From the NCBI GenBank assembly GCA_963807405.1, contig CAWEBU010000006.1, forward strand, positions 1,383,733 to 1,447,732: a DNA stretch of 64,000 nucleotides. Reading direction: 5' to 3'. This document shows, one piece after another, positions 1 through 64,000 of this stretch. How positions within the stretch are numbered: the first letter of the stretch is position 1; each line of letters opens with the position of its first letter. This stretch comes from an uncultured Acidobacteriota bacterium (GTDB taxonomy: Bacteria > Acidobacteriota > Vicinamibacteria > Vicinamibacterales > UBA2999). Below the pieces are notes generated by a model. That model was given only the letters and a program-made list of their open reading frames with translations. It had not been told where the DNA came from and made no database searches. A program made the translations under genes and the position numbers.

Positions 1-462
1 CGGGCCGCGCCCGGCCATCACGCCGGCGTAGTCGTCGGGGTGGAGGCGGATGCTGGCGGTGGCGATATCGGCCAGGCGGTCGAGGGCCACGCGGGCCATG
101 GCGAGCAGGAGATCGCGGTCGAGCGAGACCTCCCGCTGTACCACCTTGCCGGCGATGGCGAGCGACAGCTCGACGACTTCGCGCTCGGTGCGGCGGATGA
201 GGTCGGCGCGCAGGGACTGGAGGTCGTCGAGCGTGTGTGCCAGGCGCTGCAGCGTGGCTTCGGCCCTCGACGCGGCGGCCTCGGCGCCGGCGCGTTCGCC
301 CTGGGCATAGCCTTTGGTGAACGCTTCCCGCTCGAGCGCCGCCAGGTCCTGCGACGGCACGGCGCCGGTGGCCGGGCGGTGGCCCGCCTCGCCGTAGGCC
401 GCCGCATGCGACACCTCGCCGTGCGGGCCGCCCCAGGCGAAGCGCTCCACCCGATCCGGCAC
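1..462 (-). CDS. fliH: flagellar assembly protein FliH, 3' end cut by window edge
   Basis: Not in the ORF track because there is no stop in the window. Manual minus-strand translation from GTG at 462 gives VPDRVERFAWGGPHGE...LEREAFTKGYAQGERAG...ELSLAIAGKVVQREVSLDRDLLLAMARVAL, which is typical FliH. It lies directly downstream of fliG. The start is uncertain. Confidence 0.75.
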   Translation of the reverse strand, partial: MPDRVERFAWGGPHGEVSHAAAYGEAGHRPATGAVPSQDLAALEREAFTKGYAQGERAGAEAAASRAEATLQRLAHTLDDLQSLRADLIRRTEREVVELSLAIAGKVVQREVSLDRDLLLAMARVALDRLADIATASIRLHPDDYAGVMAGRGP

Positions 463-478
463 CGCGACGCGATTGGCC

Positions 479-1492
479 CTAAACGACATACGGCTCCCCT
501 GCTCCGGCGCCGGTCGTGATGACGCCTTCTTCCTCGAGCTTGCGGGCGATGCTGACGACTTCCTGCTGCGCCTTCTCGACATCACGCAGGCGCACGGCCC
601 CCATGATCTCCATCTCTTCCTTGAGCATCTCGCCGGCGCGCTTCGACATGTTGTTGAAGAAGCGGTCGCGGATCTCGGCGCTCGAGCCCTTGAGCGCCAC
701 CGTCAGCGACTTCTTGTCGGCGCGGTTGATGAGCTCGCGAATGCCGTTGTCCTCGACCGACGCCAGATCGTCGAACACGAACATGAGATTGCGGATCTGG
801 ACGGCCAGATCCTGCGACCGCTCCTCGACCAGCTCGAGGGCGCGCTGGCTCATGCCGCGCTCCATGCGGTTGAAGAGCTCGGCCACGGCCTTGACGCCGC
901 CCTGCTGTTCGCGGGTCGGGCCGCCGAGGGCCTTCAAGCGCTGCTCGATCACGCTCGAGATGCGCTCGATGACCTCGGGCAGGACCTCCTCGATGTTGGC
1001 CATGCGCACGATGACGTCGGTCTGCATCTCGTCGGGCAGCTGCGAGACGAGCTGCGCGGCGCTGTTGGCGTTGAGGCGCGCGAGGATGACGGCGATGGTC
1101 TGCGGGTGTTCGCCGAGCAGGAACTTCGAGAGCTGCTGCGGGTTGGCCTTCTCGAGCGAGGCGAACCCGGCCGTCGCCTTGAACGAGGTCACGACGCGGT
1201 CGATGATCCGCCGCGCTGCTTCCGGTCCGACCGACTGTTCGAGGAGGCGCCGTGCCTGGTCGACGCTGCCGGTGGCGATCTGATCGGCGGCCTCGGTCAT
1301 GTCGCGGAACTCGGCCAGCACCGCTTCGCCGACGTCCGGCGGCACCTTGCCGGCTGCCGCCACCTCCCGCGCCAGGGCCTCGACCTCGTGTTCCTGCAGG
1401 AACTTGAAGACTTCGGCCGAACGTCCCTCGCCGAGGGCGAGCATCAGGATGGCGGCCTTACGCGCGCCGGTCAACGTCTGGGTGGCGGCCAT
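479..1492 (-). CDS. fliG: flagellar motor switch protein FliG
   Basis: 337-aa ORF with family-typical sequence (KAAILMLALGEGRSAEVFKFL...; C-terminal MLKEEMEIMGAVRLRDVEKAQQEVV). Located between fliF and fliH. Confidence 0.95.
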   Translation of the reverse strand: MAATQTLTGARKAAILMLALGEGRSAEVFKFLQEHEVEALAREVAAAGKVPPDVGEAVLAEFRDMTEAADQIATGSVDQARRLLEQSVGPEAARRIIDRVVTSFKATAGFASLEKANPQQLSKFLLGEHPQTIAVILARLNANSAAQLVSQLPDEMQTDVIVRMANIEEVLPEVIERISSVIEQRLKALGGPTREQQGGVKAVAELFNRMERGMSQRALELVEERSQDLAVQIRNLMFVFDDLASVEDNGIRELINRADKKSLTVALKGSSAEIRDRFFNNMSKRAGEMLKEEMEIMGAVRLRDVEKAQQEVVSIARKLEEEGVITTGAGAGEPYVV

Positions 1493-1495
1493 GGC

Positions 1496-3166
1496 TTAAC
1501 GGTCTTCCTGGGACAGCATGGCGCGGACGAGCTTGGCGACGTGCTCGGGCTCCTGCTCCGCCTTGTCGGCGATGCTCTTGAGGGTCGAGACGCGCGGCAT
1601 GGCGCGGCCGGTGGCCGCCGCCTGCAGGTCCCCTTCGAGTTCGGCGACGGTGCGGCCACCGGCGAGGGCCGGCATGGTGCCGCCGCCAGCCGCGGCGAGG
1701 ACCGCGGTGCCCGGCATCGGACCGAGCGCCGCGCGCAGGATCGGGCGGATGACGGCCAGCAGCGCCACCAGCGCCAGCAGGCCGACCAGGGCCCACCGCA
1801 TCACGTCGCCCACCGACACGCCGAGCGTCGAGACGACCGTCGGCGAGACCTGCTTCCACCACGGGCCCACCGGCTCTTCGACCGTCACGGGCGCTTCCTC
1901 GAAGGCGATGTTCTCGACGGTCAGCAGGTCGCCGCGCTCGGTGTCGAGGCCGACCGAGGCCGCCACCAGCCCCTTGATGCGCTCCATCTCGGCTGCCTCG
2001 CGCGGCTTGTTCGTGGCCGGCTCGCCGTCGGCGCCAGGCGCCCGCAGGTCGTCGACGATGACCGCCACCGACAGGCGCTCGACCTTGCCGCCGGGCTCCA
2101 TCGTGTGACGGGTCTTCTTGCCGATCTCGTAGTTGATCGTCTCGCTCACGCGACCCGACGAGCCTTCGGCGCCGGCCACCTGGACGGCCTCCGGATTGGC
2201 GGTGCTCGCCTCGGGCGGCTGGTTGGCGCGCGCCCCGGCCACGCCGCCGGCGCGGCCCATCTTCGACGCCGACGACGCATTGGCGCTGGTGTCGGACGAG
2301 CTCTGGCGGCTTCGCACGACCGGCGTCTGGTCCCAGACTTCCTCGGTCTCCTCGGCGGTGTCGGCCGAGAAGCGCGCCGAGACGTTGACCCGCACGCGCC
2401 CGGGTCCGACCACCGGTTCCAGCAGGCCGACCACCTTGGTCGTCAGATCGCGCTCGAAGCGCTGCTGGTGCTCCATGTCGACGCCCGGCAGTTCGCCCTC
2501 GTCATTCGGCTTCGACAACGGCCGGCCGAAGGTGTCGACGATGACCACCGACTCCGGACGCAGCGATTCGACGGCCGAGGAGACCAGCCCGGCGATGCCG
2601 GCCACGGTCGACGGCGCCAGCGGCCGCGAGCTGCGCAGCTTCAGCACGACCGAGGCCTTGGCCTGCTGGGCCGATTCGGTGAACAGCGAGTCCTTGGCCA
2701 GGGCGATGTGCACGCGTGCGCTGGCCACGTCGCTGATGGTCGAGATGGTGCGCGCCAGCTCCCCTTCGAGGCCGCGCCGGTAGTTGACATGCTCCAGGAA
2801 CTCGGTCGTGCCGAAGGACGTGCGGTCGAAGATCTCGAAGCCGATGCGGCCGGCCATCGGCAGCCCCTGCGATGCGAAGTCGAGGCGCAGCTCGTCGACC
2901 TTGACCGCCGGCACGAGCAGCGTCGAGCCGCCGTTCTCGAGCAGGTAGGCGGTGTTGGCGGCCTTGAGCTTGGCGATGACGGCGTTGGCCGATTCCGGAT
3001 CGAGGTCGCGGTAGAGCACCGTGTAGGACGGCGTGCTCGCCCAGTAGGCCGAACCGGCAATCACGCCGACCACCGCCACGAACGCGGCGACCAGGCTTGC
3101 GATCTGGCCGGCCGAGAGCGTCGACTTGAGACGGTTGGCGTGCGCGAGGAGTTGCTGGGGGTTCAC
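1496..3166 (-). CDS. fliF: flagellar MS-ring protein FliF
   Basis: 556-aa ORF. N-terminal TM segment followed by YTVLYRDLDPESANAVIAKLKAANTAYLLENGGSTLLVP and GRIGFEIFD motifs. Its stop is 4 nt from the fliG start. Confidence 0.95.
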   Translation of the reverse strand: MNPQQLLAHANRLKSTLSAGQIASLVAAFVAVVGVIAGSAYWASTPSYTVLYRDLDPESANAVIAKLKAANTAYLLENGGSTLLVPAVKVDELRLDFASQGLPMAGRIGFEIFDRTSFGTTEFLEHVNYRRGLEGELARTISTISDVASARVHIALAKDSLFTESAQQAKASVVLKLRSSRPLAPSTVAGIAGLVSSAVESLRPESVVIVDTFGRPLSKPNDEGELPGVDMEHQQRFERDLTTKVVGLLEPVVGPGRVRVNVSARFSADTAEETEEVWDQTPVVRSRQSSSDTSANASSASKMGRAGGVAGARANQPPEASTANPEAVQVAGAEGSSGRVSETINYEIGKKTRHTMEPGGKVERLSVAVIVDDLRAPGADGEPATNKPREAAEMERIKGLVAASVGLDTERGDLLTVENIAFEEAPVTVEEPVGPWWKQVSPTVVSTLGVSVGDVMRWALVGLLALVALLAVIRPILRAALGPMPGTAVLAAAGGGTMPALAGGRTVAELEGDLQAAATGRAMPRVSTLKSIADKAEQEPEHVAKLVRAMLSQEDR

Positions 3167-3179
3167 GGATCAGTACGCC

Positions 3180-3473
3180 TCAGATAGGCATGCGCATCAG
3201 ATCCTGATACGCCTGGACGAGTTTGTTGCGGACCTGCACGGTGAGCTGCATGGCGACCTCGGCCTGCTGGATGGCCAGCATCGCCGTGTGCACGTCGCCG
3301 CTGCCGTCGGCCATGGCAGCGACCGCCTTGTTGGCTTCGCCGCCGCTCGACTCGACCGATTCGAGGAGCTTGGCGAGCGAGGCGCCGAAGTCGCCGCCTT
3401 CGGTCTCGGCGCCGCGGGTGCCGGACGCGGGGACCGCACCCGAGGTGCCGGTGGTGATGGAGGTGATGGCCAT
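3180..3473 (-). CDS. fliE: flagellar hook-basal body complex protein FliE
   Basis: 97-aa ORF with a C-terminal MLAIQQAEVAMQLTVQVRNKLVQAYQDLMRMPI signature. Synteny is flgB-flgC-fliE. Confidence 0.9.
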   Translation of the reverse strand: MAITSITTGTSGAVPASGTRGAETEGGDFGASLAKLLESVESSGGEANKAVAAMADGSGDVHTAMLAIQQAEVAMQLTVQVRNKLVQAYQDLMRMPI

Positions 3474-3475
3474 GG

Positions 3476-3901
3476 CTAGCGTCCGAGCTCCAGCGCCCGC
3501 TGGATGGTGTCGCGGATGAGATTGATGGCGGTCAGATTCGCCTGGTACGCTCGCGCGGCGCCCAGCATGTCGACCATCTCTTCGGGCACATCGACGTTCG
3601 GCATCTCGACGAAGCCTTCCCCGTCGGCATCGGGATGCGAGGGTTCGTAGCGGCGGCGGAAGGCGGTCTGGTCTTCGACGATGCCGTCCACCGTGACGCC
3701 GATGGCCTCGGCCCGGCCCAGCGCACCGCTGAAGGGCTCGACCGGCTCCGACTGCAGCACCACGTCGCGCCGGCGGTAAGGCCGGCCGTCGGGCCCGCGG
3801 GTCGACTCGGCGTTGGCGATGTTCGAGACGGCGACTTCGATCCGGGCGCGCTGCGCGTCGAGGGCGCTCGCGCTGGCGGCAATGGCGTTGGACAGCGGCA
3901 T
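3476..3901 (-). CDS. flgC: flagellar basal-body rod protein FlgC
   Basis: 141-aa ORF with rod-protein N-terminal motif SNIANAESTRGPDG..YRRRDVV and C-terminal MVDMLGAARAYQANLTAI. Confidence 0.93.
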   Translation of the reverse strand: MPLSNAIAASASALDAQRARIEVAVSNIANAESTRGPDGRPYRRRDVVLQSEPVEPFSGALGRAEAIGVTVDGIVEDQTAFRRRYEPSHPDADGEGFVEMPNVDVPEEMVDMLGAARAYQANLTAINLIRDTIQRALELGR

Positions 3902-3914
3902 GGCGGAACCCTAC

Positions 3915-4331
3915 CTACCTTCCCTCGTTGATGGCGTAGCGCACGAGGCGGAACTTGGCGGTCAGTGCGGTCTGGGCGCGGCTGAAGTCGCCGGCGGCGC
4001 GGGTCAGGGCGAGCAGCTCGCGATCGACCTGCACGTTGTTGCCGTCGCGGCGCGACTGGAGGCCCGCGGTTTCGCTGGTCTGCTGGGAGTCCGGGGTGGG
4101 ACCGCCCAGATGGCGGTCGCTCGTGCGACGCATCGCGTTCAACTGGCTGTCGAGGGCGTCGTCGAACGAGACGTCGCGCGTACGGTAGCCGGGCGTCTCC
4201 AGGTTCGCCAGGTTGCTTGCCGCCACCGTCTGCTTGGCGACGGCGTTGTTCAACTGGCGGCCGAGGGCCGCGATGATGGCGGCGTCGCTGATCTCAGGCA
4301 CGCCTCCGCCTTCAGCAAGACTGGTGCCCAC
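3915..4331 (-). CDS. flgB: flagellar basal-body rod protein FlgB
   Basis: 138-aa ORF with VAASNLANLETPGYRTRDVSFDD and C-terminal QTALTAKFRLVRYAI. The listed start is GTG; the true start may be further downstream. Confidence 0.88.
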   Translation of the reverse strand: MGTSLAEGGGVPEISDAAIIAALGRQLNNAVAKQTVAASNLANLETPGYRTRDVSFDDALDSQLNAMRRTSDRHLGGPTPDSQQTSETAGLQSRRDGNNVQVDRELLALTRAAGDFSRAQTALTAKFRLVRYAINEGR

Positions 4332-4398
4332 CGCGAGCGGTCACGACCGATCGGCGTTTCGTGCAGTTCTGTATCGCCCCTGTCGGCGAACCGACACA

Positions 4399-4959
4399 CT
4401 ATCGTCGGTGCGACGACGCCAACTGGTGGGTCGACAGCGACGACTCGATACGGCCGAGCGCGGATTCGATGCGCGTGAGGCGATCGCCGAGCTCGTTCGA
4501 CGACACTCCCGGACGGCCGGGCGACGGCGCCACCTCGGCCTGGAGCAGGGCGCGGTTCTCGCGCTCGAGCGACTCGCGGTCGACGATCCGGCGCAGGATG
4601 ACGTCGAGCTGTCCGAGCGAGAACGGCTTGGTGAGATAGTCGTAGGCGCCGAGCCGCACCGCCGCGATGGCCGAATCGAGGGAGGCATAGCCGGTCACGA
4701 TGACGACGTAACTGGAGGGATTGGCCTCGCGGGCGGCCTTGAGCACGGCCAGCCCGTCGGCGCCGGGCAGGCTCAGATCCGTCACCACCACCTTGAAGCG
4801 GCCGTTCGAGCGCTCGAGGGCGGCGATCGCGCTGCGTCCGTCGGTGGCCCCCGTCACACTCATGCCCAGCTTGCTGAAGTACGAGGAGATCACCTCGCGG
4901 ACGGCTTCGTCGTCGTCGACGACCAGGATTTCGAGTCTCAAGAACGTTTCTGGCGGCAT
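4399..4959 (-). CDS. CheY-like response regulator with C-terminal coiled-coil tail
   Basis: 186 aa with a receiver domain (LEILVVDDDEAV..., VVVTDLSLPGADG, VVIVTGYAS, YDYLTKPF). No DNA-binding domain is recognisable. Lies upstream of and co-oriented with flgB. Confidence 0.85.
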   Translation of the reverse strand: MPPETFLRLEILVVDDDEAVREVISSYFSKLGMSVTGATDGRSAIAALERSNGRFKVVVTDLSLPGADGLAVLKAAREANPSSYVVIVTGYASLDSAIAAVRLGAYDYLTKPFSLGQLDVILRRIVDRESLERENRALLQAEVAPSPGRPGVSSNELGDRLTRIESALGRIESSLSTHQLASSHRR

Positions 4960-5010
4960 GGGTGTTGCTGTCCTCGCGTCTCGGTAATCGGCAATGTGCG
5001 GGAAAGCTGT

Positions 5011-5061
5011 GGTCGCGACCCGTTGCGACCGAGAAGTTCTAGAGCAGAGTGAGAAGTTCTA
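5011..5061. promoter_or_regulatory. candidate operator cluster in the divergent RR / sigma54-activator intergenic region
   Basis: Perfect 10-bp palindrome GGTCGCGACC (5011-5020) with a further GCGACC half-site at 5025-5030. It is followed by two exact copies of GAGAAGTTCTA (5031-5041 and 5051-5061), 20 bp apart. Confidence 0.3.
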
Positions 5062-5084
5062 AGCCGTCGCTGTCCCGAGCCACC

Positions 5085-6488
5085 ATGACACAAGCACCGT
5101 CCCCCACCGTTCTCGTCGTCGAAGATGAAGCCGCCCTGCGCGAGATCATCGCCGAATCCCTTGAGGCTCAAGGGTTTGCCGTCGCCCAGGCGGCCGACGC
5201 CGCCGATGCCACCGCGCGTCTGGCCGGCTTCGCCTACGACGCCCTGGTCGTCGATCTGCGCCTGCCCGATGCCGACGGCATGGACGTCCTCGACGCCGCC
5301 CTCGCCCGCTATCCGGAGATCAAGGCGGTCGTGATGACCGGTTTCGGCGGGGTCGAGGAGGCGGTGCGGGCGATCAAGCGCGGCGCCATCGACTTCCTGA
5401 TCAAGCCGTTCCAGCTCGGCCAGCTGGCCCACGTGCTGCACGCCGGCATCACCGAGCGCCGTCTGCGCATCGAGAATGCGCAATTGCGCGCGCAGTTGCA
5501 CGACCGCTTCAGCTTCGACAGCGTGGTCGGCCGCAGCGCGGCGATGCAGCACGTCTTCTCCACCCTCGAGCTGGTGTCGCCGATGAACAGCGGCGTGCTC
5601 ATCCAGGGCGAGACGGGCACCGGCAAGGAGCTCATCGCGCGCACCATCCACTTCAACAGCCCGCGCCGCGACCAGCACTTCGTGGCGTTCAACTCGGCCG
5701 CCATTCCCGAGAGCCTGGCCGAGGCGGAACTGTTCGGTCACGTCAAGGGCGCCTTCACCGGCGCCGTCAACGCGCGCGTCGGGCGCTTCGAGCTGGCCCA
5801 CAAGGGCACCCTGTTCATCGACGAGGTGGCCTCGATGTCCCTGGCGCTGCAGGCCAAGCTGCTGCGCGCCCTCCAGGAGCGCGAGGTCGAGCGCGTCGGC
5901 GAGTCCAAGGCGTTCAAGTTCGACATCCGCGTCATCGCCGCCAGCAACACCGACCTGCGCAAGCTGGTCAAGGAAGGCACCTTCCGCGAGGACCTCTTCT
6001 ACCGCCTCAACGTGGTGCCGATCACCCTGCCGCCGCTGCGCAACCGCCGCGAGGACGTCGCGCTCATCGCCCAGCACTTCCTGCTCAAGTCGTGCAAGAG
6101 CAACGGCCTCACCGGCAAGGTGCTCGGGCAGGCGACCCTGCGCGCGCTGATGGACCACGCGTGGCCGGGCAACATCCGCCAGCTCGAGAACGCCATCGAG
6201 CACGCGGTGGCCATGAGCGGCGGCGAGCGCGAGATCGCGCCGTCGATGCTGCCCGAGGACGTGCGGCTGCCCAGCCAGTCGTCGATGCTGACGCCGGTCA
6301 CCATCCCGGACGAGGGTCTGGACTTCACCTCGGTCATGTCGCAGCTCGAACGGGAGTTGCTGCGCCGCGGCCTCGAGAAGACCGGTGGCAACAAGCGTCA
6401 GGCGGCCCGGCTGCTCAACCTGAGCCGGACGACCCTCATCGACAAGCTGAACCGCCTGGGCGGCGACCACGCCGTGTCGGCGGCCTAG
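5085..6488 (+). CDS. sigma54-dependent response regulator (NtrC/FleR-FlrC class)
   Basis: Receiver domain (TVLVVEDEAALRE, LVVDLRLPDADG). AAA+ sigma54-interaction domain (GETGTGKELIAR, GAFTGA motif in HVKGAFTGAV, ESKAFKFDIRVIAASN). C-terminal Fis-type HTH (GGNKRQAARLLNLSRTTLIDKL). An ATG at 5085 is preferred; the ORF-track GTG at 5049 lies inside the repeat region. Confidence 0.92.
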   Translation: MTQAPSPTVLVVEDEAALREIIAESLEAQGFAVAQAADAADATARLAGFAYDALVVDLRLPDADGMDVLDAALARYPEIKAVVMTGFGGVEEAVRAIKRGAIDFLIKPFQLGQLAHVLHAGITERRLRIENAQLRAQLHDRFSFDSVVGRSAAMQHVFSTLELVSPMNSGVLIQGETGTGKELIARTIHFNSPRRDQHFVAFNSAAIPESLAEAELFGHVKGAFTGAVNARVGRFELAHKGTLFIDEVASMSLALQAKLLRALQEREVERVGESKAFKFDIRVIAASNTDLRKLVKEGTFREDLFYRLNVVPITLPPLRNRREDVALIAQHFLLKSCKSNGLTGKVLGQATLRALMDHAWPGNIRQLENAIEHAVAMSGGEREIAPSMLPEDVRLPSQSSMLTPVTIPDEGLDFTSVMSQLERELLRRGLEKTGGNKRQAARLLNLSRTTLIDKLNRLGGDHAVSAA

Positions 6489-6496
6489 GGGTCCGG

Positions 6497-7342
6497 CTAG
6501 CGCGCCAGCGCCGGCACGGTCACGACCGCGCGGGTGCCGCCACTCGGCGGCGCCTCGACTTCGAGCGTGCCGCCGGCGGCTTCCACCAGCCGGCGCGACA
6601 CCAGCAGGCCCAGGCCCAGGGTCCCGGCCGCGTCGCCGGCGACCGGCGGCCAGGCGAACGCCGTCGTGCGGGCCGCCTCGGACAGGCCGGTGCCGTTGTC
6701 TTCGACCTCGATGACGAGTGCCGCGCCGCCGCGGACCGTGATCCGGACGACGCCGCCGGGCCGCCCGACCAGTGCCTGCTCGGCATTCAGCACCAGATTC
6801 AGCACCACCTGCTGCAAGTGGTGACGGGCCATCGTGCACGCCCCGTCGTCGCCTTCGGCCGAGGCGGTGGCGCGCAGCTTCTTGAAGGCGTGCTGGCGGA
6901 ACGCCAGCGCCTGCTGCGCCAGGGCCAGGGGCCGGGCCCCGTCAGCCGCGGCGCTGTCGGCGCGGACGAAGGCCATCAGTTCGTGCAGGACCGCCGTCGC
7001 CGCCACCGACTGCCCGACGATCGACGAGGTGCGCTTCTCGACGGCGGCCGGCGTCGGATCCAGCGCCAGCACCTCGGCGGCGCCGCTCACCACCTGGAGG
7101 ATGTTGTTGACGTCGTGAACGGAGGTGGCGAGGAGGCGGACGGCGAGCGACTGCCGATTGACAGCGGCCAGCCACGCGGTGGCAGGCTCGCCGGTTCCCC
7201 GGGGGGCGGTGGCGGGGCCACGGTCACGGTGGACACGGTAGCACGACTGGCGCGGCGGCGCGGCGGCGCGGCAGCCGCGCCGGCCGCGGGCCGGCGGCGC
7301 GGTCGCGCGCTCCCCGGCGCCGGCCGCAAATCTTGTGTGCAA
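6497..7342 (-). CDS. small cytoplasmic histidine kinase without recognisable sensor domain
   Basis: H-box LLATSVHDVNNILQVV and HATPase_c motifs (NLVLNAEQAL, EDNGTGL, GLGLLVSRRLVE). The only in-frame start is TTG at 7342, which adds about 70 aa of Arg/Pro/Ala-rich sequence. The N-terminus is therefore doubtful. Confidence 0.7.
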   Translation of the reverse strand: MHTRFAAGAGERATAPPARGRRGCRAAAPPRQSCYRVHRDRGPATAPRGTGEPATAWLAAVNRQSLAVRLLATSVHDVNNILQVVSGAAEVLALDPTPAAVEKRTSSIVGQSVAATAVLHELMAFVRADSAAADGARPLALAQQALAFRQHAFKKLRATASAEGDDGACTMARHHLQQVVLNLVLNAEQALVGRPGGVVRITVRGGAALVIEVEDNGTGLSEAARTTAFAWPPVAGDAAGTLGLGLLVSRRLVEAAGGTLEVEAPPSGGTRAVVTVPALAR

Positions 7343-7528
7343 TGGCTGCCGGAATGTGTAGCATCGGGCAACTTCGGATGAGGTGCGTACCCCACTGACG
7401 AGGACTTCGAGATCCCTTCCACTCGGTCCTCATCCTTGATGCTCGGAGGCGTCTCTCGATGGGTGAGCTGAGGAAGGAATCCCCCGCAGGCCCGGAGACC
7501 GGCCAGCTGTTCTCGACCGCGCCGACGG

Positions 7529-9013
7529 ATGGCACGGGCCGGCCGCACCGCCTCCTTCCAGGCTCTGCTGAACGCGGCGCCCCTGCCGATGATCGTCAGT
7601 GCCGCCGACAGCGGCGAGGTGGTGGCCGTCAACGCCGTGGCCGAGGCGCTGTCGGGCTTCCGCAGCGACGAACTTCGCGGCCGCACCGTCTTCGAATTCG
7701 GCCACTACCGCGATGCCGGCGACCGCGCCGCTCAGATCGCCCTGGTGGACGCCGCGCCCGCGACCGGCCGCGAGGTGCGCTTCCGCAGCGCCCGCGGAGA
7801 GGACCTGCGGCTGCTGGCTCACACGAGCCGGCTCGTCCTCGATGGCCGCGACTGCTTCCTCACCACCCTCACCAACGTCACCGCGCTCAGCCGGGTCGAT
7901 GACGGGCTGCTGGCGGCTCAGCGCATGGAGGTCATCGGCCGTCTCTCGGGCGGGGTCGCCCACGAGTTCAACAACCTGCTGACGGTCATGCAGGGCCATC
8001 TCGACGCGATGACCGACGACCGGACGCTGCCGGCGCCGCTGCGCGCCAGGGTCGAGGCGCTCGGTCAGTCCGTCGCGCAGGCCACGCGCATCACGTCGGG
8101 GCTGCTGACCTTCTCCGGACGCAACCCCAGCGCGACCGCCATCGTCGACCTGAATACCGCACTCGACGGCCTCCGCTCGCTCATCGCCGGCACGCTCGGC
8201 GAGACGGTCGAGGTGCGCTGGCACCTGGCCGCGTCGCCGGTGACGGCGAACCTGGCCCACGAGCACGTGGCGCAGGTCGTCCTCAACCTGGCCTTGAACG
8301 CGCGCGAGGCGATGCCGGAGGGTGGCACGGTGGTCATCACCACGGACTACGTGGCCCAGGGCGCGGCCGGCGATGACGTCCCCGGCGCCGGGCCATGGGT
8401 GCGGCTCCAGATCGACGACACCGGACACGGGATGGCGGCGGACGTCCGGCACCGCGCGTTCGAGCCGTTCTACACGACCAAGGCGCCCGGGCGCGGCACC
8501 GGCCTCGGCCTGTCCATCTGCCGGGGGATCGCCGAACAGGCCGGGGGACACATCGCCCTGCGCTCGACGCCGGGGCAGGGCACCAGCGTGCGGCTCTACC
8601 TCCCGTGGGCGCCAGCGGTGGCGGCGCCCGTCACTGCCCCGCCGATCGCGCGGCCTGTCGGGCGCACCGTGCTGCTCGTCGAGGACGAGCCCGGCGTGCG
8701 GCGCGTCGTCGGGGAGATCCTGCGCCGCGCCGGCCATACCGTGCACGAGGCCGACGGCCTGACCAGCGCCGAGGCCCGCCTGGCCGAGCTGACGGCCCTC
8801 GATCTGCTGCTGACCGACGTCGTGCTCCCGGGCGGCAACGGGCTCGAAGTGGCCCGCCGGGTGCTGACCCGCTTTCCGGAACTGCGCGTGCTGTTCATGT
8901 CCGGCTACTCCGAGCATGTCTTCGCCGGCGGCGAAGCCGTGGAGCACCTGCTGCAGAAGCCCTTCAGCGCCGCGACCCTCGTCACCACCGTGGAGCGGAT
9001 CTTCTCGTCCTAG
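7529..9013 (+). CDS. PAS-containing hybrid sensor histidine kinase / response regulator
   Basis: 494 aa. N-terminal PAS-like region, H-box GRLSGGVAHEFNNLLTVMQGH, HATPase (DTGHGM, GTGLGLSICRGI) and C-terminal receiver (TVLLVEDEPGVRR...LLLTDVVLPGGNG...LQKPF). Confidence 0.88.
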   Translation: MARAGRTASFQALLNAAPLPMIVSAADSGEVVAVNAVAEALSGFRSDELRGRTVFEFGHYRDAGDRAAQIALVDAAPATGREVRFRSARGEDLRLLAHTSRLVLDGRDCFLTTLTNVTALSRVDDGLLAAQRMEVIGRLSGGVAHEFNNLLTVMQGHLDAMTDDRTLPAPLRARVEALGQSVAQATRITSGLLTFSGRNPSATAIVDLNTALDGLRSLIAGTLGETVEVRWHLAASPVTANLAHEHVAQVVLNLALNAREAMPEGGTVVITTDYVAQGAAGDDVPGAGPWVRLQIDDTGHGMAADVRHRAFEPFYTTKAPGRGTGLGLSICRGIAEQAGGHIALRSTPGQGTSVRLYLPWAPAVAAPVTAPPIARPVGRTVLLVEDEPGVRRVVGEILRRAGHTVHEADGLTSAEARLAELTALDLLLTDVVLPGGNGLEVARRVLTRFPELRVLFMSGYSEHVFAGGEAVEHLLQKPFSAATLVTTVERIFSS

Positions 9014-9075
9014 AGGGCGGGGCGCGACCGCGGCGGCATTCAAGAGGGGCCGGATGCCGCCGATGTCCTTTTCGT

Positions 9076-10305
9076 ATGTCACCGATCGTCGATCAGGTCC
9101 ACGTCGCCCGTCAGCCCATCCTCGATTCGCGCCAGCAGGTCTTCGGCTACGAGCTGCTCTACAGAGCGGCCGCCGCCGATGACCAATGCGGGCAGCACCA
9201 TGCCAGCGTGTCCGCCCGCGTCATCGGCGACGCACTCCTCGGCATCGGCTTCGATACGCTCACCGGAGGCTCCCGCGCCTTCATCAACCTGGACATGCAG
9301 ACCCTCCTGGCCGATGCCAGCGGGCTGCTCGATCCCGAGCAGGTGGTGCTGGAGATTCTGGAGAGCGTGGAGGTGACGCCGGAGGTCATGGCGATGTGCT
9401 CGTCGCTGCGCGACCGCGGCTACACGCTGGCCCTCGATGACTTCCAGCCCGGCTCGGCGGCCGAGGCGCTGGTGCCGATGGCGCGCTTCGTCAAGCTCGA
9501 CGTGCTCGCGCTCAGCCCCGAGGACCTGCAGGCGACGACCCGGCGCCTGCTCGGCTGCGGTGTGTCGGTGGTCGCCGAGAAAGTCGAATCGCTGGAGACC
9601 TTCGAGCAGGCCAAGGCGGCCGGCTGCTCGCTCTTCCAGGGCTACTACTTCTGCCGGCCGGTGACCTTCTCCAGCCGCTCGCTGGCCTCCAGCCAGGTGA
9701 CGCAGATGCAGCTGGTGGCGGCGCTGAATCAGCCGACGGTGTCGCTCGCCGCGATCGAGGATCTGCTGAAGCGCGACGCCGCGCTGTCGTACCGGATCCT
9801 GCGCTCCGTCAACTCGGCGGGCTTCGGCCTGCGCCGCGAGATCCACTCGATCCGCGAAGCGCTGCTCATGCTGGGGCTCGACCAGGTGCGCAAGTGGAGC
9901 TCGATCTGGGCGCTCGCCGGCATGAACCGCGGCCCCTCGGAGCTCATCACCATGTCGGTCATCCGCGCGCGGTCCTGCGAGCTCCTCGGCCAGTCGCTCG
10001 ACCGCTCCGACCAGGGCGCGGCCTACTTCCTCCTCGGCCTGTGCTCGCTGCTCGACGTGCTCCTCGGCCACCCGATGGACGTCGTGGCGCGCGAGCTGCC
10101 GCTCGAGCCGGAAACCCACGCGGCACTGCTCGGCGACGTCAACCACGCCCGTCGCGCGCTCGACGCGGTCATCCACTACGAACAGGGGCAGTGGCCCGAA
10201 GCGATGGCCATCGCCAGCGAACTCGGCCTCGGTGCCGACATCCTGCCGGACGCCTATGCCGATGCGCTCGGCTGGTCGCGCAAGCTGACGAAGTCGGCGG
10301 CCTGA
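9076..10305 (+). CDS. EAL-domain plus HDOD-domain protein (putative c-di-GMP phosphodiesterase/sensor, YuxH-like)
   Basis: The start is taken at ATG 9076 (MSPIVDQVHVARQPILD...); the upstream part of ORF 8395-10305 overlaps the kinase and looks off-frame. EAL-type motifs are ARQPILD, VVLEILES, FINLD, ALDDFQPG, VKLD, AEKVE and QGYYF. The C-terminal half is HDOD-like (LSYRILRSVNSAGFGLRREIHSIREALLMLG). Confidence 0.85.
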   Translation: MSPIVDQVHVARQPILDSRQQVFGYELLYRAAAADDQCGQHHASVSARVIGDALLGIGFDTLTGGSRAFINLDMQTLLADASGLLDPEQVVLEILESVEVTPEVMAMCSSLRDRGYTLALDDFQPGSAAEALVPMARFVKLDVLALSPEDLQATTRRLLGCGVSVVAEKVESLETFEQAKAAGCSLFQGYYFCRPVTFSSRSLASSQVTQMQLVAALNQPTVSLAAIEDLLKRDAALSYRILRSVNSAGFGLRREIHSIREALLMLGLDQVRKWSSIWALAGMNRGPSELITMSVIRARSCELLGQSLDRSDQGAAYFLLGLCSLLDVLLGHPMDVVARELPLEPETHAALLGDVNHARRALDAVIHYEQGQWPEAMAIASELGLGADILPDAYADALGWSRKLTKSAA

Positions 10306-10443
10306 GCGCCCGGGAGCTGATGCTGCGCGGGGCGGGCGGCGGCGCGTTGCACGGACAGTTCGTCACCGTGTGCATTTCCGTGCAGCCCGGTGGCATGATG
10401 TGGCGCTGCGCGGCCGTGCAGGGCCGGCAGCGGAAGGAACGAC

Positions 10444-12456
10444 GTGAGTAGTCAGACTGCGGGTCGGCGTGCTGGCCTCGCTGCCCCGGCCCGCCGAGTG
10501 GTGCTCGTGGCCGGCGGCGACGACGGCTTCCGGCGCCAGCTCGCCGCGGCGCTCGAGACGCAGGGCGACGCCGTCGAAACCGCCGCCGACGCCAGCGCGG
10601 CAATGTCCGCCCTCGTCATGCATGCGCCGGACGCGGTCGTGCTGTGCGACGCACTGCCGGCTTTCGACGCCGTCGACGCCAGCCGCCGGCTGCGCGCGCA
10701 CGCCGGCTCCCGGCGGACCCCGGTGGCCGTGCTGGCGCCGCCGCGTGAGCCGGGCGAGGCCGGCCTGCCCCTCGATGTCGATCTGCTCTCCGGCTCCGTC
10801 ACGCCGGGACAGGTCGCCCAGTGGGTGGCCAGGCGGGTGCCGGCGGAGACGACGCCGCACGACCACCTGCGTCTGACGCTGGCGCGCACGAACGAGGTGG
10901 CCGCGCGAACGGCGGCGCCGGACGGCCCGTCGGCCGCGGCCGAGTGGCACCTGCTCTTCGAGCACGCCGGCGATGGCGTGGCGCTCGTCGACGGCGCCGG
11001 CCGGGTGCTGCTGGCGTCCGCACGCTTCGCCGCCGAACTCGGCCTGCCGTCGGCCGCGGCCTGTCGCGGCCGCGAGCTGCTGGAGCTGCTGCCGGGGGCG
11101 CCGGCCGCCGGCCAGCCGGGAGACGCCGGACCGCCCACGCTGACGGTCACCACGAGCCGCGACGGCCAGGTCGTGCCCATCGACCTGATGTTCACGCCGG
11201 CTGGCCGCGGCGAGCCCGGCACCATGTTCGTGACGTTGCGCAATCAGCGCTGGCGCCAGATCGCGACCGAGGCGCTGCACAGCAACCACGAGCTGGCCGA
11301 ACAGCTGCGGCGATCGCAGAAGATCGGCGCCCTCGGCCGCCTGGCCGGCGGCGTCGCGCACGACTTCAACAACCTGCTCCAGGTGATCGGCGGCTATGCC
11401 GAGACGCTCGGCGCCGACGGACTCGACGCCGCGTCGCGCCGGCGCCTCCTGCAGCGCATCCAGCGCGCCACCGACCGCGCCGCCTCCCTGACGCGGCAGC
11501 TGCTGGCCTTCGGGCGCCGCCAGGTGCTCGTGCCGCAGGTGGTCGACCTGAACGTGACGGTGCTCTCCCTCGAGCACATGCTCGGGCGCGTCATCGGTGA
11601 AGACGTCCAGTTCGTCAGCTCGCTGGCGCCGGACCTGCGGCGGGTGAAGGTCGACCCCGGGCAGATCGAGCAGGTGCTGCTCAACCTCGCCATCAACGCC
11701 CGTGACGCCATGGCCGACGGCGGCACGCTCGAAGTCGCGACCGCGAACTTCGTGCTCACCGAGGCCTGGAGCCACGCGTCGCTGCCGGTGACCGTCCCGG
11801 CCGGCGACTGGGTGCTGCTGTCGGTGCTCGACACCGGCACCGGCATGGAGCCCGAGACCGCCGGGCAGGCCTTCGAGCCGTTCTTCACGACCAAGGACGC
11901 GAGCAGCGGCAGCGGGCTCGGGCTGTCGATGGTCTACGGCATCGTCAAGCAGAGCGGCGGCTTCACCTGGATCGAGACCGCGCCCGGCGCCGGGACGAGC
12001 GTGCACGTGCTGCTGCCGGCCACCCACGACGACGAGGTGCCCGTCCCGCGTGACGACGTGGGCAGCCCCGGCCGCGTCGACTCGGCCGGCGGCACGGTGC
12101 TGCTCGTCGAGGACGATCCCGAGGTCCGTTCGCTCTTCACCCGGTTCCTGCGCGATGCCGGCTACACCGTCCGCGAGGCCGCCGACGGGCAGGAGGCCCT
12201 CGAGATCTTCGAGCGGCACGCCGCTGCGATCGACGTCGTCATGACCGACGTCGTGATGCCGAACATCAGCGGGCCGTCCCTCGTGAGCACCCTGCGCGCC
12301 CGGGCCCCGGGGGTGCGCGTGCTCTTCGTGTCCGGCTACACCGACCAGCTCGAGCTGGACGGCGCCGATCCGCTGGCCGCCTACCTGGCCAAGCCGATCA
12401 CCCGCGGCACGCTGCTCGAGCGGATGGCCAGGCTCATCAACACGGCCGGCAGCTAG
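10444..12456 (+). CDS. hybrid sensor histidine kinase (REC-like / PAS / HisKA / HATPase / REC)
   Basis: 670 aa with a GTG start. N-terminal receiver-like domain, PAS-like region and H-box GRLAGGVAHDFNNLLQVIGG. HATPase motifs (DTGTGM, GSGLGLSMVYGIVKQ) and a C-terminal receiver (TVLLVEDDPEVR...VVMTDVVMPNISG...LAKP). Confidence 0.88.
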   Translation: MSSQTAGRRAGLAAPARRVVLVAGGDDGFRRQLAAALETQGDAVETAADASAAMSALVMHAPDAVVLCDALPAFDAVDASRRLRAHAGSRRTPVAVLAPPREPGEAGLPLDVDLLSGSVTPGQVAQWVARRVPAETTPHDHLRLTLARTNEVAARTAAPDGPSAAAEWHLLFEHAGDGVALVDGAGRVLLASARFAAELGLPSAAACRGRELLELLPGAPAAGQPGDAGPPTLTVTTSRDGQVVPIDLMFTPAGRGEPGTMFVTLRNQRWRQIATEALHSNHELAEQLRRSQKIGALGRLAGGVAHDFNNLLQVIGGYAETLGADGLDAASRRRLLQRIQRATDRAASLTRQLLAFGRRQVLVPQVVDLNVTVLSLEHMLGRVIGEDVQFVSSLAPDLRRVKVDPGQIEQVLLNLAINARDAMADGGTLEVATANFVLTEAWSHASLPVTVPAGDWVLLSVLDTGTGMEPETAGQAFEPFFTTKDASSGSGLGLSMVYGIVKQSGGFTWIETAPGAGTSVHVLLPATHDDEVPVPRDDVGSPGRVDSAGGTVLLVEDDPEVRSLFTRFLRDAGYTVREAADGQEALEIFERHAAAIDVVMTDVVMPNISGPSLVSTLRARAPGVRVLFVSGYTDQLELDGADPLAAYLAKPITRGTLLERMARLINTAGS

Positions 12457-12515
12457 GGCGCGCACGGGCCGATTGGAGTCCGGCCGGTTCGTGCCGATGT
12501 CCATGACGAGGCCAC

Positions 12516-13427
12516 GTGACCATCAAGCAACAGCCAACGGACCAGGCGATCGCTCCGGAGGCCACTCCGGCGGCCAAGTCCCGCCTGCTACGCCGCGACT
12601 GCGAGCTGCCGCCGATTCCGTCGGTCGCCGTCACCCTGCTCGGGCTGCTCGCCCGCGAGGACGTCGGCCTCGGCGAAGTGGCCGATGCGGTCTCGGCCGA
12701 TGCGACGATTGCGACGGAGGTGCTGCGCGCGGCCAACACCGCCTACTACGGTATCCGTGGCGAGGTGACGAGCATCCGTCACGCCACGACCCTGCTCGGC
12801 GCCGCGCGAATCCGCGCCCTCGCCGCCACCATCGGGTTGCGCCGCTACCTCGGCCCGGCGCTCCAGGCGCCGGTCGTGCAGCGCTGCTGGCGTCACAACA
12901 TCGCCTGCGCGTCGACGGCCGAACAGATCGCCCTGCGGATGGGCGGCAGCCCGGCCGACGCCTACACCGCCGGCCTGCTCCACGACATCGGCCGACTGGC
13001 GCTCATCGTGGCCCATCCTGAGGTCTACCCGGCACTGCTCGACTCCGCCGACGCCCGCGGCGCCCGCGTGCTCCAGCTCGAGCGCGACCTGATGGGCATC
13101 GACCACTGCGAGGCCGGCCAGTGGTTCACGCAGCAGCTGTTGCTGCCGCCGGTGTTCCAGGCGGTCGCCGCGCACCACCACAACCCGGACCCGGTCCGCC
13201 CGACCGACATGCTGGTGCGGGTCTCGGTCGCGTGCCAGCTCGCCGAGTGGATGGGCTACTGGGTGACGCCGGTGCCGTCGCTTCGCGATCTGGACCCGGT
13301 CCAGCTCGACCGCGTGGGCCAGGCGCTGCCGCTCGCGCAACGCGTCACCCTGCTCAGCGAGATCGCCGACCTGGTCGCCGACGTCGGCGAACAGGTCCGC
13401 GCCACCGAGAGCATGTTCGAGGGCTGA
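12516..13427 (+). CDS. HDOD domain-containing signalling protein
   Basis: 303 aa with LPPIPSVAVTLLGLL...VADAVSADATIATEVLRAANTAYYG...IRHATTLLG and an HDIGRLAL motif. Confidence 0.85.
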   Translation: MTIKQQPTDQAIAPEATPAAKSRLLRRDCELPPIPSVAVTLLGLLAREDVGLGEVADAVSADATIATEVLRAANTAYYGIRGEVTSIRHATTLLGAARIRALAATIGLRRYLGPALQAPVVQRCWRHNIACASTAEQIALRMGGSPADAYTAGLLHDIGRLALIVAHPEVYPALLDSADARGARVLQLERDLMGIDHCEAGQWFTQQLLLPPVFQAVAAHHHNPDPVRPTDMLVRVSVACQLAEWMGYWVTPVPSLRDLDPVQLDRVGQALPLAQRVTLLSEIADLVADVGEQVRATESMFEG

Positions 13428-13521
13428 CCAGCCGCGCCGCAGCCCCGGCGACGACGCCGCGCGCCGGACCGGCCGCTCCCGGGCCGCACTCCCTGCCCGC
13501 CAGCTCATCCGATGCGTCTCC

Positions 13522-15288
13522 GTGCAGGCGCCAATTCCGAAATCGCCAGATCTGTGTGACGATGACGCAGGGCAGCACTGCATGGCGCACCGAACCCGCC
13601 GACCGCTCGGAGACATCGCTCCGCGCCGTGATCCGCTGGCCATGACGCCGTTCGAGCGCGCCTGGCTGATGGACCGCGGTCAGACGGCGCGGGCGTCCCG
13701 CGATCCGACCGTGCGGCCGCTGAAGCGGATGCGCCGCCACTCCCCCGCCGAGCCGCCGGCCACCGTGCCCATCGAGGCGGTGCCCGACGCGCTCGCCATC
13801 GTCGACCGGGAAGGCGGCCTCGTCCGCGTCAACGCGGCCTTCGAACGTCTGGTCGGCCTGCCGGCCTCGGCGCTCGAAGGCACGCCCCTCGACCGCTACA
13901 TCGCCGCGCCCGCGGGCCTCGACCCGAGCGGTCCTCTGGCGCCGCCGAACCCGCATCCACGGCGATCCGCCACCTACACCCGCGCCGACGGCACGTCGTG
14001 CCCGGCCGAGGTGCACGTCGAGTCGCTCGACCCGCCGGCCGGCTGGTCGCTCGTGACGGTGCACGACCGGGACGAGCGGACCCGCCTCGAAGCGGCACTG
14101 CAGGACAACAAGGACCTCACCGAGCAGCTGCGCCGGTCGCAGAAGATCGGCGCGCTCGGCCGCCTGGCCGGCGGCGTCGCACACGACTTCAACAACCTGT
14201 TGCAGGTGATCGGCGGCCACGCCGAGGCCCTCAACGCCGCCGATCTCGACGTCACGGCGCGGCGGCGGCTGCTGCGCAGCATCCAGACCGCCACCGATCG
14301 CGCCGGCTCGCTCACCCGCCAGCTGCTGGCCTTCGGACGGCGTCAGATCCTGATGCCGGAGGTGCTCGATCTCAACGTCACCGTCCGCACGCTCGAACGA
14401 ATGCTGACGCGCGTCCTCGGCGAAGACGTACGGTTCGTCAGCCGGCTGGCGCCCGACCTGGCCGCCGTGAAGGTCGACCCCGGACAGATCGAACAGGTGG
14501 TCCTCAACCTGGCCATCAACGCGCGCGACGCCATGATTGACGGCGGCACCCTCGAGATCGCGACCTCGAACTTCGTGCTCGAGGAGCCGTGGGCGCACGA
14601 GTCGCTGCCGGTGCGCGTGCCGGCCGGCGAGTGGGTGCTGCTGTCCGTGCGTGACACCGGATGCGGCATGGACGAAGACATCGCCACGCAGGCGTTCGAA
14701 CCGTTCTTCACGACCAAGGACATCACCAAGGGCAGCGGCCTCGGCCTGTCGATGGTCTACGGCATCGTCAAGCAGAGCGAGGGGTATACCTGGATCGACA
14801 CCTCCCCGGGGGCCGGCACCGCCGTCTACGTGCTGCTGCCGGCCGTGCCCGACCCGGCCCACCCGGCGCCGCGTCCACGCCGCCAGCCGGCCGCCCCGGT
14901 CCGCAGCGAGCCGGTCGGCGCGACCGTGATGCTCGTCGAAGACGACCCCGAGGTGCGCGGGTTGTTCTCGCGCTTCCTCGAACGGGCGGGTTACACGGTG
15001 ATCGAGGCCTCCGACGGGCGTGATGCGCTCGAGACGTTCGACGCACGCGGCAGCGACATCGACCTCGTCATCACCGACGTCGTGATGCCGAATCTCAGCG
15101 GGCCGGCGCTGACGAGCGCGATCCGGGCGCGGCGTCCCGACGTCAAGGTGCTGTTCGTCTCGGGCTACGCCGACGAGCTCGAAGCCGGCATCGCCGGCGC
15201 GCCGCACACGGTGCTGCTGCACAAGCCGGTGACGCGCCAGCTGCTGGTCGACCAGGTCGGGGCGCTGCTGCGCCGCGCCACCACCTAG
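13522..15288 (+). CDS. PAS-containing hybrid sensor histidine kinase / response regulator, paralog of 10444-12456
   Basis: 588 aa. The kinase core and receiver are nearly collinear with the 10444-12456 product (EQLRRSQKIGALGRLAGGVAHDFNNLLQVIGG..., GSGLGLSMVYGIVKQS). The start is uncertain; ATG at 13642 (MTPFERAW) is an alternative. Confidence 0.85.
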   Translation: MQAPIPKSPDLCDDDAGQHCMAHRTRRPLGDIAPRRDPLAMTPFERAWLMDRGQTARASRDPTVRPLKRMRRHSPAEPPATVPIEAVPDALAIVDREGGLVRVNAAFERLVGLPASALEGTPLDRYIAAPAGLDPSGPLAPPNPHPRRSATYTRADGTSCPAEVHVESLDPPAGWSLVTVHDRDERTRLEAALQDNKDLTEQLRRSQKIGALGRLAGGVAHDFNNLLQVIGGHAEALNAADLDVTARRRLLRSIQTATDRAGSLTRQLLAFGRRQILMPEVLDLNVTVRTLERMLTRVLGEDVRFVSRLAPDLAAVKVDPGQIEQVVLNLAINARDAMIDGGTLEIATSNFVLEEPWAHESLPVRVPAGEWVLLSVRDTGCGMDEDIATQAFEPFFTTKDITKGSGLGLSMVYGIVKQSEGYTWIDTSPGAGTAVYVLLPAVPDPAHPAPRPRRQPAAPVRSEPVGATVMLVEDDPEVRGLFSRFLERAGYTVIEASDGRDALETFDARGSDIDLVITDVVMPNLSGPALTSAIRARRPDVKVLFVSGYADELEAGIAGAPHTVLLHKPVTRQLLVDQVGALLRRATT

Positions 15289-15845
15289 GCCCGTCCGCTG
15301 CGCGGGCGGTAGCCGGCCGGCAGCGGGCCAGCCATCCGCCGCGTGAGCCAGGCCAGCCACAGCAGAGCGGCCGCCCACGCCACCGCCAGCCGTAGCAGGC
15401 CCGGCAGCAGCGGCACCGTCAGGGCCACCGCGCCCAGCCGCTCGCCGGCCAGGAAGGCCAGCGGTCCGCCGAGCGCGCCGAGCACCGCCGCCCGCACCGG
15501 GCGGGTCATCACTTGCGCCAGACTGAACCGGAACGTCGTGGCGAACTGGCCCCACAGCGTGAGGAGCCACCACGGCGGCAGGCCGGCCGCCGGCACGCCG
15601 GCCAGCAGGCGGTAGGTGCCGGACGCGATCTGCCACGACTCGACGAGGCCACCGGTGACGAGTGCGGCCAGCAGCAGCCAGACCTCGGTGCGCCGATCGT
15701 CGGCCAGCCACAGATGGCCAGCCGTGAGGGCGACCGCCAGCGCCGTGCCCTGGACGTCGTAGCCGGCGCCGGCGCCGAGCAACACGGCCAGCCAGCCGAT
15801 CTGATAGCCGGCGTAGTTGACGAGGACCGTGGCGCGGGCGCTCAC
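15285..15845 (-). CDS. hypothetical polytopic membrane protein (DUF2878-like)
   Basis: C-terminal 186 codons of ORF 15285-16943, with hydrophobic TM-rich sequence (VLVNYAGYQIGWLAVLLGAGAG...). GTG at 15845 overlaps the PhoD stop as GTGA. The family name is from memory only. Confidence 0.6.
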   Translation of the reverse strand: MSARATVLVNYAGYQIGWLAVLLGAGAGYDVQGTALAVALTAGHLWLADDRRTEVWLLLAALVTGGLVESWQIASGTYRLLAGVPAAGLPPWWLLTLWGQFATTFRFSLAQVMTRPVRAAVLGALGGPLAFLAGERLGAVALTVPLLPGLLRLAVAWAAALLWLAWLTRRMAGPLPAGYRPRSGRA

Positions 15846-17437
15846 GCCGGGCCTGGCGCCAGCGTCGTCGCGAAGATCTCGCGGCCACCGCGGTCGTGCA
15901 GGCTGACCGTGAGCGCTTCGGTCCTGGCCGCCACGACCAGGCGTCCGAAGAACTGCAGGCCATCGGACGGCGGCCGGTTCGGCTTCATGCCGGGCGGAAT
16001 CGACAGGAAGCGGACCTCGGGGCCGAAGGTGCCATCGAGGGCGTTCGGGCCGAACGTGCCGGCGTGCAGCGGCCCGGCCACGAACTCCCAGAACGGCGCG
16101 AACTCGGTGAAGCGCGCCCGCGCGGGATCGTAGTGGTGCGCCGCGGCGTAGTGCACGTCGCCGGTGATCCAGACGACGTTGTCGATGCGCTCGTCGCGGA
16201 TGAACCGCAGCAGATCGGCGATCTCGAGCTCGCGCCCCAGCGGTCCGCCCGGATCGCCCTGCGCCACGGCCTCGAAGTGCGAGGGGAAATCGCGGACGAC
16301 GAGGCCGATCGGCAGGCTGCTCGCCATGATCTTCCAGGTCGAGGTGCTGGCCACCAGCGCCCGCTTGAGCCACGCCACCTGCGCCGCGCCCATCAGGGCC
16401 GACGACGGGCCGGGCGTCGACTGGCGGTTCTCGCCATTGGCGCCGCGGTAGCTGCGATGGTCGAGCAGGAACACCTCGACCGGGCCGTAGCGCACCGAGC
16501 GGTAGAGCTGTTCGGGATCGATCGGATCGACCGGCAGCGGCGTGTACTCGAAGCACGCCTGGCGGGCGCGCGCCGCCAGCAGCGCCACCGACTTCACCGT
16601 GAAGCGCTTGTCGTCGTCGAGGCGGCGCTCGAAGTACCAGTTGTCGCGCACTTCGTGGTCGTCCCACACGGTGAGCTGCGGCACGGCGGCATTGAAGCGC
16701 CGCATGTGCGCGTCCTGCAGGTTGTAGCGGTAGTTGCCGCGGTACTCGTCGAGCGTCTCGGCCACCTTGCTCTTGGCGGCGGTCGTGAGGTTGCGCCAGA
16801 CGCGGCCGTCGTCGAGCGCGACTTCCGCCGCGACCGGCGCGTCGGCGTAGATGGCGTCGCCCAGGTTCACGAACAGATCGGGCTCGACGCCGAGCATGCT
16901 GGCGTAGGTGCGCATGCCGTCGAACGCGGGGTCGAGCCCCCACCCCTGCCCGACCGTGTCGGCCGAGAACACGAGCGACACGTCACGGGTGCCGGGAGCC
17001 GGCGCGGTGCCGAGCTGCCCGGTCACCGGCTGGCCGATCCGCCGGATGTCGGCCAGGTCCTGGAACGACACCCGGTAGAACACGCGCTGGCCGCGCGGCA
17101 GATCGGTGAGGTGCACGCGCGCGGTGAAGTCGCGCCCCTCGAGCGCCGACGGGCCGATGACGCGGCGCGCGTTCCTGAAGCTGTCGGAGGTGTCGTACTC
17201 GACGATCATGCGGGCGGCGCGATCGGCGCGCGCCCAGATGACCGCCGCATCGTCACCGACGATGGTCGAGGCCACGCCGTCGGTGACGACCGGCTGCACG
17301 CCTGCCGCCGTGACCAGGCCGGGCGCCTGCCCGAAGAGCGTCGGCCGTGCCACCAGGGCGCCGACCGCCCCGGCGGCCACGCCCCGCAGGACCTGCCGCC
17401 GTCCGGCATCGATGCGTACTCGTCGTGGCGTCTGCAT
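15842..17437 (-). CDS. phoD: alkaline phosphatase D family protein (PhoD) with Tat signal
   Basis: 531 aa. N-terminal twin-arginine signal (RRQVLRGVAAGAVGAL). PhoD/metallophosphatase motifs FSADTVGQGWG, GDAIYAD, WDDHEVRDNW and ITGDVHY. Confidence 0.88.
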   Translation of the reverse strand: MQTPRRVRIDAGRRQVLRGVAAGAVGALVARPTLFGQAPGLVTAAGVQPVVTDGVASTIVGDDAAVIWARADRAARMIVEYDTSDSFRNARRVIGPSALEGRDFTARVHLTDLPRGQRVFYRVSFQDLADIRRIGQPVTGQLGTAPAPGTRDVSLVFSADTVGQGWGLDPAFDGMRTYASMLGVEPDLFVNLGDAIYADAPVAAEVALDDGRVWRNLTTAAKSKVAETLDEYRGNYRYNLQDAHMRRFNAAVPQLTVWDDHEVRDNWYFERRLDDDKRFTVKSVALLAARARQACFEYTPLPVDPIDPEQLYRSVRYGPVEVFLLDHRSYRGANGENRQSTPGPSSALMGAAQVAWLKRALVASTSTWKIMASSLPIGLVVRDFPSHFEAVAQGDPGGPLGRELEIADLLRFIRDERIDNVVWITGDVHYAAAHHYDPARARFTEFAPFWEFVAGPLHAGTFGPNALDGTFGPEVRFLSIPPGMKPNRPPSDGLQFFGRLVVAARTEALTVSLHDRGGREIFATTLAPGPA

Positions 17438-17455
17438 GGGCGGGAGCCGACCCGA

Positions 17456-17564
17456 ATTGTAACGGGGTCTGTCACCGTCACACGATGTAACGGGGCTGTC
17501 ACCGTCACCACCCGCGAGGGGCGTGACGGTGACAGACCCCGTTACAAATCCCCCGTTACAAATC
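17456..17564. repeat. REP-like composite element: two direct copies plus one inverted copy of TGTAACGGGGTCTGTCACCGTCAC
   Basis: Copy 1 at 17458-17481 is perfect and copy 2 at 17486-17508 lacks one T. The inverted copy at 17523-17546 is perfect. A 14-bp tandem duplication CCCCGTTACAAATC x2 follows at 17537-17564. The same element recurs at 61058-61156. Confidence 0.88.
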
Positions 17565-17579
17565 CGCCAGCCTCAGCCG

Positions 17580-20500
17580 CTAGAACGAGTACTTGACCGC
17601 CAGCTGGATGATGCGGCCGTCCTCGGCGGTCGTGATCTGGCCAAACGGCGTCGTGCCGAAAGTGCCGCTGGGGTTGCTGAAGCGGGCCTGGTTCCAGAGG
17701 TTGAAGGCTTCGACCCGGGCCTGCACACGGTGCCGGCCGGCGAAGTGGAAGTTCTTGAAGACCGACAGGTCGGTGCGCTGGAACCCGGGGCCCCGCACGC
17801 TGTTGCGGCCGGCGTTGCCCGGACGCTCGCCCGAGGCCGCCAGGCTGCGCGCCACGAAGCAGCTCGTGTCGAACCACTGCGCCGTCGTGCGCGGTCCGTT
17901 GTTCGGATCGCACGTCACGTCGGGGCGCTGCGTCTGGTAGCGGATGTCGAGCACACCACCCTGATTGACCGAGAACGGGAAACCCGTCTGCGCCTGGTAG
18001 ATGCCGTTCAGCTGCCAGCCGCCGGCAATCGCCCGCAGCGCCACCGGCTTGTCCTCGAGGCGCGGCAGTTCGTAGCCGAAGCTCAGCACGAAGCGATGAC
18101 GCGCGTCGAACAGCGCCGGCCCCTTCTCGGCCGCCAGGGCGGCGTCGATGCTCGCGTCGTCGCCCTGCTGCACCGGCAGCACGGGACGCGACTCGCCGCC
18201 GATGTTCAGGCCTGACACGTGGTCGGTGGCCTTGCCGAGCGTGTACGACGCCAGCATGTTGAAGCCGCGCGTCGGCAGCAGCCGCACGCTCGTCTGCAGC
18301 GAGTCGAACCAGGACTGCGCCACCGAGAAGGTCGGCCGCACCAGCGCGAAGGCCGGCATGATCCGTGCGCCGCGTGTCGTCTGCCCCGGCGTGTAGACGC
18401 CCGGGTTGATCTCGAGGAACATCGGCAGGTTGTAGCCGCGCGAGCCGACGTAGGCGACCTCGGCGCCGATCTTGCCGGCGAACTGGCGTTGCGCCCCGAC
18501 GTTGAAGTGATACGCGTAGGGCGACTTGAACTGGTCGCCCCAACCGATGATCGTCAGATTGGCCGGGAACGGGTTGGGCGGCCCGGCCACCGCCGCCAGC
18601 GGGTCGGCCAGCGTGATCGGCGTCGGCGTGTTGAGCTCGACGAGCGGCGTGAAGGGCGGCGAGAGCACGCCGCTCTGGAAGAAGTCGCCCTGGCCGGCCA
18701 GGGCATCGTAGAAGACGCCGAAGGCGCCGCGAATGCTGGTCGTGCCGTCCCCGAACGGATCCCAGGCCGCCGACAGGCGCGGGGCGAAGTTGTTCTTGTC
18801 GGTCGGCACGATGCCGCGCGGCACGCCGCTGTCGCCGGCGTAGACGAGACCCGGTCGGCGCGTTCGGATAGACGGTGGACTGCTGCCCGGTGCGGAAGCC
18901 GGTCAGGGCGTCGTTCTTGTCGATGAACGGGGTCGGCAGCTCGTAGCGCAGCCCGAGGTTGACCGTCAGCTGCGACGTGACGCGGAAGTCATCCTGGATG
19001 TAGCCGGCGAAGAGCCAGCCGTAGCCGTCCTGGATGGCCTGGGTGGTCGTGGCCCGCGCCTGTGACGGCAGGCCGAGCAGGAAGTCGGCGGCGCCGTTGC
19101 CGGTGAAGCCGCCGTTGAAGGAGAGGTCGCCGTTGGGCCGGTTGATGAACGCGATGTTCATCGCCTCGCGGCGCACGTCGACGCCGAACTTCAGCGAGTG
19201 CCGGCCGGCGATCCAGGTGACGTCGTTGGCCGCCTGCCACACGTGGTTGACGCGCTTCACGAACGGCTGCTGGGGATCGCCGAGCGCCGAGGTGCCGCCG
19301 CCGAAGAAGCCGGCGACGTTGAACGACGGCAGGCCCGCCGCCAGCGGATTGGTGTTGGCGAAGTTGATCCCGAAGGCGCGCGGATCGAGACCGCTCGTCA
19401 CCGCCGGATTGGCGCTGATGCGGTTGATCGAGACCCGCGCCTGGTTGATGACGTTGGAGGCAAAGACGTAGTTGTGCGAGACCAGTCCGTCCTGCAGGGT
19501 GGCGAGCGCCTTCTGGTCGACGGCGGCGATGACGCGCGGCGTCGTCCGCTCGGTGCCGCTCCGCATGTAGCGCACGAGCACCGACTGCTTCTCCGAGACC
19601 TGGGTGTCGAAGCGCAGGCCGAACTGGTCACGCACGTCGTTGACGGTCGGCGAGACGATGTAGCGGTTGCCGGGAGCGTTCGGCAGCGGCACGAACTCGC
19701 TCAGCAGGCGCGTGGCGACCGGGCTGATGCGGCCGGCGGGAATCGTGTTGTTCGGGAACGGCAGGCCGGTCAGCGGATCGCGGATGGTCGTCGCGCCGAA
19801 GTTGCCGGCCCGCTGCGCTGCCGACAGCACCAGCACGTTGTTGGTGATGCCGGCGTCGTTGCGGAAGCCCTCGTAGTAGCCGAACCCGAACAGCCGGTTC
19901 TTGACGACCGGACCGCCGAGCGCGGCGCCGAACTGGTTCTGCTTCAGCTCCGGCTTGGGCTGGCTCCCGGGCGCGAAGTAGTTGCGCGCCTGCAGCTTGT
20001 CGTCGCGATTGAACTCCCAGGCCGCGCCCGAGAAGGTGTTGCTGCCCGACCTGGTCACGACGTTCACGACCGACCCGGCGTTGCGGCCGTACTCGGCCCC
20101 GAAGGCGTGGGTCAGGATCTTGAACTCCTGGATGGCGTCGGGGGGCGGCCGCAGCACGAAGCCGGTGTTGAAGGTGTCGTTGTTGGTGGCGCCGTCGAGC
20201 AGGAAGTTGTTCGACTGGTTGCGCATGCCGTTGACGTTGAAGCCCCCGGTGACGTTGCCGAAGCCGCCCGGCGTCGCATCGCCGCCCTGCCCGCCGAGGC
20301 CGGTGGGTGGCGCCACCACGCCAGGGATGAGCGTGCCGAGTTGGGTGAAGTTGCGGCCGTTGAGCGGCAGGTCGACCACCTGCTGCTCGTCGATGACGAT
20401 GCCGCGGGTGGCGTTGGCCGTCTCGACCAGGTTGGCCTGCGCGGTCACGGTCACGGTCTCGCTGACCTGCCCGACTTCCATCTGGAAGGCGACGCGCGAG

Positions 20501-20805
20501 GTCTCGGTCACGGTGACGCGGACGCCTTCCTGCCGGGCCACCCGGAAGCCGGTCAACGAGGCGTTGACATCGTAGACACCGGGTTGGAGCAGCGGCACCG
20601 TGTAGAGCCCGTCGGCGCCGGTCACCGCCGTGCGCACGGCGCCGGTGGCCGTGTTGGTGGCTTCGATCGTGACGCCGGGCAGCACACCGCCCGAGGCGTC
20701 GACCACGAGGCCGTTGATCTGTCCGGTGGCCTGCGCCAGCACGGCCGTGACCGACGATGCCATCAGGCACACCGTCAGGAGTCCCATCCTCGTCATCACC
20801 TGCAT
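17580..20805 (-). pseudogene. TonB-dependent receptor with N-terminal carboxypeptidase-regulatory-like domain, disrupted by a +1 frameshift near 18853
   Basis: The N-terminal part is in frame with ORF 17542-20862 (signal peptide, GVTIEATNTATGAVRTAVTGADGLYTVP, plug region LPLNGRNFTQL). The C-terminal part is ORF 17580-18824, ending in the terminal ...VKYSF. The junction reads YPNAPTG|LVYAGDSGVPRGIVPTDKNNF once one base is removed. This may be a sequencing error. Confidence 0.85.
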
Positions 20806-20898
20806 GCTCACGACCTCCAGACTGACGACAGCAGTGAACCCGACGACGCGGCAGGTTGTCAATCATCCGCCCGGCACGGCGCGTTACACTACCGCCAC

Positions 20899-23112
20899 AT
20901 GTCGTCGCGCGTCGTGCGCTCGTGGATGGTGGTGGCGGCGCTCGTCGGCGTCGGTTCGGCCAGCGGTCAACCCCTGTCGGTGTCGTCGAGCGACGGCCGC
21001 CGCACGCTCTCCGCCGTGCGCGCCCCGGCGCCGGTCGTCATCGACGGCGTCCTCGACGACGCCGTCTGGCAGACGGCGCCGGCCGCCGACCACTTCGTGC
21101 AGTCGGACCCGCGCGAAGGCCAGCCGGCCACCGAGGCGACCGAGGTCTACGTGGCCTTCGACGACGAGTACCTCTACATCGCGGCCAGGTTGCACGACAC
21201 CGACCCGGCCGGCATCGTCGTCAACGACATCCGCAAGGACTTCGCCGGCGCCGAGCAGGACACCTTCGAGGTCCTGCTCGACACCTTCGCCGATTGGCGC
21301 AACGGCTTCATCTTCGCCACCAACCCCGGCGGCGCCCGCGCCGATACCCAGGTCGCCAACGAAGGGCGCGACGTCAACCCGAACTGGGATGCCGTGTGGT
21401 GGGTGGCGTCGGCCACCTCGAGCGACGGCTGGACGACCGAGTTCCGCATTCCCTTCAAGACCCTGCGCTTCGAGCCGGGCGACGGCCACCTGTGGGGCCT
21501 GAATTTCGCCCGCCGGATCCGGCGCAAGAACGAAGCCACCTACTGGTCACCGGTCGCCCGCGCCTTCAGCATCGTCCGCGCGTCGTCGGCCGGCACGCTG
21601 AGCGGCCTGCCGGATTTGGCGCAGGGGCGCAACATCCGCGTCAAGCCGTACCTGCTGGGCGGGGCCGTGCGCCCGCTCGGCGGCACCGGCTTCGCGCTCG
21701 ACCGCAGCGCCGGCCTCGACGTCAAGGCCGGGCTGTCGCCGTCGCTCACTCTCGATGCCACCGTCAACCCCGACTTCGCCCAGGCCGAGGCCGACGAACA
21801 GCAGGTCAACCTGACGCAGTTCAGCCTCTTCTTCCCGGAGAAGCGCGAGTTCTTCCTCGAGAACTCCGGGGTCTTCTACTTCGGGGACATCCCGCGCAAC
21901 CAGCGCCAGACGAGCCGCTTCCGCCCGCCCGAGGAAGACCTGCTGCTCTTCTTCAGCCGCCGCATCGGCCTGACCGACGGCGGTGCCCAGGTGCCGCTCT
22001 ACGGCGGGCTGCGGGTGACGGGCCGGACCGGCAAGTACGGCCTCGGCGCCCTCAGCATGCAGAGCGAAGGGACGGACGACCGCCCCGGGCAGAACTACTC
22101 GGTGGCCCGCGTGCGCCGCGATGTCTTCGGCAACGCCGACATCGGCGCCATCGTCATGTCGCGCCAGTCGTCCAGCGACGGCAACGACTACAACCGCGTG
22201 GCCGGCGTGGATGCCAACTTCCGGGTCTTCAAGAGCCTCAACCTGAACGGGTTCGCGGCCCGCTCGGAGACGCCGGGGGAAGCGCGCCGTCAGGGCACCG
22301 CCAAGGGCTCGATCGGCTGGGAGGACAGCCGGCTGCGCCTGCAGTACTCCCTGATGAACGTCGACGAAGGCTTCAAGGCCGACATGGGCTTCGTCCGGCG
22401 CACCGGCGTCCGGCGACACTTCCTGGACTGGGCGTCGTTCCTGCAGCCGGACTGGCTGCGCACCCGCGGCATCCGACAGGTGCAGCCGCATGCCCGCGCC
22501 TTCTACTACTACTCGCCGAACGGCGACCTGGCCACGCGTCAGGCTCACATGGCGGTCCAGGTGACGTGGAACAACGGCGGCCGCATCGAGTACGCCCTCG
22601 AGCCGCGCACCGAGTCGATCGCGCGCCCCTTCCTGATCCGCCCCGATGTCGCCATCCCGGCTGGCCGCTACGACTGGACCCAGCACCTGTGGGTCGTCGA
22701 GTCGGACCACAGCCGCGCGCTGTCGTTCTCGGCGCGCATCACGCACGGCGATTTCTGGCGCGGCCGCCAGAAGAACGTGCAGACGAGCGTGCTCTACCGC
22801 CCCACCTACCGGCTGTTCTTCGACGTCGGCCTGCAGGTCACCGACATCGCGCTCGACGCGCCCCAGACCTCGTTCGTGACGACGCTCGTCAACTGGCGCT
22901 CGGGCTATTCGTTCAACACCAACATGTTCCTCGATGCCCTGGTCCAGTATCGCAACGACATCCGGCAGTTCTCGTCGAACGTCCGCTTCAACCTGATCCA
23001 CCGGCCGCTCAGCGACTTCTTCCTCGTCTACAACGAACAGCAGTACACCGACGGCCGGGTGCCGGCCGGGCGCGGCCTGGTCGTCAAGTACACGCACCTG
23101 TTCGCGTTCTGA
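20899..23112 (+). CDS. DUF5916 / CBM9-like domain outer-membrane-type protein
   Basis: ATG at 20899 followed by a signal peptide (MSSRVVRSWMVVAALVGVGSASG). Contains VIDGVLDDAVWQTAPAADHFVQSDPREGQPATE..TEVYVAFDDEYLYIAARL. The C-terminus ends ...KYTHLFAF, as in a beta-barrel. The upstream part of ORF 19198-23112 is antisense to the TonB receptor. Confidence 0.8.
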   Translation: MSSRVVRSWMVVAALVGVGSASGQPLSVSSSDGRRTLSAVRAPAPVVIDGVLDDAVWQTAPAADHFVQSDPREGQPATEATEVYVAFDDEYLYIAARLHDTDPAGIVVNDIRKDFAGAEQDTFEVLLDTFADWRNGFIFATNPGGARADTQVANEGRDVNPNWDAVWWVASATSSDGWTTEFRIPFKTLRFEPGDGHLWGLNFARRIRRKNEATYWSPVARAFSIVRASSAGTLSGLPDLAQGRNIRVKPYLLGGAVRPLGGTGFALDRSAGLDVKAGLSPSLTLDATVNPDFAQAEADEQQVNLTQFSLFFPEKREFFLENSGVFYFGDIPRNQRQTSRFRPPEEDLLLFFSRRIGLTDGGAQVPLYGGLRVTGRTGKYGLGALSMQSEGTDDRPGQNYSVARVRRDVFGNADIGAIVMSRQSSSDGNDYNRVAGVDANFRVFKSLNLNGFAARSETPGEARRQGTAKGSIGWEDSRLRLQYSLMNVDEGFKADMGFVRRTGVRRHFLDWASFLQPDWLRTRGIRQVQPHARAFYYYSPNGDLATRQAHMAVQVTWNNGGRIEYALEPRTESIARPFLIRPDVAIPAGRYDWTQHLWVVESDHSRALSFSARITHGDFWRGRQKNVQTSVLYRPTYRLFFDVGLQVTDIALDAPQTSFVTTLVNWRSGYSFNTNMFLDALVQYRNDIRQFSSNVRFNLIHRPLSDFFLVYNEQQYTDGRVPAGRGLVVKYTHLFAF

Positions 23113-23155
23113 CCGTCCGCACGGCGGCGGCAACCGCGCTAGGATTGATCAGTCC

Positions 23156-23947
23156 ATGCCGTTGCCTCCTGCCCCTGCCGACACCGTCGACGCGGACGAC
23201 ACCCCGCCCGACATCGTCCTGCTCCAGGGCCCACGGGCCCGTATCCGCGAACTGGGCACGCTCGTGCGCGCCGGGCGCGACTTCATCCGCGGCTTCCGGG
23301 CGCTGCACTTCGTCGGCCCGTGCGTGACCATCTTCGGATCGGCCCGCTTCACCGAGGAACACCCCGTCTACGTGCAGGCACGTGAGATGGGCGCGGCGGT
23401 GGCGAAGCTCGGCTTCACGGTGATGACCGGCGGCGGTCCCGGGGTGATGGAAGGCGCCAATCGCGGCGCCCGCGACGTCGGCGGGCCGTCGGTGGGCTGC
23501 AACATCGAGTTGCCGTTCGAGCAGGCGCCCAACCCGTATCTCGACCGCTCGGTGACCTGCCGCTACTTCTTCGTGCGCAAGGTCCTGCTGTTCAAGTACT
23601 CCTACGCCTTCGTGGCCATGCCCGGCGGCCTGGGCACGCTCGACGAGCTGACCGAGGCGCTGACCCTCATCCAGACCGGCAAGATCCGGCAGTTCCCCGT
23701 CGTGCTCATGGACAAGGCCTACTGGGAGCCGTTCCGGGAGATGTTGCAGACGATGGTCGAGGCCGGCACCATTTCACCGGGCGACCTCGATCCCGTGCTC
23801 ATCACCGACTCGGTGGACGACGCCATCGACCACATCAAGCACCATGCCGTCCGCGGCTTCGGGCTGACCGCCGCCGGACGGCCGTCGGCGTGGCGGGTCC
23901 TCGGCGAGCGGGCGCTCGGCAGCTCGCGCTTCGGGCCGACCGGCTGA
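23156..23947 (+). CDS. LOG family (TIGR00730) nucleotide 5'-monophosphate nucleosidase
   Basis: 263 aa with VTIFGSARF, TGGGPGVMEGANRGA and the PGGLGTLDELTEAL (PGGxGTxxE) motif. Confidence 0.88.
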   Translation: MPLPPAPADTVDADDTPPDIVLLQGPRARIRELGTLVRAGRDFIRGFRALHFVGPCVTIFGSARFTEEHPVYVQAREMGAAVAKLGFTVMTGGGPGVMEGANRGARDVGGPSVGCNIELPFEQAPNPYLDRSVTCRYFFVRKVLLFKYSYAFVAMPGGLGTLDELTEALTLIQTGKIRQFPVVLMDKAYWEPFREMLQTMVEAGTISPGDLDPVLITDSVDDAIDHIKHHAVRGFGLTAAGRPSAWRVLGERALGSSRFGPTG

Positions 23948-23972
23948 TCGGCCACGGTGCGGCCGCGGTGGC

Positions 23973-24386
23973 TCAGCGGATGGCCGGGCTGACCGCGGCC
24001 ATCGCCGCCGCCGTCGCCGCCGTCAGCACGGCTCCCCAGCACATGTCGACGACCGTCATGCGCAGGGAGTACTGCGTCAGCGTGGCGTAGTTGGTGAGGT
24101 CGTAGACGCCGTAGCTGATGAAGCCGAACAGCCCGCCCCACAGCGCCGCGCTCAGCGGCTGACCGGCCGCCGCCCTCGGCAGCACGAACAGCTGCACCCC
24201 CAGGATGATGAGCGGGTAGAGCACCATTGCCGGCCCGAACCGGATGGCGAGGTTGTCGCCATCCATGCGCACGATCCCGGCCAGCTCCTGCTTGTAGAAC
24301 TGGTTGGCCAGGATGCCGATCCAGAGGAAATCGAGGGCCAGGAAGGTCACGAGGCCAGCGGCGAACGGTTTGAGGAGGTCGACCAT
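23973..24386 (-). CDS. small membrane protein (DUF2177-like)
   Basis: 137-aa C-terminal part of ORF 23973-25334, starting at ATG 24386 (MVDLLKPFAAGLVTFLALDFLWIGILANQFY...), with four hydrophobic segments. The upstream part of the ORF is antisense to nadE. Confidence 0.6.
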   Translation of the reverse strand: MVDLLKPFAAGLVTFLALDFLWIGILANQFYKQELAGIVRMDGDNLAIRFGPAMVLYPLIILGVQLFVLPRAAAGQPLSAALWGGLFGFISYGVYDLTNYATLTQYSLRMTVVDMCWGAVLTAATAAAMAAVSPAIR

Positions 24387-24503
24387 TCCCCTAGGACGCT
24401 GGCGCCACCCGGCGCGGTTCCGCGCGCCCGGCACGCGCCGGCCGGCCCGCCGCCACGCCTCGCCGGCCAGGGAGAACACCTCCGCGAGGCTGTAAGCTGA
24501 GGC

Positions 24504-26402
24504 ATGCGACTCGTGAAGCTGGCGGTGTCCAGTCTGAGCCCCACCGTCGGCGCTGTCCGCTCCAATGGCGCGCGCGTGCTCGAAGCCGCTCGCGAGATGG
24601 CGCGCGACGAGGTCGCGCTCGGCGCGTTCCCCGAACAGGTCCTCGGCGGCTACCCCCCCGAAGACCTCGTGCAGTGGCGCGGCTTCCTCGACGCCCAGCG
24701 GCGGGCGCTGGAGTCGTTCGCCGCCGCGACGGCCGACCTCCCCACCGTCTACGTCCTGGGACTGGCGGTGCCGGTCGGCGCGCTGCTCTTCAACGCCGCC
24801 GCCGTCGTCCATCGCGGCACCATCCTCGGCTGCGTGCCGAAGGAGAAGCTGCCCACCTACAACGTCTTCTACGAGGCCCGCACCTTCTCGCGGGGCGGTC
24901 CCGGACTCGCGCTCGACGCCGCCGGCCTGCCACTCGGCGACTACCTGTTCCAGTTCGACTTCGGCACGATCGGCGTCGAGGTCTGCGAGGACGCCTGGGC
25001 GCCGGATGGCCCGATGCGGCGCCGCTGTCTCTCCGGCGCCGAGATCATCGTCAACGTCTCGGCCTCGCCCTACCGCATGGGCGTCGCCGCCACCCGGCGC
25101 GAGATGCTGGCCACGCGGGCGGCCGACAACCAGACGGTGCTCGTCTACGCCAATGCCGTCGGCGCCCAGGACGGCCTGATCTACGACGGCGGCGGCTTCA
25201 TCTTCCAGAACGGGCGCCTCGTCCACGAAGCCACCCGCTTCACCGAACAGACGAGCGCGGCGGTGGTGGACCTGGATTGCACGCGCCGGCTGCGACTCGA
25301 GCACACGACCTGGCGGGCCGACTGCGAGCATCACGTGCGCCGTGAGCCGGCCGTGGCCGTCGTGCGCGGCGAGGGCGCGACCGCCGACCCCAGTGGACTC
25401 CGCTATCCGGCGCCGGCCGGTGGCAGCTTCTTCCTGCCGCCCCCGTCACCGCCGCCGACCGACGCCCGCGATGACGCGCTCGACGATCTCTTCGAGGCGC
25501 TGGCGATGGGCGTCGAGAGCTACTACACGAAGACCGGCGCCTTCAGGTCGCTCGGGCTGGCGCTGTCGGGCGGGCGCGACTCGATGCTGACGCTGCTCGT
25601 GGCCTGGCGCGCCGCGGCCCGCATCCTCGGCAAGGCGGCGGTCGCCGATCCGGGAGCCGCCGGCGCCCTCATCACCGCCTTCTACATGCCGACCCGCCAT
25701 TCGCAGGCCCCGACCCGCGAGGCCGCGCACGAGCTGGCTTCCGCCCTCGGCGTGGCGCTGCACACCATTCCGCTCGACGAGGCCTACGACCGCGAGGTCG
25801 CGGCCACCACCCAGATGCTGGGTGGCCAGCCGCCGGGCGACCTGACGCGTCAGAACGTCCAGGCGCGATTGCGCGGACAGCGGATGTGGAACTGGGCCAA
25901 CAGCTCCGGCGCGCTCTTCCTCCAGACCGGGGACATGAGCGAGAAGGCGGTCGGCTACACGACCATCGGGGGCGACCTCGAAGGGTCGCTGTCGGTGATT
26001 GCCAACGTGCCGAAGACGGTCGTCGAGGCGCTGCTGCACCGCCTCCACGTGCGGTTCGGCTTCGCCGGCATCGCCGCCACCCTCGCCACGCTGCCCGGCC
26101 CCGAACTGGCCGACCAGCAGGTGGCCGAAGAGGAGCTGATGCCCTTCCCCGTCCTCGACGCCTGCCTGCACCTCTACGCCGGCGAAAAGCTGTCGCCGGC
26201 CGAGGTGGGCGTGGCCCTGACCAGCGTCTGCCCGGGCTACGAGGCGGCCTACCTCAGCCGCTGCGCCGAGCGCTTCGCGACCCTGTTCACGCAGTCGATC
26301 TACAAGTGGGTGCAGTCGCCGCTGACGCTGCACGTCGGCTCGCTCGACCTCGACCGCGAGCGCGCCCTGCAGATGCCGGTCGTCCAGCGGACGGAGTGGT
26401 GA
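24504..26402 (+). CDS. nadE: glutamine-dependent NAD+ synthetase
   Basis: 632 aa. N-terminal CN-hydrolase domain (FPEQVLGGYPPEDL..., IGVEVCEDAW). C-terminal NAD synthase domain (LGLALSGGRDS P-loop-like SGGxDS motif). Confidence 0.92.
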   Translation: MRLVKLAVSSLSPTVGAVRSNGARVLEAAREMARDEVALGAFPEQVLGGYPPEDLVQWRGFLDAQRRALESFAAATADLPTVYVLGLAVPVGALLFNAAAVVHRGTILGCVPKEKLPTYNVFYEARTFSRGGPGLALDAAGLPLGDYLFQFDFGTIGVEVCEDAWAPDGPMRRRCLSGAEIIVNVSASPYRMGVAATRREMLATRAADNQTVLVYANAVGAQDGLIYDGGGFIFQNGRLVHEATRFTEQTSAAVVDLDCTRRLRLEHTTWRADCEHHVRREPAVAVVRGEGATADPSGLRYPAPAGGSFFLPPPSPPPTDARDDALDDLFEALAMGVESYYTKTGAFRSLGLALSGGRDSMLTLLVAWRAAARILGKAAVADPGAAGALITAFYMPTRHSQAPTREAAHELASALGVALHTIPLDEAYDREVAATTQMLGGQPPGDLTRQNVQARLRGQRMWNWANSSGALFLQTGDMSEKAVGYTTIGGDLEGSLSVIANVPKTVVEALLHRLHVRFGFAGIAATLATLPGPELADQQVAEEELMPFPVLDACLHLYAGEKLSPAEVGVALTSVCPGYEAAYLSRCAERFATLFTQSIYKWVQSPLTLHVGSLDLDRERALQMPVVQRTEW

Positions 26403-26406
26403 CGGG

Positions 26407-28266
26407 ATGACGCGTGACACGCGACGATGGACGACGGCCGGCCTGCTGATCGCGGCGGCCGTCGCCGTCGCCACCGCGCGGCCGCGGCTCGACGCTTCGG
26501 CGACGCCGGCGCCGCAGACCGCCGCGGCGCAGCCGCCGGCGCCCGACGAGACGCAGCCGGTCTTCCGTTCCGGCGTGAAGCTCGTGCTGGTGGACGTCTC
26601 GGTCACCGGCAACGGCGACGAGCCGATCACCGACCTCGGCCCGGCTGATTTCGAGCTGACCGAGGACGGCGTGCCGCAGAAAGTCGAACAGGTGACGCTC
26701 GTGCGCCTCGACGGCGCCGCGCGCGACAACGGCGAGGCGCTCGAGATCCGGTCGCCCGAACACGCCATCGCCGAAGCCGGCCGCGATGACGTGCGGCTGT
26801 TCGCGGTGTTCATGGACGACTATCACCTCGGGCGGTTCCCGCAGGAGATGCTGCCGCTGCGCAAGGGACTCGCCGACTTCCTCGGCATGATGGGTCCGCT
26901 CGACCTGGTCACGGTGATGAACCCGATCACCCCGCTGAGCGGCCTCGAGTGGACACGCGACAAGGCCGAGCTCTCGCGCGAGATCAGGAACTACGAGGGC
27001 CGCGACGACAACTTCGTCGGCCGCAGTGCGCTCGAGGAATCGCAGGCCTTCTCGCGCAACATCGCCCGCGTGCGCTCGCAGGTGGTCATCACCGCGCTGC
27101 AGTCGCTCGTCATGCACCTGTCGGGCCTGCGCGAGGGCCGCAAGACGATCCTCTTCGTCTCGCGCGGCATCCCGCTGCTCTTCGACGTCTCGCTCGAGCC
27201 GGATTTCCAGGCCGTGCTCCGCGAGGCCAACCGCGGCAACGTCATCATCCACACGCTCGATCCGCGCGGGCTCGGCCAGGGGACGTTCGTGCACACCACG
27301 CTGTTCCGGCTGGCCAGCGAAACCGGCGGCCATGCCATCGTCAACACCAACGACCTCACGAAGGGGCTCGAGAAGGTGGTGCGTGACGCCAGCCACTACT
27401 ACCTGCTCGGCTATGCCCCGACGCGCGACCTCAACGACGGCAAGTTCCACCGCATCTCGGTCAAGGTGAACCGCAAGGGGGCGCGCACGGTGGCCCGCCG
27501 CGGCTACTGGGCGCCGTCGGCCGAGGAGATGAATCCGGTGGTGGCCCCGCCGCTCGAACCCGCCGTGTCGAGGGCGCTCGACAATCTCCAGTCGCGCCGC
27601 GAGGACCGGGTGGCGAACGTCGAAACCGGCTTCGCGCCCGGCACCAACGGACGCGTGCGCCTGTCGGCCACGTGGCGGCCGGTGCCCGGCTTCCGCAATC
27701 GCCCCGAGCGGCTGGCCATGGACGTCCGCGATCGTGACGGCGCGCCGCTGGCCGAGGCCGAGGCGGCGCTGGCGCCGGAGGGGACGGGCGTCGTGCAGGT
27801 CGAGGTGCCGGTCGGCGACGTGCTGGTGCGCTTCAGCGCCGCCACCGCCGCCGGCGAGATCGTCGACCGCTGGGAGGTGCCGCTCACCGTGCCCGACCTG
27901 AGCGGCGCCGCGCTGGCCGTGGCGACCCCGGTGTTCATCCGGGCGCTCACGACCGCCGCCTATCAGGCGCTGCGGCGCGGCGGCGATGGCCTGCCGAGCC
28001 CCGATCGCGAGTTCCGGCCCACCGACCTCATCGTCGTCCGCACCTCCGTGGCCGACGCCGCCGCTGCCCCGCCGGTGGTGGAGGCCGAGTTGCTGACGCG
28101 CCTGGGCAAGTCCCTGGCCGCGCTGCCCGCTGTGCCCGTCAACGGCCACTATCAGGTGGAGCTGCCGCTGCGCTCGCTGGCGCTCGGCGAGTACGTGCTG
28201 CGCTTCACGGCGACGCGCGGCGACACGTCGGCGGCGAGCACCGCCGGCTTCGCCATCGTCCGCTGA
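26407..28266 (+). CDS. VWA domain-containing protein (acidobacterial VWFA-related, TIGR03436-like)
   Basis: 619 aa with a signal/TM segment, then FRSGVKLVLVDVSVTGNGDEPITDLGPADFELTEDGVPQKV and VWA-like ILFVSRG...IHTLDPRGL. Confidence 0.8.
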   Translation: MTRDTRRWTTAGLLIAAAVAVATARPRLDASATPAPQTAAAQPPAPDETQPVFRSGVKLVLVDVSVTGNGDEPITDLGPADFELTEDGVPQKVEQVTLVRLDGAARDNGEALEIRSPEHAIAEAGRDDVRLFAVFMDDYHLGRFPQEMLPLRKGLADFLGMMGPLDLVTVMNPITPLSGLEWTRDKAELSREIRNYEGRDDNFVGRSALEESQAFSRNIARVRSQVVITALQSLVMHLSGLREGRKTILFVSRGIPLLFDVSLEPDFQAVLREANRGNVIIHTLDPRGLGQGTFVHTTLFRLASETGGHAIVNTNDLTKGLEKVVRDASHYYLLGYAPTRDLNDGKFHRISVKVNRKGARTVARRGYWAPSAEEMNPVVAPPLEPAVSRALDNLQSRREDRVANVETGFAPGTNGRVRLSATWRPVPGFRNRPERLAMDVRDRDGAPLAEAEAALAPEGTGVVQVEVPVGDVLVRFSAATAAGEIVDRWEVPLTVPDLSGAALAVATPVFIRALTTAAYQALRRGGDGLPSPDREFRPTDLIVVRTSVADAAAAPPVVEAELLTRLGKSLAALPAVPVNGHYQVELPLRSLALGEYVLRFTATRGDTSAASTAGFAIVR

Positions 28267-28283
28267 GGCGCGGACACCGAATC

Positions 28284-29096
28284 GTGCCCGTGCCCACCGT
28301 CATCGCCGCCGGACTCGACGACCCGCGGCTCGAGGCCTACCGGCAGATTGGCCAGCCGGACGCGCTGCGAGCGCGCAACCTGTTCGTGGCCGAAGGCCGG
28401 CTGGTCGTCGACCGGCTGGTGCGCGGCGGCCGGCACCGGCTGCACTCGCTGCTCCTCACCGACGCGGCGGCCGCGGCGATGGCCGGGACGCTCGAGGCGC
28501 TGGAGCTGACGACGCCGGTGTTCGTCGTGCCGCAGGCCGTGATGAATACGGTCGTCGGCTTCAACATTCATCGCGGCTGCCTCGGGCTGGCCGTCCGGCC
28601 GCTGCCGCTGACGCTCGACGCGCTGCCGTGGCCCTCGCTGGTCCGCGTCGTCGTCGCCGAAGGCGTCAACAACCCCGACAACGTCGGCGGCCTGTTCCGC
28701 ACGGCCGCCGCGCTCGGGGCCGAGGCCGTGCTGCTCGGGCCCGCCTGTGGCGATCCGCTCTACCGCAAGGCCATCCGCACCTCGATGGGCGCGACGCTCG
28801 CCCTGCCATGGGCGATCGCCGCTGAATGGCCCGCCGCCCTCGTCCGGCTGCGCGCCGCCGGGCTCTCGGTCATCGCCTGCACGCCGGCGGCGGACGCCGT
28901 GTCGCTCTACGACGCGGTGCTGCCGGCACGGGCGGCCGTGCTGGTCGGGGCCGAGGGCGACGGGCTGACCGCGATCGCCCGCGCCGAAGCGGACCTCAGC
29001 GTGCGCATTCCGATGCACGGCGAGATGGACTCGCTGAACGTCGCCACGGCCGCGGCCATCGTGCTGAGCGCGCTGGCCGCGCGTCACGACCGCTAG
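28284..29096 (+). CDS. TrmH/SpoU family RNA 2'-O-methyltransferase
   Basis: 270 aa with a GTG start. SpoU motifs NPDNVGGLFRTAAALGA, VLVGAEGDGLT and IPMHGEMDSLNVATAAAIVL. Confidence 0.85.
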   Translation: MPVPTVIAAGLDDPRLEAYRQIGQPDALRARNLFVAEGRLVVDRLVRGGRHRLHSLLLTDAAAAAMAGTLEALELTTPVFVVPQAVMNTVVGFNIHRGCLGLAVRPLPLTLDALPWPSLVRVVVAEGVNNPDNVGGLFRTAAALGAEAVLLGPACGDPLYRKAIRTSMGATLALPWAIAAEWPAALVRLRAAGLSVIACTPAADAVSLYDAVLPARAAVLVGAEGDGLTAIARAEADLSVRIPMHGEMDSLNVATAAAIVLSALAARHDR

Positions 29097-29127
29097 CCGT
29101 GTGCGCGTCCGCGATGGCCGGACGCGA

Positions 29128-30620
<1,493 letters not shown>

Positions 30621-30624
<4 letters not shown>

Positions 30625-31400
30625 GAGACGTTTCCCACCGGATGCAGCCGCGTGATGCAGCCGTCGTAGATGGCGCCGCCGATGACGCCGCCGATGGTCG
30701 GGCCGGCCAGCGGCACCCACCACCAGCCGTTGCCGGCGACGAACACGCCGCTGCCCCAGCCGGCGATGGCCGTGAAGAGACGCGGCCCGAAGTCGCGCGC
30801 CGGGTTGATGGCGTAGCCGGAGTTGAAGCCGAAGGCGACGCCGATGCCGACGACGAGCAGCCCCACCAGCACCGGCCCGGTCCACACCGGAGCCGCGACG
30901 TTCCTGGCGTCGCCGATGGCGAAGACGCCGATGACGAGCAGCGCCGTGCCGACGATCTGGTCGACGAGGCCGCCGCCGATCGACAGGAACGCCTGGGGAT
31001 AGGTGGCGAAGATGCCGGCGGTGGCCTGCGCCCCGGCAATCTGCCGCACGCCGCCGTCGAAGGCGGTGAAGGCTTCCCGGTAGGTCAGGAACACGACCGC
31101 CGAGGCCAGGAACGCGCCCGCCGTCTGCGCCAGCGTGTAGGGCCCGACCTTGGACCACGGCAGCCCGCGGTGGACGGCGAGCGCGACCGTCACGGCGGGA
31201 TTCAGGTGGGCACCCGACACGCCGCCAGCCACCAGCACGCCGAGCATCACGGCGATGCCCCACCCCAGGTTGATGGCCAGGTAGCTGCCGCTGGCGTTGG
31301 CACTCAGCACGGCCTGCGCCACGACGCCGACGCCGAACACGATGAGCATGAAGGTGCCGAGGCACTCGGCAGCGAGTTCACGAACGAGTCCGCGAGACAT
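30621..31400 (-). CDS. glpF: aquaglyceroporin / glycerol uptake facilitator (MIP family)
   Basis: 259 aa with two NPA boxes (HLNPAVTVA and [10 protein letters not shown]). Lies upstream of glpK. Confidence 0.9.
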
Positions 31401-31471
31401 AGGCGCGCATTATGTCAGCGCCCGCGAGGCCCGGGAAGCCGGTCCTGCGGACGACGGTAGAATGTGGGCGG

Positions 31472-32068
31472 ATGTTCGCCGAGATCGTGCAGGCCGTGCG
31501 CGTGTGGGCCGACAGCGCCGGCGGCCTCGGCGTGCTGGCGGTGGCCGTGCTCGACTCGAGCGTCCTGGCCCTGCCCAACGTCACCGACGGCCTCATCATG
31601 TACCTCACCGTCCGCGAACCCTCATGGTGGTGGTACTACGCGGCCATCGGCACGGCGGGCGCGATCATCGGCTCCGCGCCGCTGTATCTGCTGGCCCGCC
31701 GCGGCGGCCAGGCGTTCCTCGATCGGCGGCTGGCCGGGCCGCGCTTCGCCGGGGCGCTCACGTGGTATCGCCGCAGTTCGTTCGCCGCTCTGGCCGGTCC
31801 GGCCTTCGTGCCGCCGCCGATGCCGCTCAAGCCGTTCGTCCTGCTGGCCGGCGCCACCGCCTTCCCGCTCTGGCGGCTGGTCGCGGCGCTGGCCCTCGGG
31901 CGCGGGTCGCGCCACTTCCTCGAAGCGGCCCTCGCCGCCTACTACCGGGACGAAGCGATCCGCGCCTTCGAGCGCTACGGGGTGACCCTGGCCGTCGTGA
32001 TGCTCGGCCTCGTCACGGCCGTGACCGCCGGACTGTATGTCTGGCACATGCGGCGGGCGGCCCTTTGA
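31472..32068 (+). CDS. YqaA/DedA-superfamily membrane protein
   Basis: Hydrophobic protein (VLDSSVLALPNVTDGLIMYL..., PFVLLAGATAFPLWRLV). ATG 31472 is preferred, because the ORF-track ATG 31412 lies only 11 nt from the divergent glpF start. Confidence 0.68.
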   Translation: MFAEIVQAVRVWADSAGGLGVLAVAVLDSSVLALPNVTDGLIMYLTVREPSWWWYYAAIGTAGAIIGSAPLYLLARRGGQAFLDRRLAGPRFAGALTWYRRSSFAALAGPAFVPPPMPLKPFVLLAGATAFPLWRLVAALALGRGSRHFLEAALAAYYRDEAIRAFERYGVTLAVVMLGLVTAVTAGLYVWHMRRAAL

Positions 32069-32800
32069 CAGCGCCCGCCTCCTCCTCGGTCGATGTCTAC
32101 ACCGTCCTCACCGGGGGGGTGACCGATGCTCTCGAAGCGCGCCTCGCACCCCGGTTGTCGCAGGACGAAGCGGCACGGGCGGAGCGCTTCGTCCGCCCCG
32201 TCGATCGACGGACGTTCGTCGTCGCCCGCGCCCTGGTCCGCGCCACGCTCTCGGCCTACGCCCCGATCGCGCCCGCGGACTGGCGGTTCGAGACCAATCA
32301 GCACGGCTGCCCGGCGGTCATCGCGACACAGGCCGGCCATCCGCGCCTGCGCTTCAACCTGTCGCACACGACCGGCCTCGTCGCGCTCGCCGTCACGCGC
32401 GGACACGACGTGGGCATCGATGTCGAGCAGGTCGACCGCGTGGTGCGGGAGGACATCGCCGGGCGCTACTTCGCCGCCGACGAGGTGCGGGACCTGCGCG
32501 CGCTCGCCGCGGAGGCGCAGCCGCGGGCCTTCTTCGAGGTACTGGACGCTCAAGGAGGCCTACATCAAGGCGCGCGGCATGGGCCTCGCCATTCCGCTCG
32601 GCGACTTCGCCTTCATCCTGCGGCCGCCGGCCGCGCCGGCGATCCGCTTCGTCGACGGCTTCGACGATCGACCCGGCCGCTGGCAGTTCTGGCAGACCTG
32701 GCCGACCACCCGGCACCGCCTGTCGCTGGCCGTGGCGCGCGACGGCGACGACCTGCCCGTCACGATCGCCGACATCGCCCCGGAGACGCTGGCGCCGTGA
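32065..32800 (+). pseudogene. Sfp/EntD-type 4'-phosphopantetheinyl transferase, disrupted by a +1 frameshift near 32539
   Basis: The N-terminal part (..RLSQDEAARAERF..., NLSHTTGLVALAV, GIDVEQ) is in frame with ORF 31297-33657. The C-terminal part is in ORF 32126-32800 (WTLKEAYIKARG). The junction reads PRAFFE|YWTLKEAYIKARG after removing one G. The putative TTG start at 32065 overlaps the upstream stop. Confidence 0.75.
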
Positions 32801-33657
32801 GGCTGTGGGCCACGAGCGACCTGCACGTCGGGTTCGAGGCCAACCGCCGGGCGGTCGAGGCGATGGCGCCGCACGGCGACGACTGGTTGATCCTGGCCGG
32901 CGACACCGGTGACACGCTGGCGCAGCTCGAACTCGTGCTCGATGTCGTGACGACGCGGTTTGCCCGCGTCATCTGGACGCCCGGCAATCACGACCTGTGG
33001 ACACCACGCCAGTGGCCCGAGGAGCGGCGTGGCCTGGCGCACTACATGCGCCTGGTCGAGGCATGCCGGGCACGCGGCGTCGTCACGCCCGAGGACCCGT
33101 ATCCGGTCTGGCCGGCGACCGGTCACGTCATCGCCCCCTGCTTCACGCTCTACGACTACTCGTTCGGGCCGGCCGGTCTGACTGCCGCTGAGGCGGTGGC
33201 GTGGGCGGCTGCCGCCAAGGTGCAGTGCGCCGACGAGCTGCTGCTGTCGCCCGCCCCCCTGGCCTCGCGCTCGACCTGGTGTCACGAGCGGGTCGCCGCC
33301 ACCGAAGCCCGTCTCGACGCGTTGCCCGCCGACTCGCGCCTCGTGCTCGTGAACCACTATCCGCTGCGGCCGGACCACGCGGTGCTGCCCCGCATCCCGC
33401 GCTTCACGATCTGGTGCGGCACGACCCGCACGGCCGACTGGCACACGCGCTACCGCGCCGATGTCGTCGTCTACGGCCACCTGCACATGCGCAGCACACG
33501 CTGGCGTGACGGCGTGCGCTTCGAGGAGGTGTCACTCGGCTATCCCGCCCAGTGGCGGCAGGACTCGTCCATCGAGGCCTACCTGCGCCCGATTCTCCCG
33601 GCCCAACCTGCGGGCCCGGGCTGGGGCGAGACGCCGACGGTCATACGCCATCGGTAG
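32797..33657 (+). CDS. metallophosphoesterase
   Basis: GTG at 32797 overlaps the PPTase stop as GTGA. Motifs are WATSDLHVG, ILAGDTGD, TPGNHDLW, VNHYPL and YGHLH. Confidence 0.8.
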   Translation: MRLWATSDLHVGFEANRRAVEAMAPHGDDWLILAGDTGDTLAQLELVLDVVTTRFARVIWTPGNHDLWTPRQWPEERRGLAHYMRLVEACRARGVVTPEDPYPVWPATGHVIAPCFTLYDYSFGPAGLTAAEAVAWAAAAKVQCADELLLSPAPLASRSTWCHERVAATEARLDALPADSRLVLVNHYPLRPDHAVLPRIPRFTIWCGTTRTADWHTRYRADVVVYGHLHMRSTRWRDGVRFEEVSLGYPAQWRQDSSIEAYLRPILPAQPAGPGWGETPTVIRHR

Positions 33658-33724
33658 CCGGACTGGGCCATCCTGCAGCGGCGGTGCTCACCTCGTGCCG
33701 GCTCCGGCCCGCTACAATGGCGCC

Positions 33725-34615
33725 ATGCAGACCTTCCTGGCGCTGACCTTCCTGTCGCTCGCAGCGTTCGCGGCGGCGCAGACCAACGCCGCCCGCTTCG
33801 CGCGTCCCGAACTGATCGTCGACGCGGCGTGGCTGGCCGCCAACCTCGACACCGCGAACCTTCGCATCGTGGACATGCGCCCGCGCGGCTACACCGAGGG
33901 CCACGTGCCCGGTGCCGTGTGGCTCGACAACAACGACATCCGCAAGCGCGAAGCGCCGCCCACCTTCCTGCCGACGGCGCAGGAGTTCGCCGCGCTGATG
34001 GGCCGCCTCGGGATCTCGAACACGACGCGTGTGGTCGTCTACGACGAACGCGGGGGCCTCTACGCCGCCCGCCTGTGGTGGATCCTCAACTACTACGGCC
34101 ATACCAACGTCGCCCTGCTCGATGGCGGCTGGCCGGCCTGGACCGCCGGCGGCCACCCCTCGAACACCGCCACGCCGAAGCCGGCCGCGGCCAGCTTCGT
34201 CGTCAAGCCCGGCACGGTCGGTGTGGCCACCGCCGAGGACATGAAGGCGGCCATCAACCGACGCGGCACGAAGATCATCGACGCCCGCACGCAAGGCGAG
34301 ATCGACGGCAAGGACCTGCGCGGCATCAAGCGCGGCGGCTACATCGAGTCGTCGATTCCGGTCTACTGGGAGGATCTGCTCACCGACGGCTCACGCACCG
34401 TCAAAGCCCCGGCCGCGGTCGAGCAGATCTGGCGCTCGAAGGGCGTCGGCGCCTCCGACGAGGTCATCGTCTACTGCCAGATCGGCATGCGCGCCAGCTA
34501 CGATCTGTTCACGCTGGCGCTGCTCGGCCACGACCTCTCCAAGCTGAAGAACTACTACGGCGCCTGGGAAGAGTGGGGCAACCGCGACGACACGCCGATC
34601 AAGACCAAGGAGTAG
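33725..34615 (+). CDS. secreted tandem-rhodanese sulfurtransferase
   Basis: ATG 33725 with a signal peptide (MQTFLALTFLSLAAFAAAQT). Two rhodanese domains, with active-site loop YCQIGMRAS. Confidence 0.85.
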   Translation: MQTFLALTFLSLAAFAAAQTNAARFARPELIVDAAWLAANLDTANLRIVDMRPRGYTEGHVPGAVWLDNNDIRKREAPPTFLPTAQEFAALMGRLGISNTTRVVVYDERGGLYAARLWWILNYYGHTNVALLDGGWPAWTAGGHPSNTATPKPAAASFVVKPGTVGVATAEDMKAAINRRGTKIIDARTQGEIDGKDLRGIKRGGYIESSIPVYWEDLLTDGSRTVKAPAAVEQIWRSKGVGASDEVIVYCQIGMRASYDLFTLALLGHDLSKLKNYYGAWEEWGNRDDTPIKTKE

Positions 34616-34627
34616 GCCCCCGACGCC

Positions 34628-34804
34628 ATGCCGCAGAATCTGTTCGCCAGGTTTCTCGCCCGTCTCGCCACGCCGCGCCTGTTCCTGCTGGCCTTGGGGC
34701 TGCTCGGGCTCGACATCCTGATCCCGGACTTCATCCCCTTCGCCGACGAGATCCTGCTCGCGGTGCTGACCCTGATCTTCGCCAGGAAGAAGCCGACCGC
34801 GTAG
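34628..34804 (+). CDS. small hypothetical membrane-associated protein (58 aa), below ORF-track cutoff
   Basis: Manual translation gives MPQNLFARFLARLATPRLFLLALGLLGLDILIPDFIPFADEILLAVLTLIFARKKPTA*. Codon usage is GC3-rich like its neighbours. It starts 13 nt after the rhodanese stop. Confidence 0.5.
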   Translation: MPQNLFARFLARLATPRLFLLALGLLGLDILIPDFIPFADEILLAVLTLIFARKKPTA

Positions 34805-34831
34805 CGCGGGGTGCCATGTTCACATGTGCGT

Positions 34832-34854
34832 TCTCCGGGCGAAAGACCCGGGGA
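34832..34854 (+). terminator. candidate hairpin terminator after the rhodanese/small-ORF unit
   Basis: TCTCCGGG-cgaaaga-CCCGGGGA forms an 8-bp stem (one G-U pair), followed by a weak TTGT tract. Confidence 0.3.
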
Positions 34855-34862
34855 TTGTAGCC

Positions 34863-34891
34863 TTGACTGGCTCCGGCCGCTCCCCTATCGT
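34863..34891 (+). promoter_or_regulatory. sigma70-like promoter candidate for ggt
   Basis: TTGACT (34863-34868), a 17-nt spacer, then TATCGT (34886-34891). The ATG at 34899 lies 7 nt after the -10 box. Confidence 0.3.
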
Positions 34892-34898
34892 CGTTCGC

Positions 34899-36608
34899 AT
34901 GCTCCGGAGACATGACATGCCTACCCGCCGCCTCACCGCCCCCGTCGCCGCCCTCGTCGTCGCGTCGCTCACCCTGACCCTGCAGGCCGGCAATGCGCCC
35001 TATCGCGCCCGCGGCGGCATGGTCGTCTCCCAGAGCGACATCGCCTCGGAAGTGGGCTGGACAGTCATGCGCGAGGGCGGCAACGCCATCGACGGCGCCG
35101 TCGCGACCGCTCTGGCGCTGGCCGTCACGCACCCCACCGCCGGCAACATCGGCGGCGGCGGCTTCATCGTCTACCGCGGCGCCGACGGCATCGCCACCAC
35201 GTTCGACTTCCGCGAGATGGCGCCGGCCGGCGCCTCGCCCACGATGTGGATGAAGGACGGCAAGTACGACTTCGACCTCCATCACAACACGCACCGCTCG
35301 GTCGGCGTCCCCGGCACCGTCGCCGGCCTCTACATGGCGCACCAGAAGCTGGGCAGCAAGCCGTGGAAGGATCTGGTGCTCCCGGCCGTGGCGCTCGCGC
35401 GCGACGGCTTCGAGATCAGCGAGGGCCTGGCGAGTTCCCTCGAGCGGATGATTCCCGAGTTCAAGAAGTATCCGGCCTCGCTGGCCCAGTTCTCGAAGAA
35501 CGGCGTGGCCTACAAGGCCGGCGAGACACTGAAGCAGCCGGATCTGGCGAACTCCCTGCAGCGCATCGCCGACCGCGGGCCGGCCGGCTTCTACGAGGGC
35601 GAGACGGCCGAGCTCATCGAGAAGGAGATGAAGGCCAACGGCGGCCTCATCACGCGCGACGACCTCAAGAAGTACGCCGCCAAGGAGCGCGTGCCGCTCA
35701 AGGGCACCTACCGCGGTCACGAGATCATCGGCATGCCGCCGCCCAGTTCCGGCGGCATCGCGGTCATCCAGATGCTGAACGTGCTCGAGGCCTTCGACCT
35801 CAAGGCCAACGGCTACGGCTCGGCCCAGAACCTGCACCTGGTGGCCGAGTCGATGCGTCGTGCCTTCGCCGATCGCGCGCAGCACATCGGCGATCCGGAC
35901 TTCAACACCGGCATCCCGGTGGCGCAGCTCATCGCGAAGGACTACGCGGCCCAGCTCCGCAAGACCATCAACCCGAACAAGGCCTCGGTGTCGTCAACGA
36001 CGTCGTTCACCTGGCCGACCGAGTCGCAGGAAACGACGCACCTGTCGGTCGTCGACGGCAAGCAGAACGCCGTCTCGATGACCTACACGCTCGAGTACGG
36101 CTACGGCTCGCGCATCGTCGTGCCCGGCGCCGGCTTCCTGCTCAACAACGAGCTCGGCGACTTCAACTCGGCGCCCGAGATGACCGACGAGCGCGGCAAC
36201 ATCGGCACCAAGCCGAATCTCGCGCTGCCCGGCAAGCGCCCGCTCTCGAGCATGGCGCCGACCATCGTCACCAGGGACGGCAAGCTGTTCATGGTGACGG
36301 GCTCGCCCGGTGGCCGCACCATCATCAACACCGTGCTCATGACGATCATGAACGTCGTCGACTACGGCATGAACGCGCAGGAAGCGGTGGACGCCGGCCG
36401 CATGCACCACCAGTGGCTGCCCGATCGCCTGAGCATGGAGCGCTACGGCTTCTCGGCCGACACCATCGCCAGGCTCAAGGCGATGGGCCACAACGTGACC
36501 GAGGCCGGCGGGCAGGGCGTGGCCGAGGTGATCGTCGTCGGCAAGGACGGCGTGCTCGAGGGCGGCGTCGATGGGCGGGCGTCGGACGGCGGCGCCGCCG
36601 GCAAGTAG
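34899..36608 (+). CDS. ggt: gamma-glutamyltransferase
   Basis: About 569 aa with a signal peptide. Contains GGNAIDGAVATALALAVTHPTAGNIGGGGF and the catalytic-Thr region ETTHLSVVD, plus the C-terminal GSPGGRTIINTV. Alternative starts are at 34824 and 34917. Confidence 0.92.
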   Translation: MLRRHDMPTRRLTAPVAALVVASLTLTLQAGNAPYRARGGMVVSQSDIASEVGWTVMREGGNAIDGAVATALALAVTHPTAGNIGGGGFIVYRGADGIATTFDFREMAPAGASPTMWMKDGKYDFDLHHNTHRSVGVPGTVAGLYMAHQKLGSKPWKDLVLPAVALARDGFEISEGLASSLERMIPEFKKYPASLAQFSKNGVAYKAGETLKQPDLANSLQRIADRGPAGFYEGETAELIEKEMKANGGLITRDDLKKYAAKERVPLKGTYRGHEIIGMPPPSSGGIAVIQMLNVLEAFDLKANGYGSAQNLHLVAESMRRAFADRAQHIGDPDFNTGIPVAQLIAKDYAAQLRKTINPNKASVSSTTSFTWPTESQETTHLSVVDGKQNAVSMTYTLEYGYGSRIVVPGAGFLLNNELGDFNSAPEMTDERGNIGTKPNLALPGKRPLSSMAPTIVTRDGKLFMVTGSPGGRTIINTVLMTIMNVVDYGMNAQEAVDAGRMHHQWLPDRLSMERYGFSADTIARLKAMGHNVTEAGGQGVAEVIVVGKDGVLEGGVDGRASDGGAAGK

Positions 36609-36618
36609 CACGACCCGG

Positions 36619-36640
36619 GCCCCGGACCTGGTGCCGGGGC
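36619..36640. terminator. weak hairpin between convergent ggt and the 36681-37412 gene
   Basis: GCCCCGG-acctggtg-CCGGGGC forms a 7-bp GC stem. There is no clear U tract. Confidence 0.25.
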
Positions 36641-36680
36641 TCGGCGCCTACCTATCGGCGTTTCCAGGCTCAGCGCGCCG

Positions 36681-37412
36681 CTACGGCAGCCTGAGCGCGG
36701 CCTCGAGCTGGGCCGCCGTCAGGCCCTTCACGTAAACCGGCGTGCCGGCGTCGAACTCGCGGGCCCGCGCCAGGCCGCCGACCACCACCGGATCGAAGCC
36801 GGCGTCGGTCACGAGACGGACCGTCATCGCGATCGCCGCGGCGTCGTCGGACGCGATCGGGATGCCGAGCTTCTCGCCGGCGCGGTGCGCCTCCTTGGTG
36901 ACCTGCACGTAGCTGAGCGCGTTCAGCGCCCGCACGAGGCGCACACCCGGCAGGTGCTCCTTCGACGTCACGCCGGTGCCGCGCGCCAGGCCGTCCTTCC
37001 CCACCTCGCCGTCGCGATCGACCCGCGGGTTGCCGACGTCGATGACGATCTTGCCCTGCATGAGCGGCGCGTAGTCCTTCCCCACCTGCGGCAGCGCGCC
37101 GTAGGGCACGGCGATCAGGACCACGTCGCCGAAGCGGGCCGCTTCCTCCGGCAGGCCGGCCCGTGCCTTGGCCCCGGCCTGGGCGACGAGATCCTTCAGC
37201 GTCTCGGGATGGCGTGACGAGAACAGCACCTCGTGCCCGGCCCGGGCCCACAGCAGCCCGATGGCGCCGCCCTGGCGGCCCGAACCGATGATGCCGATCT
37301 TGACGGGTCCTGGCGACTGCGCCCCGAGCGCCAGCGGACCAAGGACCGACGCGGCCACGAAGGCGCCGCTGGCGTGCAGGAACGAACGGCGGGACGTCGG
37401 GTGGGCGATCAT
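36681..37412 (-). CDS. Tat-signal-bearing NAD(P)-binding Rossmann oxidoreductase (F420/NADP-reductase-like, NpdG-type fold)
   Basis: 243 aa. Twin-arginine signal TSRRSFLHASGAFVAASVLGPLALGA, followed immediately by the dinucleotide motif KIGIIGSGRQGGAIG. Confidence 0.72.
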   Translation of the reverse strand: MIAHPTSRRSFLHASGAFVAASVLGPLALGAQSPGPVKIGIIGSGRQGGAIGLLWARAGHEVLFSSRHPETLKDLVAQAGAKARAGLPEEAARFGDVVLIAVPYGALPQVGKDYAPLMQGKIVIDVGNPRVDRDGEVGKDGLARGTGVTSKEHLPGVRLVRALNALSYVQVTKEAHRAGEKLGIPIASDDAAAIAMTVRLVTDAGFDPVVVGGLARAREFDAGTPVYVKGLTAAQLEAALRLP

Positions 37413-37448
37413 GCGGCTCTCCCTGTCGCCGGAGTATACGGCCAGCCG

Positions 37449-39407
37449 CTAGCGCGCGGCGCCGCCGTCGAGCGCGAAGGCGATGAGACGCGCGGGAATC
37501 CCCTTCTCCTGATCGCCGACCGTGAAGGCGACGTACTGCCGGCCGCCGTGCAGATAGGTCATCGGCGGACCGGTCTGCACGCCGGGCAGCGCCGTCTCCC
37601 AGATCGTCCTGCCGGTGGCCTTGTCGAGGGCACGGAACACCGGCTGGCCGCCCCAGCCCTCGCCGGCGAAGAGCAGCGTCTTCGTGGCCAGGAGCCCGGC
37701 TCGCGAACGGCTGCCCGTGGGTGGAATCGTCACGCCCTTCAGCAGCGGGTGATCGCGGATGGCCGGCGGCGTGTCGCCGTTGGCCACCTGCCATGCGATG
37801 GTCGCCGCGCGTGAGGTCGAGGGCGGTGATACGGCCGTACGGCGGCTTCACGACCGGCAGGCCGTCCACCGTCGGCACGCCGCGCTGCTGCACCGCCACG
37901 TAGTCCATGTCCGAGTCGGCGCTCTTCTCCAGCGCGACGAGCGACGGCTGGGTGGCCGAGGCCACGTACATGCAGGCCGGTCTCGGGATCGGCCGCCCCG
38001 TGCTCCCACTGCGCGCCGCCCTGCACGCCGGGCAGCAGGATGGTGCCGATCGTGCCGTCGGGCGCCGCCGCCAGCGACGGCGGCTGGTACATCGCGCCCA
38101 GGCGATAGCCCTCGAGCGCCTTCAGCGCGCGGGCGCGAATCTCCGGCGTGAAGTCCACGACGTCGTCGAGCGTGAAGCCCTGTCGATCGAAGGCGGGCGG
38201 CCGGGTGGGAAACGGCTGGGTGGCGGCGGTGCGTTCGCCGGGCACGTCGCTCTGCGGCACGGCGCGTTCGACGATCGGCCACACCGGCTCGCCGGTCACG
38301 CGATCGAAGACGTAGGTGAAGGCCTGCTTGGTCATGAGTGCCACGGCCTTCACCGTGCGCCCGCCCACGGGTACGTCGATGAGCATCGGCGCGGTGGTGT
38401 TGTCGTAGTCCCAGATGTCGTGATGAATCTGCTGGAAGTGCCACACCACCTTGCCGGTGCGCACGTCGAGGCAGACCAGACTCGACGAGTAGACGTTGTC
38501 GCCCGGCCGGTGGCCGCCGTAGAGATCGCCGGTCGGCGCCTCGACCGGCAGGTAGACGTAGCCGAGCGCGTCGTCGGCCGAGAACGGCGCCCACACGCCG
38601 GCGTTGCCGGTGTACTTCCAGGAGTCGCGCTGCCAGGTCTCGACGAACCGCTCGCCGGCCTGCGGGATCGTGTTGAAGCGCCACAGCTCCTTGCCGGTGC
38701 GGACGTCGAAGCCGCGCACGAAGCCGGGCACGTTGGCCATCGTCCTGGGCCGGAAGCCGAGCTCGAGCGCGGGGCCCACGACGATGACGCCGTTCGTGAT
38801 GACGACCGGCGAGCTGCTGCCGATCGGCGCCAGCGGATCGAACTCGCCGCGGCCCAGGTTGCGCTTGAGGTCGACCAGGCCCTCGGCGCCGAACGACGGC
38901 ACCGGACGGCCGCTGCGGGCGTCGAGCGAGACGAGCCGAAACCCCGGCGTCACCACCACGATGCGCGCCTCGGTGCCGTCGCTCCAGTAGGAGACGCCAC
39001 GGCCGGAGTTGCGCCGCGGCGCGCGGGCCGCGCGCTCCCCTTCGTCGAGCGTCCACCGCCAGCGTTCGACGCCGGTGGCCGGGTCGAGCGCCACGACGTC
39101 GCGGTTCAGGCCGGCGGTCATGTAGAGCAGGCCGTCGACGTAGAGCGGGGCGGCCTCGTTCTTGAACTCCGGCTTCGGGCCGTAGGGGCCGAGGTCGCGC
39201 TCCCACGCCACGCCCAGCCGGGCCACGTTGTCGCGCGTGATCTCGGTCGAGCGGCGCGTAGCGCAGGCTGCGGTTGTCGCCGTGGTAGGCGCGCCACTCG
39301 CCGGCCGGCGCCGGCGCTGCTGGCGGTGTCGGCGCCTGGGCGCCGAGCGTGACGACCGACAGCAGCAGCGTTGCCGCGACAGCGTGACAGCGGGACGGCA
39401 ACGTCAT
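37449..39407 (-). pseudogene. PQQ-dependent (quinoprotein) dehydrogenase, glucose/quinate-shikimate family, with three +1 frameshifts
   Basis: Four frame segments are involved (ORFs 37848-39521, 37739-39226, 36670-37971 and 37449-37787). The junctions, each repaired by removing one base, are RYAPLD|EITRDNVARLGVAW (~39245), DPETGL|MYVASATQPS (~37972) and LDLTRGD|IAWQVANGDTP (~37800). Signal peptide MTLPSRCHAVAATLLLSVVTLGAQA and beta-propeller W-motifs are present (VWHFQQIHHDIWDYD). Confidence 0.85.
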
Positions 39408-40384
39408 CGTTTCCCTGGTTCGGGTCCCCGGTCTCCGGTCCCGGGCTCGCCGGCACCCGGATTCCCGTTCCCGGTTCGCGGCTCGTTCACGTACTCGAAG
39501 CCGAAGCGGCCCTTCACGCACAGGTTGCCGGCCGTGACGCCGTTCTCGAACGGCGACGTCACCTTGACGATGCGCTCATCCTGCACGTGCGCGGTCAGCG
39601 TGCAGCCGACGCCGCAGTAGGGGCAGATGGTGTCGGTGACCGTCTGCCGCTCGGGCGCCCACTGGCCGGCCTGGCGCAGTTCGAACTCGGGCTTGGCCAT
39701 CAGGGCGCCGGTCGGACAGACCGCGATGCAGTTGCCGCAGTAGACGCACGCGGATTCGGGCAGCGGCACGTCGAGCTCGGTCGAGATGTGGGCGTGGAAG
39801 CCGCGGCCGGCCACCGCGATGGCGAAGGTGTTCTGGGCGTCGGTGCCGCAGGCCTCGACGCACTTGTAGCAGAGCACGCACTTCGAATAGTCGCGCACGT
39901 AGAGGTCGTTGTCGTCCTTGAGCGGCTGGGCCACGGTGGCGGCCTGCGGACCGAAGCGTGACGGATCGGCCCCGTATTCCGCCAGCATCGGCGTCAGCTC
40001 GTCGGCCGTCGACAGGTCGACCGACGAGGCGAGCAGCTCGAGCACGACCTTGCGCGAGGTGCGTACGCGCGGCGAGTTCGTCTGCACCTTCATGCCGGCC
40101 TCGGCCTTGCGCGAGCAGGCCGGCGCCAGCACGCGCGCGCCCTCGACCTCGACGACGCACACGCGACAGACGTTCACTGGCGTGAGCGTCTCCAGGTAGC
40201 AGATCGTCGGGATGTTCCTGCCGGCGGCGCGGCAGGCGTCGAGCAGGGTCGCGCCCTCGGGAACCTCCACCGCTTGCCCGTCGATCGTGACCGCGATGAG
40301 CGGCCGCGCGGGCGCCGGCGGCGGGGCCGGTATGACGGCCCCGCGCGGCGGCAGATTGAACCAGATGGCCTGTTCGTCACTCAC
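39404..40384 (-). CDS. formate dehydrogenase alpha-subunit N-terminal Fe-S module as a separate ORF (NuoG-like 2Fe-2S, two 4Fe-4S, and the Mo-enzyme 4Fe-4S domain)
   Basis: 326 aa with a GTG start that overlaps the NuoEF stop as GTGA. Cys motifs are CYLETLTPVNVCRVC...APAC, CVLCYKCVEAC, CVYCGNCIAVCP and CPYCGVGC...CVKGRFGFEYV. It then ends in a Gly/Pro-rich 25-aa tail, and its stop overlaps the PQQ-dehydrogenase ATG as ATGA. Confidence 0.85.
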   Translation of the reverse strand: MSDEQAIWFNLPPRGAVIPAPPPAPARPLIAVTIDGQAVEVPEGATLLDACRAAGRNIPTICYLETLTPVNVCRVCVVEVEGARVLAPACSRKAEAGMKVQTNSPRVRTSRKVVLELLASSVDLSTADELTPMLAEYGADPSRFGPQAATVAQPLKDDNDLYVRDYSKCVLCYKCVEACGTDAQNTFAIAVAGRGFHAHISTELDVPLPESACVYCGNCIAVCPTGALMAKPEFELRQAGQWAPERQTVTDTICPYCGVGCTLTAHVQDERIVKVTSPFENGVTAGNLCVKGRFGFEYVNEPRTGNGNPGAGEPGTGDRGPEPGKR

Positions 40385-42262
40385 GATGCGCGCTCCCCCT
40401 GGAAGACATGCAGGCGCTGCACCGCCGACTCGATGGCGGCCGAGGCCGTCTGGCCGAGCCCGCAGATCGAGGCATCGCGCATCGCCTGGCCCAGTTCGCT
40501 CAGGAGCGCCAGCCGCTCCGGTGCCGCGGTGCCGGCGGCCCGCAGCTGCTCGAGCAGCTCACGCTGCCGCACCGTGCCGACCCGGCACGGCACGCACTGC
40601 CCGCAGCTTTCGTCCTCGAAGAAGGCCGCGATCCGGCCGAGCAGATCGGGAAGATCCGCGGTGTCGTCGAACGCCATCACGACGCCCGAGCCCAGCGTGA
40701 CGCCGGCCTCCCGCGTGTCCTCGAACGTCATCCGCAGGTCCAGAGACTCGGGACCGACGAACATGCCCGCCGCGCCGCCGAGCAGGACCGCCTGCAGCGG
40801 ACGCCCGCCGGCCACGCCGCCGGCCCGCGCCATCACCTCGCCGAGCGTGACCCCGAACGGGAACTCGTAGAGGCCCGGCTGCGCGACATGGCCCGACACG
40901 CAGAAGAGCCGTGTGCCGGTGGATTTCGCGGTGCCGGTGGCGGCCCAGGCGGCCGCCCCGTCGACCAGAATCGGCAGCACGTTGGCCAGCGTCTCGACGT
41001 TGTTGACGACGGTCGGCTGGCCGAACAGGCCGACCTGACTCGGGAACGGCGGCTTCGACCGCGGCTCGCCGCGCTTGCCCTCGAGCGAGTTGAAGAGCGC
41101 CGTCTCCTCGCCGCAGATATAGGCGCCGGCACCGCGCCGGACCTCGATCTCGAAGACGTGACCCGACCCGGCGATGTCGGGTCCGAGCAGCCCGGCGCCG
41201 CGCGCGGCGGCCGCGGCCTCGCAGGATGCGGGCCTCGGCGTCGGGATACTCCCCGCGCACGTAGAGGAACCCGCGTTCGCTGCGCGTGGCGATGCCGCAG
41301 ATGGTCATTGCCTCGACGATCGCGAACGGATCGCCGGCGACCAGCACGCGGTCCTTGAACGTCCCGGGCTCGGACTCATCGGCGTTGCAGACGACATGGT
41401 GCGGCAGCGCCGGCTCGGCCGCCACCGCCTCCCACTTCACGCCGGTGGGAAAGGCGGCGCCGCCGCGGCCCATGAGCCGCGCGGCCTTCACTTCGGCGAT
41501 GACCCCCGCCGGCCCGAGCTCGATGGCGCGCGCCAGCGCGCGGTAGCCGCCGGCAGCGCAATAAGCCTCGAGGCTCGTGGGGTCGACGACGCCGACTCGA
41601 GCGAGCAGGCTCAGCCCGGGCTCGCCGGCCTGCGGCACGACCGACCGCAGCTCGTCGAGCGATTCCTTCAAGTGCCCCACGGTGCCGGGCCCGAGCGCGC
41701 TTGCCACCGCGGCCGCCGAGCTCACCGGCGCCACGACGCGGCGCTCGGCCGAATCACCCGCGCGCACGATGAGCGCCGCCGGCGCCCGTTCGCACTGCCC
41801 CAGGCACGGGCTGCGCATCCAGGTCGTGTCACGGCCGGACGGCGCCGCGCCCTCGGGCCCGAGCGTCGCCGTCAGCGCCTCGCAGAGCGCCTCGGCCCCG
41901 CGCACGCGGCAGGCGATGTCGTCGCACACGTGGGCCACGGTAGCGGCCCGCGGTGCGGTCGCAAACAGGTGGTAGAAGGTGAGCACCCCCCACGCCTCGG
42001 CCGGCGGCACGACCAGCCGCTGGCAGATGTAGTTCATCGCGCCACGGCTGACCCAGCCGACGCGGTCCTGGACGGCGTGGAAGGCGGGCAGCAGGAGATG
42101 GCGCTGCTGCTCCGCCGCCGCCACCCCGCCACGCGACGTGCGGCCGTCGCGCTCGATATCCCGGGGGCCGCCCTCCCAGCCGGAGCCGGGGGGCCCGAGC
42201 AGCCGGTCGACGGCGTCGCGCTCAGCGGCGGTCGCCGCCGGGCCGATGACGTGAATATCCAC
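40381..42262 (-). pseudogene. fused NuoE-like/NuoF-like NAD(H)-binding diaphorase subunit (FdsG/FdsB-type), +1 frameshift near 41221
   Basis: The NuoE-like region is CDDIACRVRGAEALCEAL...SPCLGQCERAP. NuoF motifs are GRGGAAFPTGVKWE, GAGAYICGEETALFNSLEGKRGEPR, ESCGQCVPCRVG and ICGLGQTA. The junction reads YPDAEARIL|EAAAAARGAGLLGPDI after removing one base. GTG start at 42262 with a GAGGAG RBS. Confidence 0.85.
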
Positions 42263-42294
42263 TCGCGACTCCTCGCCTGCTCCCCTGGTGGGGA

Positions 42295-44256
42295 CTACGC
42301 GCCGACCGCTTCGATCTGCACGGCAGCGGCCTTGAACTCGGCCGTGCCGGACTTCGGATCGACCGCGTCGATGGTGAGGTGGTTGGTGGCGACCTCCTCG
42401 GGAAAGTGAAACGTCATGAACGTCAGCCCCGGCCGCAGTGCCGGATCGATGTGAACGGGGGCCACCACGCTGCCCCGCCGCGACCGGATGCGCACCGTCT
42501 GCCCTTCGCTGAAGCCGAGCCGGAGGGCGTCCTCCGGTGAGAGATCGATGGTCTCGCCGCGGCGTACCGGCGAGGCATAGGGGCCCGTCTGCACGCCCGT
42601 GTTGTACTCCTCGAGGCGTCGCCCGGTCGTCAGGCGGAAGGGATACTCGGCGTCGACGGCTTCAAAGGGCAGCGCGTGCTCGACGACCGAGAACGGCGCG
42701 CGCGGACCGGGCACGGGACGATCCCACAGCCGTCCGTGCAGGAACGCTTCGCCCGGATGCGTCTCGTCATAGCACGGCCACTGCAGCCCTCCCTCCGCGG
42801 CGAGCCGGTCGTAGCTCATGCCGCCGTGCACCGGCGAGAGACCGCGCAGTTCGTCCCAGATGCCCTCGGCGTCGGTGGCCGGCCACGTCGCGCCCATGCG
42901 GCGCGCCAGGTCGACGATGATCGTCAGGTCGTCACGGCTCTCGCCGAGTGGCGCCTTGGTCCGGCGCACGCGCTGCACGCGCCGTTCGCTCGACGTCACG
43001 GTGCCGTCGGACTCGAAGGCGCCGGCGGCCGCCGGCAGCACGACATCGGCCAGTTCCGCCGTGGCCGTGCGCATCACGTCCTGCACGACGAGAAACTCCA
43101 CGTTGCGGAGCACGCGGCCGGAGTGGTGTTGGTCGGCTTCCGACTGCGCCGGGTTCTCGCCGATGACGTAGAGCGCCGTGAGGTCACCGCGCCCCATCGC
43201 CTCGAACATGCCGGTCAGGTGCCAGCCGCGGACCGGCGGCACGGTCACCCCCCAGGTGCGATCGAAGGCGGCCCGCACCTGGTCGTTCTCGACGTGGAGG
43301 AAGCCGGGCAACCGGTCGGGCAACGCGCCCATGTCGCCGCCGCCCTGCACGTTGTTCTGCCCGCGCAGCGGATTGATGCCCGAGCCCCAGCGCCCGACGT
43401 GCCCGGTGAGCAGCGCCAGGTTGATCAGGGCGAGCACGTTGTCGACGGCGTTGTGGTGCTCGGTGATGCCGAGCGTCCAGCAGATCATGGCGCGCGGCGC
43501 GGTGGCGAAGCCATGGGCCATCTCGCGGATGACGGCGGCCGGCACGCCGGTGGCCTGCTCACCGCGCTCGAGCGTCCACGGCAGCACGGCCGCCTTGTAG
43601 TCCTCGAACCCGGTCGTGGCGTGATTGATGAAGTCGCGGTGCGCCAGGCCCGCCACGATGATCTCGCGCGCCATGGCATGGGCCAGCGCGATGTCGGTGC
43701 CGACGTCGAGCCCGGCCCAGAGGTCCGCCCAGCGGGCCGACGAGGTGCGCCGCGGATCGATGGCGAACAGCCGCGCTCCCCGCTGCAGGCCCTTGAGCAG
43801 GTGGTGGAAGAAGATCGGATGCGTCTCGCGGGCGTTCGAGCCCCACAGCAGGACGCAGTCCGTCTCCTCGATCTCGCGGTACGACGTGGTGCCGCCGCCC
43901 ATCCCGAAGACCGCCGCCAGACCGGCGACGCTCGGCGCGTGTCAAGTGCGGTTGCAGCTGTCGATGTTGTTCGAGCCGATGACGGTGCGGGCGAACTTCT
44001 GCGCCGCGTAGTTCATCTCGTTGGTGCCCTTCGAGCAGCTGAAGAGGCCGAACGTCGACGGACCGCGGCGCGCCACCGCGTCGCGGAACCCCGCCGCCGC
44101 CTTGTCGAGCGCTTCGTCCCAGGTCGCCTGGCGAAGCGCCCCGCCGCGAACGTCGCGCACCAGGGGATGTGTCAACCGTTGCATGCGAGCCATACGCGGA
44201 AGAGTAACACCTCGGGCTCGCGGCGGCATCCGGCGGGCCACCGCGCCGGCGCTCAC
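42295..44256 (-). CDS. fdhA: formate dehydrogenase catalytic (molybdopterin) module, selenocysteine-containing (TGA at 43942-43944 read as Sec)
   Basis: ORFs 43942-44256 and 42295-43902 are in the same frame, separated only by TGA: ...NNIDSCNRT-U-HAPSVAGLAAVFGMGGGTTSY... This is the catalytic Cys/Sec position of formate dehydrogenases. Molybdopterin-domain motifs follow (NPLRGQNNVQGGGDMG). It lacks the N-terminal 4Fe-4S domain. The GTG start overlaps the upstream stop as GTGA. Confidence 0.85.
43909..43933 (-). promoter_or_regulatory. SECIS-like hairpin downstream of the in-frame UGA
   Basis: The mRNA reads GAGC-GUCGCC-GGUCU-GGCGGC-GGUC: a 6-bp GC-rich upper stem with a GGUCU apical loop. 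The loop begins 19 nt after the UGA, the same register as GGUCU in the E. coli fdhF SECIS (recalled from memory). Confidence 0.6.
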
Positions 44257-44504
44257 CCGCCGTCGAGCGTCCAGCGGTCCAGCGGCGTCGACAGCAGCAG
44301 GTAGCGGCGCCGCAGCGCCACGACGCGCGGTGCCAGCTCGGCCACCGGGAACTCGCGCGCGCGGCAGCGATCGCGCAAGGTGCGAATCTCGTGGCGGTAG
44401 AGGTCGTTGATCGCCTCACGCAGCGTGGCCGGCGTCGTGTCGGCGCGCGGCCGCAGGCCGTGGGCGGCGAGCGCATCGAGAACCTCGGGGCGGTAGGCCG
44501 GCAT
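44253..44504 (-). CDS. hypothetical 83-aa protein translationally coupled to the formate dehydrogenase gene
   Basis: MPAYRPEVLDALAAHGLRPRADTTPATLREAINDLYRHEIRTLRDRCRAREFPVAELAPRVVALRRRYLLLSTPLDRWTLDGG. Its ATG overlaps the upstream stop (ATGA) and its stop overlaps the fdhA GTG (GTGA). No family was recognised. Confidence 0.5.
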   Translation of the reverse strand: MPAYRPEVLDALAAHGLRPRADTTPATLREAINDLYRHEIRTLRDRCRAREFPVAELAPRVVALRRRYLLLSTPLDRWTLDGG

Positions 44505-45232
44505 CAGGGCCTGCACAGCAGCAGATAGGCACGCGCCTCGGCGGCCGCGGCCCCCGGCGTGGCGTCGGCGGGGAGCAGGCGTTGCACCTGGCGGTAGGCC
44601 TCGCAGGCGCCCCGTTTGTTGGCGCGACGATCGCGGGCACGCGCCAGTCCGCGCCACGCGGCCGGGCTGTCGTGGGCAGCGGTCGCCTTCAGAAACGCTG
44701 CCTCAGCCAGTTCGTAGTCGTCAACGCCGTGCCACAGCTCACCCTCCGCGAGGTCAATCGTCAGTGGCCAGGCCGGCGCGGACCCGGCGAGCGTGAGGCG
44801 GACCGAGAGCCCCCGAGCCTGCTCGATCCACACCCGCATCTCGTCACGCTCATCCTGGGCGGCGGCGGCCGCCGCGCGCAGGAGCGCCGCCGCATAGGCG
44901 GCCTCGGACCAGGGCGGCCCGAGCGACGTCACGGCGGCCACGGCGGCCGCCACCGGTTCGAGCGCGTCGGCCGTGCCGCCGCGGTCGGCGGCGGCCGTCG
45001 CGGCCAGCCAGCCGCGGGCGGCCCACGCCGCCAGCGTCAACGTGTCACACCCGGCCGGGGCGTCGTAACCGAGCCGCAGCCGCTCGGCGGCGTCGGCATA
45101 GGCGCCGCGCGCCACCTCCGCCGCCGCCTGCTCGAGCGCCGCGGCGGCCACTGGCGAGCACCGGCCGGCGGGCGGTTGCGGCATGGCGGCCGTCATGGTG
45201 GCCAGCAGCAGGAAGAGCACGTCCGGGGACAT
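44504..45232 (-). CDS. hypothetical Ala-rich protein with N-terminal hydrophobic segment
   Basis: 242-aa ORF and first gene of the minus-strand cluster. The N-terminus MSPDVLFLLLATMTAAM is signal-like, and the helical Ala-rich repeats are possibly TPR-like. No family was recognised. Confidence 0.45.
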   Translation of the reverse strand: MSPDVLFLLLATMTAAMPQPPAGRCSPVAAAALEQAAAEVARGAYADAAERLRLGYDAPAGCDTLTLAAWAARGWLAATAAADRGGTADALEPVAAAVAAVTSLGPPWSEAAYAAALLRAAAAAAQDERDEMRVWIEQARGLSVRLTLAGSAPAWPLTIDLAEGELWHGVDDYELAEAAFLKATAAHDSPAAWRGLARARDRRANKRGACEAYRQVQRLLPADATPGAAAAEARAYLLLCRP

Positions 45233-45314
45233 TCGTGTACAACCAATTATCGCGCGCCAACCTGCGGCTGCGGCGATCTGGAGTTATCATTAGCCGGATC
45301 GAAGGAGTCGCCAG

Positions 45315-46280
45315 ATGAAGATTGCACGTTCCTCCGCGTCCACCGGACGCGGTCTCGCCGCGATGGTGTCGACGATTGCCGTTGCCTCCCTGGCCCTCGC
45401 CGGCGCCCAGCAAGCTCCCGCCAAGCCGGACGCGCCCGCCGGCGCCCAGCAAGCTCCGGCCAAGCCCGACGCGCCCGCCGGCGATCCGGCGGCCACCGCC
45501 AAGCCGGAGCCGCGTGCCACGGGGGTGCTGCCGCCGCCGACGCGCGCCATCGTTCCCGTGGCTGCCAGCTCCGTCGCCGCCAAGCCCGATCAGTGGGCGG
45601 GCGAGTACGTGGCCATGACCGGCATCGTCGAAGCCGGCATCGGCCCGATGGCGTTCACCGTCGACCAGGACAAGACCAAGGCCGCGCCCGAGGTGCTGGT
45701 GCTGGCGCAGCGGTTGAGCGATCCGGTGGCCCCGAACACCTACGTCACGGTGATTGGCCTGCTCATGAAGTACGACCCGGCGGATGTCGCGGCCAAGTCG
45801 AAGGCGCATGCCCACGACCTCGGCGCCGATGCCGCGAAGTACGCCGGCAAGCCGGTCGTGCTCGCCACCTCGGTCGTGAACGACAAGATGCTGGACCTGG
45901 CCCGCTTCATTCCCCCGCCCATGACCCCTGACGAAGAGGCTCTGCAGAAGGCCATGCGCGGCGTGCCGTCGGCGTCGGGCGAGATGCGCAAGGGCGCCGA
46001 CTCCTCCAACCTCGAGATGGCGACCAAGAACGTGGCCACGCTGACCGCGGCCTTCACCGAGACGGAAGCCTTCATGAAGAAGCGCGGCAAGATGGACGCC
46101 ATGAAGTGGGCCGCCGATGCCCGGGCCAACGTGCTGGCCGTCGACAAGGCTGCCAAGTCCGGTTCGTGGGACGCGGCCAAGACCGCCGCCGCCGCGGTCG
46201 GTTCGGCCTGCGCCACCTGCCACACCCCGTACCGCGAGCGCCTCGAAGACGGCTCGTTCCGTTTCAAGGCCGGCGGCTAG
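45315..46280 (+). CDS. secreted fusion protein with C-terminal class II cytochrome c (cytochrome c'-like) module
   Basis: 321 aa with a GAAGGAG RBS, a signal peptide and a duplicated AGAQQAPAKPDAP linker. An unknown ~170-aa domain follows. The C-terminal helical region ends with the CxxCH heme motif (GSACATCHTPYRE), as in cytochromes c'/c556. Confidence 0.68.
   Translation: MKIARSSASTGRGLAAMVSTIAVASLALAGAQQAPAKPDAPAGAQQAPAKPDAPAGDPAATAKPEPRATGVLPPPTRAIVPVAASSVAAKPDQWAGEYVAMTGIVEAGIGPMAFTVDQDKTKAAPEVLVLAQRLSDPVAPNTYVTVIGLLMKYDPADVAAKSKAHAHDLGADAAKYAGKPVVLATSVVNDKMLDLARFIPPPMTPDEEALQKAMRGVPSASGEMRKGADSSNLEMATKNVATLTAAFTETEAFMKKRGKMDAMKWAADARANVLAVDKAAKSGSWDAAKTAAAAVGSACATCHTPYRERLEDGSFRFKAGG
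45399..45476 (+). repeat. 2 x 39-bp in-frame tandem repeat
   Basis: Unit 1 at 45399-45437 and unit 2 at 45438-45476 differ at only a few positions. They encode AGAQQAPAKPDAP twice. Confidence 0.9.
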
Positions 46281-46305
46281 ACCGCCGCGCCGCCATCGCA
46301 ACGCC

Positions 46306-46339
46306 AAAGGGGCGCGAAGCCAACGCTTCGCGCCCCTTT
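46306..46339. terminator. bidirectional rho-independent terminator between convergent genes
   Basis: AAAGGGGCGCGAAGC-caac-GCTTCGCGCCCCTTT forms a perfect 15-bp stem flanked by A/T runs on both sides. It lies between the cytochrome gene (ends 46280) and ahcY (ends 46417). Confidence 0.85.
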
Positions 46340-46416
46340 CGTGTCTACGAATCGTGCCGCCCGCAGGCCGGTGCCCGGGGCCGGCGATGTCAGCACCGCC
46401 GACCCCGAATCCCGGC

Positions 46417-47952
<1,536 letters not shown>

Positions 47953-47988
47953 GTCTGTCTCCTTGCGTCCAGTGTCCGGGTCGGTCGT

Positions 47989-48975
47989 CTATCGCATGGC
48001 AACGGCGCGGAAGAGCGCGGGGCCCTTCGCCGTTGCCTCGGTTGGCAGGGCATCGAAGCGCACGTCGGCAAAGCCGGCGCCGTCGCACCATCGGCGGATC
48101 TGCGGCTCGGAGAAGCCGAGCCACACGTGTCCCATCTGCTGCTGGTAGTCGCTGCGATCGTGGGGCAGCATGTCCACGATGAGCACGCGGCCGCCCGGCG
48201 CGACGACGCGCGCGGCTTCCGCGATGGCGCGCCCGGGGTCGGGCACGTGATGCAGCACGAGCGCCAGCACGGCGATGTCGAGTTGCTGGTCGTCCACCGG
48301 CAGCGCTTCGAGCGCGCCGCGCCGCACCTCCACGTTGGCCATCGCGGCCAGGCGGGTACGGGCGGCGGCCAGCATCTCGGCGGACGCATCGACGGCGATG
48401 ACGCGGGCGACATAGGGGGCGACCAGCGCGCTGAACTGGCCGGTGCCACAGCCGAGATCGCCGACCCGGAGACGCCGGTCGAGCATCGCGAGCACCGCCT
48501 CGGCCTGGAACTGCTGGCCGAACAGCTCGGCGCGCAGCCAATCCCATTGCCCGGACGCCGACGAGAAGAACTGCGCCGACTTCGAGCGGCGCTCGGCCAG
48601 CACGGCATCGGCGCGGCGGGCGTCCTGTTCGGCGGCCGCCGTCTCACCGGCCTGCTCGCGAATCAGCGGCCACAGCCGCGCGGCCGGCTGGTCGAGGGCC
48701 GTGGCCAGGCCGTAGTAGCGCGAGGTGCCATCGCGACGCGAGACCACCCAGCCGTCGTCGGCCAGGGTCTTGAGGTGGCGGCTCACGGTCGACTGCGGCA
48801 ACTGGAGCACCGCGCACAACTCGGAGACGGTCAGCTCGAACCGCTCGAGCAGCACGAGCAGCCGGCAGCGCACGGGATCGGCAAGGGCCGTCATGTGCTC
48901 CACCAGCCGCGGCAGGCTGCCGCGGGCGTCGCTCGGCTGTTCGGTGTCTTTATTCATCCGTAAATCCGGATTCAA
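47989..48975 (-). CDS. ArsR-family HTH fused to a SAM-dependent methyltransferase domain
   Basis: 328 aa. ArsR wHTH region LADPVRCRLLVLLERFELTVSELCAVLQLPQSTVSRHLKTLADDGWV. Methyltransferase motif I is VGDLGCGTGQF. Located 37 nt upstream of ahcY. Confidence 0.85.
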   Translation of the reverse strand: MNPDLRMNKDTEQPSDARGSLPRLVEHMTALADPVRCRLLVLLERFELTVSELCAVLQLPQSTVSRHLKTLADDGWVVSRRDGTSRYYGLATALDQPAARLWPLIREQAGETAAAEQDARRADAVLAERRSKSAQFFSSASGQWDWLRAELFGQQFQAEAVLAMLDRRLRVGDLGCGTGQFSALVAPYVARVIAVDASAEMLAAARTRLAAMANVEVRRGALEALPVDDQQLDIAVLALVLHHVPDPGRAIAEAARVVAPGGRVLIVDMLPHDRSDYQQQMGHVWLGFSEPQIRRWCDGAGFADVRFDALPTEATAKGPALFRAVAMR

Positions 48976-49073
48976 GGATATACGTCACGGCGCCGCTCGT
49001 CAAGGCCTGCGCTTGCAACCATTCGCCGGTGGCGGCCGTCTATGTTCCACACGCGTATATACTCTGCACACCG

Positions 49074-49418
49074 ATGACCTCCGATCGACTTCGCCCCGAC
49101 CGTTTCCTGCCGCTGCCCCCGGCATGGCTCGACATCCTGCTGGCGCTGTGCGGCGAGGACCTCCACGGCTACGCCGTGATGCAGGCGGTGGCCCGTGACT
49201 CCGAGACCACGATGCACCCCGGCACCCTCTACCGCGCCCTCGCCCGCCTGCTCGAGTCGGAACTGATCGTCGAACTCGACGAGCGCCCGACCGCCGGCGA
49301 CGACGAGCGCCGGCGCTACTACCGCGTGACGCCGCTCGGACGCGAGGTGGCTCGCGCCGAGGCCACCCGTCTGGAGCGCGTGCTGGCTCGTGCCCGCGCG
49401 GCCAGGATCTTCGCCTGA
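49074..49418 (+). CDS. PadR family transcriptional regulator
   Basis: LDILLALCGEDLHGYAVMQAV...GTLYRALARLLESELIV...RRYYRVTPLGREV. ATG 49074 is preferred over GTG 49029. Confidence 0.88.
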   Translation: MTSDRLRPDRFLPLPPAWLDILLALCGEDLHGYAVMQAVARDSETTMHPGTLYRALARLLESELIVELDERPTAGDDERRRYYRVTPLGREVARAEATRLERVLARARAARIFA

Positions 49419-49423
49419 CACCG

Positions 49424-52159
49424 ATGCCGCCTGCCATCCCGCGCCTCGTGTCCGTCGCCCTTCGCGCGTATCCGCGGCGCTTCCGGAGCCGCTTCGGGGC
49501 CGACCTCGGCCTGGCCCTGGCCGAGCGATGGCACGTGGCCGGCGCCGCGGCCGCGCCGCAGCGCTGGCGGGTGCGCGGGCATCTCGTCGGCACGGCCGTC
49601 GCCTCGGGTCTGGCCGAACGCTTCGCGGCCCTCCGGCGCCAGTCCTGGCGCACCCATCGTCCACACCTCTACGAACCAGCCGGGAGACATGCCTCCATGT
49701 GGGACAGCCTGCGCTTCGATCTCGCGGCGGCCGTGCGGGGCCTCAGCTCCGCGCGCGCCTTCACCGCCCTCACCGTGCTCGCGCTGGCCCTCGGGCTCGG
49801 CGCCAACAGCGCCGTCTTCGCCGTGGTCAACGGGGTGCTGCTGAAGCCGCTGCCCTACGCCGCGCCGGACCGCCTGGCCATGCTGTGGAGCGAGAACCCG
49901 CGCGGGCCCGCCGACACCAACCCGCTGTCACCGGCCAATTTCGACGACCTGCGTCGCATGAGCCAGTCGTTCGAGACGCTGGACTACGCGCTGTCGTTCC
50001 TCGTGCGCGTGTCGATCGAGGGACGCGAGGACGAGGGCGTGCTGGACGTGCTGCGGGTCGGGCCGACGATGCTGGATCTGCTCGGCATGCAGCCGCAGCT
50101 CGGGCGCAGCATCGGACCCGGCGATCGCGACGTGGCCGTCATCAGCGACCGCGCCTGGCAGACGCGCTTCGGCGGCGATCCCGCCATCGTCGGCCGGCGG
50201 ATCGTCGTGAGTGGCAACGAAGCGCTCACGATCGTCGGCGTGGCCCCGCCAGGATTCGAGTTCCCGCTCCGCGACATGCTGTGGCAGCCGACCGGCACGC
50301 GGCCGCAGGTGGCGGAGATGTGGGTGCCGATGTTCTTCGAGGGACCGCGCTTCGTCAGCGAGGGCGGCGGCTACGTGCGCTCGTTCCATGCTCTCCTGGC
50401 GGTCGGCCGCCTGCGCGCCGGCGTGACGCCGACGGCCGCCGAGGCCGAGATGCGCACCCACGCGCGCACGCTCGGCGAGCGCTACCCCGAGACCAATGCC
50501 GGCTGGGGCGCGCGCGTCGTCGGCCTGCACGAGCAGGCCACCGGAGCGGTGCGGATGGGCATGGTGGTGCTGCAGGCCGGTGCCCTGCTGCTGCTGCTGA
50601 TGGCGGCGGTCAACGTGACCAATCTGGTGCTGGCGCGATCGATCGCGCGACAGCGCGAGCTGGCCGTGCGGGCGGCGCTCGGGGCCAGTCCGCTGCAGCT
50701 CGTGCGCCAGGCCCTCATCGAGAGCCTGCTGCTCTCCACCCTGGCCCTGCTGCTCTCGACCGCGGCGGGTTACTGGATGGTGCGGGCGCTGCTCGCCCTG
50801 GCGCCGAGCACCGTGCCGCGTCTGGCCGACGTGACGGCAGGCGGCACGACGCTCCTGGCCTCAGCGGCGCTGGCGCTCCTCATCGGCGTGGCGCTGGCCA
50901 TCGTGCCGGCCTGGGTGGCGGCGCGGGCCGACGTGCGCGGCGTGCTGCAGGACGGCTCGCGCGGGGCGGCCGGCGCATCGCGCTCCGGCCGACGCCTGCG
51001 GACGTCGCTGGTCGTGGCCGAAGTCGCCCTGGCGGTCGTCATCACCGTGCAGGCCGGATTGCTCTTCCGCAGCTTCGCCTCGCTGCTCGACACCGATCCG
51101 GGGTTCAAAGCCGACCATCTCCTGACGCTGCAGATGTCGACACCCGCCCACCTCACGGGCGAAGAGGCGCGGCGCGCCTTCTACGAGCAGTGGTTCGCGC
51201 GCGTCGCGGCCCTGCCCGGCGTCGAGGCCGTGGGCGGCACGACCCGCATTCCGCTTGGCAGTTCCAACGTCACGACGTCGGTGCGTGCCGAAGGCAACAA
51301 CGCCGCGCCGGCCGCGCTGCCCGAGGTGGAGTTCCGCCGCGGGTCCTCCGACTACTTCCGCGCCATGGGCATGCGGATCGTCCGCGGCCGCGGGTTCCTC
51401 GCCTCCGACCGCCCCACCGATCCGCCGCTGGTCGTCATCAACGAGTCGATGGCGCGCCTCGTCTTCGGCACGGGCAACCCGATCGGCCGCCGCATGCAGA
51501 CCGGTCCCAGCCCGGACGCGACCTGGTTGACGGTCGTTGGCGTGGTCGGCGACGTGCGCCACACCTCGCTCGAGGAGGCGCCGCCGCCGGAGCTGTACCT
51601 GAACATGCTGCACAGCACGCCGAACGCGCCGTTCATCGCCGTGCGCACCTCGGCCGAGCCGACCGCGGTCGTCGCCTCGCTGCGCGAGGTGGCACGCGCC
51701 CTCGATCCGCGGCTCGTGCTCTTCGATGTGCGGACGATGGACGACCTGCGCGGCGCCTCGCTCGCCGAACGGCGCTTCATCCTGGCGCTCGTCGCGGGCT
51801 TCGGCCTGCTGGCGGTCGTACTCGCCGTGGTCGGCGTCTACGGCGTGTTGGCGCTGGTCGTGGCCGAGCGGACGCCGGAACTCGGCCTGCGCATGGCGCT
51901 CGGCGCCGCACCCTCTTCGGTCGTGCGCCTGGTGGTCGGCGAGGCCTTGCGCCTGACGTGCATCGGCGTCGCCATCGGCCTGGCCGTCGCGGTCGGCGCG
52001 GCCACGGCCACGAGCAGCGTGCTCGTCGGCGTCACGGCCTACGACCCGCTGACCTACGCCGTCGTGCCCGCGCTGCTCGTCTTCGGGGCCACGGTGGCCG
52101 CCCTGGCGCCAGCCCGGCGGGCGGTCCGCGTCGCCCCGGCCACGACGCTGCACGCCTGA
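49424..52159 (+). CDS. duplicated FtsX-domain ABC permease (ADOP family, MacB-like)
   Basis: 911 aa with two MacB_PCD/FtsX modules (AFTALTVLALALGLGANSAVFAVVNGVLLKPLPY...). Starts 6 nt after padR, the classic PadR-ADOP pairing. Confidence 0.85.
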   Translation: MPPAIPRLVSVALRAYPRRFRSRFGADLGLALAERWHVAGAAAAPQRWRVRGHLVGTAVASGLAERFAALRRQSWRTHRPHLYEPAGRHASMWDSLRFDLAAAVRGLSSARAFTALTVLALALGLGANSAVFAVVNGVLLKPLPYAAPDRLAMLWSENPRGPADTNPLSPANFDDLRRMSQSFETLDYALSFLVRVSIEGREDEGVLDVLRVGPTMLDLLGMQPQLGRSIGPGDRDVAVISDRAWQTRFGGDPAIVGRRIVVSGNEALTIVGVAPPGFEFPLRDMLWQPTGTRPQVAEMWVPMFFEGPRFVSEGGGYVRSFHALLAVGRLRAGVTPTAAEAEMRTHARTLGERYPETNAGWGARVVGLHEQATGAVRMGMVVLQAGALLLLLMAAVNVTNLVLARSIARQRELAVRAALGASPLQLVRQALIESLLLSTLALLLSTAAGYWMVRALLALAPSTVPRLADVTAGGTTLLASAALALLIGVALAIVPAWVAARADVRGVLQDGSRGAAGASRSGRRLRTSLVVAEVALAVVITVQAGLLFRSFASLLDTDPGFKADHLLTLQMSTPAHLTGEEARRAFYEQWFARVAALPGVEAVGGTTRIPLGSSNVTTSVRAEGNNAAPAALPEVEFRRGSSDYFRAMGMRIVRGRGFLASDRPTDPPLVVINESMARLVFGTGNPIGRRMQTGPSPDATWLTVVGVVGDVRHTSLEEAPPPELYLNMLHSTPNAPFIAVRTSAEPTAVVASLREVARALDPRLVLFDVRTMDDLRGASLAERRFILALVAGFGLLAVVLAVVGVYGVLALVVAERTPELGLRMALGAAPSSVVRLVVGEALRLTCIGVAIGLAVAVGAATATSSVLVGVTAYDPLTYAVVPALLVFGATVAALAPARRAVRVAPATTLHA

Positions 52160-52173
52160 GCGCGGGCGCTCAG
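52156..52173. terminator. palindrome spanning the two convergent stop codons (ADOP permease / pepF)
   Basis: CTGAGCGC-GG-GCGCTCAG is a perfect 8+2+8 palindrome. It contains TGA (52157-52159, plus strand) and TCA, i.e. TGA on the minus strand (52170-52172). Confidence 0.3.
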
Positions 52174-53996
52174 CCGAGCGCCGTTTCGAGCTCGGTCACC
52201 AGCCGGTCGAAGCGCGAGACGAGCGCGCGGATGGCGGTGGGCTCGGCCAGGTCCACGCCGGCCCGCTTCAGCAGCGCCATCGGATGGTCGCTGCCGCCGG
52301 CGCGCAGCAGATCGAGATAGCGGCGCACGCCGTCGTCGCGACGCCCGGCATCGGTGCTGCCAACGGTCTCCATGAGCGCCGCTGTCGATGCCATGCAGGT
52401 GGCGTACTGGTAGACGTAGTACGGCGCCTGGAAAAAGTGCGGGATGCGGGCCCACGTCCACGCCGTGCGCACGTCGCGCGTGATGGCGTCGCCCCAGTAG
52501 GCCTCGACGGTACGGGCGTAGAGCTGGCCGAGGGCGTCGGCCGTGATCGGCTCCTCGCGTTCCACCGCGCGGTGGGCCTCGAGCTCGTAGTCGGCGAACA
52601 CGACCTGGTTGTAGAAGGTGCCGACGATGCCGTCGATGGCGTGCTGCAGCAGCATCGTCCGTTCGGCCACCGTCGTCGCGCGCTCCAGCATGAACTCGAG
52701 CAGCAGTTCCTCGTTGAGGGTCGACGGCACCTCGGCCACGAAGATCGTGTAGCCGGCATAGACGAACGGCTGGCTGTCGTGCGCCAGCAAGGTGTGCATC
52801 GAGTGGCCCATCTCGTGGGCCAGGGTGAACACGGCGTCCAGCGTGTCGTTGTAGTTGAGCAGCATGTACGGGTGTGCCCCGTAGACCGGCGCCGAGTAGG
52901 CGCCGCTGCGCTTGCCCTTGTTCTCGTAGACGTCGATCCAGCGCTGTTCGAAGGCGTCGCGGACGCGGGCCTGGTAGTCGGTCCCGAGCCGCGCCGTGGA
53001 CGCGATGATCCACTCCTTGACGTCCTCGTAGCGGTACTGCACGTCGTGCTCGACGAGCGGGACGTAGGTGTCGGCCGGAGTGTAGGTGTCGAGGCCGAGC
53101 ACCCGCTGGCGCAGGCGGTGATAGCGCTGGAACGGCTCGACGCCGGCCCGGGCTTCGGCGATGAGCGTGGTCACGACGTCGGTCGGAATGGCGTTGCCGA
53201 AGAGCGCCGCCTCGAGCGTGCTCTTGTAGCCGCGCGCCCGCGCCTGGAACCAGTCGCGGTGCAGCACACTGTTGTAGATCGAGGCAAACGTGTTGCGATT
53301 GCCGCCGAAGACATCGTAGTGCGCGTCGTAGACGGCCCGGCGATCGGCGGCCACCCGGCTGGTCGCCAGGATGCGCCGGTAGTTGCCGTAGGTGCACTCG
53401 ACGCTGGTGCCGTCGCTGAGCGTGACGGCCGGGAACCTGGCATCGGCCGTCGACAGCGCCTCGTAGACGTCCTTCGGCGCGCCGGCCAGGCGCGACGACA
53501 GCGAGAGCAGCCGCTCGCCCGGCTGGTCGAGCACGTGGGCCTGCTTGCGGAACAGGTCGTCGACGGCGAAGCGGTAGACGGCGAGCGCCGAATCCTCGGC
53601 CATCCACGCGTGGATCGAGTCGAGGGGGACGCGCAGCAGTTCGGGATTGAACCAGGAGGTGGCCTGTTCGAGACGGGCAAACAGGAGCTGCACCCGCTGG
53701 CGGCGGGCGGCCGACGCGTTGTCCCGCTGGTCCTGATCGTGGGTCAGCGACGGGTAGTACCAGACGCGGTAGCTGAGCTGGCCGATGACGTCGTGCGCTT
53801 CGAGCGCGGTCCGCAGGGGCCCACCGCCGCTGTCGAGCGTGCCGGAGAAGGCCTCGAACTCGCCAATCCGTCGCTCGAGGTCGATGACCGCTTCGTCCCA
53901 GGCCTCCCACGACGGGAAGATCGCGGACAGGTCCCAGGTGTGAGCCGGATCGATCGCGGACCGATCGGGGGTGACGAGCGCAGTCGCAACAGCCAT
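52170..53996 (-). CDS. pepF: oligoendopeptidase F (M3B family)
   Basis: 608 aa with the zinc motif HEMGHSMH and family-typical length and flanking sequence. Confidence 0.9.
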   Translation of the reverse strand: MAVATALVTPDRSAIDPAHTWDLSAIFPSWEAWDEAVIDLERRIGEFEAFSGTLDSGGGPLRTALEAHDVIGQLSYRVWYYPSLTHDQDQRDNASAARRQRVQLLFARLEQATSWFNPELLRVPLDSIHAWMAEDSALAVYRFAVDDLFRKQAHVLDQPGERLLSLSSRLAGAPKDVYEALSTADARFPAVTLSDGTSVECTYGNYRRILATSRVAADRRAVYDAHYDVFGGNRNTFASIYNSVLHRDWFQARARGYKSTLEAALFGNAIPTDVVTTLIAEARAGVEPFQRYHRLRQRVLGLDTYTPADTYVPLVEHDVQYRYEDVKEWIIASTARLGTDYQARVRDAFEQRWIDVYENKGKRSGAYSAPVYGAHPYMLLNYNDTLDAVFTLAHEMGHSMHTLLAHDSQPFVYAGYTIFVAEVPSTLNEELLLEFMLERATTVAERTMLLQHAIDGIVGTFYNQVVFADYELEAHRAVEREEPITADALGQLYARTVEAYWGDAITRDVRTAWTWARIPHFFQAPYYVYQYATCMASTAALMETVGSTDAGRRDDGVRRYLDLLRAGGSDHPMALLKRAGVDLAEPTAIRALVSRFDRLVTELETALG

Positions 53997-54023
53997 CGCG
54001 CTAATGTTACCCGCGCCTCACGG

Positions 54024-56276
54024 TCACTCGCCAGCCACCCGCGTGGGCGGCTCGACCAGGCGCCGGTCGCGCACCAGGGCCGGCACGGCCGCCAGCACGC
54101 CGCCCAGGCCGCCGGCACCCCGCCGCCAGGCATGGAACGCCGTCAGCACGGTGTGCTGGCCGCGGGTGACGGTGCCGCGCTTCCAGGCGCCGGCCGCGAA
54201 CTTGTTGGCCTCGGCCATGGTCGGGTAGGTGTGAATCGTCCCGAGGATGGTGCCGAGGCCCAGGCCCTGCTTCATGGCCGTCACGAACTCGACCAGCAGG
54301 TCGGCGGCATGGGCGCCGGCAATCGTCGCGCCGAGGATGCGGTCGGTCCCGGGCGCGGTCAGCACCTTGACCAGGCCCTCGGCGGCGCCATCGGCGATCG
54401 CCCGGTCGAGATCGTCGATGCCGTAGGTGGTGACCGTGAAGGGCACGCCCTTCTCCACGGCCTCCTGTTCGTTCAAGCCGACGCGGGCCACTTCCGGTTC
54501 CGTGAAGGTCGCCCACGGCACCACCGAGTAGTCGACGCGGAACTTCCGGAACCGTCCGAAGAGCGCGTTGACCGAGGCGAACCACGCGGCGTGGGCGGCG
54601 GTGTGGGTGAACTGGAACGGCCCGGCCACGTCGCCACACGCGAGGATGTTCGGAAACCGGGTCTCCAGGAAGCCGTTGACCTCCACCGTCCGCGACTTCG
54701 TGGTCGGGATGCCGAGCGCCTCGAGGCCGTAGCCGGTGGTGGTGGCGGCGCGTCCCACCGCGCACAGGATCTCGTCGAAGGCAATCGCGGTCGTGGCGCC
54801 GGCGTGTTCCACGCGCAGCCGCTTCTCGCCGTCCACGACCTCGACGGCCAGGGCCTTGTGGCCGACCCGGACGTCGATGCCGTCATCGGCGAAGGCCTGG
54901 GCGACCAGCGCCGAGAACTCGGCGTCCTCCTTGCTGAGCAGCCGTGGCCCCATTTCGACCTGGGTCACCTGCGAGCCCAGGCGCGCGAACGCCTGGGCCA
55001 GCTCGCAGCCGATCGGCCCGCCGCCGAGCACGACCAGACGCCTGGGCAGCGTGCGCAGGCGCCACACCGTGTCGGACGTCAGCGGCGCGACCTCGGCCAG
55101 GCCAGGCAGCGGCGGCACCACCGGCCGGGCGCCGGCCGCGATGACGATGTGCGTGGTCGTGAGCGTGCGCGTCGTGCCGTCGGCCGCCGCCACGTCCACC
55201 GTCCACGGCGAGGTGATGGTGGCGGTCCCCTGCACGCACGTCACGCCCAGGCGGGTGTAGCGCTCGACCGAATCGTGCGGTGCGATGTCGCCGATGACGC
55301 GTTGCACGCGCGCCATGACCGCCGCGAAGTCGACCTCGGGTGCGGCCACACGGATGCCGAACTCCGGGGCGCGGCGGATATCGGCGAGCAGCCTGGCCGA
55401 GCGGAGCAGCGCCTTCGATGGCACGCACCCCGTGTGCAGGCAGTCGCCGCCCATCTCGTTCTTCTCGACCAGCGCGACCCGGGCCTTGACGGCGGCGGCG
55501 ATATAGGCGGACACGAGACCGGCCGAGCCGGCGCCGATGACGACCAGATTGTGATCGAAGGTCGCCGGCCGCAGGTGGGCGAACGGCCGGTAGACGGCGC
55601 GCCGGCGCGCCGCATCGACGACCCGCCGGGCAACCAGCGGCAGCAGGCCGAGGGCCGTGAACGAGAGCAGGAGCGTCGGCGACAGGATGCCGGACAGCCC
55701 CTCGAGCTGCGCCAGCTGGGTGCCGGCGTTGACGTAGACGAGGGTCGCCGGCAGCATCCCCACCTGGCTCACGCCGTAGAACGTGGCCGTGGCGATCGGC
55801 GTCAGGCCCATCAGCAGGTTGACGACGAAGAACGGCACGACGGGGACCAGCCGCAGCGTGAAGAGATAGAACGCGCCCTCGCGCTCCACGCCGGCGTTGA
55901 TCGCCGTCAGACGCTCACCGAAGCGCCGTTGCACGCCGTCCCGCAGCACGAAGCGCGACGACAGGAACGCCAGCGTGGCGCCGATCGAGGAGGCGAACGA
56001 CACGAGCAGGGTGCCGGTCAGGACACCGAAGAGCGCACCGGCGGCCAGCGTCATGATCGCGGCCCCGGGGAGCGAGGCGGCCGCCACCAGGACGTAGACG
56101 GCGAAGAACGTGCCGGCCGTCTGCCACGGATGCGCCTGCCGGTAGGCCTCGACGGCCTCCTGCTGCCCCTTCAGCGCGTCGAGACTGGCAAAGCGATCGA
56201 GGTCGAAGGCGAAGAACGCGACGATGAGCGCCACGATGGCGCCGGCGACGAGGAAGCGTGACAGGCGCGGCGGCAT
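54024..56276 (-). CDS. TVP38/TMEM64 (DedA-like) membrane domain fused to an FAD-dependent pyridine nucleotide-disulfide oxidoreductase
   Basis: 750 aa. The N-terminal ~230 aa are polytopic membrane sequence. This is followed by VVIGAGSAGLVSAYIAA, the redox-active GGDCLHTGCVPSK, and a C-terminal dimerisation domain (IHTYPTMAE). Confidence 0.85.
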   Translation of the reverse strand: MPPRLSRFLVAGAIVALIVAFFAFDLDRFASLDALKGQQEAVEAYRQAHPWQTAGTFFAVYVLVAAASLPGAAIMTLAAGALFGVLTGTLLVSFASSIGATLAFLSSRFVLRDGVQRRFGERLTAINAGVEREGAFYLFTLRLVPVVPFFVVNLLMGLTPIATATFYGVSQVGMLPATLVYVNAGTQLAQLEGLSGILSPTLLLSFTALGLLPLVARRVVDAARRRAVYRPFAHLRPATFDHNLVVIGAGSAGLVSAYIAAAVKARVALVEKNEMGGDCLHTGCVPSKALLRSARLLADIRRAPEFGIRVAAPEVDFAAVMARVQRVIGDIAPHDSVERYTRLGVTCVQGTATITSPWTVDVAAADGTTRTLTTTHIVIAAGARPVVPPLPGLAEVAPLTSDTVWRLRTLPRRLVVLGGGPIGCELAQAFARLGSQVTQVEMGPRLLSKEDAEFSALVAQAFADDGIDVRVGHKALAVEVVDGEKRLRVEHAGATTAIAFDEILCAVGRAATTTGYGLEALGIPTTKSRTVEVNGFLETRFPNILACGDVAGPFQFTHTAAHAAWFASVNALFGRFRKFRVDYSVVPWATFTEPEVARVGLNEQEAVEKGVPFTVTTYGIDDLDRAIADGAAEGLVKVLTAPGTDRILGATIAGAHAADLLVEFVTAMKQGLGLGTILGTIHTYPTMAEANKFAAGAWKRGTVTRGQHTVLTAFHAWRRGAGGLGGVLAAVPALVRDRRLVEPPTRVAGE

Positions 56277-56322
56277 CTAGACGGGTTCGATGCCGCGCGG
56301 AACCTGTTGTGTCACGCGGCGA

Positions 56323-57633
56323 TCAGTGCGCGGCGCCGAGCGCGGCGGCCAGCGCCTCGAGCCGCGGTGGAATGCGAGCCGCCACGACCTCGAGGGCGAG
56401 GCGGGCGGCCAGGGCCGGCGGCAGGTCGACGGCGTGCCCGAGCGTGGGCTCGACCACTTCGGGGAACTTCGCCGGATGCGCCGTGGCGAGCACGATCGTC
56501 GGGGCCTCATCGCTGGCGCGGGCCGCCTTCCCGGCGCCGGCCACGCCGACGGCCGTGTGCGGGTCGGCGATGTAGCCGGCCGCCGCCTGCAAGGCGCCAA
56601 TCGTGGCCCGCACCTCGGCGTCGCTGACGACCACGCCGGAGATGTCCGCGCGCATCCGCTCCAGGTCGTGACCGTAGAGCCAGATCAGGCGTTCGAGGTT
56701 GCTCGGGTGGCCGACGTCCATGGCGCTGGCCAGCGTGGGCACGGCATCGGACGGCTCGAAGGCGCCGCTGGCCAGGTAGCGCGGAAACGGGTCGTTGATG
56801 GTCGTGGCGGAGACGAAATGCCCGATCGGCACACCGCGTCGCGCCGCCATGACGCCGGCGGTGAGATTGCCGAGGTTGCCGCTCGGCACGACCACGGTGG
56901 GCGGCGGCGCGGTGGCCGGCAACTGCAGCACGGCCCAGGCGTAGTAGGCCATCTGCGGCAGCAGGCGGCCGATGTTGATCGAGTTGGCGGAGGTCAGACG
57001 ATGGACGGCGGAGAGCGACGAGTCGGCGAAGGCAGCCTTCACCAGCCGCTGACAGTCGTCGAACGTGCCCTCGACGGCCAGTGCGGAGACGTTGTCGCCG
57101 AGCGTGGTGAACTGCACTTCCTGGACGCGGCTGACGCGGCCGTGCGGATAGAGCACGACCACGCGCGTCCCGGGCAGGCGGTGGAACGCCTGCGCCACCG
57201 CCCCGCCGGTATCACCCGAGGTGGCGACCAGCACCGTCAGCGGCCGGGCGGGGTCGTCCGCCGCGATGGCCGCCAGCCATCGCGCCATGGTGCGCGCGCC
57301 GACGTCCTTGAAGGCCAGGGTCGGCCCGTGGAAGAGCTCCAGCACGTAGCGGCCATCGCCCAGGGCGACGAGCGGCACCGGGAAATCGAGCGCCGCCGCC
57401 ATCAGGTCATCCAGCGCGCCGGCCGCGAAGGTGTCCGCCGCCAGCGGCGCTATGAGTGCCGCCGCCACCTCCGCGAACGAGCGGCCGCGCAGCGCCGCGA
57501 ACTCGGCCGCCGTCATCGCGGGAATCGCCGTCGGCACGTAGAGGCCGCCGTCTGGCGCCAGACCTCGACGCACGGCCTCGGCGAGCGTGACCGGCGTGTC
57601 GTGGCCGCCGGCGCGGGTGCTGATGAAGGGCAC
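56323..57633 (-). CDS. thrC: threonine synthase
   Basis: GTG at 57633 (VPFISTRAGG...) with the PLP-lysine region HGPTLAFKDVGAR and ATSGDTGGAV. About 436 aa. The start overlaps the thrB stop by 1 nt (TAGTG). Confidence 0.92.
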   Translation of the reverse strand: MPFISTRAGGHDTPVTLAEAVRRGLAPDGGLYVPTAIPAMTAAEFAALRGRSFAEVAAALIAPLAADTFAAGALDDLMAAALDFPVPLVALGDGRYVLELFHGPTLAFKDVGARTMARWLAAIAADDPARPLTVLVATSGDTGGAVAQAFHRLPGTRVVVLYPHGRVSRVQEVQFTTLGDNVSALAVEGTFDDCQRLVKAAFADSSLSAVHRLTSANSINIGRLLPQMAYYAWAVLQLPATAPPPTVVVPSGNLGNLTAGVMAARRGVPIGHFVSATTINDPFPRYLASGAFEPSDAVPTLASAMDVGHPSNLERLIWLYGHDLERMRADISGVVVSDAEVRATIGALQAAAGYIADPHTAVGVAGAGKAARASDEAPTIVLATAHPAKFPEVVEPTLGHAVDLPPALAARLALEVVAARIPPRLEALAAALGAAH

Positions 57634-58575
57634 TAGCGGACTCCCTCGAGATCGACGACGCGCGCGCCGGTCGTGCCGACCGGCGAGACCCACAGATCGG
57701 CACCGGGACCGGATTCCCGCCGCGTAGGCGGCGGCCATCGCCTCGCCCACGGCACGGGCGGCCTCGAGCCCCGCCGCCAGCGCGAAGATCGACGGGCCCG
57801 AGCCCGACAGGCTGCAGCCGAGCGCGCCGGCCTGATGCGCCGCCTCCTTGACGCGCGCGAACCCCGGCACGAGGGCGGCACGCTTCGGTTCCGCCACGTG
57901 GTCGACCAGCGCCCGCGACAGGAGCGCCAGGTCGCCCGTGTACAGCGCCGAGACGAGGGCGCCGAGATTGGCCCACTGACGCACCGCCGTGGCGAGCGGC
58001 AGCGAATCGCCGAGCAGGGCGCGCGCCGTGCCGGTGTGAATCTCGAGGTGCGGGTGGAGGACGGCGCACGACAGGCCGTCCGGCACCGGCAGCCGCACGA
58101 TGTCGGGCGGATCGACGCTGCGCGCCAGCACGAACCCGCCGTAGAGCGACGGCGCCACGTTGTCGGGGTGGACGGCGCCGCAGCCGGCGCGTTCGCCTTC
58201 CATCGCCGCCTGGCACACGAGATCGAGCGCGGCCGGACGGCCGAGCAGCTCGTTGACCGCCACGACCGCGGCCACCGCGCTGGCGCCGCTGCTGCCGACG
58301 CCGCTGGCGAGCGGCAGGCCCTTGTGCACGTCGAGCCGGATGCCCTGCCGGGTGCCGAGCGCGGCCAGCAGCGCCTGGGCGGCGGCGCCGGCGGTATTCT
58401 TGGCAGGATCGCGGGACAACCGGCCTCCGTCGCCAGTGATCTCGCCGATGAGGACGCCGGGCGCGTCGGTCAGGCGCGCCACGACGATGTCGCCCGGCTC
58501 GTCGAGCGCGAAGCCGAGCACGTCGAACCCGGCCGCGACGTTCGAGACGGTGGCCGGGGCGAACGCGGCAATCAT
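57633..58575 (-). pseudogene. thrB: homoserine kinase, +1 frameshift near 57711
   Basis: MIAAFAPATVSNVAAGFDVLGFAL..., GHMP motif GLPLASGVGSSGASAVA, then AMAAAYAAGI|GPGADLWVSPVGTTGARVVDLEGVR* after removing one base. The C-terminal 30 aa lie in ORF 57633-57881. The ATG overlaps the thioesterase stop as ATGA. Confidence 0.85.
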
Positions 58576-58964
58576 CGTGCGCCCCCGTCCTCGGACCGGA
58601 TGGCGATCGGACGTCCGTCCTGGTCGACCGCCACGAGCACCACCTCGGCGTAGGTGACCTTCTCGCGCTCGCCGGCGCCGGCGCCCCAGCGCTCCACCTC
58701 GACCGACACGGCGACGGTGACCGAGGTCCGGCCTACCCGCAACGTCTCGGTGTAGAAGCTGACGAGGTCGCCGACCAACACCGGCGCGTGGAACTCCACC
58801 TCGCGAAAGGCCTTGGTCACGAAGCGGTGCGGCGCCGTCTTGCGGGCCTCGACGGCCGACGCCAGGTCGATGTGCGAGAGGATGACGCCACCGAAGATCG
58901 TCCCCAGGTTGTTGGTGTCTTTGGGCAGCAGCAGCACCTTGATGGCGGGGACGCGTTCGGACAT
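58572..58964 (-). CDS. acyl-CoA thioesterase (hotdog fold, YciA-like)
   Basis: 130 aa with LLPKDTNNLGTIFGGVILSHIDLA...EVEFHAPVLVGDLVSFY. Confidence 0.85.
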   Translation of the reverse strand: MSERVPAIKVLLLPKDTNNLGTIFGGVILSHIDLASAVEARKTAPHRFVTKAFREVEFHAPVLVGDLVSFYTETLRVGRTSVTVAVSVEVERWGAGAGEREKVTYAEVVLVAVDQDGRPIAIRSEDGGAR

Positions 58965-59048
58965 TGCTGTGATGGTAGTAAAAAGATCGTGTCAGACGCG
59001 AATCCGCCGTGCACTCCCGGGAATTTCGTTTATTCTGATTGGTCTGAC

Positions 59049-61014
<1,966 letters not shown>

Positions 61015-61057
61015 GCGCGCGTTTCCTGCAGTGACGCAGCCGCGACTGCGACACCAC

Positions 61058-61156
61058 AGTTGTAACGGGGTCTGTCACCGTCACGAGTTGTAACGGGGTC
61101 TGTCACCGTCACCGGCAGCAAATCAGTTGGTGACGGTGACAGACCCCGTTACAACT
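61058..61156. repeat. REP-like composite element, second locus: two direct 27-nt copies plus one perfect inverted copy
   Basis: AGTTGTAACGGGGTCTGTCACCGTCAC occurs at 61058-61084 and 61086-61112. Its exact reverse complement is at 61130-61156, leaving a 17-nt loop. It lies between the convergent 3' ends of speA and the DUF349 gene. Confidence 0.9.
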
Positions 61157-61243
61157 CGTCGCATGCCGGAAAGGCCCGTACGTAGTTCGAGCGGCAAGTC
61201 TCCCGCGGGAGACCGGCCGCTCGGGTGATGGCTGGGGCGCGCG

Positions 61244-64000
61244 CTACGCGCGGGACACGGGACGGCGACGGCCGTCGAGCACGCGGCGGACCGCCTTGTC
61301 GAAGCGCTCCTGCAGCGGCTTGCGCACGTCCGGTGAGACCGGGCCCAGCCGCAGCCAGGCCGACTGCGCGCTGCGCAGTTCCTGATCGGCCGCCCGCTGA
61401 CGCGCTTCCTCGGCCTGCCGCGCCGCGCCGGCGCCCATGGTGTTGGCGGCCAGCGCCTCGCGCCACTGCCTGGCGAGCAACTCGGCCGGCGACAGCGCCG
61501 CCGTGGCCTTGGCGGCCCCGCCGTCATTCGGCGCCAGCGCCTCGACCTTCGCGGCCAGCTTCTCCATGCGCTTGGCGGTCACGGTGGGATCGAGTTCGCC
61601 ACCGGTGAACGCATCCGGCCACCGCGTCACCAGGGACAGCAGCGCGCCGTTCACGCGCTCGGCCAGCGGCGTCAGCACGTGGCGCGGCAGCTCCGGGCCC
61701 TGCAGCCAGCGCGCCCGCGCCGCCTGCACCTTGTTGTAGAGATCGTCGGGCATCTCCGCGCCCTCGTCGGGCACGAGCGCCTCGATCTCGGCCACCGCCG
61801 TGTCGCGGTCGACGAACTTGGTCTGGATGGCTTCCTGATCGCGGTTCTTGAAGCGCTCGAAGAACAGGTCGCAGGCGGCGCGGAAGCGCTCCCACACCTG
61901 ATCCGACTTGCTCTTCTTGACCGGACCGATCGTCTTCCACTCGACCTGCAGCGCCTTGAGCCGCGCCGACGCCTGTTCCCAGTTGGTCGACTGCGCCAGC
62001 TGTTCGGCCTCGGTGATGAGCGCTTCCTTCTTCGAGAGGTTGTCGCCCCAGTCGCTCTTGCGCTGCTTCATGTCGGCCTGGCGGCGGGTGAAGAACCCGT
62101 CACAGGCCTTGCGGAAGCGCTCCCAGATGGCTTTCTCGCGGCCGCGCGTGACCGGGCCGATGGCCTTCCACTCGGCCTGCAGGGCCTTCATGGCGTCGGC
62201 CGTCCGCACCCAGTCGGTCGAGTCGGACAACGCTTCGGCGCGCGCGCACAGCTCTTCCTTCTTCTTCAGCGCCTCCTGGCGTTCGACCGCCTGCTCGGCG
62301 AAGAAGTCCTTGCACTTCTCGTAGACCTGGCCCTGCGCCGCCTTGAAGCGGGTCCACAGCGCCTCGCCCTGCGAGCGCGGCGCCGCCGCCACCGGCTTCC
62401 ACTTCTCCTGCAGCTGCCGCATCTCTTCGGCGGCCTTGGCCGGTTCGGTGTCGGCCAGCGGGATCAGGGCTTCCATCTTCCCGCACAGCTCTTCCTGCAC
62501 CTGGACGTTGGCCCAGCGCTTCCACTCCTCGGCGTTGCGCAGCTCGTCGAGCCGCGGCTGCACGGCCGCGCGCACGGCCGACAGACGCACCGTGAGGTCT
62601 TCGCGGTCCTGCGGCGTCGGCAGCGGGCCCATCGTGCCGACGACCAGCTTGACGTCCTTGACGATGGTGTCGGCGTCTTTGAGGGACAGCGACTCGGCGG
62701 CCGCGCGCGCCTCGAGCGCCTGCACGGCGGCCTGCAGCCGCTGCAGGTTGTCCTGCTGCTGCTTCTGCTTGCCCTCGCGGACGGTGGCCTCGCCGGCCTC
62801 GAACGCCGTGGCCGCCGCCTGGAAGCGCTCGGCGAGCGCCGGATCGATCTCGCCCGTGCGCTGCACGGCCTGCCACTTGCGGCGCAGTGCCTGCCACTGT
62901 CCGCGCACGACGGCGTAGTCCTGGCCGACCAGCGTCTCCACCTCGTCGACGATCGACGGCGCCTGCGCACGCAGCTCGCGCGCTTGCTCCGCCGTTTCGT
63001 GCCGGCGTTCGGCCGCCTTGACGGCGTCGTCGAAACGGCGCTGCAGATCTGCCGCCCACGCGGCGGGCATCGGCGCCAGGGCGTCCCAGGCGGCGCGGGC
63101 CTCCGCCAGCGCGGCCGGGATGTCGTCGCCCGACAGGCCTTCGACCTGCTCGCACAGGCGCACGCGCTCGGCCTGCTCCTCGCGCTGGGCCGCGGCGGCC
63201 CGGGCGGCCGTGGCACGGCTGGCTTCGTCGGCAGCGAGCGCGCTGCGGACGGCGTCCGACAGGGTCTCGAACTCGGCGACGATCGAGGGATCGATGTCGG
63301 CGTCGGCGTTCAGTTCCACCCACGCCACGCGGGTGGCGGCATAGCCGTTCCCGCACCGCTGCCAGGTCGGCGGTGGCGCCGAGCTCGGCCATCTGGCGGC
63401 TCAGCTCGCGGGCGCTCTGCTGCTCGGCTTCGCGGTACTGCGGCGCGGCCGGGGCGGCGGTCTCGACGGGCGGCGCGGTCAGGGCCGCCGCCAGGGCCTT
63501 GGCCCGCTTGGCCACGGCGCGCGACTTGGCGCGCTGGGCAATCGTGCCGAGCTGGTCGGCCGAGAGGCCCGACAGCCGGTCGAAGGCAGCCACGGCGGTC
63601 TCGGCGTGTTCCCCGTTGACGGCCACGGCTTCGAGCTCGCCGGCATCCGACAGACGTTCGAGTGCCAGCAGCCGCGTGCTGGCATCCCCGGCGTTGCGGG
63701 CGACGCCCCCGAGCAGCTTGGCGTCGGTCAGTTCGGCCACGGCGGCCTGACGCGCCGGTTCAGGCGCCGTCGAACGGGCCAGCGTCGCCAGATCCCTGGA
63801 CCGCCCGAGGGCGGCCAGCGCGCGCACGGCGGCGGCCGCGCCACCGGGCTCGCCCGCCAGCGCCACGATCCGCTGCACGGCGGCATCACGCACGCCGGTG
63901 TCGCTGTCGTTCCGAACGACGGCGGCGAGGACCTCGGCATCCGCCAGCCGGCCCAGGGCCGCCCGTCGAACGCGCGTGTCGGAGTCTTCGGTAGCTACCT
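61244..64000 (-). pseudogene. HEAT-repeat / DUF349-repeat protein, 5' end outside the window, +1 frameshift near 63347
   Basis: The C-terminal 694 aa carry repeated DUF349-type units (W..I.GPV......W.RF..A.D.FF). The N-terminal part is in another frame, with HEAT-like repeats (DSDTRVRRAALGRLAD, DSDTGVRDAAVQRIVAL) running to the window edge. The junction reads DLAAVRE|GYAATRVAWVELN after removing one base. Confidence 0.75.

Follow-up and report, generated by a model that had tools for sequence, protein, structure and literature searches.

Protein sequence that continues in a neighbouring reading frame may reflect a decaying gene, a recoded one or a faulty assembly. Such disruptions occur nine times, in seven conserved genes, within the 64,000-nt stretch of DNA analysed here (the window, to which all positions refer), which belongs to an uncultured soil bacterium of the Vicinamibacterales (Acidobacteriota). 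An earlier note on this DNA had ascribed them to a technical artefact and not to pseudogenisation, arguing that every disruption could be repaired by removing one G from the plus strand. Comparison with orthologues supports the conclusion but not the argument: the disruptions are very probably single-base insertion errors in a long-read metagenome consensus, and A, C or T is the better-fitting extra base at five or six of the nine sites.

Nine +1 disruptions in seven genes

Frame switches within a strand were called with a codon-usage Viterbi model trained on the window itself. Switches were placed at 18852/3, 32539/40, 37791/2, 37971/2, 39245/6, 41221/2, 57701/2, 59307/8 and 63349/50, at most 10 nt from all the positions proposed earlier; the remaining same-strand switches in the window are ordinary gene boundaries or a recoded stop. 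The net +1 character of the disruptions is likewise confirmed, the downstream frame being the upstream frame plus one base in 9/9 cases. In DNA alignments of sister loci, the relatives have exactly one gap column at each site (9/9). The comparison with orthologues suggested in the earlier note was also carried out, and once the junctions are restored, the proteins can be aligned with intact orthologues almost from end to end. Thus, the Viterbi model, the Pfam matches and the orthologue alignments, at both the protein and the DNA level, concur on one extra base at all nine sites. The affected genes are the following.

17580..20805, minus strand, TonB-dependent receptor gene (CarboxypepD_reg, Plug and OMP_b-brl_4), repaired product of 1074 aa
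32089..32800, plus strand, Sfp-type 4'-phosphopantetheinyl transferase (PPTase) gene, repaired product of 236 aa
37449..39407, minus strand, PQQ-dependent dehydrogenase gene with three insertions, repaired product of 651 aa
40381..42262, minus strand, NuoE-NuoF-like fusion gene, repaired product of 626 aa
57633..58575, minus strand, thrB (homoserine kinase), repaired product of 313 aa
59049..61014, plus strand, speA (biosynthetic arginine decarboxylase), repaired product of 654 aa
61244..63893, minus strand, gene for a DUF349 protein, with an uncertain 5' end that perhaps lies beyond 63893

Repaired proteins are full length and 77–92% identical to intact orthologues. The TonB receptor matches Pfam OMP_b-brl_4 in a single full-length stretch (1-838/838) and is 92% identical to P0241, a protein also of 1074 aa. 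In the PPTase, which has Pfam matches to AASDHPPT_N and ACPS, the junction falls inside the ACPS stretch, and residues 1-236 align with the L003 orthologue in one HSP. The PQQ dehydrogenase matches Pfam PQQ in one stretch (1-595/595), with 88–90% identity to intact orthologues. The NuoE-NuoF-like fusion represents the diaphorase subunit in an operon for an NAD-linked formate dehydrogenase; it has Pfam matches to 2Fe-2S_thioredx, Complex1_51K, SLBB and NADH_4Fe-4S, with the junction inside the Complex1_51K stretch, and a single HSP covering residues 1-626 gives 81% identity to the L003 protein. The sole in-frame stop in the window, a TGA, occupies the Sec/Cys position of the formate dehydrogenase. 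Unrepaired, thrB has a reading frame that runs on into thrC; its orthologues in L001 and L002 have 313 aa, the length of the repaired product. The repaired speA product is 90% identical to its orthologues, which have 653–655 aa. Finally, the DUF349 protein contains four DUF349 matches (Pfam) and aligns with the L002 protein at 77% identity, one HSP covering residues 9-882. The TonB-receptor, PPTase, PQQ-dehydrogenase, NuoF-like, thrB, speA and DUF349 genes are almost certainly intact in the organism.

Constraint downstream of the shifts

Downstream of the shifts, amino-acid identity is 0.76–0.93 and the differences lie mainly at third codon positions. Segments after the shifts are as conserved as those before them, which indicates that no drift has followed the supposed mutations. 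The codon-usage model remains in coding states on both sides of the shifts, including between the three hits in the PQQ dehydrogenase. Relaxed constraint of the pseudogene type (loss of codon bias, more non-synonymous change) was sought downstream of the shifts and was absent. A search of the window for nonsense mutations, 1-bp deletions and larger out-of-frame indels found none; lesions in the window are exclusively 1-bp insertions.

Deposited products, relatives and sequencing platform

Five broken products are on record as public proteins in their exact form, together with eight intact products of the window.

P0370, thrB–thrC fusion of 750 aa (56323-58575)
P0377, speA fragment of 538 aa
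P0391, DUF349 fragment of 694 aa
P0392, middle fragment of the PQQ dehydrogenase, 495 aa
P0406, C-terminal fragment of the TonB receptor, 414 aa

All recorded window products trace to one NCBI and ENA contig of 3,726,184 bp, and the errors are therefore part of the deposit itself. The two nearest relatives, L083 and L084, are long megabase contigs with Flye-style names, and their gene calls are fragmented in genes other than those hit in the window. Over the shared 18 kb, private single-base events were counted as follows.

ERZ25039603 contig_7531 (2.94 Mb), 27 private 1-bp insertions versus 5 private 1-bp deletions
ERZ25039524 contig_1647 (2.2 Mb), 19 private 1-bp insertions versus 4 private 1-bp deletions

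Insertions are thus about five times commoner than deletions. Their positions differ among the sister genomes, and none is common to the window and the relatives. No frameshifts were found in the five short-read relatives searched (L001, L002, L003, L085 and L086).

A broader comparison covered 57 loci, classed as Nanopore or short-read by their record titles and names. In 15 loci titled as MFD Nanopore MAGs (324 kb), 20 switches are +1 and 7 are –1; in 42 loci with short-read-style names (740 kb), the numbers are 7 and 8. The excess in Nanopore-named loci is four-fold and restricted to +1 (p = 4e-6, versus p = 0.14 for –1). The rate in the window, 0.11–0.14 per kb, lies within the Nanopore class. 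The MFD-LR MAGs come from Nanopore reads alone, with assembly by Flye and a single round of Medaka polishing (PMC12313526), and frameshift errors in soil assemblies are reported to be more numerous with ONT than with HiFi (PMC13087279).

Collectively, several observations argue for an artefact: downstream constraint is intact, and all lesions are of a single mutation class; two long-read relatives carry errors of this class, and short-read ones do not; and the excess in Nanopore-named loci is confined to +1. The source contig would derive from Nanopore reads, as its 3.73-Mb size and the Flye-style names of its sister contigs suggest; most probably, the assembly rests on Nanopore reads alone and was produced with Flye and Medaka. 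Extra bases may enter during consensus building or polishing, at places with low coverage or little agreement among reads. A point against this reading is that the profile, insertion-biased and outside homopolymers, departs from the homopolymer indels of the textbook Nanopore profile, and a search of the literature for a description of it found none.

The main competing view is that the insertions truly exist in the organism and arose not long ago: the sampled population would have gained nine of them in seven genes, either during a mutator episode or as pseudogenes formed in a burst. The extra bases are indeed present in the deposited assembly, a search for a same-species genome found none that could contradict them (nearest protein identities are 88–92%), and both thrB and speA can be dispensable in some environments. 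Decay of bacterial genes, however, typically proceeds through a mixture of nonsense mutations and deletions, with a bias towards deletion, whereas here a single mutation class is seen, and codon bias and amino-acid conservation are undiminished after each shift. Moreover, two related long-read contigs carry the same class at positions that bear no relation to those in the window, as do 0/5 short-read relatives, and over the 57 loci the excess follows the sequencing platform. Real insertions are therefore improbable.

Position and identity of the extra bases

To locate the extra bases, every single-base deletion within 9 nt of a site was scored against the orthologue columns, and DNA parsimony was also checked. 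The sites are listed below; for site 1, the interval comprises all equally scoring deletions.

Site 1, 18849..18854, minus strand, one extra base in the TonB-dependent receptor gene
Site 2, 32538..32539, plus strand, extra G (GG versus G) in the 4'-phosphopantetheinyl transferase gene
Site 3, 37799..37801, minus strand, one extra base in the PQQ dehydrogenase gene, with a gap in L083 and L084
Site 4, 37971..37973, minus strand, one extra base in the PQQ dehydrogenase gene, with a gap in L083 and L084
Site 5, 39244..39246, minus strand, one extra base in the PQQ dehydrogenase gene, with a gap in L083 and L084
Site 6, 41217..41223, minus strand, one extra base in the NuoE/NuoF-like (FdsGB-type) gene, with the switch at 41221/2
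Site 7, 57711..57718, minus strand, one extra base near the 3' end of thrB
Site 8, 59315..59317, plus strand, one extra base in speA (arginine decarboxylase)
Site 9, 63347..63349, minus strand, one extra base in the DUF349 gene

At site 1, three relatives read GGG-CTC on the sense strand versus GGGTCTC in the window. Any deletion at 18849-18854 yields YPNAPTGLVYAGD, so that the protein score is tied for A, C and G, and DNA parsimony points to a plus-strand A at 18849. At site 2, L083 reads TTCGA-GTACTGG versus TTCGAGGTACTGG in the window, and the best score is obtained by removing either G, with AFFEYWTLKEAY as the product. Preferences on the plus strand are marginal at two sites in the PQQ dehydrogenase gene: deletion of G at 37800/1 scores 74.7 and of T at 37799 scores 73.6 (site 3), while T at 37971 scores 76.8, versus 75.8 for either G at 37972 or C at 37973 (site 4). 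At site 5, removal of C at 39244 gives the orthologue consensus PLDQITRDN with a score of 69.8, versus 67.0 for removal of G. DNA alignment of site 6 has one gap in both L084 and L003, and deletion scores are flat over 41217-41223, favouring neither position nor base. At site 7, where the next frame carries on the conserved C-terminus ADLWVSPVG, removal of a C at 57716-18 scores 78.8, versus 74.6 for G at 57711/2, with five cluster-mates of 313 aa each as the scoring reference. At site 8, L001 and L002 read CTCG-GCGAG versus CTCGAGCGAG in the window; removal of A at 59317 restores the consensus HRLGEI with its conserved Gly (63.8), versus 57.9 for removal of G. At site 9, scored with one orthologue only, L002 reads CGCG-ACGGC versus CGGGAACGGC in the window, and removal of T at 63348/9, which restores Asp, scores 76, versus 72 for G at 63347.

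These scores bear on the proposal that Gs were inserted specifically into the strand as written, for instance because the backbone was a single read or because software or a file introduced them. A removable plus-strand G does exist at every site and its deletion restores the frame in 9/9 cases, as the earlier note had stated; any neighbouring base works equally well, however, so the repair is uninformative in DNA that is 35% G, where a G is nearly always in reach. Orthologue scoring is best for G at only two of the nine sites (2 and 3), whereas A is preferred at sites 1 and 8, C at sites 5 and 7, and T at site 9 and marginally at site 4. In the sister contigs, too, the inserted bases are a mixture that follows base composition. 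Among 48 pooled insertion events, C was inserted 18 times, G 16, A 7 and T 7, matching the G+C content of the genome (71%), and the inserted base equals a neighbouring base in 20/48 events, as expected for random insertion. A specific insertion of G is largely refuted and has become highly improbable.

Homopolymers at the sites are no longer than 3, and no motif is common to them, both in agreement with the earlier description; a search for k-mer enrichment around the 48 pooled insertions found none. Collectively, the extra bases have no fixed identity, strand preference, homopolymer context or motif context.

This context also bears on whether the shifts are decoded, with programmed +1 ribosomal frameshifting, transcriptional slippage or RNA editing rescuing the proteins. 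Every shift is +1 and the genes look functional on either side, as such decoding would require, but the sites have no shift motif in common and neither a stop nor a slippery run, the zero frame meets no stop within 50 to >1000 nt beyond most of them, orthologues are single-frame at all sites, and insertion positions vary between sister genomes; decoding is thus hardly credible. A related proposal, that the insertions are real and that the lineage tolerates scattered +1 shifts in essential genes through correction at the level of the transcript or the ribosome, would explain three related genomes with many differently placed insertions and proteins still under selection, and is extremely unlikely.

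Comparison with known systems and consequences

Single-base insertion errors of the consensus have a close counterpart in the frameshift (indel) errors of Nanopore-only MAGs, which are measured by protein-length tests of the IDEEL type (PMC9262707, PMC13087279, PMC12313526). As in such MAGs, single-base indels truncate or fuse conserved genes, their density varies by MAG and region, they are absent in short-read relatives, and broken proteins spread into databases. Descriptions of Nanopore indel errors emphasize homopolymers and low-GC, homopolymer-rich genomes (PMC12313526); here, in contrast, the genome is G+C-rich, the errors are biased towards insertion, and neither homopolymer nor motif is involved. 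Genuine frameshift pseudogenes resemble the present case in that several conserved genes, biosynthetic ones included, are broken by 1-bp frameshifts. They differ in that here constraint is kept downstream, nonsense mutations, deletions and larger indels are missing, and the events are private and not common to relatives, their occurrence following the assembly technology. The programmed +1 frameshift of prfB (release factor 2) shares the +1 direction and a functional protein encoded over two frames; unlike prfB, the window has no conserved shift site, no in-frame stop at the shift and no conservation of the shift in orthologues, and seven unrelated genes are hit.

The disruptions thus would have no biological significance, and the organism should be treated as having all seven genes intact. 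About one gene in eight is mis-called in the window, and the 750-aa 'thrB–thrC' protein is among the products that have already reached public collections. Analyses of pathway completeness or of pseudogenes would be misled for the source MAG and its long-read relatives. The excess in Nanopore-only MAGs is insertion-biased and has no tie to homopolymers, so that homopolymer-centred quality checks would miss it, and it may interest those who build or curate MAG catalogues.

Frame disruptions and their repair

The nine frame disruptions of the window are real in the sequence, with the exception of what had been claimed for G, and they are probably non-biological. A codon-usage model trained on the window's long high-GC3 ORFs, decoded with a seven-state Viterbi path (six frames plus non-coding), gave same-strand frame switches at the same nine sites that the earlier note had listed. 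At 9/9 switches, the downstream frame equals the upstream frame plus one base, as had been claimed throughout, and no '-1' event was detected in the window by this path.

Frame switches in the window, with repaired products compared with orthologues and fragments on public record
Site 1, 18852/3: TonB receptor; 1074 aa versus 1074 aa, 92% identity; recorded fragment 414 aa
Site 2, 32539/40: PPTase; 55% identity
Sites 3, 4 and 5, 37791/2, 37971/2 and 39245/6: PQQ dehydrogenase; 88–90% identity; recorded fragment 495 aa
Site 6, 41221/2: NuoF-like; 81% identity
Site 7, 57701/2: thrB; 313 aa versus 313 aa
Site 8, 59307/8: speA; 90% identity; recorded fragment 538 aa
Site 9, 63349/50: DUF349; 77% identity; recorded fragment 694 aa

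The list is complete for the window. The remaining same-strand switches are ordinary gene boundaries, since each coincides with the stop codon of the upstream gene, and a +0 to +2 switch near 10293 is noise beyond a natural stop. Four in-frame stops were rejected as disruptions: those at 1496 and 34615 are the fliF/fliG and rhodanese/DUF6116 boundaries, that at 37449 is where the PQQ dehydrogenase naturally terminates, and the fourth, at 43942, is a TGA occupying the Sec/Cys position in formate dehydrogenase.

Once a single base is deleted per site, the proteins match their Pfam families in single uninterrupted stretches (PQQ 1–595/595; OMP_b-brl_4 1–838/838), and the ACPS and Complex1_51K matches span their junctions. 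The restored junctions also hold against orthologues, the repaired proteins aligning end to end with intact ones, and in nucleotide alignments with sister loci the relatives carry a single gap column at every site.

Identity of the extra base

According to the earlier note, every site could be mended by removing a plus-strand G. This signature does not survive orthologue scoring and DNA comparison, which prefer A, C or T at several sites. All single deletions ≤9 nt from each site were scored against aligned orthologue columns, and the DNA was compared directly. On the plus strand, G is the best extra base at site 2 and, with a narrow lead over T (74.7 versus 73.6), at site 3; at site 4, T (76.8) narrowly leads G or C (75.8). 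The best base is C at 39244 for site 5, restoring the consensus LDQIT, and C within the CCC at 57716–18 for site 7. At site 8, removal of A at 59317 restores the conserved Gly of HRLGEI, and at site 9, removal of T restores an Asp. Protein scores tie A, C and G at site 1, where 3/3 relatives read GGG-CTC against GGGTCTC, in favour of a plus-strand A at 18849. No single deletion is best among those scored at site 6. With G making up 35% of the DNA and any nearby single deletion restoring the frame, a removable G carries no information.

Technical artefact versus gene decay

The proposal that the disruptions are a technical artefact and not decay is probably right, on grounds other than those first given: constraint, lesion spectrum, sister assemblies, sequencing platform and sequence context. 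Compared with the nearest orthologue, conservation downstream of each shift equals that upstream (amino-acid identity 0.76–0.93), and the differences are mostly third-codon-position changes, as also in the stretches separating the three insertions of the PQQ gene. The lesions consist of 1-bp insertions alone; nonsense mutations, deletions and larger indels are absent from the window's genes.

The closest relatives are two contigs, ERZ25039603 contig_7531 (2.94 Mb; loci L083 and L087) and ERZ25039524 contig_1647 (2.2 Mb; locus L084), both syntenic with the window's 16–46 kb interval. PQQ dehydrogenase and PPTase are intact in both. Their own fragmented gene calls concern gamma-glutamyltransferase, glycerol kinase, NuoF and FdhA, all intact in the window. 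In a three-way alignment of 18 kb of the window, L083 and L084 (MAFFT, faster mode), private 1-bp insertions outnumber private 1-bp deletions by 27 to 5 in L083 and by 19 to 4 in L084, and most of these insertions lie in well-aligned coding sequence. They are clustered, with 23 inside 4.5 kb of the formate dehydrogenase/NuoF operon of L083 (about 5300–9800) and dense groups at about 7100–8500 and 16100–17950 of L084, which suggests local consensus failure and not uniform error. Insertions represent ~83% of the sisters' private 1-bp events, so that the probability of 9/9 insertions is about 0.19 and the one-directionality of the window requires no special explanation. No frameshifts were found in L001, L003, L085 and L086, relatives with short-read-style contig names, nor in L002.

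Two further differences from the sister contigs were seen. Compared with both, the window has one more T, at 34894, within the conserved 5' leader of the gamma-glutamyltransferase gene (ATG at 34900); lying outside coding sequence, it was rejected as a coding disruption, and it may represent natural variation or else a tenth insertion error, a non-coding one. In L087, an IS-type transposase gene (DDE_Tnp_1; 13334–14410) adjoins the TonB receptor gene and is missing at the matching position in the window and L085.

All fetched loci ≥8 kb were scanned with the detector in a self-trained form. The 15 loci (324 kb) whose record titles name an MFD Nanopore MAG gave 20 '+1' and 7 '-1' switches, versus 7 and 8 in 42 loci (740 kb) with short-read-style contig names. 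The excess in MFD loci (p = 6e-6) is confined to +1 (p = 4e-6; for -1, p = 0.14). With 7 strict calls and 9 in total, all +1, the window's rate of 0.11–0.14 per kb fits the Nanopore class. Nanopore reads alone (R10.4.1) underlie the MFD long-read catalogue, for which Flye assembly was followed by a single Medaka polishing round; its authors looked for sequencing errors mainly by way of low coding density, in MAGs that are low in GC and rich in homopolymers (PMC12313526). Our literature search found no paper on an insertion-biased, non-homopolymer profile. We infer that the window originates from the MFD long-read project; if so, its source contig is probably part of a MAG under BioProject PRJEB58634.

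Candidate frame-switch calls differ widely by locus, from 0 in some MFD Nanopore loci to 5–9 per 22 kb in others; L050 (DASXVG010000043.1), L076, L029 and L049 were flagged in this respect, and L050, with a short-read-style name, has three +1 candidate calls. In L032, from a Gemmatimonadota MAG with a MEGAHIT-style contig name, a PQQ dehydrogenase homologue (about 9937–11891) aligns in two frames joining at about 10548–10551, and the stricter detector makes no call.

Among 48 pooled events, the inserted bases (C18, G16, A7, T7) follow genome composition, and they equal a neighbouring base in 20/48, about the expectation for random insertion. No 3-mer or 4-mer motif, such as a methylation site, is enriched in the 48 events after multiple testing, and the 'GGTC' and 'CTC-G' patterns suggested by the nine sites failed to hold up. 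Consensus errors in which both alleles at a variable third codon position are written in succession were rejected as an explanation, since the insertion slots favour no codon phase (7.8, 14.3 and 16.8 of 39).

Public records of the window

The window (G+C 71% across 64 kb) was placed in the Vicinamibacterales (Acidobacteriota) by protein searches, with MAG proteins of 88–92% identity as top matches. In a single scan against genome contigs, no match exceeded 81%. Exact look-ups found eight intact window proteins, and five broken products identical to the window-encoded versions, recorded from one NCBI and ENA contig of 3,726,184 bp, tying the window to a public deposit. After its shift, the thrB frame stays open into thrC, hence the 750-aa thrB/thrC fusion on record (protein P0370; window 56323–58575, minus strand). 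This fusion groups in one cluster with genuine 313-aa homoserine kinases.

The formate dehydrogenase TGA

The in-frame TGA of the formate dehydrogenase alpha-subunit gene (43942–43944, minus strand; 'CNRT*HAPSVAG' position) is most likely a selenocysteine codon. The Rfam scan of the window, hairpin included, gave no match, and the folding energy of this hairpin is unremarkable for its G+C content (z = 0.83). It spans 43912–43930, begins 14 nt downstream of the TGA and carries a GGUCU loop, which we take to be similar to the SECIS loop of E. coli fdhF.

Follow-up and report, generated by a model that had tools for sequence, protein, structure and literature searches.

The locus described here raises the question whether the alpha subunit of a formate dehydrogenase can be encoded by two separate genes, placed in reversed order around the gene for the NADH-binding subunit, or whether such a layout reflects misassembly or gene decay. 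It lies on the minus strand of a stretch of 64,000 nucleotides from an uncultured Acidobacteriota bacterium, which was analysed at its full length and is referred to as the window. The host is a soil bacterium. Dozens of species in some eight phyla share the layout, so the split, permuted formate dehydrogenase is genuine: it is a known enzyme in a form that has apparently not been described before, and no error. The features of the locus are:

42295-44193, minus strand: catalytic core of formate dehydrogenase alpha, domains II-IV (Pfam, TIGR01591, matches to FdsA and FdhF chains)
43942-43944, minus strand: in-frame TGA, catalytic selenocysteine (Sec) (same position in 33/33 catalytically intact split-family loci)
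43912-43930, minus strand: SECIS-like hairpin (minimum-free-energy fold and 33-sequence alignment)
40381-42262, minus strand: NuoE-NuoF fusion (NuoEF), diaphorase subunit (Pfam, nuoF_fam; 1-nt insertion near 41222)
39404-40384, minus strand: Fe-S subunit, 326 aa (Pfam, HoxU and NuoG profiles, FdsA 24-304)
44253-44504, minus strand: 83-aa ORF without assigned function, directly upstream of the catalytic gene (no Pfam or NCBIfam match)
37449-39407, minus strand: PQQ-dependent dehydrogenase, downstream neighbour (ATGA overlap with the Fe-S stop; ortholog in the relative L001)

Domain content and gene order

On the minus strand the catalytic core (44193 or 44256 to 42295) is followed by the NuoE-NuoF fusion (42262 to 40381) and then by the Fe-S subunit (40384 to 39404); the alpha-subunit halves flank the NADH-binding gene in reverse order and the cut falls at a domain boundary. 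The first-pass annotation had proposed this order, and that alpha consists of two complementary, reversed genes around NuoEF. Both proposals are supported by the domains, by the exact breakpoint and by the relatives L001, L002 and L003, which have the same gene order.

The Fe-S ORF was expected to hold all N-terminal Fe-S motifs of alpha, and a Pfam scan identified Fer2_4 (residues 30-104), two Fer4 domains and Molybdop_Fe4S4 (248-300, 2.1e-18), as well as Fer4_Nqo3, with no Molybdopterin domain in 39404-40384. It also matches the HoxU (2.3e-42, residues 30-232) and NuoG (1.8e-43) profiles. Its motifs correspond to a [2Fe-2S] cluster, a pair of ferredoxin-type [4Fe-4S] clusters and the proximal [4Fe-4S] cluster of molybdoenzymes, and in the family alignment 16 cysteines are invariant, which is sufficient for one [2Fe-2S] and three [4Fe-4S] clusters. 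The HoxU/NuoG-like module has 12 invariant cysteines; in domain I, C254, C257, C261 and C289 are invariant and K291, the lysine of CVKGRFG, is nearly so. The proximal [4Fe-4S] domain (CxxCxxxC...C-x-K) is present, but not on the polypeptide that bears the pterin domains. The Gly/Pro-rich tail of 25 aa noted earlier is real but not conserved, as the tails of relatives extend about 4 to 27 residues past the GRFG block and differ in sequence. The His-Cys3 [4Fe-4S] cluster A4 of FdsA, located at the dimer interface, is absent from the split enzyme: no His or Cys of the Fe-S subunit aligns with the ligands H117, C121, C124 and C130, and the family alignment contains no invariant Cys between C90 and C169. 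Cluster A4 is also missing from some contiguous relatives, e.g. P0193 and P0202.

The catalytic core is about 632 aa long including Sec and, judged by its domains, is predicted to bind Mo/W-bisPGD. Pfam detected Molybdopterin (3.9e-61) and Molydop_binding (9.1e-28) and no Molybdop_Fe4S4 in the frame 42295-44256, so the split reading stands. The active-site motifs SCNRT-U-HAPSV and PLRGQNNVQG (arginine motif) are both present. The match to the Fdh-alpha profile TIGR01591 (612 bits) is just below the 666-bit cut-off because profile positions 1-48 are missing from the catalytic core; in the profile search the Fe-S ORF covers positions 1-50 and the catalytic ORF 49-672. When the alignment to Rhodobacter capsulatus FdsA (6tg9_A) suggested by the first-pass annotation was made, the Fe-S ORF covered residues 24-304 and the catalytic core 305-933, and the halves abut exactly at 304/305. 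This complementarity to both FdsA and TIGR01591 bears out the view that 42295-44256 continues alpha after the GRFG block, but the frame is not open, as it contains a TGA at 43944-43942. Scores against FdhF-type chains (424-481 bits) are slightly above those against FdsA-type chains (385-413 bits), and the match to FdhF chains begins at about residue 60 of those chains.

The catalytic frame extends upstream to a GTG at 44256, and an ATG at 44193 begins MARMQRLTHPLVR. The gene most likely starts at ATG 44193 and not at GTG 44256, because in many relatives the frame is closed by a stop only 81-93 codons before the Sec codon, and the sequence conserved among relatives begins at the RLTxPLVR motif. 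The GTGA at 44253-44256 therefore probably represents no start/stop coupling. Three four-nucleotide overlaps had been taken as signs of a coupled operon; this one is doubtful, and the other two (GTGA at 40381-40384 and ATGA at 39404-39407) are real and recur in relatives. Of five called relatives, four likewise have a 4-nt overlap between NuoEF and the Fe-S gene, and in the fifth the two genes share 1 nt.

NuoEF carries a single-base insertion near 41222 which divides it into ORFs 40559-42262 and 40381-40980. After removal of one base the protein is 626 aa long and agrees with proteins of 623-626 aa in relatives, where intact NuoEF spans 598-626 aa. The repaired protein contains the domains 2Fe-2S_thioredx, Complex1_51K, SLBB and NADH_4Fe-4S, providing both the NuoF-like FMN/NAD(H) and the NuoE-like [2Fe-2S] parts, matches nuoF_fam with 1.3e-129, and has HydB, HoxF and FdsB as its closest solved chains. 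The gene for the PQQ-dependent dehydrogenase has three 1-nt insertions, and further single-base frameshifts are found near 59300 in an arginine decarboxylase gene and near 18840 in a large outer-membrane-receptor-like gene (assigned by eye). These frameshifts in unrelated genes of the window point to assembly indel errors on the 3.7-Mb contig, and the insertion near 41222 is most likely one of several such indels.

Neither flanking gene belongs to the conserved core. The 83-aa ORF, whose probable start is an internal ATG of a 134-aa ORF (44253-44657), has homologues detected in L001 and L002 only and is lineage-specific. The PQQ-dependent dehydrogenase, a member of the glucose/quinate/shikimate family with a predicted signal-peptide-like N-terminus, has an intact ortholog of 645 aa in L001, is absent from L002 and L003, and is a neighbour rather than a conserved part of the locus. 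In keeping with a formate dehydrogenase, FdhD/MobA-like genes are found near some loci, though only nine, and formate-THF ligase near three. No FdsD subunit was detected.

The in-frame UGA codon and the hairpin behind it

The TGA at 43944-43942 occupies the position of the catalytic selenocysteine (SCNRT-U-HAPSVAGL). It is followed by a hairpin with a 7-bp stem and an invariant GGUCU loop, which begins 14 nt after the U of the UGA. An in-frame UGA at the catalytic Cys/Sec position and a downstream stem-loop with a conserved apical loop, as in bacterial selenoproteins with a SelB-dependent SECIS, are both found. Across the 33 aligned sequences, the loop and the stem wobble positions are invariant or nearly so, 94.6% of the alignment cells are paired compared to 18-82% in shifted registers, and one locus (L047) has exchanged a C-G pair for G-C, a compensatory change. 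The Rfam family SECIS_3 matches exactly at the hairpin, but weakly and well under threshold (13.3 bits, E = 2); folded alone, the window sequence reaches an energy no better than its shuffles (z = -0.14). None of selA, selB, selD or tRNA-Sec was seen within the window, which contains no tRNA genes at all. The UGA is probably read as Sec, helped by a hairpin that resembles the one in E. coli fdhF.

Distribution of the layout and alternative explanations

The full order was present in 32 of 80 species-representative genome loci, each from a different species, and 8 further loci are consistent with it but incomplete. The layout occurs in Acidobacteriota, Actinomycetota, Chloroflexota, Planctomycetota, Verrucomicrobiota, Gemmatimonadota and Armatimonadota, and in one MAG with the label delta proteobacterium. 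For each of the three proteins (Fe-S, catalytic core and NuoEF) the split family is monophyletic, which together with the recurrence of the order supports the earlier suggestion of a settled arrangement. Within the sample, a Fe-S protein identity of at least 56% goes with the split layout and one of at most 53% with a contiguous alpha, except for L044, an Anaerolineales locus split at another boundary, between HoxU and domain I. Most named sources were soil or freshwater MAGs, and no cultured or characterised representative was identified among the sources found.

Stand-alone Fe-S proteins form more than 240 clusters at 90% identity; they span about 280-434 aa, and almost all of them fall within 300-330 aa. 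Their database names are generic only ('2Fe-2S iron-sulfur cluster-binding protein', 'YjgC-like'). The first-pass annotation had named an already common, annotated architecture as the observation that would count against its reading; many genomes do have the layout, but under generic annotation only, and full-text literature searches found no published description of it. Gene-level surveys could miss the family or call it incomplete because the Sec stop cuts the catalytic gene in two, the N-terminal domain is missing and the name of the Fe-S protein is generic.

We consider it likely, from the sequences, that the locus encodes a cytoplasmic, Sec-containing, NAD(H)-linked Mo/W-bisPGD formate dehydrogenase of the FdsABG/Fdh1AB kind, made of three polypeptides whose gene order arose once. 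Four features of that kind were found (catalytic molybdopterin domains, a proximal [4Fe-4S] cluster, a HoxU/NuoG-like module and a NuoE/NuoF subunit), and its single-polypeptide alpha encoded after the NuoE/F genes was not. An artefact, by which the split is a misassembly or the locus a pseudogene copy, could be argued from the in-frame TGA, the insertion in NuoEF and the three more in the adjacent PQQ gene. It is extremely unlikely, considering that the order recurs in dozens of assemblies made independently, by different projects and across phyla, that the TGA is the Sec position in all intact relatives with a conserved hairpin behind it, and that similar frameshifts affect unrelated genes of the window.

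A few loci could suggest instead two separate systems, with NuoEF and the Fe-S protein forming a stand-alone diaphorase or electron-transfer module and the catalytic core using a different redox partner. In L017 and L020 NuoEF and the Fe-S gene are present with no catalytic gene within 3.6-5 kb, unrelated genes separate the catalytic gene from NuoEF in three Chloroflexota loci (L021, L027, L052), and in L003 NuoEF and the Fe-S gene persist beside a degenerate catalytic-like gene that lacks Sec/Cys and domain IV. Such a separation would leave the catalytic core without an Fe-S cluster to pass electrons on and the molybdoenzyme domain I of the Fe-S subunit without a role, and it does not fit the exact complementarity of the two, their adjacency in 32 of the 34 loci whose upstream sequence is long enough, or the monophyletic split clade for all three proteins; we regard it as improbable. 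Still less probable is that the same three-subunit enzyme is NADP-specific, reduces CO2 in vivo or is ferredoxin-bifurcating. The best-scoring solved relatives of NuoEF do include bifurcating HydB and NfnB-type subunits, and formate-THF ligase neighbours three loci, but NuoEF ends after NADH_4Fe-4S without the extra C-terminal ferredoxin domains and clusters of HydB-type subunits, the neighbouring genes include no conserved extra subunit of ferredoxin type, and the named sources, as mentioned, are mostly soil or freshwater MAGs.

Proposed enzyme and comparison with known systems

In the three-polypeptide formate dehydrogenase, the subunits would assemble physically. By domain content the catalytic core carries domains II-IV with Sec, both active-site motifs (His and Arg) and the domains that bind the pterin, but no Fe-S cluster of its own, and the separate Fe-S subunit carries the proximal [4Fe-4S] cluster (A1/FS0) with its adjacent conserved lysine, the ferredoxin-type [4Fe-4S] clusters A2 and A3, and the [2Fe-2S] cluster A5. 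The NuoE-NuoF fusion would contribute a [4Fe-4S] cluster, FMN and the NAD(H) site. Electrons would run from formate via Mo/W to A1 in trans, through A2, A3 and A5 to the NuoF [4Fe-4S] cluster, FMN and NAD+, which makes NAD+ the predicted acceptor and formate oxidation the predicted direction. Both this path and the view that A4 lies off it follow the published R. capsulatus structure (PMC7171172).

The order probably arose once from a contiguous ancestor and later spread over several soil phyla. The sister clade of NuoEF consists of Anaerolineales-type contiguous enzymes, and the sister of the Fe-S protein is one of these (L040); they are the closest contiguous relatives of both proteins. That one ancestral gene simply underwent fission is uncertain, because the catalytic core scores slightly higher against FdhF-type chains and its nearest contiguous relatives are not the same as for the Fe-S and NuoEF proteins.

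Metal-dependent formate dehydrogenases are intensively studied with a view to reducing CO2, and the range of their subunit layouts is regarded as well catalogued. The split family indicates that the proximal [4Fe-4S] domain and the electron-transfer lysine can occupy a polypeptide other than that of the pterin/Sec site, an arrangement kept in many soil lineages and a natural design in which the catalytic module could mature apart from the electron-transfer module. The predicted formate-oxidising enzyme is probably important for uncultured Acidobacteriota, Actinomycetota and Chloroflexota. That the cut after domain I is an adaptation and not neutral fission is a doubtful proposal, which could take two forms. 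NuoEF and the Fe-S subunit carrying A1 might serve as a docking platform that accepts a cluster-free, separately matured Mo/W-Sec module, possibly encoded elsewhere (L017, L020) or degenerate (L003). Alternatively, a short first gene with Sec might limit the damage from failed UGA recoding, which would leave only an 83-residue peptide, where a contiguous gene would leave an Fe-S-loaded fragment of about 380 residues, potentially poisoning NuoEF. If either were true, this would be, to our knowledge, the first natural catalytic subunit of the DMSO-reductase family with its proximal cluster in trans, and a natural template for modular CO2-reducing enzymes.

A precedent is formylmethanofuran dehydrogenase (FwdB/FwdD), a molybdo/tungstopterin enzyme with domain IV on a separate polypeptide. 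There it is domain IV and not domain I that is split off, in a different enzyme and without permutation of the gene order. E. coli FdhH (fdhF) has a catalytic UGA, the U-H-x-P-S-V-A-G-L spacing and a GGUCU-loop hairpin over the AGL codons, all in common with the split enzyme, but it consists of one subunit that includes domain I, and it is part of the formate hydrogenlyase complex. The beta subunit of Methylobacterium extorquens Fdh1AB is a NuoE-NuoF fusion. This tungsten enzyme (FDH1; PDB 7E5Z/7VW6) also resembles the split enzyme in the NuoG-like N-terminus of alpha, which is, however, contiguous (989 aa) and uses Cys.

The HylABC-FdhF2 and HDCR-type enzymes likewise have Fe-S relay subunits separate from the catalytic subunit, and T. 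kivui FdhF (PDB 7QV7) is the best match of the catalytic core (481 bits), but in these enzymes FdhF retains domain I with its [4Fe-4S] cluster, whereas the split catalytic subunit has neither. The sister-group locus L044 appears split at this more usual boundary. The HoxEFU diaphorase of NAD-reducing [NiFe] hydrogenases is alike in subunit logic and in the order of NuoE, NuoF and HoxU-like genes, and FdsA residues 1-250 have been likened to HoxU (PMC7171172), but HoxU lacks the molybdoenzyme domain I. As the cut lies about 50 residues past the boundary of the HoxU-like and FdhF-like modules, the A1 cluster stays with the HoxU-like part. FdsABG(D) of R. capsulatus and Cupriavidus necator (PDB 6TG9/6TGA, 6VW7) has by sequence the same cofactor chain: NuoEF matches FdsB and FdsG, and the ligands of A1, A2, A3 and A5 are all present. 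The split enzyme differs in its fused NuoE-NuoF, in Sec for Cys, in lacking the His-ligated A4 and a detectable FdsD, and in an alpha made of two polypeptides, cut after domain I and encoded in reversed order.

Domain content of the operon and position of the cut

The first-pass annotation proposed that the alpha subunit of a formate dehydrogenase is divided between two ORFs placed around a NuoE/F-like gene, and a Pfam scan bears this out, as the domain content of the two reading frames is complementary. The reading frames of the operon and its neighbours are as follows.

44504-45232, minus strand: upstream ORF, 242 aa, 1-nt overlap with the 83-aa ORF
44253-44504, minus strand: upstream ORF, 83 aa, just 5' of the catalytic gene
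43942-44256, minus strand: ORF, first piece of the catalytic frame, 104 aa
42295-43902, minus strand: ORF, second piece of the catalytic frame, 535 aa
40559-42262, minus strand: ORF, NuoE-NuoF frame 1, 567 aa
40381-40980, minus strand: ORF, NuoE-NuoF frame 2, 199 aa
39404-40384, minus strand: Fe-S ORF, 326 aa
37449-39407, minus strand: PQQ-dependent dehydrogenase (glucose/quinate/shikimate family) with a predicted signal-peptide-like N-terminus

The Fe-S ORF contains Fer2_4, two Fer4 and Molybdop_Fe4S4 domains and no Molybdopterin domain according to Pfam, while the catalytic frame (42295-44256) contains Molybdopterin and Molydop_binding. Molybdop_Fe4S4 was specifically sought in the catalytic frame with Pfam and was absent. 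An alignment of ten family members revealed 16 invariant cysteines in the Fe-S subunit, which suffices for one [2Fe-2S] and three [4Fe-4S] clusters. Compared to FdsA of Rhodobacter capsulatus, none of the ligands of the His-Cys3 cluster A4 are found in this subunit. The Gly/Pro-rich tail described for the Fe-S ORF is present in the window, but it is not conserved in relatives.

The boundary between the two parts was located by alignment. Residues 252-301 of the Fe-S ORF align with positions 1-50 of the NCBIfam model TIGR01591 (Fdh-alpha), and residues 23-648 of the catalytic frame align with its positions 49-672. In R. capsulatus FdsA (6tg9_A, 958 aa), residues 24-304 are covered by the Fe-S ORF and residues 305-933 by the catalytic frame, confirming the proposed breakpoint and placing it at 304/305. 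Judged from these alignments, the cut is exact, with no part duplicated and none missing. FdsA consists of two modules, first a HoxU-like one (~250 residues) and then an FdhF-like one (~700 residues) (PMC7171172). The cut does not lie at the junction of these modules but ~50 residues beyond it, after domain I, and therefore the proximal cluster A1 and the lysine of the CVKGRFG motif remain on the HoxU-like side, leaving the catalytic polypeptide without an Fe-S cluster. Cluster A4 of R. capsulatus is located at the dimer interface, off the direct chain A1-A2-A3-A5-B6-FMN (PMC7171172).

Selenocysteine codon, gene start and frameshifts

The region 42295-44256 had been read as an ORF. It is indeed a single reading frame of 654 codons, but one with an internal stop codon, the TGA at 43944-43942 (context SNNIDSCNRT-*-HAPSVAGL), which falls at the catalytic Sec/Cys-His position of formate dehydrogenases. 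All 33 family loci with an intact catalytic gene share a TGA at this site, within the invariant motif SCNRT-U-HAPSV[A/V]GL. Inside the 60 nt following the TGA, the family alignment contains a hairpin of 7 bp whose GGUCU loop is invariant (43912-43930, minus strand). Wobble positions are invariant or nearly so inside the stem and variable outside, pairing is retained in 94.6% of cells compared to 18-82% in shifted registers, and one locus (L047) carries a compensatory C-G to G-C change in the stem. Folding of the single sequence performed no better than shuffled sequences, an Rfam scan of the whole window at the gathering threshold gave no matches, and a permissive scan gave solely a sub-threshold SECIS_3 match, exactly at the hairpin site; the evidence for a SECIS-like hairpin is thus comparative and comes from the family alignment. 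From this comparison we read the TGA as a selenocysteine codon and the catalytic gene as a selenoprotein gene. Gene callers break the catalytic gene of relatives at this codon into pieces of ~61-83 aa and ~518-535 aa. Selenocysteine use is not peculiar to the split family, as TGA also occurs in ~16 of 39 contiguous relatives (those with a single alpha gene), which weakens an explanation of the split by the cost of failed recoding.

A stop codon lies 81-93 codons 5' of the Sec codon in many relatives, and the first conserved residues of their catalytic proteins are RLTxPLVR, preceded by a methionine 3-12 residues upstream. By this comparison, the catalytic gene probably starts at the ATG at 44193, which makes the GTGA overlap at 44253-44256 doubtful. 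Two of the three four-nucleotide overlaps on which translational coupling had been proposed, GTGA at 40381-40384 and ATGA at 39404-39407, stand and recur in relatives.

The 567-aa and 199-aa ORFs represent one NuoE-NuoF fusion (NuoEF) in two frames. Relative to the related loci L001 and L002, one base is inserted near 41222 (minus strand); without it, a 626-aa protein results, and the gene is intact in relatives. The repaired fusion contains 2Fe-2S_thioredx, Complex1_51K, SLBB and NADH_4Fe-4S domains (Pfam), and it ends after the last of these, lacking the additional ferredoxin domains seen in HydB-type subunits. Pseudogenisation of NuoEF would also account for the frameshift. However, similar frameshifts occur in unrelated genes elsewhere in the window, which derives from a metagenomic contig of 3.7 Mb. 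The PQQ-dependent dehydrogenase gene has three 1-nt insertions (near 39244, 37971 and 37801), and a codon-position GC scan indicated further unexplained frame switches. Among these, switches without a stop codon at ~18840 and ~59300 spread a large outer-membrane-receptor-like gene (17542-20862) and an arginine decarboxylase-like gene (58788-61014), respectively, over two frames (ORFs read, identity assigned by eye). Assembly indels were therefore preferred over decay of NuoEF, and the single-base insertions are read as such, suggesting an indel density of about one per 8-9 kb in this assembly. The GC scan also gave a candidate frame switch at ~32500.

Distribution and origin of the split arrangement

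A protein search with the Fe-S ORF identified at least 120 clusters with 76-89% identity, nearly all 300-335 aa long (range 280-434), and a Molybdopterin domain is present in none of the 120 clusters listed. A second search, seeded with a Bryobacterales protein, gave at least 120 further clusters, nearly always of similar size; no cultured representative was found in this search, in which the named matches listed are all MAGs. Among the clusters of the 50%-identity library, the proteins P0121 (66%) and P0123 (54%) are the only further true split representatives, and the ~360-aa matches are contiguous enzymes shortened by gene callers at their own Sec codon.

Gene calls showed that the gene order of the window is repeated in L001 and L002 and in L003, a distant relative (52-54% identity). 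Scanning a single genome for each GTDB species gave at least 80 loci, on all 80 of which the three proteins were mapped by tblastn; locus counts are lower bounds, and the loci listed include no close Vicinamibacterales-level relatives (>75% identical). The order catalytic core, NuoEF, Fe-S subunit was found in at least 32 of the 80 loci listed. In three further split-type loci the contig breaks off upstream of NuoEF, three show the Fe-S gene alone at a contig edge, and two (L017 and L020) encode NuoEF and the Fe-S subunit but lack a catalytic gene in the 3.6-5 kb upstream and anywhere downstream in the locus; their catalytic module may be encoded elsewhere or lost. All 40 split-type loci among the 80 listed have an Fe-S identity to the window of at least 56%. 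Of the other 40 (at most 53%), 39 encode a contiguous FdhA, upstream of NuoEF in three loci and generally downstream of it; in the remaining locus, L044, the split falls at the HoxU|domain I boundary. The recurrence of this order across the loci of many relatives supports the earlier view of a settled arrangement rather than a breakage or misassembly. The layout is already common in uncultured soil bacteria, but its annotation is generic only.

Going by their labels, the split loci belong to Acidobacteriota (Angelobacter, Acidiferrum, Bryobacterales), Actinomycetota (Gaiellaceae, Acidimicrobiia, Streptosporangiaceae), Chloroflexota (Chloroflexia, Limnocylindrales, Dehalococcoidia), Planctomycetota (Gemmata), Verrucomicrobiia, Gemmatimonadota, Chthonomonas and a 'delta proteobacterium'. 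L015 (DATLRQ010000161.1), labelled 'Candidatus Micrarchaeaceae archaeon', is a typical bacterial member with a 66% identical Fe-S part, and this contig is probably mis-binned.

Several loci deviate in detail. In the most divergent member (L003:4658-6214, GCA_033854255.1), the 518-aa catalytic-like protein has no active-site Sec or Cys (VDCGAGPGHSPGV), an altered Arg motif and no domain IV; NuoEF and Fe-S genes are intact and adjoin multihaem cytochrome and bc-complex genes. The catalytic-like gene may be a catalytically dead relic, like the NuoG C-terminus. In three Chloroflexota loci (L021:3483-4814, L027:4128-4976, L052:2534-4941), unrelated genes separate the catalytic gene from NuoEF. As assigned by eye, those of L021 encode a PIN-like toxin/antitoxin pair together with a small Cys-containing protein that recurs in L027, and the insertion in L052 encodes a multi-pass membrane protein. 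In L044:7001-11188, ~1.4 kb separates the HoxU-like part from domain I and the catalytic core, and L046:2845-7659, from the contiguous sister group, has a second tandem copy of domain I and the catalytic core.

Clustering of flanking ORFs in the 40 split-family loci gave no universally conserved neighbour. A fourth conserved subunit (FdsD-like) was sought; the 83-aa and 242-aa ORFs have no family matches and are kept only in the close relatives L001 and L002. The PQQ-dependent dehydrogenase is translationally coupled to the Fe-S gene through the ATGA overlap in the window and L001; L002 and L003 lack this gene. A role in formate metabolism is consistent with the FdhD/MobA-like genes in the vicinity of nine loci and the formate-THF ligase in that of three.

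Neighbour-joining trees were built for the Fe-S, catalytic and NuoEF regions, and in each the split family forms one clade, with no contiguous form within. A single origin is well supported. The sister clade of NuoEF consists of contiguous Anaerolineales-type enzymes (L040, L044-L046, L048, L066), and one of these, L040, is sister to the Fe-S protein. The catalytic core has different nearest contiguous relatives (L078, L058, L053 and others), and among solved chains it matches the FdhF type best (424-481 bits, compared to 385-413 bits for the FdsA type). The family may have arisen by fission of one gene or by recruitment of a catalytic core already lacking domain I; fission could have proceeded by tandem duplication and deletion, or by a downstream shift of the first 0.9 kb (5' end) of an FdhA-NuoEF operon. 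Identity to the window, itself from Vicinamibacterales, is 72% for a Gaiellaceae locus and 60-67% for Bryobacterales loci, a discordance with taxonomy which suggests horizontal spread.

Predicted working and comparison with known enzymes

The operon is predicted to encode a three-subunit, non-bifurcating, NAD(H)-linked selenocysteine formate dehydrogenase, its assembly, nucleotide specificity and catalytic direction being predictions as well. Electrons from formate would leave the Mo/W-Sec site of the catalytic core and reach A1, which the Fe-S subunit carries, by a transfer that would cross the domain I / domain II-III interface in non-covalent form, and would then pass through A2, A3, A5 and the NuoF [4Fe-4S] cluster to FMN and NAD+. 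Alignments of family members contain no conserved docking extensions at the new termini, and the subunits presumably associate through the ancestral interface.

A search of the full-text literature, with few subscription journals covered, did not find any catalytic subunit of this superfamily described as having its proximal cluster in trans, nor is the split layout described in a 2021 survey of N-terminally extended formate dehydrogenases or a 2026 review. The finding is real, and its initial interpretation was right in substance. FdsABG resembles the split enzyme in the working predicted for it, but has a single alpha polypeptide and cluster A4, both missing here. The same two features set apart M. 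extorquens FDH1, which is similar in its NuoE-NuoF fusion. Selenocysteine use is common to the split enzyme and E. coli FdhH. In HylABC-FdhF2 and HDCR the Fe-S subunits are likewise separate, but FdhF retains domain I. The pterin enzyme FwdB/FwdD is a precedent for a single domain, there domain IV, on a polypeptide of its own; in the split enzyme, it is domain I that is affected. The split formate dehydrogenase, with its practical consequences for annotation and enzyme engineering, is a structural and evolutionary twist and not a new kind of system.
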